Assembly: GCA_021325135.1 (NCBI GenBank)
Contig: JAJPHT010000029.1
Span: 128,001-192,000, forward strand
DNA length: 64,000 nucleotides
From: Pseudomonadota bacterium
GTDB lineage: Archaea > Thermoplasmatota > SW-10-69-26 > JACQPN01 > JAJPHT01
Direction of reading: 5' to 3'
The notes below the pieces were generated by a model. That model had not been told where the DNA came from, searched no databases, and saw only the letters and a list, made by a program, of their open reading frames with translations. Position numbers and translations under genes: made by a program. Shown here one piece after another: positions 1 through 64,000 of this stretch (the stretch's first letter is position 1; every line of letters starts with the position of its first letter).

Positions 1-675
1 GAGCAGCACGATGAACGACACGAAGTCGTAGCCGTGCACTAGCCGATCCGCCGCGCTGGTGAGGGTGGGGATGCGCTGCGCGACGAGGACCACGTACACG
101 ACGAACGCCGCGGAGACCGCATCGCGCGCGCCGAAGGCCACGGCGAAGGCGCGCGCCCGGCCGCGGGAGATGCCGGTGGGCGCGCGCAGGTAGGCGTCGA
201 GGCTCGCCACGAGGCCGTACAGGTTGACCGCGTAGACCACGGCCTCCAGCAGGAAGAAGCCGAAGGTGGGCGCGACGTTCACGCCGTCGGAGGCGAGGAA
301 GGGGTCGGGGCGCGCCGCGACGAAGAGGGCCGCCGCGCCGCCCAGCCCCAGGAGCGCGGCCTGCGAGGGGCGCGGGCGCAGGGGGCGCGCGAGGGGCGTG
401 TCCAGGCCGCCCAGGAAGGCGAGGTACGCGAAGGGGAGGAACGCCAGCGCGGCGAGGCCCACGCGCAGGAGCGGCATGGCGTCGCGGCCGTCGACGACGA
501 AGGCGAGCGCCCCGTTGAAGACGCCGATGTGGAGCCCCTCCGCCGCGAGCACCAGCGCGAGGCGCTTGTTGGAGGCGTTGCCGTGGGCGACCGCCAGGAG
601 GAAGGCCGCCATGCCCAGCGCCGCGGCCGCCGCGATGAGGCCCACGACCCCCAGGCCGTCCCAGTGCAGCTCCAC
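1..675 (-). CDS. Multi-pass membrane protein, possible 7TM sensor-type N-terminus; runs off window edge
   Basis: Own translation from GTG at 675: VELHWDGLGVVGLIAAAAALGMAAFLLAVAHGNASNKRLALVLAAEG...; several hydrophobic helices, GC-rich third positions, no stop before position 1. Confidence 0.7.
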   Translation of the reverse strand, partial: MELHWDGLGVVGLIAAAAALGMAAFLLAVAHGNASNKRLALVLAAEGLHIGVFNGALAFVVDGRDAMPLLRVGLAALAFLPFAYLAFLGGLDTPLARPLRPRPSQAALLGLGGAAALFVAARPDPFLASDGVNVAPTFGFFLLEAVVYAVNLYGLVASLDAYLRAPTGISRGRARAFAVAFGARDAVSAAFVVYVVLVAQRIPTLTSAADRLVHGYDFVSFIVLL

Positions 676-717
676 GGCCGGGAGGAGGAATAGGGGGAGA
701 TAAACCCCTTTTTCCGC

Positions 718-824
718 GGGGCTCCGCCCCTTCCATCGCCGAATCTCCGAATCGCGGAATCTCCGGCGGGGATTCCGAGATTCGGAGATTCGGGTTTCAC
801 CGGGGGAAAGGGGGCGGAGCCCCC
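718..824. repeat. REP-like long palindrome with internal 8-mer periodicity
   Basis: GGGGCTCCGCCCC (718-730) pairs with GGGGCGGAGCCCC (811-823); inner arms CCGAATCTCCGAATCGCGGAATCTCC / GGGGATTCCGAGATTCGGAGATTCGG. Confidence 0.8.
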
Positions 825-842
825 AGCAAGAACCGGAAGAAC

Positions 843-3800
843 CTACCCCTCTTCGTCCTCGTCCGCCCCCGCCATCGCGCGCCTCCGGCGGGAGAGGATG
901 CGCAGCGCCACCTCGCGCTGGGCGGCCTCCTTGTCGCGCAGGCCGAAGGTGCCCCCCACGCGCCCCTCCAGCAGCTGGTCCATCATGGCGGTCTTCTCCT
1001 CCAGCACCTCGGCCACGTCCTCCTCCACGGTGTCCTCGGCGAGGAAGAAGTGGACCTCCACGTCGCGCGTCTGCGTCTTGCGGTGGATGCGGTCCATGGC
1101 CTGGCGGTGGAGGGCGGGGTTCCATTCGAGGTCGCAGAAGACGGCGCGGCGCGCGGCGGTGAGGGTGATGGCGACGCCCGCGGCGACGGTCTGCCCCACG
1201 AAGACGCGCACCTGGGGGTCCTTCTGGAAGCGCGCGACGACCTCGCCGCGGGCCTCGGCGCCGGTGCTGCCGGTGAGGGTGACGACGCCGTAGGGGGCAA
1301 GCTCCTCGGCGATGGCGCGGATGGGCTCGCGGTAGTGGCTGAAGACGACGACCTTCTCGTCCGCGCGCTCGTCGAGCATGCGGCGCAGCGCGGCGAGGAT
1401 CATGGGGAGCTTCCCCACGAGGGCGGCCTGCTTGAGGCGCTCCAGGTGGCCCGCCGTCTCGGCCATGCCGGAGGTGAGCGCCGTCTCCTCGCTCTCCTGC
1501 ATGTAGTCGCGGAAGCCGTCCTCCTCGGCGTCGTAGGCGCGGCGCGACTCGGGCGGAAGGGCCAGGCGCGTGACGTGCAGGTGCTTCTCGGGAAGGTCGG
1601 GCAACGCCTCGCGCTTCTCGCGCCGCAGCATGATGCCCTCCAGGTACTCGCGCAGGCGAGCGAGGACGGCCTGCTTCACGTCGGGCGTGCCGTGCTTCCA
1701 GGGGTGCTGGAAGCGGCGGTTGAACCACGCGGTGTCGCTCCACTCGTCGGGGTGCACGAAGGCCAGCTGCGTGCGGATCTCCTTGGGCTCGTTCATGACG
1801 GGCGTGCCCGACAGGATCAGGCGGCGCGGGACCTTGCGCAGCTTCTCCTCCACGAGGCGCGTGCGCTGCGCGCCGCGCGACTTCACGTAGTGGCTCTCGT
1901 CGAGGATCACCAATTCGAAGGGGAGCTTCGAGAGCGCGTCGCCGAACTTGGCGAGGCCGCTGTACGCGACGACGACGTACTTCTCGGGGCCTTCGGCGCG
2001 CGCGGCGTCGTCGCCGGGCGCCAGCACCACGCACTCCTCCGTCGTCCACGCGTGGACCTCCTGCCGCCACACGGCGCGGGCGCTGGCGGGGCACACCACC
2101 AGCACGCGCCCCGGGAGGAACTGCGCGGAGGCGATGGCGGTGAGCGTCTTGCCCAGGCCCATCTCGTCGGCCAGGAGGCACGCGTACTGGCGCTCCAGGA
2201 TGAACTGGAGCGCGACGCGCTGGTGCGGGTCGAGGCGCGTGGACTTGCGCAGGCCGGGCACGTCCCCCTCGAAGGGGCGCGGCGTCCAGCGCGGGCGCAG
2301 CCTGGGGCGCGCGCCCGTGGCGTCCTCGGGCATCTCGCGCTCCCACCGGGCGTAGCGCTGGCCGCGGGGCGCGAGGCGGCGCTGGAGCACCTTGGCGCCA
2401 AGCTCGCGCAGCGCCTCCACCAATTCGCCCATCTTGGTGCTGGGCACGAGGTAGTGGGCGCGCTCGACGTCCACCTCCAATCCTTCCGGGACGACGCGGC
2501 GGACGACGGCCTCGATCTCGGGCGAGACGACGGGCTTGCGCGCCTCGTCCTCCGAGACGCCGCGGCGGAACTCGGTGAGGCGCGGCGGCAGCGAGGCCTG
2601 GTCCACGAGCACGACGCCGCGGCCCAGCGGGATGGGGTTGAGCCCCGCCGCGGTGGTGACGGACGCGCCGCGCGCCGCGGCCTCCAGGAGGAACTCGCCC
2701 GCGCCGCCCGGCACGCTCCACACGCCCGGGAGGGCGCCGTGCGCCAGCGGGCGGGCGTCGGGGTGATGGCGCTTGAGGGCGTCCTCCATGCCGCGGACGA
2801 TGGCGGCGATGCGCTGGCTCTCGGCGCCGGGGTCGACGCCCCCCATGCGCCCCAGGGGGATGGGCCCCTTGAGGTGGAGCAGCGTGCCGCCCCCGTCCTT
2901 GCGGGGGCGCTCGTTGTAGCGCACGCTGGCCAGGCGCCACTCGCCGGTGGCGGGCTTGGGCCAGCGCGCGTCGAAGCCCCCCTCCCGCAGGAGCGCCACG
3001 AGGCGGCCGGCGTCCGCGGCGTCGGCCTCGGCGCGGCCCCCCTCCGCAAGCCAGCCCATGCGATAGAGCTCGATGCGGAGGCTCCGCGGCAGGACCGCCT
3101 GCTCGGGCGATAGCAGAAGCCGCACGCGGCGCCTTCTCGCGTCGTGCTGAAGCTGCCCTTCCCGGGCCAGGGGCAGGCGCGGGTCGTCGGCGAAGAGGGG
3201 CGCGGCGGCGGGGGCCGCGGACTCGGGGAGAGGGGGCCATCCGCCGGGCCCGGGGACGAGATGCACGCCCGCGCCCGCCAGCGCGGCGGCCAGGGCGGGA
3301 AGGTTCGCGGTGGGCCCCACGAGGCGCCAGGGCTCGTCGGCGTTTTGATATCCCTGCTCGGCGAAGGCCTTGGCCACCGCGACCCCGGGGAGACGCCCTT
3401 CGAGGCGGACCGCGGCCTCGCCTTCGCCCGCGGCCTCGACGTGCGCGACGAGGGGCATGGGGTCCTCGACGCGCAGGGCGTGGATGCCGGCGGCGAGAAG
3501 CTCGCGCTCGGCGCTGCGGAGGCTTTCGCTGTGGAAGCGGAGCCCCTTGTCCTGGCCCGCGGCGTGGCGCTGGAGGATGGCCAGCTGCAGCGGCGGGAGC
3601 CCCTCGCGCGGCGTCCACCACTCGAAGCGCCGCCGGCTGAACACCACGGGCATGAGCGGCACCCGCGCCTTGGGCGGCGGCGCCAGGGGCTCGAAGCTGG
3701 GCGGCGTGCCCTCGGCCAGGACGACGGCCGTGCCCTGCTGCGCGATCTCCTCCGCCGCGAGGTGCAGCGCGGCCAGCGGGCCCTCGAACTCGTGGACGAG

Positions 3801-4499
3801 GCTCTTGGGGCGCTTGAGGGGGCGGAAGCCGTGCGCGTCGAGGATCGTGCGCACCGCGAGGCCCGGCGTCTCGTGGGCCACGAGGCGGACGACGCTCTCG
3901 CCGCGGCGCACGCTGGCGCGCAGGCGCACGAAGGGGCGGCGGCTGAACGTCACGAGCGCGCTGCCCAAGGCCTCCAGCGTGCCCGCCAGGGCCGAGGCCT
4001 CCGCGCGGGGGATGGTGTACGCGCTGGCGGACTTGCGCGCGACGCCCGCCACGCTCTCCACCGCGCCGCGCTGCGCCTCGCTCAGGGCGTCGGCGGGCAC
4101 CTCGTAGTCCGTCGCCGTCTCTGGGAACGCCGGCACGGGCGTGGGCGGGTCGCCGGGCCCGAAGGCGGGGCGCGCCGCCTCGCGCACCTGGGGCGGCGCG
4201 TTGGCGGGGTCCAGCCGGCAGGCGGCCGCCAGGAGCGCGGCCGCGTGGGCACACAGGCCGGGCTGGCCGCACGAGCAGGACGAGGCGCCCTCGGCAAGGT
4301 CCACCGAGGCGTCGAACGCCCCGACGCGCCCCGCCGGGCGGGGGCTCCTCGCCTCGTGCAGGTCCACGTCGCCCAGCCGCAGGTGGTCCTGCGCCCGCCG
4401 CAGGGCGGCCGGGGAGGCGGCCCGCGCCAGGCGTTCCCAAGTCCACGTCTCGCTCGTTCCGTCGGAGGACAATTCCGGGAACGATGCGGGGCCCGCCAC
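843..4499 (-). CDS. SWIM zinc-finger + SNF2-family (SF2) helicase/translocase
   Basis: N-terminal CSCGQPGLCAH (SWIM); LLADEMGLGKT (motif I), ILDESH (II), LSGTP (III), QAMDRIHR (VI); start approximate. Confidence 0.88.
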   Translation of the reverse strand: MAGPASFPELSSDGTSETWTWERLARAASPAALRRAQDHLRLGDVDLHEARSPRPAGRVGAFDASVDLAEGASSCSCGQPGLCAHAAALLAAACRLDPANAPPQVREAARPAFGPGDPPTPVPAFPETATDYEVPADALSEAQRGAVESVAGVARKSASAYTIPRAEASALAGTLEALGSALVTFSRRPFVRLRASVRRGESVVRLVAHETPGLAVRTILDAHGFRPLKRPKSLVHEFEGPLAALHLAAEEIAQQGTAVVLAEGTPPSFEPLAPPPKARVPLMPVVFSRRRFEWWTPREGLPPLQLAILQRHAAGQDKGLRFHSESLRSAERELLAAGIHALRVEDPMPLVAHVEAAGEGEAAVRLEGRLPGVAVAKAFAEQGYQNADEPWRLVGPTANLPALAAALAGAGVHLVPGPGGWPPLPESAAPAAAPLFADDPRLPLAREGQLQHDARRRRVRLLLSPEQAVLPRSLRIELYRMGWLAEGGRAEADAADAGRLVALLREGGFDARWPKPATGEWRLASVRYNERPRKDGGGTLLHLKGPIPLGRMGGVDPGAESQRIAAIVRGMEDALKRHHPDARPLAHGALPGVWSVPGGAGEFLLEAAARGASVTTAAGLNPIPLGRGVVLVDQASLPPRLTEFRRGVSEDEARKPVVSPEIEAVVRRVVPEGLEVDVERAHYLVPSTKMGELVEALRELGAKVLQRRLAPRGQRYARWEREMPEDATGARPRLRPRWTPRPFEGDVPGLRKSTRLDPHQRVALQFILERQYACLLADEMGLGKTLTAIASAQFLPGRVLVVCPASARAVWRQEVHAWTTEECVVLAPGDDAARAEGPEKYVVVAYSGLAKFGDALSKLPFELVILDESHYVKSRGAQRTRLVEEKLRKVPRRLILSGTPVMNEPKEIRTQLAFVHPDEWSDTAWFNRRFQHPWKHGTPDVKQAVLARLREYLEGIMLRREKREALPDLPEKHLHVTRLALPPESRRAYDAEEDGFRDYMQESEETALTSGMAETAGHLERLKQAALVGKLPMILAALRRMLDERADEKVVVFSHYREPIRAIAEELAPYGVVTLTGSTGAEARGEVVARFQKDPQVRVFVGQTVAAGVAITLTAARRAVFCDLEWNPALHRQAMDRIHRKTQTRDVEVHFFLAEDTVEEDVAEVLEEKTAMMDQLLEGRVGGTFGLRDKEAAQREVALRILSRRRRAMAGADEDEEG

Positions 4500-4521
4500 T
4501 TGAAGGTCGTTCTTTTGGGCC

Positions 4522-4550
4522 GGGGGGTTCGGGGGGCGACCCCCTGACGT
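4522..4550. repeat. REP-like hairpin
   Basis: GGGGGGTTCGGGGGGCGACCCCCTGACGT closely resembles the copy at 45145-45175. Confidence 0.65.
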
Positions 4551-4669
4551 CTTGGTCGCCTGCTCTCAAAACGACCCCGTTTGCGCGCGCGATCGGCAAG
4601 CGATCCGCAGGCTCTTCTCCGACGAACGGGCCACAACCCGCAAGGGCCGGGGCGCGCCCCCAGGCAGGC

Positions 4670-4792
4670 ATGCCGTCCAGGCGAGAGCCCACCCAGAAGG
4701 ACCTGCGCGAGGAGGAGAAGGAGATCGGGGCCAACATCCCGCAGGGGATGAAGGGCGAGGACGACGCGGACTCGGCGCGGGACGAGGAGTAG
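4670..4792 (+). CDS. Small acidic hypothetical protein (40 aa)
   Basis: MPSRREPTQKDLREEEKEIGANIPQGMKGEDDADSARDEE; typical codon bias. Confidence 0.55.
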   Translation: MPSRREPTQKDLREEEKEIGANIPQGMKGEDDADSARDEE

Positions 4793-4828
4793 GCAAGCGT
4801 TGAAGGCGCGCCCCGCGCCTGCCCGACC

Positions 4829-5638
4829 GTGTCGCGTTACCTCCTGGGGTGCGCCGGGTGGGGGTACGACGACTGGCGGGGCGGCTTCTACCCCGCCGGC
4901 GCGCCCCCGGCCGAGTACCTGGAGCGCTACGCGCGGGTGTTCCGCTTCGCCGAGGTGGACTCCTCCCACTACGCCGTGCCGCGGCGCGAGCAGGTGGCGC
5001 GCTGGGCCCTGGCGACGCCGCCGGGGTTCACCTTCGCGCCCAAGTTCCCCGGCGACGTGACGCACCGCGCGCGGCTGCGCGACGCGGAGGACCCCACGGA
5101 CGAGTTCCTGGCGGCGCTGGCCCCGCTGCGCACGTCGGGGAAGCTGGGCCCCGTCGTCCTCCAGTTCCCGCCCGCGTTCACGCGCGGCAACGACGGGGCC
5201 GCGCTCCATGCGTACCTCGACGGCCTGCCGCGCGACCTCGCGCTGGCGGTGGAGCTTCGCCACCCCTCGTGGTGGGTCCCCGCCACGTACCGCGCGCTGG
5301 AGGCCCGCGGCGCGGCCCTGGTGTGGAGCGTCACCGAGCACGGGCGCTCGCCGCCGGTCGTCACGGCGCCCTTCGTGTACGCGCGCCTGGTGGGCGACCG
5401 CGCGCTCTCGCGGTTCGACCGCGTCCAGCGCGACGCCTCCCCGGAGATCCGCTACTGGGCGCGGCGCTTCGAGGACGAGGGGCGCAGCGCGGAGCGCGTC
5501 TTCGCCGTGCTCAACAACCACCTCATGGGCTTCGCGCCGGCCAGCGCGCGGCTCCTGGCGGAGGCCCTGGGCGACGCGCCTCCGGACCTGGGAGCGGCCC
5601 TGCGCGGCCCCGGCCAGCGCAGCCTGGCTGGCTTGTAG
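4829..5638 (+). CDS. DUF72 (YecE-like) protein
   Basis: GCAGWGYDDWRGGFYP, EVDSSHY, LQFPP, VELRH, LNNH motifs. Confidence 0.9.
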   Translation: MSRYLLGCAGWGYDDWRGGFYPAGAPPAEYLERYARVFRFAEVDSSHYAVPRREQVARWALATPPGFTFAPKFPGDVTHRARLRDAEDPTDEFLAALAPLRTSGKLGPVVLQFPPAFTRGNDGAALHAYLDGLPRDLALAVELRHPSWWVPATYRALEARGAALVWSVTEHGRSPPVVTAPFVYARLVGDRALSRFDRVQRDASPEIRYWARRFEDEGRSAERVFAVLNNHLMGFAPASARLLAEALGDAPPDLGAALRGPGQRSLAGL

Positions 5639-5706
5639 GCGGCCGGCGGCGGACCTCGCGCCCGAGGCGCCACCTTGAAAGGCTCTCGGGGCCCCTGGCC
5701 GTGCAG

Positions 5707-6078
5707 ATGGCGCGCCCGCCCAAGGTGCTCATCGTGGACGATGAGGCCTCCATCCTCGCCTCCACGTCCGCGATGCTGGAGGCGTTGGGCTACGAGGTCG
5801 CGACGTGCGGCTTGGCGGAGGCGATCCTCGCCAGCGTGGCGCGCGAGGCGCCCGACGTGATCCTCCAGGACGTGCGCATGCCCGGCCTGGACATCGCGGC
5901 CGTGGTGGGCGAGATGCGCAGCGACCCGCGCTGGCGCCGGCTGCCCATCGTCGTCTTCACCGCCAGCATGGAGGCCGACGAGGTGGCCTCCCGCATCAGC
6001 GCCGTCTGCCTCCTGGAGAAGCCCTTCCGCCCCGAGGAGCTCGTCACGGCGCTGGACAAGGCGCTGGGCGCGGCGTAG
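5707..6078 (+). CDS. Stand-alone response regulator receiver (CheY-like)
   Basis: VLIVDDE...PDVILQDVRMPGLD...FTAS...EKPF. Confidence 0.9.
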   Translation: MARPPKVLIVDDEASILASTSAMLEALGYEVATCGLAEAILASVAREAPDVILQDVRMPGLDIAAVVGEMRSDPRWRRLPIVVFTASMEADEVASRISAVCLLEKPFRPEELVTALDKALGAA

Positions 6079-6228
6079 GAGAACGCGAGTGGCGCTCGGC
6101 AATCGAGATGCCAATCCACGGGCCGGTCGCAGAACCGGCGTCGGTTCAAGATGACGTCGTCATCGCGCCGCGGCTGCGACCGCGCGGCTCCGGTTTGGGG
6201 TTTTGCCCCGCCGGCGCGGGAAGAGGAC

Positions 6229-6960
6229 CTAGAGCGGCCCGACGGCGAGGCAGACGGGGCGCTGGGGCGGGGCCCACGGGGCGCAGCCGGGGTTCGAGGG
6301 GGTGCCCAGGGCGGAGACGGCGATGCACTCCGCGAGGCCGCCGTAGGGGGCGTAGTAGCCGTCCCGGTTCGCCTGGCAGTCGGGGCTGTCGTTGGTGGCG
6401 TTCCCAGTCCCGCTGATGGCGATGCACTGGACGCCGGGTGCTGGCGGATAGGCCCGGAAGAGGTGGCCTCCGCAGCCCGAGCCCTGGTTGGTGGCGTTGC
6501 CGGTGCCGCTCACGGCGATGCAGCCGAAGGTGTCGAAGGCCCCGCAGATGCCGGGGCCCTCGTTCGTGGCGTTGCCCGTCCCGCTCACGGCGATGCAATC
6601 CACCTCGAGCTGGATGCAGTGGCCGCCCTTGTTGGTGGCGTTCCCCGTGCCGCTCACGGCGGTGCAGGGGGGCGAGGGGACCTCGGCGAGGAAGGCGATG
6701 ACCACCGACGTCTGGTACCAGCAGTCCGTGTTCGTGGCGTTCCCGGTCCCCGAGACGGCGACGCCGTGCGGCGTGGTCGCGTTCCCGGTCCCGCTGAGGG
6801 CCAGGAAGCCCCAGTCCGTGGTGGCGTTGCCGGTGAGGCTCACCGCGACCATCTGGCCGTGGGCGTCCCCCGTGGTGGAGACCGCCACGGGGTCGGCGCC
6901 AGCGGTTCCGAGGGCGGAGGAGGAGAGGAGCAGGCCCAGGAGGGCGATCAGCCCGCGCAT
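6229..6960 (-). CDS. Secreted Cys-rich repeat protein, (CI)AVSGTGNATN repeats
   Basis: Signal peptide MRGLIALLGLLLSSSALG; about 9 repeats visible in protein and DNA. Confidence 0.75.
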   Translation of the reverse strand: MRGLIALLGLLLSSSALGTAGADPVAVSTTGDAHGQMVAVSLTGNATTDWGFLALSGTGNATTPHGVAVSGTGNATNTDCWYQTSVVIAFLAEVPSPPCTAVSGTGNATNKGGHCIQLEVDCIAVSGTGNATNEGPGICGAFDTFGCIAVSGTGNATNQGSGCGGHLFRAYPPAPGVQCIAISGTGNATNDSPDCQANRDGYYAPYGGLAECIAVSALGTPSNPGCAPWAPPQRPVCLAVGPL

Positions 6961-7156
6961 GATGGGGGCTCGCGAGGCGAGCGGGCGCCTTGGTCGTTGT
7001 CGGGAAGGCCTATGCGCATCGCCGGGCGCCACGAGGTCCTCCGGCGGGTTCAAGGGAAGGGCGCGGCTTGGCCCCAGCGCCGCGATGACGTGGGATCAAC
7101 CAACCGAGGTCAGCAGCCGGTGAAGGTCTACCGTTTTTCAGCTGAGCGGCTTCCGA

Positions 7157-8761
7157 TCAATCCTCGGGCGGGACGTACTCGATGACGTAGCGCGCGCGGC
7201 TGCGGCGCAGGGCGAGCCACACGCGCACGAGGACGAGGACGAGCAGGGCGAGGCCCGCCACGAGGAGGACGTAGGCGGCGGGGTTGGCGAGCACGAAGTC
7301 GTTGACCGCGCCCAGGACGCGGGCGGAGTGGAACTGCTCGCCGGCCTTCTCCACGTCGACGTTGGCCGCCGGGAGGGGCACCTGGAGCGCGATGCTCGCG
7401 CTGACGGGCGGCCCCTCCCGGAACGTCGCGCGGAACGTGACGACGTGGTTGCCCGGGGCCTGCTCCGCGTTGTCCAGCGTGGCGTGCCAGGACTCCGCGG
7501 GGGGGATGGCGACGGGCGCGCCGCCGTCCACCTGGTAGGTGAAGGTCACGGGCTCGCTCCAGCCGGGGCCCGTGGAGAGGATGCCCTGCACGGCGACGGG
7601 GCGCACCCACGGGTAGAGCGCGCCCGGCGAGGTCACGGTGAGGCTGGGCGGCCTGCCGAACGCGAAGGGGCTCACGTCCAGCGCGACGAGGCTCGTGCCG
7701 TTGGTGGTGTGGACGGCGAAGAACGCGGTGCGGTCCTGAAGGAAGGGAGTGCCCACCAGGGCCAGGTTGCCGCTCACGTGCGTGGCGGTGGAGGTGGTGA
7801 GGTTGCGCACGACGAGCTGGGAGTACGCGTCGTCGCGGCTCACCTGGAGCAGGTGGTCGCCCGAGACGGGGGTGGGCGCCGCGTCCTGGAGGTGGATCGT
7901 CGTCTCGGCCGCGCGGCCCGTCTGCGGGTCGTAGCGCGCCAGCGTCCAGGCCAGTTGGAGGTACTGGTCGAGGAAGTAGACGCCGTGCCCGTCGCTGAAG
8001 GGGGGCCCCTGGATCTCGGGGTCCGCGGTCACCTCGAAGGTGCCGTTGCCCTCCGGCGCGAGGTCGACGCCGCGCACGTCCCAGACGTTGAAGCGGAAGG
8101 AGCGGAAGAACACCTGGTCGCCCACCACGAGGGGGTCCTGGTCCTTGTCGGGGCTCTGGTAGACGGGGAACTCGGTGTCGTTGGAGAAGTCGTAGCCCCA
8201 GATGTCGGTGGTGCCGTTGCGGTCGTCCTCCCACGCCACCAGCGTGCCGTCGATGCTGGGGTTGCGGTGGTTGCCGGGGCCGCGGCTCACCTGGCGAAGC
8301 TGCCCCGTGGCGAGGTCGTAGCTCATGATCTGCGCCGTCTGGCGGGGGCGGTTCTCCTCCCACACGAGGGTCGTGCCGGAGATGGCGGGGTTGCGCTGGA
8401 TCGTGCTGGCGTTCCCCACGAAGTAGCCCGCGCCGGCGGGCACGTTGTACGCGAAGACGCGGCCGCTGGCGGCGTCCTCCCACGCGAGCCAGTCGCCGGA
8501 CCCCTTGATGGCGCGGGGGATCTGCGGGCCCAGCGGCGTCGCGGAGGACTGCCCGTAGAGCCACGCGCCCTGGAAGAACGACAGGTAGGGCACCGAGCCG
8601 GGGCCCGTGTAGCCCTGCGTGGGCGGCGCGAGGTCGGGCTGCGAGGGCGCGGGCGTCGGCGCGTTGGGGTGCCCGTCGGGGATGCCGCCGTGGGCCGCCA
8701 CGCTGGGCAGCACCAGGAGAAGCCCCACCAGGAGGCCCACCGCAAGCTCTCGGGACACCAC
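7157..8761 (-). CDS. Cell-surface beta-propeller (TolB-like repeat) protein with C-terminal membrane anchor
   Basis: Signal peptide; repeats QRNPAISGTTLVWE / HRNPSIDGTLVAWEDDRNGTTDIWGYD; C-terminal TM helix. Confidence 0.8.
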   Translation of the reverse strand: MVSRELAVGLLVGLLLVLPSVAAHGGIPDGHPNAPTPAPSQPDLAPPTQGYTGPGSVPYLSFFQGAWLYGQSSATPLGPQIPRAIKGSGDWLAWEDAASGRVFAYNVPAGAGYFVGNASTIQRNPAISGTTLVWEENRPRQTAQIMSYDLATGQLRQVSRGPGNHRNPSIDGTLVAWEDDRNGTTDIWGYDFSNDTEFPVYQSPDKDQDPLVVGDQVFFRSFRFNVWDVRGVDLAPEGNGTFEVTADPEIQGPPFSDGHGVYFLDQYLQLAWTLARYDPQTGRAAETTIHLQDAAPTPVSGDHLLQVSRDDAYSQLVVRNLTTSTATHVSGNLALVGTPFLQDRTAFFAVHTTNGTSLVALDVSPFAFGRPPSLTVTSPGALYPWVRPVAVQGILSTGPGWSEPVTFTYQVDGGAPVAIPPAESWHATLDNAEQAPGNHVVTFRATFREGPPVSASIALQVPLPAANVDVEKAGEQFHSARVLGAVNDFVLANPAAYVLLVAGLALLVLVLVRVWLALRRSRARYVIEYVPPED

Positions 8762-8842
8762 CGCGGCGGTCCCCCGATCCGGCTATAAGACTTGTTGTGC
8801 GGCTTTGGCGGGTCGGGGGAGGGGGGCCGCGCGGACTCAGGC

Positions 8843-9184
8843 TCAGTCGGCCCCGCACCAGAAGCTCGTGCCGGGGAGCAGGCCACTCGCGGTGCAGCTT
8901 CCCGAGGAGGCGACGGTCACCGTGTTCGCGCTCTGGGCGGAGCAGCCCGTGAGAATCGACGTGCAGGACGCGGAGGCGCCGCCGCAGGTCGCGGTGGCGG
9001 ATCCGAGGCCGTTGACGATGACGAAGACGTGCTGCCCGACCGAGCAGGAGAAGTTGCACGTCCCGCTGCCGTTGACCATGCAGCTTGAGGCCGCGTCGGC
9101 GGGAGACAAGGTCGCGACGACGCCGAGGGCAAGGATCAGGCCGATGACGGAGGCTCGAAGTTTCACCAGGGGGTTCACCCGCAC
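8843..9184 (-). CDS. Small secreted Cys/Ser/Gly-rich protein
   Basis: Signal peptide ending ADA; 8 Cys in mature part; start approximate. Confidence 0.6.
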   Translation of the reverse strand: MRVNPLVKLRASVIGLILALGVVATLSPADAASSCMVNGSGTCNFSCSVGQHVFVIVNGLGSATATCGGASASCTSILTGCSAQSANTVTVASSGSCTASGLLPGTSFWCGAD

Positions 9185-9317
9185 GAACAGTTGGTGATGC
9201 GTACTTATCCAGATCGGATCGAACCGGGTTGGCCTTTGTCCCTTCGGCGTCGCGCCTCAGCATGGACGCCGCTGGGTCCCCAACCCTTACGTTCCCCACC
9301 CAGGATGCCCGCGGCCG

Positions 9318-10310
9318 ATGAGCAAGACGGTGGCCGTGATCGGCGGGGACGGCATCGGCCCGGAGGTGGTGGACTCGGCCCTGGCGGCCCTGGACGCGCT
9401 GGACCTCGACCTGGGCTACCTGCACGCCAGCGCGGGGCTCGCGTGCCGGCAACGGCTGGGCGAGTACCTGCCGGAGGCCACGCTGGAGGCGGTGCGCGAG
9501 GCCGACGCCGTGCTCTTCGGGGCCATCACGAGCCCGCTGGACGACCGCAGCTACAAGAGCGTCGTCCTCGCGCTGCGGCAGGAGCTTGACGCCTACGCCA
9601 ACGTGCGCCCGGCCCGCGACCTGGGGCAGCCGTGCAAGGCGCCGGGGCTCGACCTCGTCCTCTTCCGCGAGAACACCGAGGGGCTCTACAACGCCCCCGA
9701 GGTGGAGGACGAGGAGGGCGTCACGACCATGAGGCGCATCACGCGGCGCGGCAGCGAGCGCGTCTCCCGCTTCGCCCTGGAGTGGTGCGTGCGACACGGG
9801 CGCAAGCGCCTCACCGTCGCCCACAAGGCCAACGTGCTGCGCCGGAGCGACGCCCTCTTCCGGCGCGTCTTCTTCGAGGAGGCCAAGGCCCACCCCTCGC
9901 TCAAGGCGGATGAGATCCTGCTGGACAACCTCGCGCTCCAGCTCGTGCTATCACCCTCGAAGCTTGACGCCATCGTGACCATGAACCTCTACGGGGACGT
10001 GATCAGCGACGAGATGGCGGGACTCGTGGGGGGCCTGGGCTTCGCGCCCTCGGGGAGCTACGGCCCGCGCGCCGCGCTCTTCGAGCCCGTCCACGGCAGC
10101 GCGCCCGACATCGCGGGCAAGGGCGTCGCGAACCCGTGCGGCGCCATCCTCAGCGCGGCGATGATGCTGGATTACCTGGGCCACGCGCCCGAGGCGCGCC
10201 GCGTGGAGGACGCCGTTCGCGCCGCGCTGCGCCAGGGCCGCACCCCCGACGCGGGCGGCACGCTGGGCACCGCCGGCTTCACGCGCCTCGTGGTGGAGAG
10301 CCTCGGATGA
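9318..10310 (+). CDS. Isocitrate/isopropylmalate dehydrogenase family (archaeal LeuB/AksF-like)
   Basis: [47 protein letters not shown]. Confidence 0.92.
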
Positions 10311-10942
10311 GCCGCGCCGCCCTTCTCGTCCTGGTCATCCTCGCGCTCGCCGGCTGCGCCGACCTGCGCGGGCCGGGCGCCGACGCCAGGGTGGAGGTCG
10401 CCTCGTGGAGCCTCGTCGGTGGGCACCTCGTGGGCGAGATCGTGGACCGCGGCCCCGACAACGCCCGCGCCCTCCGCGTCGCGGCCGACTTCTACGACGC
10501 CCACGGCGCGCGCCTCGCCTCCGGCCTCGCCCCCGCGTGGCGCCAGGTCCTCCAGGAGAACGAGACGAGCCCCTTCGACCTGCCCGCCCCCGAGGGCGCC
10601 GTGAACGCCACGGTGCGCGCGCTGGGCGAGGCCACCCGAGCCCCCGCCTTCGAGAGGCAGCACCTGGAGCCGCGCGACGTGCGGACGACGCAGGCCGTGG
10701 GCTCGGACACGGTGGCCTTCCAGGGCACGGCCTACAACGCGGGGGACATCACCATCGTCGGCGTCGAGGCGCAGGTCACCTTCCGCGACGAGGCGGGCCG
10801 GGTCGTCGGCGTCGCGCGCGCCACCCCCGACGCCCCCGCGCTGCGCGCCGGCGAAGGCTCCCTCTTCCACGGCAACGCCACGCTGGCCGCGCCCTTCCTG
10901 CGCTACGACGTCGTGGTCGTCACGACGGGCGCGGCCTCCTGA
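10307..10942 (+). CDS. Lipoprotein with two FxLYD-like domains
   Basis: Lipobox LAGC; ADFYDAHG and VTFRDEAG motifs; ATGA overlap with upstream gene. Confidence 0.75.
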   Translation: MSRAALLVLVILALAGCADLRGPGADARVEVASWSLVGGHLVGEIVDRGPDNARALRVAADFYDAHGARLASGLAPAWRQVLQENETSPFDLPAPEGAVNATVRALGEATRAPAFERQHLEPRDVRTTQAVGSDTVAFQGTAYNAGDITIVGVEAQVTFRDEAGRVVGVARATPDAPALRAGEGSLFHGNATLAAPFLRYDVVVVTTGAAS

Positions 10943-11063
10943 AGCGGCCCGGCACGTCGTCCTCGCCTGCCTGTGATCGATCCTGCCCGTCGCGTCCTTG
11001 GCCTCCGCCGGCCCCGGCCCCGACAAGGCCGCTGACGCCGCCCCAACGCCCTCCGGCGGCGCC

Positions 11064-11414
11064 TCAGAGGGCCTTCTCCAGGAGCGCCGCCACTTCCTTC
11101 TCCAGAAGGGAGCCGATCTCCTTGCCCAATTGGTCGCGCAGGTCTGTGGGCATCATCTGGACGCCCAGCTTCGCGCTGGCCTTCACGAACTTCAAGGACG
11201 CATACGCCTCGTTGACCTTCGCCTCGAAGTAGAGCCGCACCGCGTCCTTCAGCTCCTCCTTGAGCTCCGGGTTGCGGTCCAGCTCGTCGCGCATCTTGCG
11301 CTTGATCTCGTCCTTGAGCAGGTCGCGCAGCGCATCGACGATTAGCTCCTCGTTCCCCAGGAGGTCCGTGCCCCCGCGGAGCATCTGGCTGACGAGGTTG
11401 TCCTGGGCGGGCAT
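11064..11414 (-). CDS. Helical hypothetical protein
   Basis: MPAQDNLVSQMLRGG...; strong codon bias, charged amphipathic helices. Confidence 0.75.
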   Translation of the reverse strand: MPAQDNLVSQMLRGGTDLLGNEELIVDALRDLLKDEIKRKMRDELDRNPELKEELKDAVRLYFEAKVNEAYASLKFVKASAKLGVQMMPTDLRDQLGKEIGSLLEKEVAALLEKAL

Positions 11415-11450
11415 GCGGCGGCGACCGCGCGGGGCGGGCTTGAAGGTTCG

Positions 11451-11560
11451 TGCCAGGTGGCGCCAGGTGGGGGCAGGTGCGGCCGGGCGGGAGCAGGTGG
11501 GCACGGGCGTGCACGCCCGGCCCCGCCCGTGCGCACCCGTGCAGACCCGTGCACGCCCCG
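11451..11560. repeat. 10-bp-periodic degenerate repeats in divergent intergenic region
   Basis: tgccaggtgg/cgccaggtgg/gggcaggtgc/ggccgggcgg/gagcaggtgg, then ccccgcccgt/gcgcacccgt/gcagacccgt. Confidence 0.65.
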
Positions 11561-11629
11561 CCCCCACCACGAGCATCATACAGAGGTGTGCGGCAAGGGT
11601 TATATTCCCCAGGAGGAGCCGACCTGCTC

Positions 11630-12085
11630 GTGCCCGAGAACGCCCCGAACCTGCCCGCCGGTCCGACCGAGTCCCCCGGCCAGGCGCTGCGCGCCTGGGG
11701 CCGCTCGCACCCGACGCTCTCCGCGCTGCGGACGCTCCTGCCCAGCTACCCCGCGGAGCGCGAGCCGGGGCTGGCGGCGGGGCTCTACGTGGACCACCTG
11801 CGCACGCCCTGGGTGGCGGTGCGGGGGGAGATCCGCGTGTCGCTGGCGCGCCTCATCGCGGTGACGCCCGAGGGCAAGCACCAGCTCGTGGGGCAGGTGC
11901 AGGTCACGGCCTCCGAGCTTGACCTCGTGGGCAGCATGACCCTTCGTTTCTACCTCCACCAGCCCGCCGGCGTCATCGCCAAGGAGGTCGCGGAGGAGGG
12001 CGAGTGGTGGATGCGCGTGCTTGACGCGCACTACGCGCTGGGCGGAGAGCCCATCGTGTCGGCGCCCTTGGGCGTCAGCGCCTGA
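11630..12085 (+). CDS. Hypothetical protein
   Basis: GTG start with AGGAGG and TTATATT upstream; typical codon usage. Confidence 0.65.
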   Translation: MPENAPNLPAGPTESPGQALRAWGRSHPTLSALRTLLPSYPAEREPGLAAGLYVDHLRTPWVAVRGEIRVSLARLIAVTPEGKHQLVGQVQVTASELDLVGSMTLRFYLHQPAGVIAKEVAEEGEWWMRVLDAHYALGGEPIVSAPLGVSA

Positions 12086-12133
12086 TCCGCCAAAGGTTGA
12101 TGCGCGGGCGTCTCCTGGCCCGCCACGAGCGGC

Positions 12134-12346
12134 ATGGCCGACGTCCAGCTTCCTTCCGGCACGATCCCCCTGGCGCAGTGGGAGCGCATCCAGCAGGCGG
12201 TGCTCAACCGGGGCGACGTGGAGGAGTTCGCCTTCGTCACGCTCTACCCCGAGGTGGGCGAGCCCGGCGAGGTGGAGGAGGAGCTTCGGCGCCTCAAGGA
12301 GTGGCTCCACGACGAGGGGCTGCTGGACATGGCCTTCTGGAAGTGA
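12134..12346 (+). CDS. Small acidic hypothetical protein
   Basis: MADVQLPSGTIPLAQWERIQ...; codon bias. Confidence 0.7.
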   Translation: MADVQLPSGTIPLAQWERIQQAVLNRGDVEEFAFVTLYPEVGEPGEVEEELRRLKEWLHDEGLLDMAFWK

Positions 12347-12350
12347 GCGC

Positions 12351-12902
12351 GTGGACGCGGCAGCCACCCTGGGCGTCGCGCTGGGCGCGGCGGGCCTTCT
12401 CACGAGCGGCTTCTCGCTGGTGTACTTCCGGATGCAGGCGGACGCGGCGCGGCGCCAGGCGGACGAGGCGCGCCGGCAGACGGAGGGCGCGACGCGGCTC
12501 GCGATGATGGAGAGCAACCTCCACATGTACGCGCGCTTCCGCGAGACGCGCAACAACTTCCTGGAGTACCCCAACCTGGAGCGCGAGTGGCGCTCGACGC
12601 ACCCGGCGTTCAACGAGATGTTCGACGCGTGCGGCGGGCTGGACAACTTCATCGCGGTGCGCGACGCCATGGACACCATGCAGGACGTCTACTTCCTGCG
12701 CAAGGACGGCGTCGTGACGGACCACTACTGGCACGTCTGGACGCGGACGTTCTTCCGCTTCTACTCCAAGATGCCCACGTTCCTGCGCGTCTTCGAGTTC
12801 GCGGCGAAGGAGGGGCTTCTGCACCCCGAGTTCGTGGCCTTCTATCGCCCCATCCTTGCGGGCCAGCCGTTGGGCGACCCTTGGAAGAAGGCCGGGGCCT
12901 AG
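12351..12902 (+). CDS. Membrane-anchored helical protein (possibly DUF4760-like)
   Basis: N-terminal TM, coiled segment, aromatic-rich helical domain. Confidence 0.6.
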   Translation: MDAAATLGVALGAAGLLTSGFSLVYFRMQADAARRQADEARRQTEGATRLAMMESNLHMYARFRETRNNFLEYPNLEREWRSTHPAFNEMFDACGGLDNFIAVRDAMDTMQDVYFLRKDGVVTDHYWHVWTRTFFRFYSKMPTFLRVFEFAAKEGLLHPEFVAFYRPILAGQPLGDPWKKAGA

Positions 12903-13324
12903 AGCGGCACGGGCGGAGCCTGCCACCCCGAGGCGTTCCACCACGACCAGTCGCGGCGGCGGCATGCGTCGACGTAGAGGAGCGCCAGCGCGTCGAGCCA
13001 CGAACCGGGGTCGTCGAGCCCCAGGCGCGCGGCGCCTTCGGGGTGCGTCCGCAGGGCGTAGAGCCCTTCGGCCATCTGGCGCTTGAAGCCCTCCTCCTTG
13101 CCGCGCGTGGCATTCTCTAGCGCGGCCGCGACGAGGATCATCCCCTTGAGGTAGGCCGCGGCGTCGGCGTCGCCCGCGGCGCGCAGCGCGTGCCACGCGC
13201 CTTCCCACGCCTCGTGGGCGTGCCAGAAGCGGCGCGCCGCGAACTCGCGCGCGCCTTCTGATAGCATCTCCGGCACGTCCGCGAGGGGGCGCGCCTCCTT
13301 GCGCGGGTCAGGCCCCTTGGGCAT
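12899..13324 (-). CDS. DUF309 family protein
   Basis: FWHAHEAWEGAW...YLKGMILVAAA. Confidence 0.85.
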   Translation of the reverse strand: MPKGPDPRKEARPLADVPEMLSEGAREFAARRFWHAHEAWEGAWHALRAAGDADAAAYLKGMILVAAALENATRGKEEGFKRQMAEGLYALRTHPEGAARLGLDDPGSWLDALALLYVDACRRRDWSWWNASGWQAPPVPL

Positions 13325-14555
13325 CGGCCAGGCTCACCTCCTTGGGGCGCGCGTGGGCCGCGACCGTGACGCCCAGGAGAGCGCCCAGCACCGCAACGGC
13401 GGCGCCCGCGGGGAACATGGCGCCGCCCCAGGCCGCGAGGAGCGGGCCGCCCGCCAGCGCGCCCAAGGCCCAGCCGAGGTTCCACGCCATGCTGGCGAAC
13501 CCCTGCGCGAAGCCGCGGCCGGCGGGGTCGACGCGGCCCATCATCATGACGTTGGCCAGGGGCGAGAGCGTGCTGGCGAAGACGTAGCGCAGCACGAAGG
13601 CCGCCATGAGGAGCGCGACGGGCGCGGGGAGCGCGAAGGGGACGAGGCAGAGGGCGGTGAGCGCCTGCCCCGCGACGAGGAGGGGCGCCGCCTGATATCG
13701 CGCCGCGAGCCGGCCCGCGAGCCAGAAGCCCAGGGCGCCCGCGGCGGTGGCCAGCGCGAGCGCGACGCCCCACTGGTCGGTGGGCGTGGCGAGGCCGTTG
13801 AGGAAATGGACGGCGAAGTAGGGCGTCGTCGCGCCGAAGGAGAAGCCCACGAAGACGTAGAGCGCCGCGACGGGCACGACGGCGGGATCGACGCGGCCGC
13901 GGGCCCCTGCGAGCCTCGCGCGGCTCGTGGGGATGCGCGCCTGCGGAAGGCCCAGGGAGAGAAGGAGCCCCGCCAGCGCCACCGCGGCGAAGAGGACGGC
14001 GTTCCACCGCAGCGCGGTCGCCTCGTCGGGCGCCATCGCGAAGACCTGCGCCGCGGCGAGGGGGCCCAGCGCGCTGGCGAGGACGGAGAGCGCGCCCGTG
14101 ACGCCGTACCCCTTGGCCATGCTGGCGCCGCTGAGGAGGTCCGCCACGTAGGAGTTGAACGGGATGGCGAGGAACGCGAGGCCCGTTCCTGATAGCACGC
14201 TCGCGAGCACGGTCGCGCCGAGGCTGGGCGGCGCGAGGAGCGGCGCGTAGGAGACGGCCAGCAGCGCGAGCCCCACGCGCATGATCCAGCGGCGCGGGAC
14301 GCGGTCCGCCAGCATGCCGGCGGGGACGACGGTGAGCATGGTCGCTCCCGCGCTGGCGGCGAAGGCCCACGCGTCGCGCCCCGCGACGCCCGCCGCGCGC
14401 AGGTTCACGGGCGCGAAGTAGAAGAGCCAGGTGCTTTGCGCGATGACGCCCAGCACGTAGGCCGCCGTCGCGACGCGCAACGCCCGCGCCGTGCCCCCGC
14501 TGCCGCCGCCGCGAAGGCGCGTGATCGCGCTCCCCAGCCACGCGCCCGCGTTCAT
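13308..14555 (-). CDS. MFS transporter
   Basis: About 12 TM; GMLADRVPRR motif A; ATGA overlap with the aldo/keto reductase. Confidence 0.85.
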   Translation of the reverse strand: MNAGAWLGSAITRLRGGGSGGTARALRVATAAYVLGVIAQSTWLFYFAPVNLRAAGVAGRDAWAFAASAGATMLTVVPAGMLADRVPRRWIMRVGLALLAVSYAPLLAPPSLGATVLASVLSGTGLAFLAIPFNSYVADLLSGASMAKGYGVTGALSVLASALGPLAAAQVFAMAPDEATALRWNAVLFAAVALAGLLLSLGLPQARIPTSRARLAGARGRVDPAVVPVAALYVFVGFSFGATTPYFAVHFLNGLATPTDQWGVALALATAAGALGFWLAGRLAARYQAAPLLVAGQALTALCLVPFALPAPVALLMAAFVLRYVFASTLSPLANVMMMGRVDPAGRGFAQGFASMAWNLGWALGALAGGPLLAAWGGAMFPAGAAVAVLGALLGVTVAAHARPKEVSLADAQGA

Positions 14556-15361
14556 CCCGCCAGCAGCTCCGCGATGGCCGCCCGCTCCTTCTCGTCGTAC
14601 CAGCGGCCTTCTGCGCCCACGGCGGCGTTCTCGCGCAGGTGCTCCGGGCTCGACGTGGCGGGGATGACGCTGGAGACGCGCGGGTCGCTGAGGATCCACC
14701 GCAGGCAGACCTGGGCCCAGGTGGTGATATCATCCTCGGCGAAGGGCCGCCACGCCTCCTCCGGGGGCGCCCTGCGCGCGAGGACGCCCGTGCCCAGGGG
14801 CTCCATGACGAGGACGCCCAGGCCCAGCTTGTCCGCCAGGGGGAGGATCTTCTGCTCGACGCTGCGGTCGATGAGGTTGTAGGGCACCTGGATCATGTCG
14901 AGGCGCCCCGAGCGCATGAGCCCCTCCAGCTCGTCGAACGCCGCGGGGTTGTAGTGGGTGGCGCCGATGGCGCGCACCTCGTCGCGCTTCTTGCGCGTCT
15001 CCAGCTCCTTGAGGTGCTCCTGCCAGAGGCGGAGGTTGTGCACCTGGTAGATCTCGACGACGCCGCCGTAGAGGTCCAGCGCGTGGGCGATCTGGCGGCG
15101 CCCCTCCTCGGCGCTGGAGGCCCAGACCTTCGTCGCGACGATGGCCTCCTCGCGGTCGTGGCGCAGGCAGTCGGCCAGCACCTCCTCGGCGCGCCCGTAC
15201 ATGGGGCTGCTGTCGTAGAGCGAGACGCCCAGGTCCAGCGCCTCGCGCACGAGCCGCCGCCTCGCGTTGCGCGCCGCGCCCTCCACGTCGAAGGTCTTCC
15301 ACGTGCCCATGCCCACGACGGGGACGTGGATGCCGCTGCGCCCCAGGGGTCGCTCCTGCAC
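14552..15361 (-). CDS. Aldo/keto reductase
   Basis: VGMGTW, YDSSPMYG, ATKVW, QVPYN, IPATSSPEHLREN. Confidence 0.92.
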   Translation of the reverse strand: MQERPLGRSGIHVPVVGMGTWKTFDVEGAARNARRRLVREALDLGVSLYDSSPMYGRAEEVLADCLRHDREEAIVATKVWASSAEEGRRQIAHALDLYGGVVEIYQVHNLRLWQEHLKELETRKKRDEVRAIGATHYNPAAFDELEGLMRSGRLDMIQVPYNLIDRSVEQKILPLADKLGLGVLVMEPLGTGVLARRAPPEEAWRPFAEDDITTWAQVCLRWILSDPRVSSVIPATSSPEHLRENAAVGAEGRWYDEKERAAIAELLAG

Positions 15362-15505
15362 GCGCGGCTAGGGAAACGCGTCCGCTTGACGGTTTTGCCT
15401 TCGCGGGTCCCTCGGCTTGCGCCCTTGGGCCGCCCGGCGCCCGGGGTTGGCCGTCACGCTTCGGGGGAGGAGAATGGGTTCAGGACGCAATGCATAGAGG
15501 AAGGC

Positions 15506-16081
15506 CTACGTCAGCGCGAAGTCGCGGCCGTGGCCTACGTCGGGGGCCTGGTCGCGCCACCAGAGGGGGCCGCCGCCGCTCCTCGCGTTGGGGTCGGTCG
15601 TCGCGATGGAGAGAAGGCTGCCCGCCATTGTGTTCTTGAGGAGTGTGCACGAGTGAGAAGCGAAGGCCGAGCGCGGGATGTCGACGTGGATCAGATTGCC
15701 ATCGACTGTGACCGGCACATGGGCGTCCCAGAAGCTCATGCCTCCGAACGTGGCCCCTGGAATGGAGCTGACCTGGGCGTGGATATCGAGAAGCTGGGTG
15801 CCACAGGAGAAAGCGACGCCAAACGTCAAGTCCTCGTTGGCCTCGATGCGGTGCGTTCCGTCGGCGACCTGCCAGGTCACCCCCACGGTCGTGTCGTTGG
15901 AACCAAACCATGCCGCCACGAGGTCGATCTCAGGGGCGCCCAGCGTCGTGTCCCCGCGCAACGCCCCGTAGGCCGCATCCAAGAAGGGTGGGCTGTCCAC
16001 GATCTCGGGGTCAGCCTGCGTGCCCGCATGAACGAGAGGCAGGACGAGGAGCAGCGCGAGGACGACGACCGGGAGGCGCAT
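15506..16081 (-). CDS. Secreted hypothetical protein (atypical codon usage)
   Basis: Signal peptide ending VHA; lower GC. Confidence 0.65.
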   Translation of the reverse strand: MRLPVVVLALLLVLPLVHAGTQADPEIVDSPPFLDAAYGALRGDTTLGAPEIDLVAAWFGSNDTTVGVTWQVADGTHRIEANEDLTFGVAFSCGTQLLDIHAQVSSIPGATFGGMSFWDAHVPVTVDGNLIHVDIPRSAFASHSCTLLKNTMAGSLLSIATTDPNARSGGGPLWWRDQAPDVGHGRDFALT

Positions 16082-16087
16082 GGGGTT

Positions 16088-16846
16088 TCACTCGCAGAGG
16101 GTCACGACGGTGCGCCCATGCGGGAGGCCGTCAACCACCATGGTGGTCGTCACGGTCAGGGGAAGGCCTTGCGAGTGCGCATAGCGGCAGAGGTCAGACC
16201 AGTCTCCGTAGTTCCAGGTCGTCTTGAGATACGTCACGGACGTGGCGCCCGTCTTGGCCGCGAGCGGCTGAAGCTCGGGCACCGGCAGGAAGGGCGAGTC
16301 GGCGCAACCCTTGGGGAAGGCGTGCGTCTCGCTGGGCACGTCGCCGTAGAAGCCTGCCGCGGGCGTGTAGTCGACCTCCAGCTTGACGTCGTGGCACCCC
16401 GTGAGCGCCACGCGCACGCCGTCGCAGAGGAAGGCCCCGCAGGTGGATTCCTGCACGAGGCAGGGAGATTCGTCGACAGGAACGGTGGAGAAGCACTCGC
16501 CGCCATGGTCAGGCGCGGTCGCCGTCTGGAGTTCAACGTACCCCTCGGATTCGAGTCCAAGGCCGACGGGCTCGTAGCCTGCGCCCGTCGCCTTAAAGAC
16601 AACGCCAGTCGCGGGGTCCAGGAACTCGTCGTCCGGGATGGGCACTGTGCCCGCGCGGCCCGGTTGTGTACCCTCCAGGCAGCGCGTGGGCGTCGCGGAG
16701 GCCGCAGCGTGGGGCGTCACGCTCTGGTCCAGGTAGGACAGGCAAGGCGAATAGACGAGCGCGGCCTGAGCGGGCAACGCGAGGCCACCCAAGGCGGAGA
16801 GAACCAGGAGGGCAGCCACGAACCGAGACAGGATATGGGAAGTCAT
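16088..16846 (-). CDS. Secreted Cys-containing hypothetical protein (atypical codon usage)
   Basis: Signal peptide ending AQA; many Cys; lower GC. Confidence 0.6.
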   Translation of the reverse strand: MTSHILSRFVAALLVLSALGGLALPAQAALVYSPCLSYLDQSVTPHAAASATPTRCLEGTQPGRAGTVPIPDDEFLDPATGVVFKATGAGYEPVGLGLESEGYVELQTATAPDHGGECFSTVPVDESPCLVQESTCGAFLCDGVRVALTGCHDVKLEVDYTPAAGFYGDVPSETHAFPKGCADSPFLPVPELQPLAAKTGATSVTYLKTTWNYGDWSDLCRYAHSQGLPLTVTTTMVVDGLPHGRTVVTLCE

Positions 16847-17014
16847 CAAGGTTTCACCGGTCACTGAAGGGAGGGACAAACGGCCCCCCGCTGACCTAAC
16901 AACGCCCGTGGTGATAACAGTAACGGCATTTCTTGGAGGCTTCGAGTGAAATTCGTGGGGGCAGAAGCGCCCGCAGAGAGGGCCTCCAGGTTTGACGCTC
17001 ACTCACGACGGGAG

Positions 17015-17482
17015 CTATCGTCCGCCCTGCCGCCGCCCCTTCTCGCGGTTCTTCTCGCGGCTCTCCTTCGCACGGGCGTCGCCCAGCACGTCGGTGATCT
17101 TCTGCTGGAGGCTGGGCTCCGCGCGGTCGAAGGCGGTGCGGCGGATGCCGGTGGGGACGCCGCTCTGGTCCATGCCGCGCCACGGAGCGGTCGCGCCGCG
17201 GGCCAGCTCGCCCTGCCGGCGCTCGCGCAGCGCGCGCTCCTCCTCCAGCTTCGCCTTGCGCTCCTCCATGCGGAGCCTGCGCGCGCGCTCGGCCTCGGCC
17301 GCCGCGGGCGTGGCGGGCGCGGGCGGCGGCGCCGGCTTCGGCGCGGGCTTGGGCTTTGGGGGCAGGCTGCTCTTGGGCGGCGCGGGGGGCTTCGCGGGCG
17401 CGGGGTTGCCGCCGCCCACCGCGTAGGCGATGCGCGCCAGGGCGTCGAGGCTCGCCTGCTTCTCCTTCTCGCGCCGGCTCAT
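17015..17482 (-). CDS. Basic Pro/Ala-rich coiled-coil hypothetical protein
   Basis: MSRREKEKQASLDALARIAY...PAPKP repeats. Confidence 0.65.
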   Translation of the reverse strand: MSRREKEKQASLDALARIAYAVGGGNPAPAKPPAPPKSSLPPKPKPAPKPAPPPAPATPAAAEAERARRLRMEERKAKLEEERALRERRQGELARGATAPWRGMDQSGVPTGIRRTAFDRAEPSLQQKITDVLGDARAKESREKNREKGRRQGGR

Positions 17483-17535
17483 GGCCGCCACTCGTTCGCG
17501 ACCGGCTTCAAGCTTCGCGCGCCCTTTTCCCCTCC

Positions 17536-17986
17536 ATGGCCACGCCCGCGAACCTCCCCCGCGTCATCCTGGTGCCGGTCGACTTCTCGCCCGCCTCCGA
17601 GCGCGCCGTCGCCCACGCGGCCCTCGTCGCGAAGGCCAGCGGCGCGCGCGTCGTCCTCCTCCACGCCATCGACCCCGCGCCTCCCCCCCCCCGCCGCGGC
17701 GGGCGCGGTCTACGGCGCCGCCATCGACGTGGCCGCCATCGAGGAGGAGAGCAAGGCGGGCCTCCACCGCCTGGCCCAGGGCCTCAAGGCGCAGGGCATC
17801 TCCTCCGTGGAGTCGATCCGCGTGGGCTCCGTGCCGGGCGAGATCCTCCGCGGCGCGGCCGAGGCGCATGCGGACCTCCTCGTCATGGGCACGCACGGCC
17901 GCACGGGCCTCGCCCGCATGCTCCTGGGCAGCGTCGCCGAGCAGGTCGCGAAGCGCGCCGAGACGCAGGTCGTCCTCGTCCGTTAG
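17536..17986 (+). pseudogene. Universal stress protein (UspA family), +1 frameshift in C10 tract at 17683-17692
   Basis: ILVPVDFSPASERA in one frame; ADLLVMGTHGRTGLARMLLGSVAE in the next; removing one C restores a 149-aa ORF. Confidence 0.8.
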
Positions 17987-18441
17987 CGCGCGAGGTAGGC
18001 GTCCAGCTCGCCCACGACGCCGCGGGCCAGCCGCCGGATGGCGGGCTTGGCGACGGGCCAGACCAGCGCGCGGGCGGCCCAGTGGCGCGGCTCGAAGGCG
18101 CCCTCCACCGTGACGGCCGTCCTCCCTTCAGGCGTCGGCGCCAAACTCCAGCGGCTCGCCGCCGAGGCGAACGGGCCCGCGGCCCCGTCGAGCCGGTACG
18201 CCAGCGAGCGGCCCGGCTCGTACTCGGTGAGCGTCTCCGTCACCTCGCTGCGCCCCAGGAGCGGACGCGGAAGGCGGCAGCGCCGCGACGTGCCGACGCG
18301 CACCTCGGCCGTGTCGCGCTCGCAGTGGGCGACGGAGCGCGTCCAGCGGTGCTCCGTGCCGAAGTCGCCCAGCACCCGCCACACCTCTTCAGGAGACGCG
18401 TCCACGACGCGCGAGGTGGAGAAGCGGAGCGTCACGGGCAT
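17983..18441 (-). CDS. SRPBCC (polyketide cyclase-like) protein
   Basis: VDASPEEVWRVLGDF...ETLTEYEPGRSLAY. Confidence 0.85.
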   Translation of the reverse strand: MPVTLRFSTSRVVDASPEEVWRVLGDFGTEHRWTRSVAHCERDTAEVRVGTSRRCRLPRPLLGRSEVTETLTEYEPGRSLAYRLDGAAGPFASAASRWSLAPTPEGRTAVTVEGAFEPRHWAARALVWPVAKPAIRRLARGVVGELDAYLAR

Positions 18442-18451
18442 CGCCCCGTGC

Positions 18452-18688
18452 TCAGGGGGAGATGTAGATGATGTTGTCCCCGCGGACGATGACCATCTCG
18501 CGCTTGGTGGTGGTCTCCTCGGGGGTGCCCACGTTGTGGACCTCGTCGACGGCCTTGAGCACGAGGTTGAGGTGCGGGTGGTCGTAGCCGTCCAGCGTGC
18601 CCCGGTACTCGCGCTTGCCGCGGAGGTGGACGATGACGCGCTTGTTGAGGCTGGCGTTGAGGACGTCCAGGGGGCGCTTCTTCGACAT
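18452..18688 (-). CDS. lsm: Sm-like archaeal protein (Lsm/SmAP1)
   Basis: RPLDVLNASLNKRVIVHL...GTLDGYDHPHLNLVL...IVRGDNIIYISP. Confidence 0.93.
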   Translation of the reverse strand: MSKKRPLDVLNASLNKRVIVHLRGKREYRGTLDGYDHPHLNLVLKAVDEVHNVGTPEETTTKREMVIVRGDNIIYISP

Positions 18689-18828
18689 GACGCCGCGCAA
18701 GCCCCCGCGCGCTATATGGTCCTTGCGACCGGCGTGGCGCTCCGCGTGCCCCCCGCGCTGCGCGGCCGATGGGGCTATGCGGCGGCGGGCCGCTGAAGCG
18801 GCGCCCCCTCGGGGCAGAGGCTTGCGAC

Positions 18829-19059
18829 ATGAAGACCACCCTCGTCCTGACGGCCGCGCTCGCCCTTGCGGGCACCGGCCTCTTCCTGGCCCCCTCGGCC
18901 AGCGCGTGCACCGACCGCCTCGACTGCCAGGGCCCGCCCGGCTTCGGCCACTGCTACGTCACCTACGAGAACAGCGACGACCTCCTGGCGACGCTGGTGT
19001 CCCCCGCGCCCGACCTCCCCAACGAGCGCGTGCCCAGCGGCTACGAGTGCGTGTGGTGA
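18829..19059 (+). CDS. Small secreted 4-Cys peptide
   Basis: Signal peptide ending ASA; mature CTDRLDCQGPPGFGHC...ERVPSGYECVW. Confidence 0.7.
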   Translation: MKTTLVLTAALALAGTGLFLAPSASACTDRLDCQGPPGFGHCYVTYENSDDLLATLVSPAPDLPNERVPSGYECVW

Positions 19060-19063
19060 CCCC

Positions 19064-19246
19064 GTGCGCGCCCTCCTCCTTGGCCTGATCGTCCTGGGCG
19101 CCTGCTTCGTCGTCGCGCCCGTGGCGGACGCGTGCATCCCGCCCAACTGCCCCGGCTTCGGGGACTGCCACGTCCGCACCACCGACATGGTTCTCCCCAC
19201 GGGGGACCAGGAGCGCGTCCCGACGGGGCTCGACTGCTACTATTGA
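19064..19246 (+). CDS. Small secreted 4-Cys peptide, paralog of upstream gene
   Basis: Signal peptide ending ADA; mature CIPPNCPGFGDC...ERVPTGLDCYY. Confidence 0.7.
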   Translation: MRALLLGLIVLGACFVVAPVADACIPPNCPGFGDCHVRTTDMVLPTGDQERVPTGLDCYY

Positions 19247-19282
19247 TCGAGCGAGCGACGTTGCAGCAAGGCTTCTCGCTTT

Positions 19283-19308
19283 CTTGCTGGGGGCGGAGCC
19301 CCCAGCGA
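19283..19308. repeat. REP-like hairpin
   Basis: CTTGCTGGGGGCGGAGCCCCCAGCGA shares GGGGCGGAGCCCCCAGC with 811-827. Confidence 0.7.
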
Positions 19309-19384
19309 CCTGCAAGCAAAGGGCCCAGCCGAAAAGGCTGAGCGAGCCAAACGCTGAAGCCCCGCGACCGGCCTGCGTCGGCCG

Positions 19385-20218
19385 ATGCCCCGCGTGGTGA
19401 ACCTCACCGTGACGGGCGCCGACCGGACCGGCGTCGTCGCGCGCTTCACGAGCTTCCTCTTCGAGCGGGGCGCCAACATCGAGGCCCTCGAGGAGCGCGT
19501 GCGCCGCGGCGAGTTCCACATGCTCGTCCAGGCCAGCTTCGCCAAGGTGGACGAGAAGGCGCTGCGCCGCGACCTCGCCGCCGTGGGCAAGGAGCTGGGC
19601 ATGGCGGTGCGCGTGCAGGTGCACGACCCCAAGGCGAAGCGCAAGGTCGCGCTCCTGGTCACCAAGGAGCCCCACGCCATGGAGGCCGTCATGGACGCGG
19701 TGGCCAAGGAGCGCCTCGCCATGGAGCCGGTGCTCGTCCTCTCCAACCGCAAGGACCTCGCCCCCCTCGCCGCGCGCCACGCCCTCCCCTTCCACCACGT
19801 CCCGTGGACGAAGCCCGACGTGGGCGAGGCGCGCGCGCTCAAGGTGCTGGAGAAGGCCGAGGTCGACCTCCTGGCGCTGGCGCGCTTCATGCGCATCCTC
19901 AGCCCCGCCTTCGTCTGGCGCTACCCCAACCAGATCGTGAACGTCCACCCCAGCCTGCTTCCGGCCTTCCCCGGCGCGTCGGCCTACCGCCAGGCGTGGG
20001 AGCACGGCGTCCGCGTCGCAGGCGCCACCGCGCACTTCGTCACGCCCGACCTCGACCAAGGCCCCATCCTCGCCCAGCGCGCCTTCCCGGTGCTCCGCGG
20101 CGAGAGCGTGGACGAGATCAAGCGCAAGGGGCAGCAGGCCGAGTCCGAGGCGCTCGTGGAAGCCCTCGCGATGGTGCTCAAGGAGGACCTGGACGTGCAC
20201 TGGGGCCGCGTCTGGTGA
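19385..20218 (+). CDS. purU: Formyltetrahydrofolate deformylase
   Basis: N-terminal ACT domain (GADRTGVVA) plus formyltransferase domain (LARFMRIL, NVHPSLLPAFPG, GATAHFVT.DLDQGPI). Confidence 0.88.
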   Translation: MPRVVNLTVTGADRTGVVARFTSFLFERGANIEALEERVRRGEFHMLVQASFAKVDEKALRRDLAAVGKELGMAVRVQVHDPKAKRKVALLVTKEPHAMEAVMDAVAKERLAMEPVLVLSNRKDLAPLAARHALPFHHVPWTKPDVGEARALKVLEKAEVDLLALARFMRILSPAFVWRYPNQIVNVHPSLLPAFPGASAYRQAWEHGVRVAGATAHFVTPDLDQGPILAQRAFPVLRGESVDEIKRKGQQAESEALVEALAMVLKEDLDVHWGRVW

Positions 20219-20233
20219 GAGGCCCTCTGGTCA

Positions 20234-20338
20234 GGGGTCCAAAGAACGCGATGAGCGCGAAGAGCGCAAAGGACGCGACGACAAAAGGAACCTTTGCGAC
20301 CTTGGCGCTCTTCGCGCTCATCGCGTTCTTTGGACCCC
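20234..20338. repeat. 34-bp perfect inverted repeat built of 9-mer-like units
   Basis: GGGGTCCAAAGAACGCGATGAGCGCGAAGAGCGC (20234-20267) and its exact reverse complement (20305-20338). Confidence 0.9.
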
Positions 20339-20413
20339 CAAGACCAGGGAGGCATCCATCGGGCGCAGGAAACCCCGCAATGCTCATCCACGGTCGGCGC
20401 CCATGAGCCGGTC

Positions 20414-20659
20414 ATGAGCCTCTTCGGCAAGAAGGAGAGCGTCACCCTGCGCATCCAGGGGATGACGTGCGCCAACTGCCAGAAGCACGTGGGCGACGCG
20501 CTGCGCAGCGTACCCGGAGTGGCCAGCGCGACGGTGGACCTCGTCTTCCACCGCGCCAACGTCACCTACGACCCGGAGAAGGCGACCCTCGAGGATATGG
20601 AAGCTGCGGTGGAGCGAGCCGGCTACCGCGCCGAGCCCTCGGGGGCGCCGCGCGCGTGA
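20414..20659 (+). CDS. Heavy-metal-associated domain metallochaperone (CopZ-like)
   Basis: IQGMTCANC motif. Confidence 0.9.
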   Translation: MSLFGKKESVTLRIQGMTCANCQKHVGDALRSVPGVASATVDLVFHRANVTYDPEKATLEDMEAAVERAGYRAEPSGAPRA

Positions 20660-21717
20660 ACGTGCAGCCCTTCGAGCTGGCGCGCTTCCAGCACGAGAAC
20701 CGCCACCGCGCCCGCGTCGTCCTTGGGGGCAGCGGCATCGCGCCCGCGCCCGCCGCCGAGCTTCCGCGCGCGGAGCCCACGTTCTCGGACGCCGACGAGC
20801 CCGCCTTCGCCCGCGCCGTCGCGCGCGCCCGCGGCGTGCCCGTGGAGAGCGTGCTGCCCACCGTGGGCGGGACCGAGGCGCTCTTCGTCGCGCTCTTCGG
20901 CCTCGTCTCGCCGGGCGACCGCGTCCTCGTGGAGACGCCGACGTACTTCCCCCTCCACGAGATCCCCCGCGCGCTGGGCGCCCGCGTGCAGGCGCTTCCG
21001 CGCGCGCTGGAGGAGGGGTGGCGCCTCGATGTGGACGAGGCCATCCGCCTGCTGGACGACGACGTCAGCGTCGTCGCGCTGGCGAGCCCCAACAACCCCA
21101 CCGGGCGCCTCACGCCCGCGCGCGACCTCGCGCGCCTCGCGGCGGCCTGCGAGGAGGTGGGCGCGTGGGTCGTCGTGGACGAGGTGTTCGCGCCGCTGGT
21201 CCAGCCGCGCCCCCGCGCCGCGCACTCGCTTCATCCGCGCATCGTCAGCACGGGGAGCCTCACCAAGTGCCAGGGGCTCCCGGGCCTGCGCGCCGGATGG
21301 GCCCTCGCCGCGCCCGAGGCGATGCAGTCGATGAAGCGCGCCAAGGGGCTCTCCAGCATCATCGGCCCCTCGCTCTCTGTGCCCTACGCCATCGAGGCGT
21401 TGCAGCGAGAGGACGCGCTCCTCGCCCGCGCGCTGCGCATCACCCACGCCAACCACGCGCGCTGGCGCGGCTTCGCGCAGGCGCGCCACGCGCTCCAGTG
21501 GCGCGAGCCGGACTGCCCGCTCATCGCGGCGGTCAAGCTCCCGGAGGGCGTCGACGACGTGAAGCACTGCGAGGCGCTGCTGGAGGAGGAGGGCGTCCTC
21601 CTGGTGCCGGGCTCCTTCGTGGGCCTCCCGGGCTTCGTGCGCGTGGGCTTCGGCGCCGAGCCGGAGGCGTTCGCCCAAGGCCTCGAAGGCTGGGGCCGCC
21701 TGCTGGACACCGTATGA
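20656..21717 (+). CDS. PLP-dependent aminotransferase class I/II
   Basis: SPNNPTG, VVDEVF, SLTKCQGLPGLRAGW. Confidence 0.88.
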   Translation: MNVQPFELARFQHENRHRARVVLGGSGIAPAPAAELPRAEPTFSDADEPAFARAVARARGVPVESVLPTVGGTEALFVALFGLVSPGDRVLVETPTYFPLHEIPRALGARVQALPRALEEGWRLDVDEAIRLLDDDVSVVALASPNNPTGRLTPARDLARLAAACEEVGAWVVVDEVFAPLVQPRPRAAHSLHPRIVSTGSLTKCQGLPGLRAGWALAAPEAMQSMKRAKGLSSIIGPSLSVPYAIEALQREDALLARALRITHANHARWRGFAQARHALQWREPDCPLIAAVKLPEGVDDVKHCEALLEEEGVLLVPGSFVGLPGFVRVGFGAEPEAFAQGLEGWGRLLDTV

Positions 21718-21780
21718 GTGTCACCCCGCGGGGCCGCGGAACCGTTTATCCCGCGCCGCGCGCTGCATGGCCGATCCCCC

Positions 21781-23121
21781 ATGGGCCCCGCGCGCCTCGC
21801 CCCGCTCCTCGTCCTGCTTCTCCTCGCGGCCGGCGCTGGCGCGGGCCCCCTCCGCGGCGCCGCCGGCACGGCCAGCGTGCCCGTCTTCGCCGCGCCAGTC
21901 GTCATCGCGGCGGACGTCGCCACCGGAGAGCCCAGCCTCGTCGTCGACCCCAACGACGCCTCTCGCCTCTACGTCGCGGCGCCCGACTCGCCCGCCACCG
22001 ACGTGTGGACCTCCGCCGACGGGGGCGCCTCGTGGCTGCGCGCGCCCGACACGCTGGGCGCCAGCGGCGACTCCAGCCTCGCCGTGGACGCGGCGGGCGC
22101 GCTCTACGCGGCGGACCTCTGCTCGGTGTCGGGCCACGGCGACGTGCCCGTCTCCGTGAGCGAGGACCACGCCGCGACGTGGGCGCGCGTCGTCAACGTC
22201 GCCACCGAGTCGAGCGGCTGCGGCAGCGCGGACCGCCAGTGGGTCCTCGCCGCGGGCGCGGGCCACGCCTACGCCATCTGGAACGACGGCGACACGTACT
22301 TCAGCAAGACCACCGACGGCGGCCGCACCTGGCTGCCGCCCCTCTCCATCTCCTCCAACGTCATCCTGGGCGGGCCCCTCGCGCGCGACGGCGCGGGCAC
22401 GCTCTACACCGCCTACGACGACGGGCTGGAGATCCACCTCCTGCGCAGCTTCGACGACGGCCTCACCTGGGTGGACACCAAGGCGGCGGACGAGAACGGC
22501 GCGCTGCGCGACTTCGCCACGCACCCCCTGGGCACCGTCAACTCCTTCGTCGTGGCGGCCGCCGACGAGCACGGCAACGTCTACGTCGTCTGGTCCGAGG
22601 AGAAGGACGTCGTCCTCGTGGCGAGCCGCGACGGCGGCGCGACCTTCGGGCCGCGCGTGACCGTGACGCAGGGCAAGACCGGCGTCTTCCCGTGGGTCGT
22701 CGCGGGGCCCAGCTCGGGCGTCGACGTGGCGTTCTACGAGTCGAACCAGAACCTGGAGCCCGACCAGGGGCAGGCGATCACCACCTGGCACGTGACGCTC
22801 GCGCAGAGCTTCGACGCCGCCAGCGCCGCGCCCACCTTCACGCTGACGCCCGTCTCCGGCGTCGTCCACCGCGGAAGCATCTGCACGACCGGCATCGCCT
22901 GCGCGGGCCCGCAGAACTTCCTCGGGGTGGGCGGCGTGCCCACACCGGGCGACCGCAGGCTCTACGACTTCTTCGAGATGCGCGTCGACCCCGCGGGCAA
23001 CGCCCTGGTGGCCTACCCCGTGGACCGCTGGATCGTGGACACCAAGGACCCCTTCGACGCGGTGTTCTCTGACGAGTCGTTCACCTTCTCGCGCCAGGTG
23101 GACGGCCCCACGCTGGGCTGA
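21781..23121 (+). CDS. Secreted BNR/Asp-box (sialidase-like) beta-propeller protein
   Basis: Signal peptide; Asp-boxes SADGGASW, TTDGGRTW, SFDDGLTW, SRDGGATF. Confidence 0.82.
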   Translation: MGPARLAPLLVLLLLAAGAGAGPLRGAAGTASVPVFAAPVVIAADVATGEPSLVVDPNDASRLYVAAPDSPATDVWTSADGGASWLRAPDTLGASGDSSLAVDAAGALYAADLCSVSGHGDVPVSVSEDHAATWARVVNVATESSGCGSADRQWVLAAGAGHAYAIWNDGDTYFSKTTDGGRTWLPPLSISSNVILGGPLARDGAGTLYTAYDDGLEIHLLRSFDDGLTWVDTKAADENGALRDFATHPLGTVNSFVVAAADEHGNVYVVWSEEKDVVLVASRDGGATFGPRVTVTQGKTGVFPWVVAGPSSGVDVAFYESNQNLEPDQGQAITTWHVTLAQSFDAASAAPTFTLTPVSGVVHRGSICTTGIACAGPQNFLGVGGVPTPGDRRLYDFFEMRVDPAGNALVAYPVDRWIVDTKDPFDAVFSDESFTFSRQVDGPTLG

Positions 23122-23291
23122 GCGGACGCGTTCTGCCCTGCAAAACGTCGACGCCGTGATGCCCGGGAGGCGCATCCCGGACTGCTCCACGCCGGCCGCC
23201 CGCCCTCCTTCTGCCCCCAAACCGACTCCCACGGGGGGCCCGCGGCCGGCGCGGAGACAAACCTTTTTCCGCCTCCTGGCATCGCGGGGCG

Positions 23292-24455
23292 ATGATCCCG
23301 CGAGCGTCCGTCCAGGAGGCCATCGCCCGCTACGACCCGCGCCGCCTGACCGTGGGCGCCATCGGCAGCCACTCCGCGCTGGACGTGGCCGACGGCGCCG
23401 CGGACGAAGGGCTCCGCACGCTGGTGGTCGCGCAGCAGGGGCGCGAGCGGACCTACGCGCGCTACTTCAAGGCGCACCGCGCCGCCGACGGGCGGCTCCT
23501 GCGCGGCGCGGTGGACGAGTGCCTCGTGCTCCCGAAGTTCGGCGACGTCGTGCAGGACGCGCACCAGCAGCACCTCCTCTCGCGCAGCACCGTGTGGGTG
23601 CCCAACCGCAGCTTCACCGTCTACTGCGGCATCGACAACGTGGAGGACAAGTGGCGCGTGCCCATCTTCGGCAACCGCGCGATGCTGCGCACCGAGGAGC
23701 GCACCGAGAGCCGCGACTACTACTGGCTCCTGGAGCGGGCGGGCCTCCCCTTCCCCGAGAAGATCAAGGACCCGCGCGACATCACCGAGCTTGCCATCGT
23801 GAAGCTCCACCACGCCAAGAAGAAGCTGGAGCGCGGCTTCTTCACCGCGGCCTCGTACAAGGAGTACCAGGAGAAGAGCGGCGAGCTGCTCTCGCAGGGC
23901 GTGATCGACGAGGAGAGCCTGGAGAAGGCGCGCATCGAGCGCTACGTCATCGGCCCCGTGTTCAACTTCAACTTCTTCTACAGCCCCCTCGCGGCGCGCC
24001 ACGGCGAGGAGCCCTTGGAATTGCTGGGTGTCGACTGGCGCTTCGAGTCGAGCCTGGACGGCCACGTGCGCCTCCCCGCGGCGCAGCAGCTCACGCTCCA
24101 GGGCAAGCAGAGGATCCCCGAGATGACCGTCGTGGGCCACAACACGGCCACCGTGCGCGAGAGCCTCCTGGAGGACGCCTTCGCGCTGGGCGAGAAGTTC
24201 GTGAAGGCGGCGCAGGAGCACTACGCGCCCGGCATCATCGGCCCCTTCTGCCTCCAGACGTGCGTGGACAAGGACATGCGGTTCTACATCTACGACGTGG
24301 CGCCCCGCATCGGCGGCGGCACCAACGTCCACGTCGGCGTCGGCCACCCCTACGGCAACGCCCTCTGGCGCCAGCCCACCAGCACGGGGCGCCGCGTCGC
24401 CATGGAGATCAAGCGGGCGGCCGAGGAAGGGCGCCTCGCCGACGTGGTGACCTAG
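23292..24455 (+). CDS. purP: Formate-dependent FAICAR synthetase (PurP family, ATP-grasp)
   Basis: GSHSALDVADGA.DEG, VPNRSF, ERGFF, IIGPFCLQ, APRIGGGTN. Confidence 0.9.
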   Translation: MIPRASVQEAIARYDPRRLTVGAIGSHSALDVADGAADEGLRTLVVAQQGRERTYARYFKAHRAADGRLLRGAVDECLVLPKFGDVVQDAHQQHLLSRSTVWVPNRSFTVYCGIDNVEDKWRVPIFGNRAMLRTEERTESRDYYWLLERAGLPFPEKIKDPRDITELAIVKLHHAKKKLERGFFTAASYKEYQEKSGELLSQGVIDEESLEKARIERYVIGPVFNFNFFYSPLAARHGEEPLELLGVDWRFESSLDGHVRLPAAQQLTLQGKQRIPEMTVVGHNTATVRESLLEDAFALGEKFVKAAQEHYAPGIIGPFCLQTCVDKDMRFYIYDVAPRIGGGTNVHVGVGHPYGNALWRQPTSTGRRVAMEIKRAAEEGRLADVVT

Positions 24456-25000
24456 AGCTTCCCGCCCATCTCCAGCTGGACGCGCTTGGCCTCCAGCGCG
24501 CCGCGCTGCTGCTTCAGCTCGTCCACGAAGGAGGCGTACCCCTGCTTGCTGATCTGGCCGGTGGCCAGCATGACGCCGGCCTTGTTGATGCGGCGCGTCA
24601 GCTCGCGGATCTCCTCGTCGATGCCCGAGATGCGGCTGTCGCGGGGCGCGGCGGGCGGGGCGGCGCGGACCTCGACGGGCGAGGGGCGCAGGCGCGGCGC
24701 GGCGGGGATGGGGGCCGGGGAGTGGAGCGCGCTGGGGGTGGGCGTCGTCATGCGCGTGGCGAAGGCGATCTCCGCCGGCACGACCTGGATGGTCTCCTCG
24801 GGCGTCTGGAAGTGGAAGAGCGCCATGAGCAGGCCGCCCAGGAGGAGCACGAAGCCCACGATGGACGCCAGCGAGGCGCCGGTGAGGGTGAGGAAGGACG
24901 AGGGGAGCCACGGCGCGTGCAGCAGGCCGGCGCACAGGCTGGCCGTGCCAGCGAGGGCGAAGGCGGCGCCGACGACGAGGTGGCTCGACCCGCGTGCCAT
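24452..25000 (-). CDS. Membrane protein with C-terminal coiled coil
   Basis: Two TM helices, Pro-rich linker, helical C-terminus. Confidence 0.65.
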   Translation of the reverse strand: MARGSSHLVVGAAFALAGTASLCAGLLHAPWLPSSFLTLTGASLASIVGFVLLLGGLLMALFHFQTPEETIQVVPAEIAFATRMTTPTPSALHSPAPIPAAPRLRPSPVEVRAAPPAAPRDSRISGIDEEIRELTRRINKAGVMLATGQISKQGYASFVDELKQQRGALEAKRVQLEMGGKL

Positions 25001-25124
25001 GGTCGATCCCTCTCCTTCGGCCGCTGGATAAGAAGGCATCGGGATCGGACCCGGGCCGGATGGCGCATCCGCCGAGGACAAACCGCCGGGGGTTGTCCCC
25101 AGGGGCCCTGGGGACCCGGGGCCT

Positions 25125-25778
25125 TCACGGCAGCGAGCTGAAGGGGACCTCGTCGTAGAGGAACGGAAGCTCCGCGGTGCAGGGCTGGGGGCCGCTGCCC
25201 ACGGGGACGAAGACGACGGCCGCGTCCACGTCCACCTCGCGCGTCTCCTGGCAGCCGCTCCCGGTGCCGGTCTGCGTGTCGTAGGCGCCCACGCCCACGC
25301 TGGCGACGTCCTGCACGGTGAACCAGCTGCTGGCGCCGATGCAGGTGCTCCGGCCCACGACGCTGGAGCACGCGCTCCCCTCGTCCTCGGGGGTGGTCTG
25401 GTCGCGCTGGTTGGCGTCGGCCTGCACGCCGGTGCCCGCGACGCCGCGCACGCCCTCGAAGGCGCCCGCGCCCGCGTCGGTCCACTGGCGGCTCTGCTGC
25501 GTGGTGCCGTCGTCGTAGGTCCACGAGCCCTGCTCCAGGTCGGCGTGCGCGTAGTCGAACGCAGGGTCGGCCTCCACGGCGTGGCTGACGTGCAGGACGT
25601 AGTCGTGGGTGAACGTCTGGCTCGGGTCGCCGAAGCTCCCGTGGTCCAGCGCGCACGCGGTGGTGTAGTTGGTGTCGGGGTACTGCTCCACGGTCACCAC
25701 GTCGCACTCGGCGTGGGCTGGGAGCGCGGCGAAGGGGAGCGCCAGAAGGACCAGGGCCAGCAGGGAACGGACTCGCAT
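25125..25778 (-). CDS. Secreted hypothetical protein
   Basis: Signal peptide ending AHA; 6 Cys. Confidence 0.7.
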   Translation of the reverse strand: MRVRSLLALVLLALPFAALPAHAECDVVTVEQYPDTNYTTACALDHGSFGDPSQTFTHDYVLHVSHAVEADPAFDYAHADLEQGSWTYDDGTTQQSRQWTDAGAGAFEGVRGVAGTGVQADANQRDQTTPEDEGSACSSVVGRSTCIGASSWFTVQDVASVGVGAYDTQTGTGSGCQETREVDVDAAVVFVPVGSGPQPCTAELPFLYDEVPFSSLP

Positions 25779-26049
25779 GTCGATGCCTCTCCGCGGGCCG
25801 CAGGGCGCGCGGCGTCGATAAGCGCTTGCGTCCAAGGCCTGGGGCGAAGCCGCGAGGGCATCACCCTTCAACGCGGCGCACGACCCGCGGGAGGGCGTCC
25901 CCCGGCGGCGTGTGATAGCAAAGGACTGCCCGGGGCCCGTCCAGCCGCCATCGGCCGGCCGGCGCAGGCGCGAAGCGGCGCCTCAACCGCTTGCGCGGAA
26001 CGGCCGCCGCGGGCACGCTTTTGGTCCCGCCGCGCGCTTGCGGCTCCGC

Positions 26050-26859
26050 TTGACGACCCTCGCCCGCGAGACGCTGGAGCAGCGGCCGCGACGCAGCCCG
26101 CTCCTCCACGCCGCCGCCCTCCTGCTGGCCTTCGCCTCCTTCGCGCTGCTGGCCGCCTGGATGGCCGGCGCCCGCCAGGGGCCCCCTTCGAGGGCGTGGC
26201 TCGTCGCGGAGTGGGCGACGTGCGTCCTCTTCGCGCTGGAGTTCCTCACGCGCAGCGGCTTCCGCTGGCGGCCCGGCCGCTACGCGCTGGGGCACCTCTT
26301 CGACTTCGTCGCCGTGGTGCCCGTCCTGGCCCTGGCCAGCGCGGCAGCGCCCCTCCTCTGGATCGTCCTCGTCGCGCGCGGCGTCCGCTGCATCGACCGC
26401 GTGCTGGGCGACGGCTTCGTGCAGCGCCTGGTCCTCATCCTGGCCGAGGGGTTCGAGGAGGAGGTCGCCGACCGCGTGACGCTGCGCCTCCTGGCCCGCG
26501 CGGAGCAGAACCTCGCGGAGAGCCGCTTCGGGACCGCGGTGGGCGACGCGCTCGCGCAGAACCGCGACGCGGTCCTCGCCCGCATGCGCGCCGCCACGCC
26601 CGACGAAGGCGCGGGCCCGGCCCTGGCGCGCCTCGTGGGGCTCGACAAGGCCGTCGCGACCGCCGAGGCGCGCGCCTACGACGCCGTGGTGGAGGTGCTG
26701 CGCAGCCGCGAGGTGGACGACGCCCTGCGCGCGGCGATCGTGGGCTCCTTCGCCAACCTGCGCCAGGAGGTCGGACGCCGCGAGTGGCGGGCGCGCCTGA
26801 AGGACGTCTGGCGCCGCGGGCGCGGCCGGGCGAACGATCATACCGGACCCCGTCCGTGA
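26050..26859 (+). CDS. Ion-transport-like membrane protein (voltage-sensor-like helices, no evident pore)
   Basis: EWATCVLFALEFLTR...HLFDFVAVVP...ARGVRCIDR; start approximate. Confidence 0.65.
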   Translation: MTTLARETLEQRPRRSPLLHAAALLLAFASFALLAAWMAGARQGPPSRAWLVAEWATCVLFALEFLTRSGFRWRPGRYALGHLFDFVAVVPVLALASAAAPLLWIVLVARGVRCIDRVLGDGFVQRLVLILAEGFEEEVADRVTLRLLARAEQNLAESRFGTAVGDALAQNRDAVLARMRAATPDEGAGPALARLVGLDKAVATAEARAYDAVVEVLRSREVDDALRAAIVGSFANLRQEVGRREWRARLKDVWRRGRGRANDHTGPRP

Positions 26860-26880
26860 CCCTCCCGGGTTGACCTCACC

Positions 26881-27390
26881 ATGGCAAAGGGTCTCTGGCC
26901 TGTCATCAACGTCTCCGACGTCGCCAAGTCCGTGGAGTTCTACAAGGGGCTGGGCCTCAAGGCGCGCCTCGACAAGACGAGCATGGGCCCCGAGATGGCC
27001 TTCGGCACCCTCGACCTGGGCGACGCGGGCATCATCATCTGGGACAAGCACGCCGTGCCCCCCGACCAGGCCGAGGACACCAAGGCGTGGGTCACCGGCG
27101 AGCTTGGCAAGGGCGTCCTCTTCACCATCGGCGTCCCCAACGCGCAGAAGGCGTGGGCCAACGCCCAGAAGATCCGCGCCGAGGTCGACGTCCCCCTGGA
27201 GGCCCAGCCCTGGGGCGGCCACGCCTTCAACGTCGTCGACCCCGACGGCTACGTCCTGAGCATCACCGACAAGTTCCCCGACATGGAGCCCCCGAAGAAG
27301 CGCAGCGCCAAGAAGCGCGCCGCGAAAAAGGGCGCGGCCAAGAAGGGCGCGAAGACGAGCGCCAAGAAGGCGAAGGGGAAGCGGAGGTAA
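26881..27390 (+). CDS. VOC/glyoxalase family protein with Lys/Ala-rich tail
   Basis: VSDVAKSVEFY, QPWGGHAFNVVDPDGY; C-terminal AKK repeats. Confidence 0.88.
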   Translation: MAKGLWPVINVSDVAKSVEFYKGLGLKARLDKTSMGPEMAFGTLDLGDAGIIIWDKHAVPPDQAEDTKAWVTGELGKGVLFTIGVPNAQKAWANAQKIRAEVDVPLEAQPWGGHAFNVVDPDGYVLSITDKFPDMEPPKKRSAKKRAAKKGAAKKGAKTSAKKAKGKRR

Positions 27391-27396
27391 CGCCCC

Positions 27397-27834
27397 TCAA
27401 CGGCCGGACGCGTTCAGCTCCGCCGCCGCGCGCACGAGGGCCTTGAAGGCCGTCTCGTCGATCTCGTCCCCCTCGCGCAGGTCGATGGCGCGCCTCAGGC
27501 CCCCTTCGAGGCCCGAGTTGAAGAGGCGCGCCGGATCGGGGACGAAGGCGCCCTTGGCGAAGGTGAGCTTGACGTGGTCCTTGTAGACCTCGCCGGTGCA
27601 GAGGATCCCGTCGTGCGACCACACCGGGACCCCATCGGGGTTGGAGGGCTTCCTCCACTTCACCTCCTCCACGGCGCTGGGATCGGCCTCGCGGATGAGG
27701 CGGCGCAAGCGGTCGAGCCGCTGGGCGCGCCAATCGCCACCGGCGCCGCGGGCGGCCTTGGCGGCCTTCTTCGCGGGCGCCTTCTTCGCCGGGGCCTTCT
27801 TCACGGCTTTCTTCGCGCTCTTCTTGGCGGCCAT
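27397..27834 (-). CDS. DUF1801 (YdhG-like) protein with N-terminal AKK repeats
   Basis: EEVKWRKP..GVPVWSHDGILCTGEVYKDHVKLTFAKGA...DPARLFNSGLEG. Confidence 0.85.
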   Translation of the reverse strand: MAAKKSAKKAVKKAPAKKAPAKKAAKAARGAGGDWRAQRLDRLRRLIREADPSAVEEVKWRKPSNPDGVPVWSHDGILCTGEVYKDHVKLTFAKGAFVPDPARLFNSGLEGGLRRAIDLREGDEIDETAFKALVRAAAELNASGR

Positions 27835-27977
27835 CGCGCGCGCAACGCCGGGGCGGCGCTTGAATCGAACGCTCCAGCAGAGGACCATGCGCGGTAGCGG
27901 GGGACGAGACGGGGGTTGGCTTGAACGGAGCGAAAAAAAATCGATTCCGTTCGCGAATTCAGGCCGGAGCAGGAGAG

Positions 27978-28189
27978 TGCGCCCGCCGGGATTCGAACCC
28001 GAGTCCCGAGGAGAATCGCAGAGAGTGAGGCCCGAAACCGGCGTCACTCTCCAATCGCTCGATGCTCCGGGCCACCGCGTGACTGCGTGCGGTCCGGACC
28101 CTCCCGTTTCGTCTCCGTGTCCTTTCGGGGCGCCTGGGTCGAGCCTCAAGCGACGAGACGATTCTCCTCAGTCGTGTACCGCTCGACGC
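27978..28189 (-). ncRNA. Candidate structured tRNA-mimic (tmRNA-like) RNA
   Basis: 5' GCGTCG-AGCGGTACACGAC, then a 12-bp helix enclosing nested stems, then GGAC, T-arm (TCGGG TTCGAAT CCCGG) and CGGGCGC-A 3'. Confidence 0.4.
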
Positions 28190-28310
28190 CCCTTGCCGAG
28201 ATTTCCGTCGACCTTCGGTTCCCGCTGAGAGGCCGTCCGATCGTTGGTCCTGTGAAAACACGGATCGTTGACCACGTCGGGTGGGACATTGGACCGTGAA
28301 GCGGCCTCGA

Positions 28311-28451
28311 CTACTTCGAGAGCCAGCCCGTGAAGAAGTCCCAAATCGACTTCGCGGTCTGCAAATCGCCGACGACGCCGAGGGCGAATACGATGACGCC
28401 CCCCGCGGTCACGAGAACGACCAGGGGCCAGAAGAGACCGTACTTGAACAT
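28311..28451 (-). CDS. Small single-TM protein (46 aa), island cargo
   Basis: MFKYGLFWPLVVLVTAGGVIVFALGVVGDLQTAKSIWDFFTGWLSK. Confidence 0.55.
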   Translation of the reverse strand: MFKYGLFWPLVVLVTAGGVIVFALGVVGDLQTAKSIWDFFTGWLSK

Positions 28452-29204
28452 CCGACCGCGGTACGCGCGGGGGAAGGCGTTGATGACCCGAGTTGTAGTC
28501 CGGACCATGCGTCGACCGTGGACCGCGCGCCCATGAACGTTTCGGGGAGTGCCCCAAACGTGCCCCCGATTTCCCGTGCGACCTATGGAGGGCAAAGGGG
28601 ATGCGTCCAGAACTCAGGCCCCGGTCGGCGGGGCATCCGGCGAGAAAGGGGGTGCGTCAAAAACGGCTTGGCCGATTTCGTCTATAGACGGATGCTGACA
28701 AGAAGGATTACGTCATCGAGTGGCGTCGCTACTGCGGTGCGCTCCGGTCCTCGCCCGCGCAAGCAACGCGGACGACGGCCGGCCGCGCGCAAGCTCGCCG
28801 GGGAGACCAAGGACTCGCGGCCCAAGGTCTCCCCGGCGCGCGGCGCTCAAGGGCGCGAGCCGATGCTCACAGGGCCGCCTTTGGCCCGGGCGCCTGCGGA
28901 GGATAGGTTCTGCTTAGGCGCTCGGTTGGTCCGCCGCGTCCGGCCCCCCGTCGGGTGTCGGATTCCCACCGTCCGGCGGGGTGGGCTCGCTTCGAACCAC
29001 CGTCAGCGCGTGGCTCTCGCAGTCCAAGACCACATCCGTGAACCGCGCAGCCTGCTCGAAGGCGCTCTTCTACATCGCAAAGGTTGGACGCAAAGTCGCT
29101 CCTGCGGGGGAGCGGCCACCGCTGCCGCAGGTGTGACAGATGGTCAAGACGTTACATGCCGAAAACGCGGCTTGACCCATCCGGGGTCCGCCGTAATTTG
29201 GCTA

Positions 29205-29275
29205 TGCGCCCGCCGGGATTCGAACCCGGGCGAGAAGCTTGGAAGGCTTCCATGATACCGCTTCATCACGGGCGC
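29205..29275 (-). tRNA. tRNA-Gly (TCC)
   Basis: Acceptor GCGCCCG/CGGGCGC; anticodon arm GAAGC-CTTCCAA-GCTTC; T-loop TTCGAAT. Confidence 0.95.
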
Positions 29276-29515
29276 GCGTGACGATCCCCCAAGGGGGCTG
29301 GCCGCGGCGATGGGGGTCCCCTCCTTTCAACGTTGGGGAAGCGTGGCCTCTTTTCGCGCCCCGTTCCGTCGCGTCGTGGCGCCGTGGCGTCGTCTCGTTG
29401 AGTGGTGACAGAGGGGCCCCGTCCCGCGACCGGCGCGCAAGGGTTTGCCCCGCTGCAACTTCCTTGCGCCCCTCTTGGGTGATGGTCAAGCCCAGGAGCG
29501 CGCTAGGCGGGGCCC

Positions 29516-30412
29516 GTGAAAGGGTACGCCCGCAAGGTGCGCCGGGTCCTCGTGGTGGTGATGGCGGCGAACCTGGCCATCGCGGCGGGGAAGATCGTCA
29601 TCGGCAGCCTGGCGAACAGCCTCGCGGTGGTGGCGGACGGGCTGCACTCGGGCGTGGACGCGCTGGCCAACGCGGTGGCGCTGCTGATCCTGCGCTACTC
29701 GACGCGGCCCGCGGACGAGGATCACCCTTACGGGCACTCGAAGTACGAGACCATGGCGGCCTTCGCGCTGAGCGCCCTGCTGCTGCTCACGGCGTTCGAG
29801 CTGGGGCGGCAGGCCGTGGGGCGTATCGCGCATCCGGAGACGACGACGGTGAGCGCGCTCACGCTGGGCGTCATGGTGGTGACGGTGGCGGTGAACGTCG
29901 CGGTGGCGTGGTCGGAGCGGCGCGCGGGGCGGCGCTACGCCAGCGACGTGCTCCTCGCGGACGCGGCGCAGACGAGGGCGGACGTCTTCGTCTCCCTGGC
30001 CGTGCTCGCGGGGCTCGCGCTCCACCGCCTGGAGATCCCGGGGCTGGACCCGATCCTCGACCCGCTGCTGGCGCTGGGCGTGTCGCTGTTCATCGCGTAT
30101 GCCGCGTATGCGGTGTTCCGCGACGTGCTGCCCATCCTCACGGACCGCATCGCGTTCGATCCCGGGCAGATCGCCGCGCTGGTGCGCCAGGTGCCGGGCG
30201 TGCGCAGCGTGCACGACATCCGCAGCCGCGGCCCCGCGCGGGAGGCCTACGTGCAGATGCATCTCGTGGTGGACCCGGCGGACGTGGAGGGCGCGCACGC
30301 CATCGCAGACGAGGTGGAGCGCCGCCTCGCGGAGTCGTTGGGCGTCAAGGAGACGTTCGTGCACATCGAGCCCCACGACGACGCGTCGGGGCCGCCCGGC
30401 ACGCGGGGATGA
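29516..30412 (+). CDS. Cation diffusion facilitator (FieF/CzcD family)
   Basis: ADGLHSGVD, PADEDHPYGHSKYE, HDIRSR, VHIEP. Confidence 0.92.
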   Translation: MKGYARKVRRVLVVVMAANLAIAAGKIVIGSLANSLAVVADGLHSGVDALANAVALLILRYSTRPADEDHPYGHSKYETMAAFALSALLLLTAFELGRQAVGRIAHPETTTVSALTLGVMVVTVAVNVAVAWSERRAGRRYASDVLLADAAQTRADVFVSLAVLAGLALHRLEIPGLDPILDPLLALGVSLFIAYAAYAVFRDVLPILTDRIAFDPGQIAALVRQVPGVRSVHDIRSRGPAREAYVQMHLVVDPADVEGAHAIADEVERRLAESLGVKETFVHIEPHDDASGPPGTRG

Positions 30413-30477
30413 AAGCCCCGCGGATTGGGCAAGGGTTAAGGCAGCCGCCCCCGGTCGGCCTGCCAGGTGTTGCATCG

Positions 30478-31809
30478 TTGACGGGGGCCGCTGAAGCGCC
30501 GGACGCGAGCCAGAAGCTCCGCCTCGTGCTGGACTACCTGCCCTGCGAGGCGTGCCTCGCGCAGCCCGTGAAGGACCAGGACCTCCTCTGCTCGGTGTGC
30601 CACCGCCTGCACCGCCAGGTGTCGGTCCGCGTCGCGACGCGCACCACCGTCATCGTGGAGCGCCCGGACCTCCCCGCGCCCGCCGCTCCCGTGGTGATCC
30701 CGCCCGCCGCGCCGGAGACGCCCATGGTGGAGGTCGCCCCCCCGCCGCCCGAGGCCCCGCCCGCTCCGCCTCCGCTTCCCGAGCTGGAGGTCGTGACCGA
30801 GCCCTTCGAGGAGCCTGCGCCGCCCGCCCCCGAGCCGGAGCCCGTCCCCGCCGTGGAGATGCAGGACGAGCCGGAGCCCGAGGAGCCCGCCAGGAAGCGC
30901 TTCGGCCTCTTCCGCAGGAAGCCCGCGGAGCCCGAGCCCGCGCCGGAGGAGCCCACGTTCGACGACGTCGCGGGCTTCGAGCCCACCGAGGAGGGGTTCG
31001 GCGTCGCGCGCGGCGAGCCCGAGTTCGCTCCCGAGGACGTGGTCGAGGTGGCGCACGAGGAGCCGCCCGCCCCCGAGCCGGAGCCGCAGCCCGAGCCCGA
31101 GGTGCTGGCGGAGTCCGAGCCCGAGGTGGAGTCCGACTTCATCTTCCGCCCCCCCGAGGAGGAGCCGGAGCCCGCGTACACGGAGCCCGCCTACGAGGAG
31201 CCCGAGCCCGTGGAGGAGATCGCGCTGGAGCCCGAGCCGGGCGAGACCTACGAGCCCTCCCCGTGGGCGCCCCGCGAGGAGGAGGTCCTCCCCGAGGAGC
31301 CGGAGCCGCAGCCCGAGTGGGCGCCGCCTCCCGAGCCCGAGGAGGAGGTCGTGGAGATGGAGGTGCTTCCCGACGAGGAGGAGGTGCTGGAGGCCGAGAT
31401 CGTCGAGGAGGAGGTGATCCCGGCGGAGGTGCTCGAAGAGGAGATCACCCCCGCAGCGGAGCCCTCGTCGGACCTTTACCGCCTACGCGGCTTCGCTCCC
31501 GACCACGAGGAGGCGCTGCGCGCGGTGGGCGTCGACAGCCTGGCGAGCCTCGCGGGGCACGACCCCAACGAGCTTGCAGGGCGCTCGGGCCTGCCTGCGG
31601 AGACCCTGGCGTTGTGGGTGCAGGTGGCGGACCTCGTGCACGAGGTGGGCGTGCCCATCGACAGCGCGTCTGCCCTGGTGGCGGCGGGCATCGCAGGCCC
31701 CCGCGGCCTGCGCGACGCGACGGAGGAGGAGATCCTCGATCGCGTCGAGGCGTTTGGCGGGTTGCGCTTGTCCGGGCGCGACGTGAAGCGGTGGAAGCGC
31801 CGGGCGTAG
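30478..31809 (+). CDS. Acidic Pro/Glu-rich protein with N-terminal Cys4 finger and C-terminal HhH/DUF4332-like domain
   Basis: CEAC...CSVC; long EPEP region; DLYRLRGFAPDHEEALRAVGVDSLASLA; start uncertain. Confidence 0.7.
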   Translation: MTGAAEAPDASQKLRLVLDYLPCEACLAQPVKDQDLLCSVCHRLHRQVSVRVATRTTVIVERPDLPAPAAPVVIPPAAPETPMVEVAPPPPEAPPAPPPLPELEVVTEPFEEPAPPAPEPEPVPAVEMQDEPEPEEPARKRFGLFRRKPAEPEPAPEEPTFDDVAGFEPTEEGFGVARGEPEFAPEDVVEVAHEEPPAPEPEPQPEPEVLAESEPEVESDFIFRPPEEEPEPAYTEPAYEEPEPVEEIALEPEPGETYEPSPWAPREEEVLPEEPEPQPEWAPPPEPEEEVVEMEVLPDEEEVLEAEIVEEEVIPAEVLEEEITPAAEPSSDLYRLRGFAPDHEEALRAVGVDSLASLAGHDPNELAGRSGLPAETLALWVQVADLVHEVGVPIDSASALVAAGIAGPRGLRDATEEEILDRVEAFGGLRLSGRDVKRWKRRA

Positions 31810-31816
31810 GTGCCGC

Positions 31817-33112
31817 ATGCGTGGCTGGATCGACGAGGCGCGCGACCATGTCCGCGCGATTCTCGGCGCCGCCCTCCTTGCCGCCAATCCGCAGACCGTC
31901 ATGCGCTCGGTGCGCCGCGACGGCGACGACCTGCTTCTTCCCGACGGATCGAGCGTCCGCCTTGCCGGCCGAGCCGTGCGCTGCCTCGCGGTGGGCAAGG
32001 CCGCGGGCGGCATGGCCGCGCACGCGCAACCGTGGGGCCCCTTCGCGGAGGCCGTGGTCGTGGCGCCCCACGAGGTGGACCTCCCCGGCTTCGAGGGCTT
32101 CGTGGGCGGACATCCCACGCCCGACGCGGGGAGCCTCGCGGCGGGCGAGCGCGCGCTGGCCCTCGCCCGCGCCTGCGGGCCCGGCGACCTGCTGATCGTC
32201 TTGCTATCAGGTGGGGCCTCCGCGCTCTGCGAGTCGCCCCTGGTGCCGCTCTCCGACCTCCAGCGCGTGAACGGCCTGCTCCTGCACGCCGACGCGCCCA
32301 TCGAGGAGGTCAACGCGGTGCGGCGCCACCTCTCGGCGCTCAAGGGGGGCCGCCTCGCGCTGGCGTGCGCGGGCGAGGTCCTGCTCCTGGCCATCAGCGA
32401 CGTGGAGCCCGGCGACCTGGCGAGCCTGGGCTCGGGCCCGGTGAGCCCGGACCCCACGACGTGCGCCGACGCGCTGGAGGTCCTGGCGCGTCGCGGCGTC
32501 CTCGACGCCGTGCCGCCCCGCGCGCGGGCCGTCCTGGAGTCGGGCGAGGGGGAGACGCCCAAGCCTGGCGACGCGGCGTTCGCGCGCGTGCGCTCCTTTG
32601 TGCTGGCCGACAACGACACGGCGCTGCGCGCGGCCTCGCTCCAGGCGTCGCGGCTGGGCTACGACGTGCGGATGCTGTCGGGCTGGCTGCGGGGCGAGGC
32701 GCGGGAGCGCGGCCGCGACCTCGCGCAGGCCGCACGCGACGCCGCCACCGGCCGCGGCCGCCCCCTGGCGCTCCTGGCGGGCGGCGAGACGGTCGTGCGC
32801 GTCGCGGGACACGGCAAGGGGGGCCGCAGCCAGGAGATCGCCCTCGCGGCGATGGAGGGGCTCTCCGCGCAGGACGCCGCGCTCGCCGCGCTGGGCACCG
32901 ACGGCCGCGACGGGCCCACCGACGCGGCGGGCGCCATCGTGGACGGCCGCAGCCTCGCGCGGGCCCAGGCGCTGGGCCTCGACGTGGGCGCGCACCTGGA
33001 GGAGAATGATAGCTTCCCCGTCTTCGAGGCGCTGCACGACCTCATCCGCACGGGCCCCACCGGGACCAACGTGCGCGACGTCGTCGTGCTCCTCGTGCGG
33101 CGCGGCTCATGA
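31817..33112 (+). CDS. Glycerate 2-kinase (DUF4147/MOFRL family)
   Basis: AVGKAA, GGHPTPD, LLSGGASAL, KGGRL, SDV, GGETVV, GTDGRDG, TGPTGTNVRD. Confidence 0.92.
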   Translation: MRGWIDEARDHVRAILGAALLAANPQTVMRSVRRDGDDLLLPDGSSVRLAGRAVRCLAVGKAAGGMAAHAQPWGPFAEAVVVAPHEVDLPGFEGFVGGHPTPDAGSLAAGERALALARACGPGDLLIVLLSGGASALCESPLVPLSDLQRVNGLLLHADAPIEEVNAVRRHLSALKGGRLALACAGEVLLLAISDVEPGDLASLGSGPVSPDPTTCADALEVLARRGVLDAVPPRARAVLESGEGETPKPGDAAFARVRSFVLADNDTALRAASLQASRLGYDVRMLSGWLRGEARERGRDLAQAARDAATGRGRPLALLAGGETVVRVAGHGKGGRSQEIALAAMEGLSAQDAALAALGTDGRDGPTDAAGAIVDGRSLARAQALGLDVGAHLEENDSFPVFEALHDLIRTGPTGTNVRDVVVLLVRRGS

Positions 33113-33439
33113 GGGCGGGCCCAGCATCGAATCGGCCAGCTCCTTCTGGTCCCACGAGAAGGCGCGCGCCATCCTCAGGCCCGCGCCGCGGGGGACGCCC
33201 AGCATCGCCAGCGGCCTCGGGAAGCGCGCCCACTCCACGGCCAGGCGCCCCGGGCCACGCGAGAGCACGCGCCCCACCGCGATGGCGCCCGCGTCCTCGC
33301 GGTGGAGGAACACGTAGTCCCGCGGCTGGAGCGCGACGCGCGACGCGGCCGGCGGGTCGAACGTCCCCGCGGCGATCCAGCGCGACGCCTGCTCCGCGTC
33401 CGCGCGCGCGAGGCGCAGATGCCAGACCCGGGGCGCCAT
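33107..33439 (-). CDS. Hypothetical protein
   Basis: 110-aa ORF, plausible codon usage, convergent with the kinase. Confidence 0.5.
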   Translation of the reverse strand: MAPRVWHLRLARADAEQASRWIAAGTFDPPAASRVALQPRDYVFLHREDAGAIAVGRVLSRGPGRLAVEWARFPRPLAMLGVPRGAGLRMARAFSWDQKELADSMLGPPS

Positions 33440-33588
33440 GGGGCCACCCGAGCCTCGTCGTCCGTGAGGGGCGTTCGGGAGGGGTGGAACGGAAGTGAGA
33501 CGCGCCCATCCCGGAGTGCCGAATCGTTAAATAGGGCGAGCGGGATGGGGGCGCCACCCCTGGTGGCGAAAGCCGCCGAGAATTCCAC

Positions 33589-33661
33589 GGGTCCGTGGGG
33601 TAGCTTGGTATCCTTGGTGCTTGGGGTGCACTTGACTCCAGTTCAAATCTGGACGGACCCA
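33589..33661 (+). tRNA. tRNA-Pro (GGG)
   Basis: Acceptor GGGTCCG/CGGACCC; anticodon arm GGTGC-TTGGGGT-GCACT; T-arm TCCAG-TTCAAAT-CTGGA; TTAAATA box at 33527. Confidence 0.93.
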
Positions 33662-33711
33662 CTCCTCCGGAGTCACCCCGCGCCTGCGGGGCGGAGAAGG
33701 AGAATCTTTCC

Positions 33712-34014
33712 ATGGACGTGAACCGCGCCCTGCGCAACGCCGCCGCCACCGGCACCGTGAACCTCGGCTACAAGGAGACGCTGGCCGCCATCGAGACCAA
33801 GAAGGCCAAGCTGGTCGTCCTCGCCGACAACGCGCCCGCCGAGATCGTCGGCAACATCGAGACCGCGACCCGCGCCCACAAGGTGCCCGTCTACCGCTAC
33901 GGCGGCAAGAACACCGAGCTGGGCCCCGCGTGCGGGCGCCCCTACAGCGTCGCCGTCCTCTCCATCGTGGACGCGGGCGACAGCGACGTCCTCCAGCTCG
34001 CCAAGGGCGCCTGA
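33712..34014 (+). CDS. rpl30e: 50S ribosomal protein L30e
   Basis: ATGTVNLGYKET...AKLVVLADNAP...ELGPACGRPYSVAVLSIVDAGDSD. Confidence 0.95.
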   Translation: MDVNRALRNAAATGTVNLGYKETLAAIETKKAKLVVLADNAPAEIVGNIETATRAHKVPVYRYGGKNTELGPACGRPYSVAVLSIVDAGDSDVLQLAKGA

Positions 34015-34095
34015 GGGAGCGAAGGCGGATGCCGAGCGAACGCGAGGACCGCAGCGGCTGCGCTCCGCAGCCGCGAGGACCGGAGCTGCGCTGAC

Positions 34096-34521
34096 ATGGT
34101 CGAGATCAAGCTGGACGCCGAGGCGCTCCGCATCTTCTCCATGTTCGAGCGTATGACCGGCGCCGAGCTGAAGGACTTCCAGGAGGAGGAGGACCGCGTG
34201 GTCTTCGTCGTCGTGGAGGGCCAGATCGGCCGCGCGGTGGGCAAGGGCGCGCAGAACCTCAAGCGCCTGCGCGAGACGCTGGGCAAGGAGGTCGTGCTCT
34301 ACGGCTACGCGGCCGACCGCGAGCAGTTCCTCAAGAACGTCTTCCACCGATTCACCGTGGAGGGCGTCGAGTGGGAAGACCGCAACGGCGACATCATCGC
34401 CCACGTGAAGCTCCCGCAAGAGGAGAAGGGCAAGGCCATCGGCAAGGGCGGCCGCAACATCCAGCTTGCGCGGCAGCTCATGAAGCGCCACCACCAGGTG
34501 GCCGACGTCAGCCTGGAGTGA
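34096..34521 (+). CDS. nusA: Archaeal NusA (two KH domains)
   Basis: FERMTGA, GRAVGKGAQN, KGKAIGKGGRNI. Confidence 0.95.
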   Translation: MVEIKLDAEALRIFSMFERMTGAELKDFQEEEDRVVFVVVEGQIGRAVGKGAQNLKRLRETLGKEVVLYGYAADREQFLKNVFHRFTVEGVEWEDRNGDIIAHVKLPQEEKGKAIGKGGRNIQLARQLMKRHHQVADVSLE

Positions 34522-35710
34522 CCTCGCGGTACACCGCCAGCGTGCGGTCCGCCACGGCGTCCCACGAGAAGAGCGACATCGCGCGCTCGCGCCCCGCGGC
34601 GCCCATCCTTTTTCCGATCCATGGCGCGCGCAGCAGCTCGCCCATGGCGCCGGCCAGCGCGGCCTCGTCGCCGTAGGGCACCAGCAGCCCCGTGCGCCCC
34701 TCCTGCACGACCTCGGGGGCGCCGCCCACGCGCGTCGCGACGCAGGGCACGCCGCACGCCATGGCCTCCAGCAGCACGATGCCGAAGGCCTCCCACTCGC
34801 TGGGCAGCACGAAGAGGTCCGCCGCGGCGAGGTGCTCGCGGTACGCGCCATCGGGGAGGTGGCCCGTGAAGCGCACGCGGTCCGCGATGCCGCGCTCCTT
34901 CGCCATGGCCTCCAGCCGTGGGCGCCACCCCTGGTCCTCGCCCGCCAGGACGAGCACGGCGGCGGGGTCCCCCTTCGCGGCGGCCGCGAAGGCGGGCACC
35001 AGCACGTGCAGGCCCTTGTTGCTGGCGAGGCGGCCGGCGAAGAGGACGATCTTCGCACCCGAAGGGAGGCCCAAGCGGTGGCGCACGCCCTCGCCATCGG
35101 GCACGCTGCGGAACTTGTCGGCGTCGAAGCCGTTGGGGATGACGCGCACCTTGGCCTCGTCCAGCGGGAGGTGCTTCTTCATCTCCTCGATCTCGCCGCG
35201 GCTCACACCGATGACGCGCGAGGCCTGGCGGACCACCGAGGCGCCCAGCGTGGGGTCGAACGCGCGGCGCAGGAGGCGCCGGCCGGCACCCCCCTCCATG
35301 CTCCAGGGCGGGTGGAAGTGCGGCGTGAAGACCAGCGGCGTGCCGGTCGCGCGGGAGGCCCGCGCCGCGGCGACGGTCTGGTGATAGCCGTAGGAGTGGG
35401 CATGCAGCACGTCGGCGCCGCGGGCGGCCTCGCGCAGCGCGCGGGGCAGGGCGGGCATCACGGTCCACGATCCCAGGAGGCGCCGCGCGCGGTGGCGGAC
35501 GACCTTCACGCCGCCCATCTCGCCCCCCAGGTCGCCGCGCACGAAGGGGTACTCGGTGTGGAGGTCGCTGGTGTGCACGACGACGTCGTGCCCGCGGCGC
35601 GCGTAGGCCTCGGCGAGGCTGCGGACGTGCGTCTCCGCTCCGCCGGGCGCGGGAGGATATCGGACGCACGTCAGGACGATGCGCAGGGCGCGGTTCCCCC
35701 GCGCCGCCAA
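34508..35710 (-). CDS. Glycosyltransferase family 4
   Basis: YPPAPGGAE, IPNGFD, FAGRL..NKG, PSEWEAFGIVLLEAMACG. Confidence 0.92.
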   Translation of the reverse strand: MAARGNRALRIVLTCVRYPPAPGGAETHVRSLAEAYARRGHDVVVHTSDLHTEYPFVRGDLGGEMGGVKVVRHRARRLLGSWTVMPALPRALREAARGADVLHAHSYGYHQTVAAARASRATGTPLVFTPHFHPPWSMEGGAGRRLLRRAFDPTLGASVVRQASRVIGVSRGEIEEMKKHLPLDEAKVRVIPNGFDADKFRSVPDGEGVRHRLGLPSGAKIVLFAGRLASNKGLHVLVPAFAAAAKGDPAAVLVLAGEDQGWRPRLEAMAKERGIADRVRFTGHLPDGAYREHLAAADLFVLPSEWEAFGIVLLEAMACGVPCVATRVGGAPEVVQEGRTGLLVPYGDEAALAGAMGELLRAPWIGKRMGAAGRERAMSLFSWDAVADRTLAVYREVTPG

Positions 35711-35791
35711 GGCGGGCTCCCGGCATAAGCCCTGCCCGATTCAAGCGTCTTCATCGCCAACGTTAAGTGGCGCCGCGAGGGTCGCCGAGGC

Positions 35792-36499
35792 GTGAAGCGG
35801 GCGTTCCTGGACGAGGGCAGGCCCGAGGAGGTCGCCCACGCCATCCGCCAGGTGGTGGAGGCGCGCGGCGCCCTCGTGAGGGAGCACGTCGCCCGCCGCG
35901 TCCGCTTCGCCGACCAGCCCAAGGGGCGCGCCTGGCTGCGCGACGGCTACGTCGGCATCTACCAGCCCCTGGGCGAGCCCCAGGTGGAGGTGCGCCTCCT
36001 GCTGCGCGCCCGCTGGCCGTGGCGCATCCTCTGGACCGTCGCCCTGCTCAACCTCGTCCTGGCCCTCGTGCTCGTCATCACCGCCCCCGACGGCAACACG
36101 TGGTTCCTCGCCGCCTTCGCAGGCGGCTTCGCGCTCCTGGCGGCCGCGCTGGTCCACCTCAACACGCTGGAGCCCGTGCGTCAGGAGGAGGCCGCCTGGA
36201 TGGAGGCCTTCGAGCAGGAGCTTCGCCGCGAGCTTCCGGAGACCGAATTGGAGGACGCGCTCCAGCACGAGCGCCGCGCGGCCGAGCTGGAGCTGGAGGG
36301 CGAGATCGCGCAGCGCCGCGTCGCCCGCGCGCGGAAGAGCGCGCCCAAGCCGCCCAAGGAGAAGGGGCGCCGCTTCAGCCTCCGGCCCAACAAGGAGAAG
36401 GAGCCGGAGGAGAGCCCCGAGGACCGCCTCGCCAAGCTGCGCGCGCGCAAGGCGGAGCTTGAGGCCCAGCAGCAGCGCGAGGCCGACGGGAAGGCGTGA
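35792..36499 (+). CDS. Membrane protein with charged C-terminal tail
   Basis: Two TM helices; coiled-coil C-terminus. Confidence 0.65.
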   Translation: MKRAFLDEGRPEEVAHAIRQVVEARGALVREHVARRVRFADQPKGRAWLRDGYVGIYQPLGEPQVEVRLLLRARWPWRILWTVALLNLVLALVLVITAPDGNTWFLAAFAGGFALLAAALVHLNTLEPVRQEEAAWMEAFEQELRRELPETELEDALQHERRAAELELEGEIAQRRVARARKSAPKPPKEKGRRFSLRPNKEKEPEESPEDRLAKLRARKAELEAQQQREADGKA

Positions 36500-36970
36500 T
36501 CAGGCCTTCGTGAGGTCGAGGACGGCCGTGCCCATCCCCGAGCCGCGGAAGGTCACCGTCCACACGCCGGGCGCCAAGACCTGTCCGTCCTCCGAGACGA
36601 ACGTCTGGCAGTGGCCGCTGGAGCCCTTGACGGTGGAAGACGAGCCGTCGCTCATCGATCCCCCTTCAGGGTCCACGATCTTGACGTCGAACGAGCCGGA
36701 GCAGACCGGCGCGCCCTGGGGGCCGTCGAGGTAGACGTGCAGGTCGAGGGGCCCCCAGGAGGCGTAGATCGTGAAGTTGCGCGTCTCGTCGGGCTGGCGG
36801 TAGTCGTGGGTCCAGTGGAGGGGCGTGAAGCCGGGAGTCCCGGCCGCTCCCGGCTTGCCGGGGCTCCCGCCGTCGGGATGGGAGGGGGCGGAGGGCGTGG
36901 AAGGCGCGTCGGCGCTGGAGGAGCAGCCGGCCACGAAGGCCGCCAGCAGGAGGAGGGCGAGAGGGCGCAC
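36500..36970 (-). CDS. Lipoprotein
   Basis: Lipobox VAGC; Pro/Ser linker; beta-rich domain ending APGVWTVTF. Confidence 0.7.
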   Translation of the reverse strand: MRPLALLLLAAFVAGCSSSADAPSTPSAPSHPDGGSPGKPGAAGTPGFTPLHWTHDYRQPDETRNFTIYASWGPLDLHVYLDGPQGAPVCSGSFDVKIVDPEGGSMSDGSSSTVKGSSGHCQTFVSEDGQVLAPGVWTVTFRGSGMGTAVLDLTKA

Positions 36971-36997
36971 GCGCCGCTAACAAAGGCGGAGGATATG

Positions 36998-37960
36998 TTA
37001 CTTGCGGCGCTTCAGCACGTTGCGCACCGCGTCCGCGAGCGCCTTCCCGGTGAGGCCGTGCTTTTCGTACAATTCAGCGGGCAGCCCGCTCTCGACGTAG
37101 CGGTCCTGCACGCCGACGCGCGCCAGCGGCACGGGGTACGTGTCGCCCAGCGTCTCGGCCACCGCGCCGCCCAGGGCGCCGATCACCGTGTGGTCCTCGG
37201 CGGTGACCACCGCGCCGGTGTCGCGCGCCGCGCGCTCCAGCGTGGCGGCGTCCACGGGCTTCACGGTGTGCGCGTTGAGCACGCGCACCGAGACGCCCTC
37301 GCGCTTGAGGAGGTCGTGCGCGACGAGGGCCTCGGAGACCAGCGCGCCGCACGCGGCGAGGGTGGCGTCCACGCCGTCGCGCAGCACGGGCCACGCGCCG
37401 ATCCGGAAGGGCGCCTCGGGCTCGGTGAGGACGGGCACCTTCTGCCGCGTGAGCTTGAGGTACGCCGGCCCGTCGAAGGCGTTGAGCGCCGCGACGGCGT
37501 TCATGGCCTCGTTGGCGTCCGCCGGCACGACGACGCGGAAGTTGGGCAGCGCGCGGTAGATGGCGACGTCCTCGATGGCGTGGGCCGACGCGCCGTCCTC
37601 GCCGGTCATGATGCCGCCGTGGCTGCCCACGATCTTCACGTTGAGGTTGGGCCGCGCGACGGCGTTGCGCGTGATCTCGAAGGCGCGCTCGGTGAAGATG
37701 GCGAACGTGCTGGCGAAGGGGCGCAGCCCCGTGGTGGAGAGGCCCGCGGCGGTGAGGACCATGTCCTGCTCCGCGATGCCCATCTGGAAGAAGCGCTCGG
37801 GGTGCGCGTCGCCGAACCACTTGCTGCGCGTGCTCTCGGCCAGGTCCGCGTCCAGCGCCACGACGCGCGCGTCGCGCTCGCCTTCGCGGAAGAGGCCCGC
37901 TCCGTAGCCGTCCCGCGTCGGGGCGGGCTTGTCGAACCCTTGCGGCACCTTGTGGCTCAT
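36998..37960 (-). CDS. Transketolase, C-terminal subunit
   Basis: ALDADLAEST, GIAEQDM, GEDGASAHAIED, TAEDH.VIGALG. Confidence 0.92.
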   Translation of the reverse strand: MSHKVPQGFDKPAPTRDGYGAGLFREGERDARVVALDADLAESTRSKWFGDAHPERFFQMGIAEQDMVLTAAGLSTTGLRPFASTFAIFTERAFEITRNAVARPNLNVKIVGSHGGIMTGEDGASAHAIEDVAIYRALPNFRVVVPADANEAMNAVAALNAFDGPAYLKLTRQKVPVLTEPEAPFRIGAWPVLRDGVDATLAACGALVSEALVAHDLLKREGVSVRVLNAHTVKPVDAATLERAARDTGAVVTAEDHTVIGALGGAVAETLGDTYPVPLARVGVQDRYVESGLPAELYEKHGLTGKALADAVRNVLKRRK

Positions 37961-38040
37961 CGAGCCACCTCCGCAAGGGTTCGACAGGCCGAATCCGCAG
38001 ATTCGGCCGTGTCGAACTTCGCGGGGACCGCGTGGGCCAT
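37957..38040 (-). CDS. 27-aa intercistronic ORF coupled to both transketolase subunits
   Basis: TGATG overlap upstream and ATGA overlap downstream; MAHAVPAKFDTAESADSACRTLAEVAR. Confidence 0.45.
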   Translation of the reverse strand: MAHAVPAKFDTAESADSACRTLAEVAR

Positions 38041-38903
38041 CAGATCGCCCCCGTGAACTCTTCCCCAAGCTCCGCGAGCGCGCGCTTCATCTCGTCGTCG
38101 GTGAGCGCCCGCCCGTGGTAGTCCGCCTTGAGGCGCATGAACGAGACGCCGTTCCCCTTCTCGGTCTTCGCGAGGAGGAGCACCGGCTTGCCGCTGCCCA
38201 CGCGGGAGTCGGCGTAGTCGTAGGCCGCCAGGACCTCCTTCAGGTCGTGGCCGTTGAACTCGCGCACGTCCCAGCCGAAGGCGCGCCACTTGTCGGCGAA
38301 GGGCTCCAGGTCCTTCACGTCCTTGACGAAGCCGTCGATCTGGATCTGGTTCCAGTCCACGATGCAGGTGAGGTTGTCGAGCTTGCGGAAGGGCGTCGTC
38401 ATGGCGCTCTCCCACACGCTCCCCTCCTGGCATTCGCCGTCGCCCAGCATCACCCACACGCGCGTGGAGCGGCCCGCGAGGCGCTCGCCCAGCGCGACGC
38501 CGTTGCCGAAGCCCAGCCCCATGCCGAGGCTGCCGGCGCTCATGTCCACCCCTGGAATCTTGTGGTCGGTGTGCCCCTGGAGGAGGTGCCCCGCGCGACG
38601 CAGGCCCTTGAACTCCTCGCGGCTGAAGAAGCCCCGCTCGGCGAGCACGGCGTAGAGGCCCGGGCACGTGTGCCCCTTGCTGAGGATGAAGCGGTCGCGC
38701 CCCTGCTTCTTGGGGTCGCGGGGGTCGACGCGCAGGCGCGTCGCGTAGAGCGCCACCAGCAGCTCGGCCATGCTCATGGAGCCTCCCGGGTGGCCGCTCT
38801 GCGCCTTGTGCGTCATGCGCAGCACGTCGACGCGGACGCGGCGCGCGGCCTCCTTCAGCTCGTCGAGGTTGGGCTTCGCGGGGGCCAGCGCGACGGGGAG
38901 CAT
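38040..38903 (-). CDS. Transketolase, N-terminal (TPP-binding) subunit
   Basis: SGHPGGS, RDRFILSKGH, LQGH, GSLGMG, GDGECQEGSVWE. Confidence 0.93.
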   Translation of the reverse strand: MLPVALAPAKPNLDELKEAARRVRVDVLRMTHKAQSGHPGGSMSMAELLVALYATRLRVDPRDPKKQGRDRFILSKGHTCPGLYAVLAERGFFSREEFKGLRRAGHLLQGHTDHKIPGVDMSAGSLGMGLGFGNGVALGERLAGRSTRVWVMLGDGECQEGSVWESAMTTPFRKLDNLTCIVDWNQIQIDGFVKDVKDLEPFADKWRAFGWDVREFNGHDLKEVLAAYDYADSRVGSGKPVLLLAKTEKGNGVSFMRLKADYHGRALTDDEMKRALAELGEEFTGAI

Positions 38904-38946
38904 CACGCGGCCCACGAGGCTTCCCCCATAAAGGCGTTTCCCGGGT

Positions 38947-39195
38947 TCAGGAGGGGCAGGACCCTTGGAGGCCGGCGAGCCCTTCGAGGGCGGCGACGAA
39001 GCAGTCGGTGGCGCGGACGAGCCCCCAGCAAGTGGGGCCCTCCTGGTGGAGCGCGTAGCCGCCTTCCTGGAGGGCGCACGAGGCCTCGTAGGTCGCGAGG
39101 ACGACGAGGAGCATGGGATCGGGCACGTTGGCCGAGGCGACGGGCACCGCGAGCAGCGGGGCGCAGAAGAGGGCGACGACGAGGAGCGCGCGCAT
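38947..39195 (-). CDS. Small secreted Cys-containing protein
   Basis: Signal peptide ending ASA; 4 Cys in mature part. Confidence 0.5.
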   Translation of the reverse strand: MRALLVVALFCAPLLAVPVASANVPDPMLLVVLATYEASCALQEGGYALHQEGPTCWGLVRATDCFVAALEGLAGLQGSCPS

Positions 39196-39262
39196 CGCGG
39201 CCCACGCGCCGAGGGCGCGGATGGACCTTGCGGCCGCGCAGCCGGGGGCGCTTCGGACTCAG

Positions 39263-39348
39263 CGCCGAGGGTGAGATTCGAACTCACGAGGCCAGATGGC
39301 CACCAGTTTTCAAGACTGGCGCGTTGGGCCGGGCTCTGCCACCTCGGC
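39263..39348 (-). tRNA. tRNA-Ser (TGA)
   Basis: Acceptor GCCGAGG/CCTCGGC; anticodon arm CCAGT-CTTGAAA-ACTGG; long variable arm. Confidence 0.95.
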
Positions 39349-39445
39349 GGTGCGGCGAAGGAGGGGGGCCCGCCGCATGAAGGCTCCGTGGTCCCGCCCG
39401 CCCCCGGCATAGGTTCAAGCGGGAGAGGCCCCTCGAAGCGGAGCG

Positions 39446-41422
<1,977 letters not shown>

Positions 41423-41472
41423 CCCCGCCTTCGGGCAAGCTCCAAGAGGGAGGCGCGCCTGGGAGCGGAGCG

Positions 41473-42663
41473 ATGGCCGGCGCCGCCGCGGTGGGCGAGG
41501 AGAAACAGGCGACCCCGCCCGCCCCCAGCCGCTTCCTCCTGCGCGTCGCGCTGGTCTTCCTCGCGTGGTCCGCGCTGCACGTGGGCGTCGTGGGCGCGGT
41601 CTTCTGGACGGCCCTCCCCTGGTGGGCCGCGCCCCTGGCGTTCCTCGTCGCGGTGGCGCCCATCCCCGCGCTCCTCTCCAGCTTCCGCGAGGACGCGTAT
41701 CCCGGCGCCCTCACGCGCGTCCTGGTGATGCGCCCCTTCTGGTACGTGCAGCTGGGGCTGCCGCTGCTGAGCCTCGCCGCCGCGCTGGGCCTCCTCGCGG
41801 GCCTTCCCTTCGGCCACGCCCTCCTCTGGGGGCGCGCCGCGGTGGCGGGCACGGCCCTCCTCCTGGTGGCGCTCTACGTCGCGGGCTACCTGGGCTCGCG
41901 CCGCCTGGTGGTGCGCCGCGTCTCGTTCGCGTACCCCGACCTGCCCGAGGGGCTCGACGGGACGGTGGTCGCGCAGCTGTCGGACCTGCACGTGGGCCCG
42001 CACACGTCGCGCCGCTTCCTGAGGCGCATCGCCGCGGCGGTGGAGGCCGCGAAGCCCGACCTCATCGCGTACACCGGCGACCAGGTGGACGACTACGACC
42101 GCGACGTCGCGCGCTTCGCCCAGGTCTTCGGACCGCTGAAGGCGCCCCTGGGCGTCTTCGCCATCGCGGGCAACCACGACGTGTACGCCGGGTGGCCCGG
42201 CGTCAAGGCGGGCATGGAGGGCGCGGGCATGCGCGTGCTGGTCAACGACGCGGAGCCCGTGCGCCGCGGCGGCTCGGAGATGTGGATCGTGGGCACCGGC
42301 GACCCCGCCGGCGCGCAGGGGTTCGGCGGGCTGGCGCCCGAGGCCGCGCCCGACGTGCCCCTCGCGCTCTCCCGCGTGCCGCCCGGCGCGTTCACCCTGG
42401 CGTTGGCGCACAACCCCGCGCTCTGGCCCGCACTTGCGCAGCGCGGCGTCCACCTCACCCTCAGCGGCCACACGCACCACGGCCAATTCAGCATCCCCGC
42501 GCTGGGCTGGTCGCTGGCCTCGCCCTTCCTGGACCTGGCCATGGGGACCTACGAGCGCGCGGGCTCGCGGCTGCACATCCACCCGGGGACGAACTACTGG
42601 GGCATCCCCTTCCGGTTGGGCGCCTGGCCCGAGGTCACGCTGGTCACGCTGCGGCGCGCGTGA
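41473..42663 (+). CDS. Membrane-anchored metallophosphoesterase (YkuE-like)
   Basis: SDLHVG, GDQVD, GNHD, LAHNP, SGHTHHGQ. Confidence 0.9.
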   Translation: MAGAAAVGEEKQATPPAPSRFLLRVALVFLAWSALHVGVVGAVFWTALPWWAAPLAFLVAVAPIPALLSSFREDAYPGALTRVLVMRPFWYVQLGLPLLSLAAALGLLAGLPFGHALLWGRAAVAGTALLLVALYVAGYLGSRRLVVRRVSFAYPDLPEGLDGTVVAQLSDLHVGPHTSRRFLRRIAAAVEAAKPDLIAYTGDQVDDYDRDVARFAQVFGPLKAPLGVFAIAGNHDVYAGWPGVKAGMEGAGMRVLVNDAEPVRRGGSEMWIVGTGDPAGAQGFGGLAPEAAPDVPLALSRVPPGAFTLALAHNPALWPALAQRGVHLTLSGHTHHGQFSIPALGWSLASPFLDLAMGTYERAGSRLHIHPGTNYWGIPFRLGAWPEVTLVTLRRA

Positions 42664-43196
42664 TCGCCCATCATGGCGCGCACCGGCCGCCGCACCGTCT
42701 CCGCCACCGCGCCGAAGAGGAGGTGCATGCCCAGGTTCCGCGCGACGGCCTTCGGCGGCTGCTGCGTCACCGGCGGCGCGAGGTCCAGCGCGGGCAGCGT
42801 CGCGGCGGGGAGCGCGGCCCACACGGCGGCGCCGAAGGGGAGGCCCCACCCCCACGTCGCGGCGGGCGTGGCCTCCGCGGCCATGCCGTAAAGCGCGCCG
42901 GTCACCGCGCCCGTGGCGTAGTGGACCACCTGGCCCGCGAGCTTCTTCTGCGTCTCGGGGACCTCCTCGCCCGTCAGGGGCTCCACGACGGCGTTGGCGA
43001 CGGCGAGCTTGGGGTCCTCGCCCCCGCCCTTCCTCGCGCGCCGCTTGTCCATGCGCTTCATGGCGTAGCCCATCACACCCGCCGCGGCCACGCCCGCGAT
43101 CGCGCCAGCCAACGCACCCTTCGCCAGGTCGGTGGGCGGCGGGACGTGGGGCGCCCAGCGGGCAAGGCCCTGCTCCTTGGGAAGCTCCGGTTCCAT
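42594..43196 (-). CDS. DUF1440-like membrane protein
   Basis: GALAGAIAG...VVHYATGAVTGALYG...HLLFG; overlaps convergent gene by about 70 bp. Confidence 0.7.
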   Translation of the reverse strand: MEPELPKEQGLARWAPHVPPPTDLAKGALAGAIAGVAAAGVMGYAMKRMDKRRARKGGGEDPKLAVANAVVEPLTGEEVPETQKKLAGQVVHYATGAVTGALYGMAAEATPAATWGWGLPFGAAVWAALPAATLPALDLAPPVTQQPPKAVARNLGMHLLFGAVAETVRRPVRAMMGDHARRSVTSVTSGQAPNRKGMPQ

Positions 43197-43250
43197 GGGG
43201 CCCCTTTTCACGGCCAACGTGCAAGTCTCCTTCCGACCGAAACCCAAATA

Positions 43251-43268
43251 CGTAACCATAGGGTTACG
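43251..43268. promoter_or_regulatory. Palindromic operator, probably for the downstream ArsR regulator
   Basis: CGTAACC-ATAG-GGTTACG just upstream of the SRPBCC-ArsR operon start. Confidence 0.7.
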
Positions 43269-43275
43269 GGTTTCC

Positions 43276-43713
43276 ATGGCGCGAAGCATCGTCCACGAGG
43301 TCGACTACCCGCACCCGCCCGAGCGCGTCTGGCGCGCGCTCACCGACCCGCAGCAGATCGGCCAGTGGCTCATGGCCACCGACTTCAAGGCCGTCGTCGG
43401 AGCGAAGTACGAGATGCGCGCGAAGCCCATGCCCGGCTGGCGGGGCCTCGTCGAGGGGGAGGTCCTGGAGGTCGTCCCGCAGCGCAAGCTCGTCTACACC
43501 TGGCTGGGCAACGAGAAGGGGCCCCTCACCACCGTCACGTGGGAGCTGACGCCCACCGCCACCGGCACGCGCCTCAAGCTCACCCACAGCGGGTTCGCGG
43601 GCCTGCGCGGCTTCATCGCGTACAACGCGCTCAAGGGGGGCTGGGGGAAGAAGATCCTCCGCGAAGGGCTGCCCAGCGTGCTCGCGGGCAAGCCGGTGCC
43701 GAGCGTGCACTGA
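43276..43713 (+). CDS. SRPBCC/AHSA1-like protein
   Basis: YPHPPERVWRALTDP...LEVVPQRKLVYTW...TRLKLTHSGF. Confidence 0.88.
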   Translation: MARSIVHEVDYPHPPERVWRALTDPQQIGQWLMATDFKAVVGAKYEMRAKPMPGWRGLVEGEVLEVVPQRKLVYTWLGNEKGPLTTVTWELTPTATGTRLKLTHSGFAGLRGFIAYNALKGGWGKKILREGLPSVLAGKPVPSVH

Positions 43714-44075
43714 TGCAGAAGGCCCGCGGGAAGGGCAAGTCCGCGCGGCGCGAGGAGGCCGTCTACCGCGCCCTCGCGGACCCCACGCGGCGCCGCATCC
43801 TCGCGCTCCTCGCCGAGGCGCCCCGCTCCGTGGGCGCCCTGGCCGCGGAGTTCCCCTCCATCAGCCGCCCCGCCGTGTCGAAGCACCTGGCGCTCCTCGT
43901 GGAGGCGGGCCTCGCCGTGGCGGAGGCGCAGGGGCGCGAGCGCGTCTACTCGCTGGAGCCCTCGCCCCTCTCGGAGGTCGTCTCGTACGTCGCCACGCTG
44001 GACGCCTTCTGGGCCGAGCGCCTCGGCGGCCTGGGCGCGCACCTGGACCGCATGGCGCGCGAGGAAAAAGCCTGA
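43713..44075 (+). CDS. ArsR/SmtB family regulator
   Basis: YRALADPTRRRILALL...SRPAVSKHL..L.EAGL...GRERVY. Confidence 0.9.
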   Translation: MQKARGKGKSARREEAVYRALADPTRRRILALLAEAPRSVGALAAEFPSISRPAVSKHLALLVEAGLAVAEAQGRERVYSLEPSPLSEVVSYVATLDAFWAERLGGLGAHLDRMAREEKA

Positions 44076-44101
44076 AGCCCGGACGCCCCCTCGCGCGACG
44101 C

Positions 44102-45106
44102 ATGGACAAGCCCGCCCCCATCGGCGTCGAGATCACCCGCGGCGGCACCGTCGAGAGCGCCCACCGCGTGCACCTGGCCGTCGTCGACGGCGCGGGGCAC
44201 CTCGTCGCGCACGCGGGCGACCCCTCGCGGGTCGCGTTCCTGCGCAGCGCTGCGAAGCCCTTCCAGGCCGTGCCCCTCGTGGCCTCGGGCGCCGCGGACG
44301 CCTTCGGCCTCGCGCCGCAGGAGCTTGCCCTCTGCTGCGGGAGCCACGGCGGCGAGCCCATGCACGTGCGCGTCGTCGAAGGCATGTTCGCCAAGGCCGG
44401 CATCAGCCCCGACCTCCTGCAGTGCGGCACGCACCCCTTGTGGAGCAAGGCCGCCAAGGAGGGGCTCGCGGGGGGCAAGCCCACGCCGAAGAACCACAAC
44501 TGCAGCGGCAAGCACGCGGGCATGATGATCCTCCAGAAGCACCTGGGCGCGAATCCCGCGGACTACCTCGATCCGCAGAGCCCCGCGCAGCGCGCGATCC
44601 TCCGGGCCGTCGCGGAGTGCGCGGGCGTTCCCGAGGCCGAGGTGCGCGTCGGCACGGACGGGTGCAGCGTGCCCAACTTCGCGCTGAGCGTCGCCGCGGG
44701 GGCGCGCATGTTCGCGCGGCTCGCGATGCCCTCGGGCCCGCACGCCGCGGCGCTCACGCGCCTTCGCGACGCCATGACCGCGCACCCCGAGATGGTGGGC
44801 GGCAGCGAGCGCTTCGACACCGCGCTCATGGGCGCCTCCGAGGACCGCCTCGTGAGCAAGGCCGGCGCCGAGGGCGTGCAGGGCGTCGGCGACCTCGCCA
44901 CGGGCCTGGGCCTGCTGCTCAAGGTCGAGGACGGGACCAGCCGCGCCGTGGCGCCCGCCACGGTGGAGGCGCTGCGGCAGCTGGCGTGGCTGGAGGGGCG
45001 CGCCTTCGAGGTGCTGGGCGACTGGTGGCGGCCCGCCATCACCAACTGGAGCGGCCGCGTCGTGGGGGAGACGAGGCCGGTTCTCACGCTGGAACGCACA
45101 GAATAG
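44102..45106 (+). CDS. L-asparaginase II (rhizobial type)
   Basis: RSAAKPFQA, SHGGE, NCSGKHAG, TDGCSVP, KAGAEG. Confidence 0.9.
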   Translation: MDKPAPIGVEITRGGTVESAHRVHLAVVDGAGHLVAHAGDPSRVAFLRSAAKPFQAVPLVASGAADAFGLAPQELALCCGSHGGEPMHVRVVEGMFAKAGISPDLLQCGTHPLWSKAAKEGLAGGKPTPKNHNCSGKHAGMMILQKHLGANPADYLDPQSPAQRAILRAVAECAGVPEAEVRVGTDGCSVPNFALSVAAGARMFARLAMPSGPHAAALTRLRDAMTAHPEMVGGSERFDTALMGASEDRLVSKAGAEGVQGVGDLATGLGLLLKVEDGTSRAVAPATVEALRQLAWLEGRAFEVLGDWWRPAITNWSGRVVGETRPVLTLERTE

Positions 45107-45144
45107 ACTCAGTTCGTCGCGCGCGCCGCAGCGCGCGTACCCAT

Positions 45145-45231
45145 GGGGGTTTCAGGGGGCGAAGCCCCCTGACGTGAAGGGAAAGAAGCAGACGCTCAAA
45201 ACTTCAGGGGGCTGCGCTCCCCGAACCCCCC
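45145..45231. repeat. Inverted pair of REP-like units between convergent genes
   Basis: GGGGGTTTCAGGGGGCGAAGCCCCCTGACGT and inverted TTCAGGGGGCTGCGCTCCCCGAACCCCCC. Confidence 0.75.
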
Positions 45232-45746
45232 GCCTGCCGTCGCACGAGCCACGCCCACGCCACGAGGCCCACGAAGGCCAAGGCGAGGCCCACGGTCAGC
45301 GCAAGGAAGAGGGGGTCGTGCTGGACGGGCGGGGTTTCTGTGGGGGTGGCGAGGCTCTTGGCGAAGCCGGTGGGCGCGGCCTCCGTGGCGTTGGCGACGC
45401 CGCTGCGCAGCCACATCCAGGCCGCCAGCGCGGCGGTGACCAGCGTGCCCAGGGCGGTGCTGAGGATGAGGGCCAGCGTGATGGTCTCGGGGTGGAGGAG
45501 GCGGCGGCCGGTCCACGAGAGCTGCCAGTAGACCCACTTGCGCTCCACGTCCTCCTCGATCTTCTGGATGAGTCCCACCTCGGCGAGCTTCTCCAGGTGC
45601 TCGAAGACCGTGGCCTTGTTGAGGTCCAGCTCGCGCGCCAGCTCGGTCACCGTCTTCTGGCGCTCGTCGAGCGCCTTGAGGATGTCCAGCCGCGTGTCCG
45701 AGGCGAGGGCCTTGAACACGGCGCGGTCCAGGGTGATCTTGTCCAC
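45204..45746 (-). CDS. Membrane-anchored ArsR-type wHTH regulator
   Basis: FKALASDTRLDILKAL...TVFEHLEKL...KWVYWQLS plus two TM helices. Confidence 0.85.
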   Translation of the reverse strand: MDKITLDRAVFKALASDTRLDILKALDERQKTVTELARELDLNKATVFEHLEKLAEVGLIQKIEEDVERKWVYWQLSWTGRRLLHPETITLALILSTALGTLVTAALAAWMWLRSGVANATEAAPTGFAKSLATPTETPPVQHDPLFLALTVGLALAFVGLVAWAWLVRRQAGGSGSAAP

Positions 45747-45874
45747 GGCGTCCTATGCTGGGGCCGCGCGCTTCACGGTTGCGGAACCGGCGGGGAGGCG
45801 CCCAACGCCTTCCCTCCGTGGATCGTCCCGGTGGGCGAGCAAGGACTATGGGAGCGGGAAGCGCTCGGGAGGCG

Positions 45875-46363
45875 ATGACGGAAGAGCCTTTCCTCACCGT
45901 GGGACGCGCCGTGGCCATGGTGCTGATCCTGGCCGGCATCGCCGTCGTGATCACCGCGCCCTGGGATGACAGGCTCCAGAAGGCAGACTGCGACCAGGAG
46001 CCGCACGTGCTCTGCGACTCGTTTAGCCCGGTCCCTCCCGACCTGGCCGGTGTCCTCGCTGCGCTCCCGGGAGCGGTGGGTCTCGTGGGCTCGGCGTGGC
46101 TGCGCTCGGCGGCGGCTCCGAAGCTTGACGCGGGAGAGCGCCGGATCGCCCGCCTCGCGTGGGGCACCGCGCTGGTGGGCCTGGGCGGGTGGGCAACTGT
46201 CTCGGCACTGCTGGGAATCGTGGCCTCCGTCTGTGCCAACAACCTCTGCACGCACCACGTGCTTCCCCGGGACGTCGTCGGGCTGGTGTGGTCCTCTGCC
46301 CTTCTTGTCGGAGGTCTTGTCTTCCTCGCCCGCGGGCTCCTGAAGAGCGCCGCGCCGACGTAG
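45875..46363 (+). CDS. Four-TM membrane protein (atypical codon usage)
   Basis: GGAGG before ATG; hydrophobic helices with Cys pairs in loops. Confidence 0.55.
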   Translation: MTEEPFLTVGRAVAMVLILAGIAVVITAPWDDRLQKADCDQEPHVLCDSFSPVPPDLAGVLAALPGAVGLVGSAWLRSAAAPKLDAGERRIARLAWGTALVGLGGWATVSALLGIVASVCANNLCTHHVLPRDVVGLVWSSALLVGGLVFLARGLLKSAAPT

Positions 46364-46418
46364 CTCCACCGGAACGCATCCCCAAACGCACGTATCCCAA
46401 GAGCGACACTCCCTGCGT

Positions 46419-47384
46419 GTGGACGCCGCCTCCGCCGACGCGCTTCTCGCCCGCGTGCGCGGGGGGCGGACGCTCTGGGTGCTTCACGCCAACGCGGACG
46501 CGGACTGCGTGGGCTCCGCCGCCGCGCTCCAGCGCGCCTTCGGCGGCACCCTGGGAGCTCCCGACGGCCTCTCGCGCGAAGGGCGCGCGCTGGCGGAGCG
46601 GCTGGGGCTGGAGGTCGACCCGTGGCCCCACCCCGAGGCGTTCGACGTCCACGTCGCGGTGGACACCTCGTCGCGTGCCCAGTTGGGCCGCCTGGGGCCG
46701 CTCCTCGCCGCGCCCCTCCTGGTGGACCACCACGCGTATGGCGATCTCCAGGCGGGCGCGCCCGCCAAGGCGTGGGACCCCGCGCGCGCCTCGTGCTGCG
46801 AGGTCGCGCTGGCGCTGCTGGACCGCGCGGGCGCCGCGCTGCACGCGGACGTCGCCTTCGCGCTCCTCGTGGGGCTCCTCACCGACACGGCGCGCTTCCG
46901 CCACGCGGACCCCGCCGCCCTGCGCGCCGCCGCGCGGCTCGCCGAGGCCGCGGGCGCCACGATGGAGGACGCCTACGCCTTCCTGGAGCGCGTGGACGAG
47001 GAGATGGACGATCTCTCGGCGCGCAAGGCGACGCTCGTCGCCGCCTCCCGCGCGCAGGTGGACCAGTGGGGCCCCTGGCTCGTGGCCACGAGCGAAGTGG
47101 GCGCCTTCGACGGCGCGGCCGCCGCGGCGCTGGTGCGCGCGGGCGCCGACCTCGCGTTGGTGGCGCAGGAGAAGAGCGCCTCGGCGCGCATGTCGCTGCG
47201 CGCCAGCGTGCGCGCGAAGGAGGCGGGGCTTCACCTGGGCGAGGTCGCCAACGCGGCGGCGCGCGACGTGGGCTGGAGCGGCGGCGGGCACGAGGCCGCC
47301 GCGGGCCTCCAGGGGAAGCCGCCCCTGGCGCCCGCGCGCTCCGCGGTGCTGCGCCTGGCGCGGGCGAAGCTGGAGGCCGCCTGA
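46419..47384 (+). CDS. DHH/DHHA1 phosphoesterase
   Basis: HANADAD, VDTS, VDHH, TDTARF, GGGHEAAAG. Confidence 0.88.
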   Translation: MDAASADALLARVRGGRTLWVLHANADADCVGSAAALQRAFGGTLGAPDGLSREGRALAERLGLEVDPWPHPEAFDVHVAVDTSSRAQLGRLGPLLAAPLLVDHHAYGDLQAGAPAKAWDPARASCCEVALALLDRAGAALHADVAFALLVGLLTDTARFRHADPAALRAAARLAEAAGATMEDAYAFLERVDEEMDDLSARKATLVAASRAQVDQWGPWLVATSEVGAFDGAAAAALVRAGADLALVAQEKSASARMSLRASVRAKEAGLHLGEVANAAARDVGWSGGGHEAAAGLQGKPPLAPARSAVLRLARAKLEAA

Positions 47385-47869
47385 TGGCGAAGCGCAAGCG
47401 CCCGAAGTACGCCTACGAGGTCGCGCCCGACGTGCAGGCCATGCTGGAGGAGATCGTGCGCCTCCTCCCCGACGAGTTCCCCCACGTGGACGTGCGGCGC
47501 GTCGTGTGCTATCGTTCCCGCGGCTCCACCGCGCGCATCTACGCGCGCATCTGGAGCCTCCCGGGCATCTGGCAGGCCGCGCTGGGCGTCGAGGCGCACT
47601 ACGTCGTCGAGGTCGTGGAGCGCTTCGACCGCGAGAGCCGCGAGGAGCAGGAGAAGACGATCCTCCACGAGCTTCTCCACATCCCCAAGACGTTCAGCGG
47701 CGCGCTGGTGCCGCACAACTGCTTCGGCAAGAAGATCAACTGTGAGGCGGAAGGGCGCCTGCACGCCAAGCTGGAGCGGGCCCGCGCGCTGGAGGCCCGG
47801 GCGCAGGCGGACGCGCAGCGCATCCTGGAGTCCTACGACCTGGGCCGCACGACGACGTCGGCGAAGTAG
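47384..47869 (+). CDS. Putative metallopeptidase (archaeal/phage type)
   Basis: CYRSRGS.ARIYARIW; ILHELLHIPKTFSGAL. Confidence 0.85.
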   Translation: MAKRKRPKYAYEVAPDVQAMLEEIVRLLPDEFPHVDVRRVVCYRSRGSTARIYARIWSLPGIWQAALGVEAHYVVEVVERFDRESREEQEKTILHELLHIPKTFSGALVPHNCFGKKINCEAEGRLHAKLERARALEARAQADAQRILESYDLGRTTTSAK

Positions 47870-48438
47870 GCGTCGGTCCCCGTCCCGATCCAGAGGGCGA
47901 CGCCGCCCCGCGCGTGCCCCATCTTGAGGTCCTTGACCAGGAGCGCGGGCTGCGACGAGGCGCCCACGAAGAGCTCCGCGCGCTCGCCGCGCACGACGAC
48001 GCGCAGGCGCGTCCACGCGCCGGGCTCCATGTCGGCGTAGGACTCGTAGACGCCCGGCGACTCGCCGCGCAGGCGATGCCAGGGCCAGTCGGGGAGCGAG
48101 GCGTACTGCGTCGTATGGTTGCGCCGAAGCTGGTCGTCCGCGCGGGCGTTGGTGGGGCGCACGAAGAGCAACTCGAACCGGGCGGAGCCCTCCTGCACGC
48201 GGAACGCGAGCCCCGCGAAGCCGCGCATGTCGGGGTCCGCGTCAGGGCGCCGGTCGGCCGCCAGCCAGCACTCGATCTCGCCGTCCTCGAAGAGACCCGG
48301 AAGGTGGGCCAGGGGCTCGACGCCGGGCGCGCCCATCTGCGACTCGACCACGTGGACGGCACGCCGGCCGCGGTGCGTCGCGTCCGCGAGGTCCACGCCG
48401 CGGGGCGTCAGAGTGGCGGCCGAGAAGGCGGGCGGCAT
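47833..48438 (-). CDS. Concanavalin/DUF1080-like hypothetical protein
   Basis: RGFAGLAFRV...RPTNARADDQLRRNH..QY...ALWIG.GT.AYFAD. Confidence 0.7.
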   Translation of the reverse strand: MPPAFSAATLTPRGVDLADATHRGRRAVHVVESQMGAPGVEPLAHLPGLFEDGEIECWLAADRRPDADPDMRGFAGLAFRVQEGSARFELLFVRPTNARADDQLRRNHTTQYASLPDWPWHRLRGESPGVYESYADMEPGAWTRLRVVVRGERAELFVGASSQPALLVKDLKMGHARGGVALWIGTGTDAYFADVVVRPRS

Positions 48439-48645
48439 CGGACCGGGCGGGCAGCGGCGCGGCCGTCTTTCAACGTATGCGGGCCCGGTCGGAGCCGGCC
48501 AGCCGGGAACCGGCAAGTGGCGAATCCCGCTTCTGGGATCGTCGTTTGTCCGGCGGGAAGGACGGTCGCTTGGACGGCGCCTACCCAAACGGGGGTAAAT
48601 TACTTACCCTGTCATGGCCCATGGATTCGCGCCGAGGTGCGACGC

Positions 48646-48930
48646 GTGCAGTCCGAAGGTTTCGTCTTCGAAGAGAAGCCCGTGTACGACTGGAACCACG
48701 TCCCCGTGGGGACCGTGAGCGGCGCCGTGCGCGATCCCAAGACCCGCGCCGCCCGGCAGCTGGTCCTGCGCTTGACCCCGGAGGCCCAGACCGAGCTTGG
48801 GGCCGAGCAGCCCACCGTCGAGCTTCCCGCGTCCTTCGTCTTCGGCGTCCGCCGCGACAGCGTCACCCTGGACCGCTCGCTCAGCGAGCTCAAGAAGATC
48901 GATTTCTTCGCCTCGGTCATCAAGAAGTAG
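48646..48930 (+). CDS. PRC-barrel-like protein
   Basis: KPVYDWNHVPVGTV...; GAGGTG upstream of GTG. Confidence 0.65.
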   Translation: MQSEGFVFEEKPVYDWNHVPVGTVSGAVRDPKTRAARQLVLRLTPEAQTELGAEQPTVELPASFVFGVRRDSVTLDRSLSELKKIDFFASVIKK

Positions 48931-48959
48931 GTGCCCGGCCTCCTTCTTCTTTTCAAGGG

Positions 48960-49739
48960 CTACTTCCCGTAGCGCCGCTGCCGAAGCTGGTAGGTGCGGA
49001 TCGCGCGCAGGAAGTCCACGCGGCGGAAGCCGGGCCAGAAGACGTCGGTGAAGTAGAGCTCGCTGTACGCCATCTGCCAGAGCAGGAAGTTGCTGATGCG
49101 CTCCTCGCCGCTGGTGCGCAGGATGAGGTCGGGGTCGGGGAGGTGCGCCGTGTAGAGGTGCTTCGCGACGAGGGACTCGTCGATGTCCGAAGGCTTGACG
49201 CGGCCCGCCTTCACGTCCTCGGCGATGCCGCGGATGGCGTCGAGGATCTCCTGCCGGCCGCCGTAGGCGACGGCGATGGTGTAGAAGTAGGACGCGTAGT
49301 CGCGGGTGCGCTCCTCGGCGACGCGGATGGCCTCGCGGACGCGCTTGGGGAGGCGGTCCAATTGGCCGATGGCGCGGATGTGGATGCGGTTGCGGTGGAC
49401 GCGCTCGTCGGCCGCCATCCGGAGGAAGTTCTCCTCGAAGAGCTCCATGAGGCGCTTGACCTCCATGGGGTTGCGGTTGAAGTTCTCGCTGGAGAACGCG
49501 TACACCGTGAGGTGCTTCACGTCCAGCTCCAGGCACCAGTCCAGCACGCTCTCCAGCGTGTCGCGGCCGTACTCGTGCCCCTTGAGGGCGGGCTCGCCCA
49601 GCGCCTCGGCGAAGCGGCGGTTGCCGTCCATGATGATGCCGATGTGGCGGGGGACGGGCTCGCCCCTCACTTCCTTGAGGAGCGCGGCCTCGACGGTCTT
49701 GGCCACCGCGTCGCCGACGCGGTCCTTGATCTCGTGGAT
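48960..49739 (-). CDS. uppS: cis-Prenyltransferase (polyprenyl diphosphate synthase)
   Basis: HIGIIMDGNRR, YAFSSENF, YGGRQE, PDLILRTSGEERISNFLLWQ; first canonical start GTG 49706, possible ATC start at 49739. Confidence 0.93.
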   Translation of the reverse strand: MHEIKDRVGDAVAKTVEAALLKEVRGEPVPRHIGIIMDGNRRFAEALGEPALKGHEYGRDTLESVLDWCLELDVKHLTVYAFSSENFNRNPMEVKRLMELFEENFLRMAADERVHRNRIHIRAIGQLDRLPKRVREAIRVAEERTRDYASYFYTIAVAYGGRQEILDAIRGIAEDVKAGRVKPSDIDESLVAKHLYTAHLPDPDLILRTSGEERISNFLLWQMAYSELYFTDVFWPGFRRVDFLRAIRTYQLRQRRYGK

Positions 49740-49797
49740 CGGCGCTCCTCCTGGTCCGGGCTGACCCGCTGCCGGATGAAATAGATTGCTCCCGCGA

Positions 49798-50511
49798 TCA
49801 GGGCGCCAGCGTCTTGCCCAGCTTGGGGCCGTGCATCTCGAAGCCGCCGTCCACGGGGGGCACGACGACCTTGGCCGCGGTGCCCACGCGCTTCTCGAAC
49901 TCGTGCGGGTCCGCGTGGATGGGCGGGAAGGTGTTGTAGTGCATGGGCACCGCGACGTTGACGCCCAGCCACTCCACGGCGCGCGCCGCGTGCTCGGCGC
50001 CCATGGTGTAGAAGTCGCCGATGGGCACGGCCGCGACGTGGGGCTGGAGGAGGTCGCGGATCACCGTGCGCATGTCGCCGAAGAGGCCCGTGTCGCCCGC
50101 GTGGTAGAAGCGCGTCTCGCCGTCGTCCACCACGAAGCCGCACGCCACGCCGCCGTACCCCTGGAAGTGGTCCCCCTCGCGGTGGAAGCCGCTGGTGTGC
50201 AGGGCGGGCGCGCACCAGACGCGCAGCTTGCCCTTGCGCCAGAAGCCGCCCACGTTCATGCCGACGCTCCCCCGCGCGCCGCGCGCCTCCAGGATGCCCG
50301 CAAGCTCGTAGGTCGCGACGCAGGGCACGCCGAACTCAGGCGCGCTCCCCACGTGGTCCGCGTGGGCGTGCGTCACCAGGATGATGTCGGGGTGGAAGTC
50401 GGCGACGCGCTTCGCGGTCATGCCGTTCTCGACGAACGGATCCACGAGGACCTTCGTGCCGTCCTTGCACGCGAGCGAGAAGAACGAATGGCCGTGCCAG
50501 CGGATCTCCAT
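49798..50511 (-). CDS. Metallo-beta-lactamase fold hydrolase (UPF0173-like)
   Basis: WHGHS, THAHADH, YHAGDT, PIGDFYTMG, PMHYNTFP. Confidence 0.92.
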   Translation of the reverse strand: MEIRWHGHSFFSLACKDGTKVLVDPFVENGMTAKRVADFHPDIILVTHAHADHVGSAPEFGVPCVATYELAGILEARGARGSVGMNVGGFWRKGKLRVWCAPALHTSGFHREGDHFQGYGGVACGFVVDDGETRFYHAGDTGLFGDMRTVIRDLLQPHVAAVPIGDFYTMGAEHAARAVEWLGVNVAVPMHYNTFPPIHADPHEFEKRVGTAAKVVVPPVDGGFEMHGPKLGKTLAP

Positions 50512-50557
50512 GCCGGCGCGAAGAGCGCGCCCAAGGAAAAGACGTTCGGGTACGGGC

Positions 50558-50659
50558 TCAGAAGTGGAAGGCGGCGCCGCACTCGGTGCAGTTCCCGGGG
50601 GCCATGAACTCGGTGCCGCACGACTTGCACAGCGTCAGGAACGTCGTCTCCTCTTGCAT
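50558..50659 (-). CDS. Zinc-finger micro-protein (33 aa), not in ORF track
   Basis: MQEETTFLTLCKSCGTEFMAPGNCTECGAAFHF with two CxxCG motifs; TATA-like TTAA box upstream. Confidence 0.7.
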   Translation of the reverse strand: MQEETTFLTLCKSCGTEFMAPGNCTECGAAFHF

Positions 50660-50798
50660 CCGAGCCCATCCGTCAGCGCCCGGGTAGTTAAGAGTTGTTG
50701 GTTCGGCCGGCGAACGTTCCGGGCCCTTCCCCGGCGCCCCCAGGCCTCAGAAAGTTCTTAGGAGGGAAGCCTTGTGGCCCCATCGCCAGCGACGCATT

Positions 50799-50871
50799 GC
50801 GGCGTTCGCGTAGCGGTTAGCGCAGCAGCTTCCCAAGCTGCCCTCCGGGGGTTCGAATCCCCCACGCCGCA
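50799..50871 (+). tRNA. tRNA-Gly (CCC)
   Basis: Acceptor GCGGCGT/ACGCCGC; anticodon arm GCAGC-TTCCCAA-GCTGC; T-arm GGGGG-TTCGAAT-CCCCC. Confidence 0.9.
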
Positions 50872-50921
50872 TTTCAGCGGGCACTCCGTCGCACGCGCTT
50901 TCGCGCGTGCGGACTCCGTGG

Positions 50922-51100
50922 CAGAGGGGGTGACTTCCCCCTCTGCGCTCCCCCTGCCGGGGGGACTTCGTCCCCCACGGACCCCCCTGCGGCGCTGCGC
51001 GCCGCGGGGGCTTCGCCCCCTTTCCCCCGAGGGAAATGAGGGACCCTTTCTGGAGGGTCGTGAAAGGGGGATCTTCGGCGCGCGCGGGGGCCCCGCCGCG
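50922..51100. repeat. Cluster of REP-like GC hairpins
   Basis: GAGGGGG..CCCCCTC, GGGGGACTTCGTCCCCC, GGGGGCTTCGCCCCC in tandem. Confidence 0.65.
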
Positions 51101-51108
51101 GGGTGATA

Positions 51109-54100
51109 TCACGCCTCGCGGTGGGCCTCGTGCTTGGCTGCGCGCTGCGCGTCCACGTCCTCCACGGGGACGCGGCGGGGCGGGCGGCGGTGCTCGCGGC
51201 GGAAGCGGAGCGCGGCGAAGGCGTAGCCGGACGCGCCCACGACGCCCACGCCCACGAGGACGGCCTGCGGGAGGAGGGCCATCTCGTAGGTGACGTAGAG
51301 GGCCATGGCCGCGGCGGCCGCCGCGAGGGAGACGGGCTTGCTCCAGCGCCAGACCTCGCCGCCGGGGAGGGGGCCGAAGGGCATGGCGGCGGTGGCGAGG
51401 GCCGAGACGGCCATGGCGACGCCCACGCTCTCCAGCGTGTAGAAGCCCAGGCGGCCCGCCACGAGGAAGACGAGGCTCCACGCGCTGGTGATGCCCAGGA
51501 TCGCCAGGGCGCGGTGGCCGGCGAGGCGCTTCTCGCCCTCGGTCTCCTCGACGCCGTTGTCCACGTAGCCCGGGTAGCCGAAGGGCGAGCGGAAGGCGAT
51601 GGTGGAGACGAGGAGCGACGCGACGCCCGCGACCCAGATGCGGAAGCGGACGCGCGCGCCCGAGAGGTGGGCGATGAGCGACTCGCTGCCGTACTTCTGG
51701 AGGGCGAGGAGGACGGCCGCGACGCCCACGAAGGGCAGCGTCGCGACGAAGGCCGCCCAGGTGTAGGCGCCCGCCTCGGCGATGGTGTAGAACACCGCGA
51801 TGAGGGAGACGGTGAGGACCAGCGCGATGGCGCTGGCGATGCGGCGGCGTCGCTCGATCGAAGCGAGGTCCTTGGTCCGGTCGCGCAGCGCGTCGCTGCC
51901 CGCGTCGGTGAAGAGGTCCTTGAGGTACTGCGTGAAGCTGAAGCCGGAGCTTCCGCCGCCGCTGGTGACCGCGCTGCCCGCCGCGCTGCTGACGGAGCTG
52001 GAGGCGGTCGCGGTGGCCGCGCCCATGGCGCTGGTGGTGAGGGTGTTGGTGGCCACGGTGGCGAGCGCCGCCGCGCCGACGCCCAGGGCCGCGCCGCCGT
52101 CCGCCGCGGCCGCGGTGTAGGCCGAGTTGCGCACGAGGACGCTCGTGCTGGCGAGGACGACCTCGTGGCCGTCGGGCTGGCGCTCGCGGGCCTCCACGGT
52201 GTAGTGGCCGTCGTCCTGCTGCGTGGTGTCCCAGGTGGCGTCGCTGCCGCCGCCCAGGGTGGTCTCGTGCCCCTGCTCGTCGATGACGACGAAGCGCACG
52301 CGGTCCGGGTGCGGCGCGTTGCGGAGGCTCACATGGACCTGCCCGCGGGCGCCCGCGTCCAGGCTCGCCGTGGCGTTGGCGTCCTGCGTGACCACCAGCT
52401 GCGGAGCCGGAGGGGGCGAGGAGGGGGATGCAGACGCGGGCGTGGGCGTGACGCTGGCCTGCTCCAGGGGCTGGCCGCCGCCGGAGGAGGGCGAGCCGCT
52501 GTTGCCTGAGGGCGCGGGCGTCGAGGGAGGGCGCGCGGTGGGCGAGGTGGGCGCCGTGGCGTTGTCGTTCTGCGCGGTGGCGAGGGGCGCGTCCATGCGG
52601 AAGCTGCCGCCGGAGCCCGAGGTCTCGTGGCCCGCGTGGTCGCGCGCGACGAGGCTCACCGAGTAGGAGCCGGCCGCGCGGGGGGAGAGCGTGCCCACGA
52701 AGGAGCCGCCGGCGGGCGAGAGGTCGACGCTCGTGCCGTCGGAGAGCAGCGCGCGGACGGAGGCGACGCCCGAGGCGTCGTCGTGGGCGCGCACCGTGAG
52801 CGTGACGCCGTGGCCCACCGTGGCGTTGGGCGCGGAGAGCGAGGCGCCGTCCAGCGAGGGAGGCGCGAGGTCCACCTGGAAGTCCTGCGCGTGCTCGGCC
52901 TCGTCGGGCGCGCCCGTCTGCGTGGCGTGCCAGTGGAGCGTATGGCGTCCCGCGGGGATCGCGATGGGACCCGAGTAGGCCTGGTCCGAGCCGCCGTCGA
53001 GGCGCCAGAGCAGCGAGGCGCCGGAGGAGGCGTTCAGCGCCACGCTGGGCGAGGAGACGTACCACCCTTCGCCGCCGTCGGGCGACGCGGGGGAGATTGT
53101 GGCGTGGCTCGTGGGCGAGGGGAGCGCCGGGAGCGTGGCGGTGGACTCGGGGCTCGACGAGCCTTCGCCCACGTCGTTGACTGCCGCGACGGAGTACGCG
53201 TAGGTGCCGCCGGGGCGCGCCGTGGCGTCGTCGAAGGACGTGCCCGACACGGTGGCGAGGAGCGCGCGCCCTTCGCTGGCGCGGCGGTAGAGGTGATAGC
53301 TCGTGAGGGGCGGTGAGCCCGCGTCGCCGGGCGGGGCCCACGCGACGAGGACGTGGCCATCCGCGACGGTGACCGAGGGCGCGCCGGGGGCGCCGGGCGC
53401 GTGGCGCGCGGGCGTCGGCGGGGGAGGCCGCGGCGGGGGCGGGGCGGGCGGGCTCTGCACGTCCACCGTGCCGGCGTCCGCGTCGCGCGCGTTGCCCGCG
53501 GCGTCCACGGCGTGGGCGCGCAGCGTGAGCGCGCCGGCCGGAGCGGCGTGGAGCGTGGCGTTGGCGAAGCGGCCGTCGAACGTCGTGGGCAGCGCCGCGT
53601 CGCCGACGCGCAGCGAGACGCCCGCGACGCCCGAGAGCGGATCGCTCACGGGCAGGCTGAAGGCGATGTCATCGCCAGGGCGCGGGAGCGCGGGGCTCAC
53701 CGAGAGGTTGCCCAGGATGGGCGCCTGGTCGTCGACGCGGATCTCCACCGCGTGGGGCGTCTCGTCGGGGAGGCCGTCGGCGGTGGCGTTGTACGTCAGC
53801 TCGTGGACGCCCGCGGGGATGGCAAAAGGCCCGTCGTAGATGATATCATCGCTGCCGTCGAGGCGGTAGGTGATGCGCGCGTTGTCGGGCGTCGCCGTGA
53901 GCGTCGCGTTGGGCGCGTGGACGTACCAACCGGCGGCGCCGTCGGGCGCGGGGAGCGAGAGCGTCGTCTGCACCGCGGGGCCCAGCGGCGTGAACGCGAA
54001 GGGCGCGGCGAGGCGGTTGCCCGCGAGGTCCGAGGCCCCGGTGCCCACGACGACGGGCGGGGGGGTCGTCCAGCCGTCGCGGCGCTCCAGCGCGAGGTAG

Positions 54101-57100
54101 CCCTCGTCGTACCAGACGAGGTGCCAGCCGTCGAGCCCGCGCAGCGCGGAGCCCACGGCGTACTCGCTCATGCCCTCGGAGAACTCAAGGTCGACCTCGT
54201 AGGAGACGGCCTCGGCGCGGACGGAGGCGTCCTTGGCGCGCGCGTGCGCGAGGGCCGCGTCCTCGAAGCCGCCCTGGTCGAAGCGGTCGAGACGGACCGT
54301 GGGGCGCGTGAGGTCGATGCGCACGCTGCGCTCGGCGACAGGGCTCTGGGTGCCGTTCTCGTCCAAGACCACGGCCTCCACGTCGTGCCAGCCCTCGGGG
54401 AGGGTGAGGTTGTCGCCCTGGACCCAGTCGCCGTCGTCCACGCGGTAGGCCAGCGTGGAGAGGTTGAGGGCGCCCGTGCCGGCGACGGGGGCGAGCGTCA
54501 CGTGGACGGGGCTCGTGTAGACGCCTTCGTGGCCGTCGGGCGTCGCGGGGTCGAGGTCGAGGCGGACGCATGGCGGGACCGTCGCGTCGGGGGAGGGCTC
54601 GTAGGCGAGGGAGGCACGCGGGCCTTCGCCCGCGGCGTTGCGCGCGGCCACGGAGTACGTGGCGGGGAGCGACGCGTCGAAGGCGGGGTCGGACGCGCCC
54701 GGCTTGCCCACCTGCGCGACGAGGACGTCGCCTTCGCAGGGCGTCGAGCGGAAGAGGTCGTAGCCGAGGATGGCCGCGCCGCCGTCGCCCTCAGGCGCGC
54801 TCCACGAGAGGGAGGCGCCGCCCTGCTCGGAGGGCGTGAGCGAGAGGCCCGTGGGGGCGTCGGGGGGCGTGGCGTTGGGGGGCGTGAAGAGGATGCCCGC
54901 GTCGGCGAGGCCGAAGAGGCCGTGGCGGTAGCTCAGCCCGATGGCGCCGCTGGGGTCCTCGATGCCCACCGTCCGGAGGTGGCTGCCGTCGCTGGGCACG
55001 TCGGCGCTCTGCACCTCGACCTGGTTGGTGCCCTCGTGGAGGATGATCTCGAACGTGACGGGCTCGCGGTGGTAGAACTGCGAGACGCCCTCCCACGAGA
55101 CGACGAAGGAGCGCTCGGGGGCCTGGCCCAGGGTGGCGACGTGGATCGTGCCTTCGCCGGGGGCGTAGAGGTCCTCCCAGTCGCCCGCGATGACGTCGTG
55201 GAGGTAGGAGCCGGGGATCGCCTGGCCGTTGCAGCACCCCTGGCTCGTGCCGGGGTCGAAGGCGAGGAAGCCGTTGCTGCCCACGTAGAGGGAGTCGTGG
55301 GTCTGGCCGTAGAAGGTGAAGTTGAACCCGATGGGGACGAGGGTGCTCAGCACGTCGTCCTCCAAGGGGAGGGGCACGCCGCCGGTGGCGTCGACCCAGC
55401 GGAAGTCCGTGGTGGCGCACGAGTAGCCCGCGGCGTCGGTGGCCGTCTCGCAGGGGGCGAGGTCGCCGGCGCTCAGCGAGGCCGCGAGCGCGCCGGGGGC
55501 GTCGCCCGGCTCGCCGTAGGCCACGAGGCGATAATGATAGCGCGCGTGGGCGTCGAGGCCCTCGTCCTGGTAGCCCGTGGCGTCGGCGCCGAGGCTCGCG
55601 ACGTACCGGTTCTCGTAGCCCTCCGCGGTGCCGCGGTAGAGGCGGTAGCCCGCGAGGCCTTCGCCCAGCGTGCGCGGCGCGGTCCAGTTGAGCTGCACGC
55701 TGCCGGGCTCGCTCCCAGGAACGGCGGTGAGGTTCTGCGCCTCGCTGAGGTGGTCGCCGGGGAGGAAGAGCGTGGCGGCGTGGTGCAGCGCGTCCGCGCC
55801 GTAGAGCGCGCGCAGGCCCGAGGAGCCCTCGGGGCTCTCGATGCCCGTGACGTGGACGCGGCCGTCGGAGGGGGCGTCCACGACCTGCGTCTCGATGATA
55901 TCAGACGACTCGTGGAGGATGACCTGGAAGGTGGAGGGGGCGGCGCCGTCGGGGTTGGGGACTCCGCTCCACTCGGCGACGAACTCGCGCTCGGGGGCCG
56001 AGCCCAGCGTGGCGTAGCGCACGGCGCCGGCGAGGCCGGGGTCGAGGTCGCCCCAGTGGCCCGCGACGAGGTCGTTGGGCGCGTTGGCGTCGGGGACCTC
56101 CTGGCCCGCGCAGCAGCCGGCCGTCTCGTCGTCCTGGAACGTGAGGTAGCCGTTGGGCGAGAGGTAGGCGTGGTCGTGGGCCTCGCCGTAGAAGGAGAAC
56201 GAGAAGCCCAGGGGGATGGGCTCCGAGAGCCCCTCGTCGCCCAGGTGGACGAGGGTGGCGTTGGAGGGCAGCGCGCGCGGCGCGAAGGGCGTCTCCTCGC
56301 ACGCGTAGCCGAAGGTGTCGTTGACCATGCCGCAGGCGGGCTGGAAGGGGGCGTCGCCGCAGGGCGCGGCGTCGCGCACGAGGCAGTCGGCGTCCAGGAC
56401 GCCGGCTCCGGTGGCGTCGTCGTGGCCCCGCGCGCCCACGTCGCGGGCGGTGGCGAGGAGGCGCGCGCGAAGCTGCGCGGCGGTGAGGTCGGGGTTGGCG
56501 CTCCACGCGAGGGCCAGGGAGCCGCTCACGAAGGCGGTGCTCATGCTGGTGCCCGAGAGGGAGGCGTACGACGAGTCGTCGCCGTCCCACGTCGAGAGCA
56601 CGCCCTCGCCGGGCGCCGCGATGGCGACCTGCGGGCCCTTGGAGGAGAAGGAGCAGGGGAGGTCCGAGCCGTCGACGCACGAGACGGCGATGACGTCGGG
56701 GAGGCGGGCGGGGAAGAGGACGCAGTCGTTGCAGCCCTCGTTGCCGCTGGCGGCGACCACGAGCTTGCCGTGCGCAGCCGCGTAGGCGACGGCGTCGTCC
56801 AGGGCGGAGGAGTCGGCCTCGCCGCCCAGCGACATGGAGATCACCGTGCGCGGCGGCGTGTGGCCGACGCACCAGGTGACGCCCTGCGCGATGACGTCCA
56901 TGCTGCCCATGCCGGCGAAGTCCAGGACCTTGACGCCGTAGAGGCTGACGTTGGCGACGCCCGCGATGCCCAGGCCGTTGTCCACGGTGGCCGCGGCGAT
57001 GCCCGAGACGTGCGTGCCGTGGCCGTTGTCGTCCATCGGGTCGTCGTCGCCGTTGACGAAGTCGTGCCCGCCCATCCAGCGCGTGCCGTTGAGGTCCTCG

Positions 57101-57570
57101 TGGGTGTAACGGACGCCAGTGTCCACGACGCAGAGGGAGGCGTTGGCCGCGTCGCCGAAGCCGGCGGTGGCCCACGCGAGGCCCGCGTGGATCTGCGCGA
57201 GGCCCTCCTGGTCTGCGAAGGAGGGGTCGTTGGGCGCGACGGGTGTGGCGGCCTCGTCCAGAAGGAGCGTGAGGGTGGGGGCGGCCTCGACGGACTCGAC
57301 GCGCGGGTCCGCGGCGGCGCGCTGCGGGAAGGAGGGGTCGGTGGAGACGACCGAGACGCGCTGGATGGGCGCGTTCACGGCGACGACGCGCGCGCCGTCA
57401 AAGGAGCTGCCCACGTCCGCGGAGGGCTCGCCCCGCAGGTGGAGGACGTAGCGCGTCTCGGCGGCGCGGGCGGTGGCGCCGAAGGAGGGGGCGAGGACGA
57501 GAAGGGCCAGCGCGAGGCACGCGGCGCGGGTCGTGGTCGTGGAGCGGGATGAATGAATGCGGGTCGCCAA
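51109..57570 (-). CDS. Giant surface S8 subtilase with nidogen-like, FN3 and Ig-like domains and a C-terminal multi-TM domain
   Basis: Signal peptide; triad VVDTG / NGHGTHV / GTSMST; FN3-like repeats; Pro/Ser/Thr linkers; about 6 TM at C-terminus. Confidence 0.88.
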   Translation of the reverse strand: MATRIHSSRSTTTTRAACLALALLVLAPSFGATARAAETRYVLHLRGEPSADVGSSFDGARVVAVNAPIQRVSVVSTDPSFPQRAAADPRVESVEAAPTLTLLLDEAATPVAPNDPSFADQEGLAQIHAGLAWATAGFGDAANASLCVVDTGVRYTHEDLNGTRWMGGHDFVNGDDDPMDDNGHGTHVSGIAAATVDNGLGIAGVANVSLYGVKVLDFAGMGSMDVIAQGVTWCVGHTPPRTVISMSLGGEADSSALDDAVAYAAAHGKLVVAASGNEGCNDCVLFPARLPDVIAVSCVDGSDLPCSFSSKGPQVAIAAPGEGVLSTWDGDDSSYASLSGTSMSTAFVSGSLALAWSANPDLTAAQLRARLLATARDVGARGHDDATGAGVLDADCLVRDAAPCGDAPFQPACGMVNDTFGYACEETPFAPRALPSNATLVHLGDEGLSEPIPLGFSFSFYGEAHDHAYLSPNGYLTFQDDETAGCCAGQEVPDANAPNDLVAGHWGDLDPGLAGAVRYATLGSAPEREFVAEWSGVPNPDGAAPSTFQVILHESSDIIETQVVDAPSDGRVHVTGIESPEGSSGLRALYGADALHHAATLFLPGDHLSEAQNLTAVPGSEPGSVQLNWTAPRTLGEGLAGYRLYRGTAEGYENRYVASLGADATGYQDEGLDAHARYHYRLVAYGEPGDAPGALAASLSAGDLAPCETATDAAGYSCATTDFRWVDATGGVPLPLEDDVLSTLVPIGFNFTFYGQTHDSLYVGSNGFLAFDPGTSQGCCNGQAIPGSYLHDVIAGDWEDLYAPGEGTIHVATLGQAPERSFVVSWEGVSQFYHREPVTFEIILHEGTNQVEVQSADVPSDGSHLRTVGIEDPSGAIGLSYRHGLFGLADAGILFTPPNATPPDAPTGLSLTPSEQGGASLSWSAPEGDGGAAILGYDLFRSTPCEGDVLVAQVGKPGASDPAFDASLPATYSVAARNAAGEGPRASLAYEPSPDATVPPCVRLDLDPATPDGHEGVYTSPVHVTLAPVAGTGALNLSTLAYRVDDGDWVQGDNLTLPEGWHDVEAVVLDENGTQSPVAERSVRIDLTRPTVRLDRFDQGGFEDAALAHARAKDASVRAEAVSYEVDLEFSEGMSEYAVGSALRGLDGWHLVWYDEGYLALERRDGWTTPPPVVVGTGASDLAGNRLAAPFAFTPLGPAVQTTLSLPAPDGAAGWYVHAPNATLTATPDNARITYRLDGSDDIIYDGPFAIPAGVHELTYNATADGLPDETPHAVEIRVDDQAPILGNLSVSPALPRPGDDIAFSLPVSDPLSGVAGVSLRVGDAALPTTFDGRFANATLHAAPAGALTLRAHAVDAAGNARDADAGTVDVQSPPAPPPPRPPPPTPARHAPGAPGAPSVTVADGHVLVAWAPPGDAGSPPLTSYHLYRRASEGRALLATVSGTSFDDATARPGGTYAYSVAAVNDVGEGSSSPESTATLPALPSPTSHATISPASPDGGEGWYVSSPSVALNASSGASLLWRLDGGSDQAYSGPIAIPAGRHTLHWHATQTGAPDEAEHAQDFQVDLAPPSLDGASLSAPNATVGHGVTLTVRAHDDASGVASVRALLSDGTSVDLSPAGGSFVGTLSPRAAGSYSVSLVARDHAGHETSGSGGSFRMDAPLATAQNDNATAPTSPTARPPSTPAPSGNSGSPSSGGGQPLEQASVTPTPASASPSSPPPAPQLVVTQDANATASLDAGARGQVHVSLRNAPHPDRVRFVVIDEQGHETTLGGGSDATWDTTQQDDGHYTVEARERQPDGHEVVLASTSVLVRNSAYTAAAADGGAALGVGAAALATVATNTLTTSAMGAATATASSSVSSAAGSAVTSGGGSSGFSFTQYLKDLFTDAGSDALRDRTKDLASIERRRRIASAIALVLTVSLIAVFYTIAEAGAYTWAAFVATLPFVGVAAVLLALQKYGSESLIAHLSGARVRFRIWVAGVASLLVSTIAFRSPFGYPGYVDNGVEETEGEKRLAGHRALAILGITSAWSLVFLVAGRLGFYTLESVGVAMAVSALATAAMPFGPLPGGEVWRWSKPVSLAAAAAAMALYVTYEMALLPQAVLVGVGVVGASGYAFAALRFRREHRRPPRRVPVEDVDAQRAAKHEAHREA

Positions 57571-57650
57571 GCGGCCGCCTCCCGCGCGGCCGTAGGTGCT
57601 CGCCTTGAAAGCCTTTTCCGTGCCCGGATTCGCCGGGGTGGAGGACTCCT

Positions 57651-58028
57651 CTATCCGAGAACTCCACCGCCGCCGTTGGAGGCGGCGCAGCGCGCGGCGG
57701 CGCCGAGGTTGCTCTGGCCGGTGGCGGAGTCGTAGACCAGCGCGCCCGACTTGTCGAAGACGCGGTAGGCCTGCGTGTTCACGTGGAACTGGACCTGATA
57801 GCCCACGCAGACGAAGTCCGCGACGTTGGAGGGGATCGTCTTCTGGACGTGGACGCCGGGGAGGAGCTTGGGCGTCACGACGACGTAGGGGTTGCCCGAG
57901 GAGTCGGTGCCCTTGCCGGTGATGGTGGCCTGCGCGGCGTAGTCGGTGAAGTAGAGGTAGGCGGCGATGCCCACCAGCGCGAGGACGAGGACGCCCAAGA
58001 CGGTGAAGACGCCCTTGAGGAGGCCCAT
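57651..58028 (-). CDS. Membrane-anchored hypothetical protein
   Basis: N-terminal TM; typical codon bias. Confidence 0.7.
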   Translation of the reverse strand: MGLLKGVFTVLGVLVLALVGIAAYLYFTDYAAQATITGKGTDSSGNPYVVVTPKLLPGVHVQKTIPSNVADFVCVGYQVQFHVNTQAYRVFDKSGALVYDSATGQSNLGAAARCAASNGGGGVLG

Positions 58029-58080
58029 GGGGCGCGCATGGCGGGGGGTTCGGAAAAAGGCGAGCCTTGACGGCGCATGC

Positions 58081-58674
58081 TCAGAGCGTCAGGCTGCATC
58101 GCATGGAGGGGCCTGAGGGGAGGGGTGCGATGGCGCAGGTGGCGAGGAAGGGGGCGCGCGTGGCGACGACGAGGCCGTATCCTTGCGCCTCGGGGTGGAC
58201 CACCTGCTCGAGGGTCCAGCCTGCGTCCTGGAATCTGCTGGCGGTGTCGTTCACCACGGCTGAGGCGTTGGCGTCCGCGGGGTAGGCCACGGAGAGGAAC
58301 GCGAGGGGGTGGCCCGCCGCGGCGACGGGGCCCGAGGAGGCGGAGGCGGAGGATTCGCCCGGCGCGCGGGGGAGGTGCGCCGCCATGTCGCGGAGCATGA
58401 ACGGGAGCGGCGCGTTGACCACGAGCACCAGCGCGACGCCCACGGCGGGGGCGGCGGCCGCCAGCGACAGGGGCGAGAGGCGTAGCGCGAGGCCCACCGT
58501 GAGGGTGAGGGCCACGAGGAGCGCCAGCGCGCCGACGTAGGACCACGGGGCGCGGGTCGCGAAGGCCGCGAGGCCGCGGTCCAGCGCCACCACGAGGAGG
58601 ACCACCAGCAGGACCGCGGACGCCAGGTAGGCCGGGAGGGCCCAGGGGCGGCGGCGACGAGGGGCTAGGTTCAA
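58081..58674 (-). CDS. Membrane hypothetical protein
   Basis: Three TM helices then soluble domain; start uncertain. Confidence 0.5.
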
Positions 58675-58741
58675 GGGAATGCCCACGTTCGGAGGCGTCA
58701 ACGGCCCGGGAACGGGCTCCTTCCGCTTCAGGTGCGCGGCG

Positions 58742-59857
58742 ATGGCGACCAAGGCCGACTACTACGAGCTGCTGGGCGTCCCCCGCGACGCCAGCGCCGA
58801 GGACGTGAAGAAGGCGTACCGCAGGCTGGCGCTCCAGTACCACCCCGACCGCAACCGGGAGCCGGGGGCCGAGGAGCGCTTCAAGGAGATCAGCGAGGCC
58901 TACGCGGTCCTCAGCGACGCCGAGAAGCGGAAGACCTACGACCAGTTCGGGCACGCCGGGTTCGACGAGCGCTACACCCAGGAGGACATCTTCCGCGGGG
59001 CGGACTTCGGCGACATGGGCTTCGACATGGGGAGCATATTCCGCACCATCTTCGGGGCCGGCTTCGGCGGCGGGCCGCAGGGCGGGCGCAACCTCGAGAC
59101 CTCCCTGGAGATCACCCTGGAGGACGTGGCCAACGGGGGCGAGAAGGAGGTGCGCGTGACGCGGCTGGAGCGGTGCGAGTCGTGCGGCGGCTCGGGCGCC
59201 AAGCCCGGCACGCGGCCCACGCGCTGCCCGACGTGCCGCGGCCACGGCCAGGTGGCGCGCCAGATGCGCACGCCCTTCGGCCTGGTGCAGACCGCGGGCC
59301 CCTGCCCCCAGTGCGGCGGCCGCGGCGAGGTCGTCGCGACGCCCGACCCCGCGTGCAAGGGCGAAGGGCGCATCCAGCGCACGCGCACGCTCAACATCCG
59401 CATCCCAGAAGGCGTTCCCGACGGGGGCACGCTGCGCCTGCGCGGCGAGGGCGAGGCCGGCCCTGACGGATTCCCCGACGGCGACCTCTACGTGCACGTC
59501 CGCGTGAAGCCGCACGCGGTCTTCCAGCGCGACGGCGACGACCTGCACGTCCCCGTGCCGCTCACCTTCAGCCAGGCGGCGCTGGGCGACGAGGTGGACG
59601 TGCCGCTGCTGGAGGGCAAGCAGGACCGCATCATCATCCCGGCGGGCACGCAGGGGGGCGAGGTCTTCCGCCTGCGCGGCAAGGGGCTCCCCAGCCTCAA
59701 CGGCAGCCGCCGCGGCGACCTCCTGGCCCACGCCCGCGTCTACACGCCCGTGAAGCTGAGCGCGGAGGAGCGGAAGCTCTTCGAGGAGCTTGCGCGGCTC
59801 GAAGGGCGCGAGCCGAGGAAGGGGTTCTTCTCCGACCTCAAGAAGAAGCTGGGATGA
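58742..59857 (+). CDS. dnaJ: Chaperone DnaJ
   Basis: J-domain with HPD, G/F region, CxxCxGxG repeats, C-terminal domains. Confidence 0.95.
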
Positions 59858-60011
59858 GGAGCGCCGGGCGCGCCAGGATACGAGGTCGAGCCGCCAGCGC
59901 GATGGCCTCCAGCGCGAGGTCCACGTCCATCTCCAGCGCGCAGCCGACGCCCGCCTCGAAGTGCTCGCACGAGCGGCATCTCGCGGGGGACTTGCACGAC
60001 ATCGACTCCAT
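59838..60011 (-). CDS. Small Cys-rich hypothetical protein
   Basis: [38 protein letters not shown]... Confidence 0.45.
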
Positions 60012-60143
60012 GGGCCACGCGCCATGCGTCCAGTGGACACGAGGGGTCATGGGGGTGCCCATGGGGGAGGGGGCGCCGAAAGTGGAGGCGGGCGGGCGTT
60101 CCTCCGGCGTCACCCTTAAGGAGCGCGCCCCGTCTGGGACCCT

Positions 60144-60578
60144 GTGCCCGTCACGCGCCTGGAGCTCACCGGCATCGAGGCCAAGCGGTACTCGAAGACC
60201 AACGAGCGGCTCCCGCAGATCCGGATCGACCACTCCTCCACCGTGACGCTGGTGAAGGAGCTGACGCCCCAGGAGGTCAACGTGGAGTTCCGCTACACGG
60301 CCGCCTACGGCGCCGTGGGCGTCATCCGCATCGAGGGGAACATGAACTTCACCTGCGACGCGAAGGCCTTCGAGACGCAATGGCGCACCACGAGCCAGAT
60401 GCCCCACGAGGCCGCGACCGAGATCCACAGCACCGTCATGCGCGCGTGCGTGCCCCAGGCCGTGGGCATCGCGAAGGACCTCCAGCTCCCTCCCCCCATC
60501 CCGCTCCCGCAGGTGAACTTCGGCCCCCAGCAGCAGGCGCAGAAGGCCGGCGCGGTGCACGGGCCCGAAGTGATGTGA
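60144..60578 (+). CDS. Archaeal hypothetical protein (possible SecB-like fold)
   Basis: IEAKRY...VEFRYTAAYG.VG.IRIEG...DLQLPPPIPLPQV. Confidence 0.75.
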   Translation: MPVTRLELTGIEAKRYSKTNERLPQIRIDHSSTVTLVKELTPQEVNVEFRYTAAYGAVGVIRIEGNMNFTCDAKAFETQWRTTSQMPHEAATEIHSTVMRACVPQAVGIAKDLQLPPPIPLPQVNFGPQQQAQKAGAVHGPEVM

Positions 60579-60670
60579 TATCACGGCTCGCGATAGCAGA
60601 ATGAGAAGCCATCAAGCTATCAAAATGGATTGATAGCATGCGCTTGCGCGACCTCGAACGGATGCTATCA
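60576..60670. promoter_or_regulatory. Cluster of five TG(A/C)TA(G/T)CA-type motifs
   Basis: TGATATCA 60576, CGATAGCA 60591, AGCTATCA 60615, TGATAGCA 60631, TGCTATCA 60663. Confidence 0.6.
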
Positions 60671-61261
60671 CGCGTCCCGCCGCACCCTTCCCCCAAGCTG
60701 GAGCTGGAGCAGTACGCGACGCCCGCCGACCTGGCGGGGCCGCTCCTGCACGAGGCGCTCGCGCTGGGCGACGTCGAGGGGAAGCGCGTCGTCGACCTGG
60801 GGTGCGGCACGGGCGTCTTCGCCCTGGGCGCCTCGATCTTGGGCGCGGCCGAGGTCGCGGGCGTCGACGTGGACGCCAGCGCGCTGGCCGTCGCGCGGCG
60901 CGAGGCCGATCGCCTGGGCGCGCGCGTCGAGTGGGTCGAGGCCGACGTGCGCGCGTGGCGCGGCGCGGCCGACACCGTGCTCATGAACCCGCCCTTCGGC
61001 GCGCAGGCGCGCGGCGCGGACCGCGCCTTCCTGGACGCCGCGTTCCGCGCGGCGCCGGTCGTCTACTCGCTGCACAACGCGGGGACGCGCGCGTTCGTGG
61101 AGGAATACGCCGCGGCGGCCGGCTTCCGCGCCACGCACGCGTGGGCCATGCGCTTCGCCCTTCGGCACACCTACCGCCACCACGAGAAGGCCGTCCAGGA
61201 GATCGACGTCGTCGCGCTCCGGCTTTGCCGTGATTCCGTCACCGAAGCCCGGGATGAGTAG
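60638..61261 (+). CDS. METTL5-family rRNA N6-adenine methyltransferase
   Basis: LEQYATP, VDLGCGTG, MNPPFG, YSLH. Confidence 0.9.
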   Translation: MRLRDLERMLSRVPPHPSPKLELEQYATPADLAGPLLHEALALGDVEGKRVVDLGCGTGVFALGASILGAAEVAGVDVDASALAVARREADRLGARVEWVEADVRAWRGAADTVLMNPPFGAQARGADRAFLDAAFRAAPVVYSLHNAGTRAFVEEYAAAAGFRATHAWAMRFALRHTYRHHEKAVQEIDVVALRLCRDSVTEARDE

Positions 61262-61413
61262 GACTTTGTCACGGCGCCACCACAGGTGCCGCCGAGATTC
61301 GACAATCTGTCACTGAAGAACCGTACTTCAAGAACTCGATCAGCCAAACAGCAGCCGCGACGGTCGCCCGATGCGGCTTTATATGAGCGCCCCTTTGCCC
61401 GCTCCGGGTTTTC

Positions 61414-61983
61414 ATGGCGGACCGGCGTCTCGTGTATCCCGGGGACTCCGTCGGCGTGGCCGAGGAGTTCGTCGCAGGGCCGGGCACCTACGAGGAGAAT
61501 GGCGAGGTCTTCGCCGCGACCGTGGGCATGCTCACGCTGGACACCACGGACTTCGTGGCGCGCGTCGAGCCCTTCCCCAGCCAGCCGGCCGTCGTCAAGC
61601 CCGGCGACATCGTGCTGGGCGTCGTGCAGGCCACGCGCCCCAGCATGGCCATCGTCGAGGTCAAGGCCATCGCGAGCAGGCCCAACCGCGGCATCGGCGG
61701 CGACACCAACGGCACGCTGCACGTCTCCAAGAGCAGCGACCAGTACGTCGACAGCATGGAGAGCGCCTTCCGCGTGCGCGACATCGTGCGCGCCAAGGTG
61801 CTCGAGTCCGACCCCGCCATCCAGCTCACCACCAAGGGCCCCGACCTCGGGGTCCTCAAGTCCTACTGCCCGCGCTGCGGCAGCCCCATGGCCCGCAAGG
61901 GCCGCGGCGTCGTGTGCCCCGAGTGCGACTGGAAGGACACCAAGAAGCTCGCCGCGGACTACGGCGAGGGCTACATCCTCTGA
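61414..61983 (+). CDS. csl4: Exosome RNA-binding subunit Csl4
   Basis: VYPGD..EEFVAGPGTYE; S1 domain; GVLKSYCPRC...CPEC; TTTATAT box at 61378. Confidence 0.92.
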   Translation: MADRRLVYPGDSVGVAEEFVAGPGTYEENGEVFAATVGMLTLDTTDFVARVEPFPSQPAVVKPGDIVLGVVQATRPSMAIVEVKAIASRPNRGIGGDTNGTLHVSKSSDQYVDSMESAFRVRDIVRAKVLESDPAIQLTTKGPDLGVLKSYCPRCGSPMARKGRGVVCPECDWKDTKKLAADYGEGYIL

Positions 61984-61992
61984 GGTCTCCCC

Positions 61993-62271
61993 ATGGAACT
62001 GCGCCTTCGAAACAAGACGAACAACAAGCTGGAGCTCGAGGTCATCGGGGAGAACGACACGCTCCTCAACCTCCTCAAGCAGAAGCTCCTCGAGGACCCC
62101 GGCGTCGAGACGGCCACCTACGTCATGGGCCACCCGTACCTCGACAACCCCCTCTTCGTCGTGGAGACCAAGAGCGGCAAGCCCGAGCAGTCGCTGAAGA
62201 ACGCGGCCAAGGAGCTGCGCCAGCAGTTCGACGAGTTCGAGACGCTGCTCGTCCGCGCAACGGGGGCGTAA
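61993..62271 (+). CDS. rpoL: RNA polymerase subunit L (Rpo11)
   Basis: GENDTLLNLLKQKL...ATYVMGHP; follows csl4. Confidence 0.92.
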   Translation: MELRLRNKTNNKLELEVIGENDTLLNLLKQKLLEDPGVETATYVMGHPYLDNPLFVVETKSGKPEQSLKNAAKELRQQFDEFETLLVRATGA

Positions 62272-62324
62272 GCCACCGTGCGCCGACGAACCGAAGGATC
62301 GTCGAGCGCCACGGGCCAGTGAGC

Positions 62325-63644
62325 ATGATCGAGCCCCAGGCGTTCGAGAAGGCGCTGGGGCTCGAACGATATCTCACCGCGGACCTCCCCGGCACGGGCG
62401 GCCGCCTCAAGGCGCGCCCCGAGGACTTTGTCGTCGAGGAGGTGCCCCTCGCCTTCCCACCCCCCGTCGCGGAGGGCAAGTACACCGTCGCCGCGCTGCG
62501 CGTGCGCAACTGGGAGACCAACCGCCTCGTGGGCGAATTGGCCCGCCGCCTGGACCTGCCGCGGGAGAGCGTCTTCTTCGCCGGCACCAAGGACAAGCGC
62601 GCCGTAACGACGCAGTACGTGAGCCTCCGCGCGCCCGAGGAGCGCGTGCGCGCCCTGGACCTCAAGGACGTGGAGGTGCTGGAGACGCGCCGCGTGGACC
62701 GCGCGCCCAAGATCGGCGAGCTGGTGGGCAACCGCTTCGCCATCATCGTGCGCTCCATGGACGCGCCGCTGCGCGAGGCCGCCGCGCGCGCCTCCGCGAT
62801 CCTCGCCCGCGTCGAGCGCGAAGGGGGCTTCCCCAACTACTTCGGCGTGCAGCGCTTCGGCGTCGTGCGCCCCGTGACGCACCTCGTGGGCGAGCAGATC
62901 GTCCGCGGCGACCTGGAGGAGGCCGTGCGCCTCTACGTGGGCAACCCGCAGCCCGACGAGCCCGCCGAGACGCGCGAGGCGCGGGCCCGCTACGACGCGA
63001 CGCGCGACCCCGCCTCGTCCCTCCCCCTCTTCCCGCGCTACGCGGGCTTCGAGCGCCAGATGCTCGACCACCTCGCGCGCCACCCGGGCGACTTCGAAGG
63101 CGCCCTGCTCTCCCTCCCCGCGAACCTGCGCACCATGTTCGTCTACGCGGCGCAGAGCCTCCTCTTCAACCGCATCGTGAGCCGCCGCATGGCCGCGGGC
63201 CTGGGCCTCAACGACCCCACCGTGGGCGACCTCGTCGCGGCCGTGGACGCCGAGGGCCGCCCCGAGAAGGAGCGCCTCCACCGCGTCACCCCCACGAACC
63301 TGGAGCGCGTCCGGAGGCTGTGCCGCAAGGGCGGCGCGCTGGTCACGGGCGGCATCCTGGGCAGCGACGCGCCCTTCGCGGAGGGCCCCATGGGCGAGAT
63401 CGAGCGCGCCGTCCTCGCCGAGGCAGGCTATCGCCAGGAGGACTTCCGCATCCCGCACCTCCCCGAGGTCGCGAGCTTCGGCACGCGCCGCGAGCTTCTC
63501 GCCCCCTTGGGCCCCGTGACGTGGGACGCGGGCGAGGACGACGCCGGCGAGCGCATCGCGCTGCGCTTCTTCCTCCTCAAGGGGAGCTACGCCACCTGCC
63601 TCCTCCGGGAGGTCCTCAAGAGCCCCGCCGCAGCCTTCGGCTGA
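62325..63644 (+). CDS. truD: tRNA pseudouridine(13) synthase
   Basis: PEDFVVEE, FAGTKDKRAVTTQ, GNRF, PNYFGVQRFG, GSYATCLLRE. Confidence 0.95.
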   Translation: MIEPQAFEKALGLERYLTADLPGTGGRLKARPEDFVVEEVPLAFPPPVAEGKYTVAALRVRNWETNRLVGELARRLDLPRESVFFAGTKDKRAVTTQYVSLRAPEERVRALDLKDVEVLETRRVDRAPKIGELVGNRFAIIVRSMDAPLREAAARASAILARVEREGGFPNYFGVQRFGVVRPVTHLVGEQIVRGDLEEAVRLYVGNPQPDEPAETREARARYDATRDPASSLPLFPRYAGFERQMLDHLARHPGDFEGALLSLPANLRTMFVYAAQSLLFNRIVSRRMAAGLGLNDPTVGDLVAAVDAEGRPEKERLHRVTPTNLERVRRLCRKGGALVTGGILGSDAPFAEGPMGEIERAVLAEAGYRQEDFRIPHLPEVASFGTRRELLAPLGPVTWDAGEDDAGERIALRFFLLKGSYATCLLREVLKSPAAAFG

Positions 63645-63711
63645 GCCTCGGCCGGGCCGCACCCCGGCAGATTCCGGTTGGCTTAAGCGTGGCGGGAGGA
63701 GGATACCCCCC

Positions 63712-64000
63712 ATGCGCTCGGGGCTCCTCACGGCCATCGCCCTCGCCCTTGCCGGCGTCGGCGAGGTCCAGTGGGCCATCGCGTTCTTCACCCATGGGAA
63801 CCAGCTCTTCGACGCGCTGATGACGCTCATCGCCGGCATCGGCCTGGGAATCGCGGCCTTCGGGTTCTACGCCGACGCCGAAGGGCGCCACGTCGCCGCC
63901 CCCGTGGGCCTCGCCGTCGCGGCCGCCGCGCAGGTGGGCTACGTCGCCGCCTACGCCGGGCACGCGGCGCTCACCCCCGTGGGCCCCATCACGCTCGCCA
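63712..64000 (+). CDS. Membrane protein, truncated by window end
   Basis: MRSGLLTAIALALAGVGEVQWAIAFF...; hydrophobic. Confidence 0.55.
   Translation, partial: MRSGLLTAIALALAGVGEVQWAIAFFTHGNQLFDALMTLIAGIGLGIAAFGFYADAEGRHVAAPVGLAVAAAAQVGYVAAYAGHAALTPVGPITLA

Follow-up and report, generated by a model that had tools for sequence, protein, structure and literature searches.

A palindromic 8-letter DNA word enriched across the chromosome in one genus of uncultured soil archaea with very high GC content

The window analyzed here, a 64,000-nucleotide stretch of a 3.77-Mb archaeal genome (72% GC), contains metabolic, transport, protease, and methyltransferase genes, across which 12 exact copies of the word TGMTAKCA are distributed (Table 1). 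In 100 dinucleotide-preserving shuffles of the window, the mean was 0.41 copies and the maximum was 3. An earlier note on this DNA had listed the same 12 copies, all of which lie at the coordinates it gave. Its reading of Leu-Ser as CTA-TCA (9946, 13259, 14190, 32202, and, in the METTL5-like gene, 60663), of Asp-Asp-Ile as GAT-GAT-ATC in the aldo/keto reductase (14725) and the subtilase (53841), and of two copies as overlapping TGA stops (51104 and 60576) is borne out. The many 7/8 matches that it also reported, several with coordinates off by one, show no excess as a class: allowing up to one mismatch yields 28 hits versus 20.45 expected, and 9 of 100 shuffles reach 28. Among them, only those that retain the 6-mer core G[AC]TA[TG]C are relevant.

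Table 1. Copies of the word and neighboring genes in the window (gene family names from Pfam)
Position	Feature	Gene (strand)	Detail
9946-9953	TGCTATCA	Isocitrate/isopropylmalate dehydrogenase (Iso_dh), 9318-10310 (+)	GTG-CTA-TCA, Val-Leu-Ser
13259-13266	TGATAGCA	DUF309, 12899-13324 (-)	Sense ATG-CTA-TCA, Met-Leu-Ser
14190-14197	TGATAGCA	MFS transporter, 13308-14555 (-)	Sense GTG-CTA-TCA
14725-14732	TGATATCA	Aldo/keto reductase, 14552-15361 (-)	GAT-GAT-ATC-ACC, Asp-Asp-Ile-Thr
25913-25920	TGATAGCA	Intergenic	Spacer between genes 25125-25778 (-) and 26050-26859 (+)
32202-32209	TGCTATCA	DUF4147/MOFRL (glycerate-kinase type), 31817-33112 (+)	TTG-CTA-TCA within IVLLSGGA
51104-51111	TGATATCA	Subtilase (2153 aa), 51109-57570 (-)	Gene end; TGA is the stop codon
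53841-53848	TGATATCA	Subtilase, 51109-57570 (-)	GAT-GAT-ATC-ATC
55896-55903	TGATATCA	Subtilase, 51109-57570 (-)	TCT-GAT-ATC-ATC
60144-60578	145-aa gene of no known family	(+)	Directly upstream of array
60576-60670	Array of five core copies, ~95 bp		Copies at 60576, 60591, 60615, 60631, and 60663
60576	TGATATCA	Gene 60144-60578	Contains the TGA stop
60591	CGATAGCA		Array member
60615	AGCTATCA		Array member
60631	TGATAGCA		Adjoins ATG (60638) of METTL5-like gene
60638-61261	METTL5-like small methyltransferase, NPPF motif	(+)	Downstream of array
60663	TGCTATCA	METTL5-like gene, 60638-61261 (+)	ATG-CTA-TCA

The spacer that holds the array carries 4 to 6 copies in G001, G002, and G004 and one in G003, and zero copies were found in G005, G006, G007, G009, and G011; in G007 and G009 the surrounding gene order is kept without the array. 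The METTL5-like gene belongs to RNA/protein small-methyltransferase families and has no feature that points to a DNA methylase. Elsewhere in the window, the copy at 9946 recurs only in G002, with different words at that place in G001, G003, and G004; that at 13259 has no counterpart at the orthologous position of G002 or G004, and that at 14190 is missing from G002. At the position of the 14725 copy G002 reads GAG-GAG-GTC-GCC (Glu-Glu-Val-Ala), so that the amino acids differ.

Across the genome there are 361 TGMTAKCA sites, 210 of TGATATCA and 151 of TGCTATCA/TGATAGCA, or about one per 10 kb, and the 6-mer core occurs once per 2.5 kb (~1500 chromosomal copies). By excess over base composition, TGATATCA tops all 8-mers at 53-fold, and a third-order Markov model predicts 15.4 copies where 420 are counted on both strands. 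The codon-aware comparison that the earlier note had proposed was run genome-wide and gave a very large enrichment: under a within-gene synonymous-codon shuffle, TGATATCA again ranks first among all 8-mers (155 versus 2.1), with TGCTATCA at 106 versus 5.8 and TGATAGCA at 21 versus 0.7. The word is thus an AT-rich 8-letter palindrome, TGATATCA, with weaker variants TGCTATCA/TGATAGCA and the core G[AC]TA[TG]C. Our literature search found no paper describing it.

The codons that spell the word are rare in this genome (CTA, 0.4% of Leu codons; TCA, 0.9% of Ser codons; GAT, 5.4% of Asp codons; TAT, 6.9% of Tyr codons); the prospect of equal use outside the motif, raised in the earlier note, is not what we see. 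Before an A-starting codon, Asp-Ile uses GAT 137 times and GAC 15 times when a T precedes, and GAT 30 times and GAC 181 times when a C precedes. Similarly, Tyr is TAT in 85 of 87 nGA-TAY-CA and 26 of 29 TGC-TAY-CA contexts. Four frames are enriched (coding D-I, L-S, I-S, and C-Y-H/Q), and the asymmetric variant is enriched 17- to 30-fold in either orientation relative to genes. Furthermore, 38 copies are wholly intergenic, 27 gene junctions read TGA-TA(T/G)C-ATG, and the sequence flanking the copies is not conserved. The signal is carried by DNA and not by peptide or RNA, and the proposal that it overrides codon usage is supported by its enrichment across frames and peptides, in both orientations, and in noncoding DNA.

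Enrichment drops stepwise when the outer bases are other than T and A, and the positions of the word are mutually dependent, like those of a recognition site. The word bends protein sequence and even changes amino acids: the codon after Asp-Ile begins with A in 29.9% of cases, compared with 16 to 19% after D-V, D-L, and E-I, and the orthologous words in G002 are CGACGTCA or CGACCTCA, coding D-V and D-L. New copies are hosted where they cost least, at silent third positions (nnT-GAT-ATC-Ann, nTG-CTA-TCA, and TGC-TAT-CAn), through conservative replacements of Val or Leu by Ile, at TGA stops, and at TGA-TATC-ATG junctions. That the word arises accidentally, with no reader, is very improbable, whether the source be a codon-pair effect or a context-dependent bias of mutation or repair specific to the lineage. 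This genome does have codon-pair effects, as the 10-fold enrichment of the rare-codon pair GAA-TTG (Glu-Leu) demonstrates, and the changes that create the word all run from GC to AT, the common mutational direction. However, the GAA-TTG enrichment is confined to a single frame of the sense strand, whereas the motif is enriched in four frames, both orientations, and noncoding DNA, and simple mutational bias leaves unexplained the four to five interdependent positions, the palindrome as optimum, and the persistence across the genus of arrays of 4 to 6 copies in one spacer.

The enrichment is limited to a single genus of these very GC-rich archaea, uncultured inhabitants of soil, in whose five genomes TGATATCA occurs 210, 111, 378, 141, and 53 times, compared with 2 to 5 times in four sister genera; GCTATCA occurs 223 to 674 times in the genus and 19 to 73 times, near control, in the sister genera. 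All of these genomes are metagenome bins, yet an assembly or sequencing artifact is vanishingly improbable given that five species-level genomes are enriched at different, mostly nonorthologous positions, that the sites respect reading frames and amino acid similarity, that density differs by gene class, and that the sister genera lack the enrichment. Conservation at orthologous positions, a check proposed in the earlier note, was not found: G000 (the genome of the window) and G002 share 15 to 29% of 8-mer sites, compared with 39 to 44% for AT-rich control 8-mers, and selection on individual sites is therefore unlikely. As turnover is faster than that of composition-matched controls, it is number that is maintained and not position, unlike in HIP1, the highly iterated palindrome of cyanobacteria; the word is kept up by continual creation, and the force is either one on copy number or a drive through transmission or repair. 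Site spacing is Poisson-like (coefficient of variation, 0.97), no zone of the chromosome and no neighborhood of orc1 genes shows clustering, and the suggested role in chromosome organization or segregation gains no support from this placement. Copies are fewer in genes with strong codon bias and in DNA of recent acquisition; among gene deciles, the foreign-looking one and the most codon-biased ones have the lowest density, and the foreign-looking contig C46 (68% GC) carries 0.28 copies per 10 kb versus ~1 elsewhere.

A drive, as proposed for the uptake sequences of Pasteurellaceae (USS) and Neisseriaceae (DUS) and for HIP1, would hold that word-bearing DNA is preferentially taken up, transferred, packaged, or recombined within the genus, new copies spreading without benefit to the cell. 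It predicts whole-word dependence between positions, random and even spacing, fast turnover without positional conservation, amino acid changes, low density in recently acquired DNA, and a one-genus limit with 7-fold differences among species. We nonetheless consider it rather unlikely: ComEC and DprA were not found in the nine family genomes searched, although control genomes were detected, nothing found identifies a transfer apparatus, and the DNA uptake role put forward earlier is left without support. Known uptake sequences are asymmetric 9- to 12-mers at about one per kb, unlike this palindrome. To our knowledge, sequence-specific DNA import is not known in archaea. The USS and DUS otherwise resemble the word in the genome-wide excess of a short word in genes, in codon and amino acid accommodation, in lineage specificity, in under-representation in foreign DNA, and in a drive model that accounts for accumulation without positional function; the word differs in being palindromic, shorter, and rarer.

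We tentatively favor, at a probability of roughly 0.4, the reading that a small DNA-binding protein with twofold symmetry uses the word as its site, combined with a genus-specific force that favors new copies anywhere. The enrichment, which rises with match to the full word, would then reflect a protein reader, the best candidate for which is a family-wide 55-aa CopG-type ribbon-helix-helix (RHH) repressor (G000:C14:48347-48514). Its class is suggested by homologues with PF01402 that are named CopG family, by a profile match to the NikR RHH domain (E 0.01), and by a structure model with strand-helix-helix topology; residues of the N-terminal segment KQVLFR, the putative strand, are invariant. 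Operators of CopG/Arc/MetJ-type RHH proteins, including the heptad arrays of omega (pSM19035), are built of 6- to 7-bp pseudo-palindromic subsites that flank the promoter of the repressor itself as direct and inverted repeats. Exactly this layout, with the motif core, is seen at the RHH gene here: in all 10 of the distinct orthologous promoters read, 1 to 4 core copies lie within 170 bp of the start codon, adjoining a TATA-like box. The ten include promoters from nonenriched genera, whose loci otherwise hold ~0.25 core copies per kb, and 2 of the 19 GCTATCA in G005 sit in the RHH promoter. The site for a dimeric protein that the earlier note proposed stands as the most economical reading, with the core as predicted operator of the candidate RHH protein. 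The matching operator may be a coincidence, since the search for the RHH locus was aided by hunting motif clusters.

The RHH gene, which was not found in G001 (86% complete), also occurs in sister genera that lack the genome-wide enrichment and is therefore not sufficient. In relatives it neighbors genes for tryptophan 2,3-dioxygenase, a beta-eliminating lyase, and DUF885, suggesting an ordinary local regulator; known RHH operators are local, but here the subsite also occurs ~1500 times across the chromosome of one genus. Within the genus, some change would give each new copy an advantage; it could affect the RHH protein (e.g., the tail rich in Gly and Lys), the quantity of that protein, or a partner, and the advantage could stem from chromosome-wide binding, as nucleoid organization or self-marking. 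The nature of the advantage is the weakest step. An advantage from ~360 dispersed, nonconserved sites is hard to picture, no genus-specific gene was identified, and no single selection coefficient suits every context, as the excess over codon expectation is ~220-fold for nnT-GAT-ATC-Ann and ~4000-fold for nTG-CTA-TCA.

The classical idea for HIP1 would instead have an orphan methyltransferase act on GATATC or G[AC]TA[TG]C, with coupled short-patch or strand-directed repair converting near-matches. Methylation systems evidently shape this genome, given its strong restriction-type avoidance of CTCGAG, GAGCTC, CGATCG, and CGTACG, and G000 has two Vsr-family genes as well as a beta-class N6/N4 DNA methylase that is conserved throughout the class. 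With very-short-patch repair a single position per site is driven, but at least positions 1, 4, 5, 6, and 8 are driven here. HIP1 is reported to be recognized by two orphan methylases (PMC4390886; PMC13756078). We judge such a mechanism improbable in this genus. Our methylase screen, by sequence motifs plus Pfam on 20 candidates and not exhaustive, found no genus-specific methylase and no D12 (Dam/M.EcoRV) methylase in G000, G001, G003, or G004. A D12 match in G002 was rejected as a Dam-type gene, being a borderline fragment in a 1090-aa frame (21.8 bits versus a cutoff of 22; 22.1 bits together with its neighbors). Nonenriched genera have the chromosomal N6/N4 methylase just as the enriched genus does, a second is found in G000 only, and the Eco57I-like and C5 methylases are located on contig C46. 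Vsr, missing from G001 and from G002 (99% complete and with the most sites), does not correlate with the motif; methylation-linked repair, also suggested in the earlier note, is accordingly unsupported.

Among the closest known systems are HIP1 (GCGATCGC) and the alternate highly iterated palindromes of cyanobacteria (PMC4390886; PMC5861425; PMC13756078). The word and HIP1 are both 8-bp palindromes, tens- to hundreds-fold over codon-aware expectation, within and between genes in any frame, with codon choice paying; both are lineage specific, and neither has a proven function. The word differs in being AT-rich in a 72% GC archaeon, in occurring about once per 10 kb rather than up to more than once per gene, in having no cognate orphan methylase found, in its Poisson-like and not periodic spacing, and in its restriction to a genus and not a phylum. 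Its sites are also less conserved than control words, whereas those of HIP1 are reported as more conserved than expected (PMC5861425). Recent reports tie HIP1 to transformation and propose that it serves as an uptake sequence (PMC13756078; bioRxiv 10.1101/2024.09.10.611283). In archaea, the word is an equivalent of HIP1, itself still without an explanation, and the sister genera that lack it provide a natural on/off contrast.

All 12 copies of the 8-mer TGMTAKCA that the earlier note had listed in the window lie exactly where it placed them, compared with a mean of 0.41 and a maximum of 3 copies in 100 dinucleotide-preserving shuffles. The rare-codon spellings that it described are likewise present (CTA-TCA for Leu-Ser in five copies and GAT-GAT-ATC for Asp-Asp-Ile in two), and a gene's TGA stop codon falls within each of two copies. 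Its appeal to numerous near matches did not hold, as one-mismatch matches are not enriched as a class in the window (28 words with at most one mismatch versus 20.45 expected) and are part of the phenomenon only if the 6-mer core G[AC]TA[TG]C is intact.

The host genome (3.77 Mb in 51 contigs, 71 to 75% GC) contains 210 copies of the palindrome TGATATCA and 151 of the asymmetric variants TGATAGCA/TGCTATCA; a genome-wide count of TGCTAGCA returned zero. Among 8-mers, TGATATCA has the largest excess over base composition (53-fold), and 420 copies were counted on both strands versus 15.4 from a third-order Markov model. Gene calling with a codon-model ORF caller gave 3772 genes covering 87.6% of the genome. 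The genome-wide enrichment that the note had proposed to check was evident when synonymous codons were permuted within each gene over ten rounds: TGATATCA (155 versus 2.1) ranked first among all 65,536 8-mers under this synonymous null, with TGCTATCA at 106 versus 5.8 and TGATAGCA at 21 versus 0.7. That the excess is an artefact has, in our judgment, next to no probability.

The genome is extremely biased in its codon choice: GAT accounts for 5.4% of Asp codons, TAT for 6.9% of Tyr codons, CTA for 0.4% of Leu codons, and TCA for 0.9% of Ser codons. Because the word opposes the genome base composition, what it costs can be read from individual codons. Given the amino acid sequence and codon usage, the frame nnT-GAT-ATC-Ann was expected 0.62 times and observed 137 times (526 possible sites), nTG-CTA-TCA was expected 0.02 times and observed 78 times (1337 possible sites), and TGC-TAT-CAn was expected 2.0 times and observed at 26 of 29 possible sites. 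A single selection coefficient across all coding contexts did not fit these per-frame counts.

Enriched frames encode D-I, L-S, I-S, and C-Y-H/Q with identical letters, the asymmetric variant is about equally enriched in either orientation, and 38 copies are fully intergenic. At 27 gene junctions, in the form TGA-TA(T/G)C-ATG, half of the word comes from the stop and start codons. Because several coding frames and noncoding DNA carry it, the signal belongs to the DNA itself, as a word, and not to the peptide, the RNA, or pairs of codons. Its positions are mutually dependent: Asp-Ile-A preceded by T uses GAT 137 times and GAC 15 times, versus 30 and 181 times when preceded by C, and of 87 nGA-TAY-CA contexts, 85 spell Tyr as TAT. 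When half-site combinations are tabulated, the optimum is the perfect palindrome, and enrichment declines stepwise with loss of the outer T or A; combinations containing CTAG are all nearly missing, and G[AC]TACC shows a 3- to 12-fold depletion. The word affects protein sequence too, with the codon after Asp-Ile starting with A in 29.9% of cases, compared with 16 to 19% after D-V, D-L, or E-I.

Several simpler accounts were rejected. The flanks hold no information beyond the codon period, and the word is therefore not a longer repeat or mobile element. Avoidance of neighboring words does not explain the main frame, where GAC-ATC-A is common (303 copies) and two rare choices co-occur. A promoter or translation-start signal was also set aside, because a peak at −7 from start codons consists of the TGA-TATC-ATG junctions and in-frame D-I-M; positions relative to start codons revealed no general TATA-like role.

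Other compositional biases were observed in the same genome. GAA-TTG, composed of two rare codons, spells Glu-Leu 245 times, including in window genes; GAATTG occurs 259 times versus 24.6 in the synonymous shuffle, on the sense strand and in frame 0 only, with no enrichment of its reverse complement, CAATTC. This excess accompanies strong avoidance of GAGCTC, and the effect is distinct from that of the word. Palindromes strongly avoided in genes include CTCGAG (316 versus 2991 expected), CGATCG (461 versus 1970), CGTACG (204 versus 1327), and GAGCTC (769 versus 2315), which suggests that the genome has, or once had, several restriction systems. C-runs are avoided as well (CCCCCCCC, 3 versus 926), and CTAG is depleted.

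The host is an archaeon, as indicated by NMD3, DUF424, exosome Csl4, and METTL5 and by the source label Candidatus Thermoplasmatota of homologues of the candidate reader discussed below; a UvrB homologue search returned distant bacteria alone, at no more than 60% identity. Enrichment is specific to one genus. Its five genomes carry 210, 111, 378, 141, and 53 copies of TGATATCA, versus 2 to 5 in four sister genera, and GCTATCA occurs 223 to 674 times per genome (control, 16 to 111), versus 19 to 73 times in the sister genera (control, 28 to 46). A genome from a distant family of the same phylum (3.3 Mb, ∼49% GC) contains 215 copies of TGATATCA, a mild, ∼4-fold excess over a base-composition expectation of ∼53 that uses GC estimated from 15 kb.

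Copy number is maintained and positions are not. The note had looked to conservation at orthologous positions, but 1 of 4 window sites was common to one relative and the rest were not conserved. From the closest species, G002, 387 kb was fetched and 296 kb aligned to the host genome at ∼77% identity. The aligned part contains 66 sites in G002 and 34 in the host, of which 10 are common (15 to 29% shared), below the 39 to 44% of AT-rich control 8-mers; for the 6-mer core, the shared fraction is 27 to 37%, versus 46 to 47% for its controls. Because the shared fractions fall below those of controls, turnover of sites is more rapid than that of matched words. The usual orthologous words at sites are CGACATCA, CGACGTCA, CGACCTCA, TGCTGTCG, or TGCTCTCC, and copies therefore arise via GC-to-AT changes, which in some cases bring a conservative amino acid replacement (Val or Leu to Ile). 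A mutation bias that creates copies with no reader at all seems to us very improbable.

The zoning by origin and terminus that the note had raised was not found: density is similar across large contigs apart from C46 (0.28 per 10 kb), and no arrays occur near the two orc1/cdc6 genes in this fragmented assembly. The coefficient of variation of gaps, 0.97, matches exponential expectations, in a 51-contig assembly that limits the view of 10- to 90-kb periodicity. Sites are sparsest in the genes that least resemble those of the host, and their density drops in the most codon-biased deciles. Contig C46 itself (217 kb, 68.4% GC), where GC is lower and motif copies are three to four times fewer than elsewhere in the genome, probably represents a large element that is mobile or was acquired recently.

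Coordinates of features in the host genome G000 (contigs C8 to C46; the window is C33:128001-192000)
Feature	Location	Remarks
Beta-class N6/N4 DNA methyltransferase	C40:132730-133710	SPPY motif; conserved class-wide (14 of 21 genomes)
Eco57I-like N6 methylase	C46:23377-24771	
C5 methylase	C46:29646-31526	
Vsr-family gene 1	C8:40598-40792	
Vsr-family gene 2	C27:118406-118609	
55-aa CopG-type ribbon-helix-helix (RHH) gene	C14:48347-48514	Outside the window; core cluster in promoter
Window array	Window 60576-60670	Before METTL5-like gene
Second array	C33:201901-201969 (L093:9901-9969)	10 kb past the window end
Stretch from a 95-aa winged-helix-like gene to an IS240-type DDE transposase	C13:3166-4868 (L166)	Three motif copies; contig of 69% GC

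Among known systems, the closest kind is that of HIP1, the cyanobacterial iterated palindrome, with which the word has in common its excess of copies, its independence of reading frame, and its restriction to a lineage. It differs from HIP1 in base composition, density, and host domain, and in having neither a detected cognate methylase nor site conservation. Xu et al. (2018; PMC5861425) report HIP1 sites to be more conserved than control words, and the turnover seen here is the opposite of what that study describes. Whereas Chi and KOPS/AIMS are asymmetric and follow replication in their orientation, the dominant word here is a perfect palindrome and its variants are enriched in both orientations; unlike the zonal parS, matS, and Noc/SlmA sites, it has no concentration or exclusion zone in this fragmented assembly. 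Transmission drive of the kind proposed for DNA uptake sequences (USS/DUS) or HIP1, in which the word would spread by favoring its own passage, is to our mind unlikely: none of 21 genomes yielded ComEC (PF03772) and none of 9 family members yielded DprA (PF02481), in searches that did detect the control genomes. Full-text literature searches for TGATATCA and for an archaeal GATATC palindrome or methyltransferase retrieved no relevant paper.

Methylation-linked repair would keep the word through a cognate methylase or endonuclease. A proteome motif screen with Pfam searches on 20 candidates, which was not exhaustive, identified four DNA methylases in the host genome; no orphan methyltransferase co-occurring with the word was found by it. 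The N6/N4 methylase on C40 is equally present in nonenriched genera and behaves like an orphan housekeeping methylase; given the strong depletion of CTAG, that word would be one guess for its target. A second N6/N4 methylase occurs in the host genome only. A search for D12/Dam-type methylases detected none in G000, G001, G003, or G004 and one borderline fragment in G002. Nor was a cognate endonuclease or Vsr found to track the word: Vsr occurs in G000 and G003 and weakly in G004 but is missing from G001 and from G002, the genome with the most sites. The EcoRV endonuclease family gave no match, but control genomes were equally silent, making this search uninformative. With no Dam-type methylase detected in four genomes and Vsr missing from the site-richest one, we consider repair of this kind improbable.

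Spacers with at least three core copies are few in the host genome. The array in the window is kept in G001, G002, and G004, with 4 to 6 copies, and is absent outside the genus. The 145-aa gene preceding it, which belongs to no Pfam or NCBIfam family, was rejected, since it occupies the same place in genera lacking the array. The second array packs 6 to 7 copies of GATAGCA, GCTATCA, or GATATCA into 70 bp of an A-rich spacer before an NMD3-family gene; it was likewise dismissed, being confined to G000 and missing from the other four genomes of the genus, G001 to G004, and from G006, a relative outside the genus.

A candidate reader emerged from a small gene whose promoter carries a core cluster. 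On the basis of its homologues (PF01402, the named CopG family), a profile match to the NikR RHH domain (E value of 0.01), and a structural model, the 55-aa product is a CopG-type ribbon-helix-helix protein. The model (pLDDT of 71) has an extended segment at residues 1 to 11 and helices at 12 to 25 and 30 to 45, a strand-helix-helix arrangement, and its top Foldseek matches were all RHH proteins, none significant. In 10 of 10 distinct orthologous promoters read, one to four core copies adjoin a TATA-like box within 170 bp upstream. Such promoters extend to nonenriched genera, where the background is ∼0.25 per kb, and the operator is GCTATC/GATAGC outside the genus and mostly GATATC inside it. 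Residues of the N-terminal segment predicted to form the RHH strand are invariant. From sequence, this protein is a predicted reader of the core. Because it is also present where no spread occurred, the spread cannot be ascribed to the protein alone. Its neighbors in relatives (loci L182 to L187) include tryptophan 2,3-dioxygenase, a beta-eliminating lyase of the tryptophanase type, DUF885, an HTH protein of the HVO_0163 type, and a DUF35/thiolase pair; this setting suggests a local regulator, with a function close by in the catabolism of aromatic amino acids.

Taken together, the analyses show a strand-symmetric DNA word that is genus specific, more enriched the better the match, and continually recreated, and that alters codons and amino acids. 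We propose that a twofold-symmetric protein would recognize the word as duplex DNA and that a lineage-specific force may reward copy number. To protein binding of the word across the chromosome, with the RHH protein as candidate, we assign a probability of roughly 0.4; a minor share of the probability goes to none of the readings considered here. More doubtful is the fuller scenario, offered tentatively, in which the operator of a small RHH repressor became a chromosome-wide mark in a genus of soil Thermoplasmatota, with copy-number drive or selection writing ∼360 full and ∼1500 core sites into genes.

To our knowledge, highly iterated palindromes have gone without explanation for thirty years and have been studied almost only in cyanobacteria. 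The present case differs from the cyanobacterial palindromes in its archaeal host, its quick turnover, and the lack of any matching methylase or bacterial competence gene among those found. The word is on in one genus and at baseline in its sister genera, with a concrete candidate reader that can be tested, so that whether function, transmission drive, or repair bias keeps such words becomes directly testable. Where rare codons cluster in these genomes, neither horizontal transfer nor translational pausing should be concluded from it. If the proposed reading is true, this would be a new, methylase-free route to an iterated palindrome, and the sister genera would be natural controls that could expose the mechanism of HIP-type words generally.
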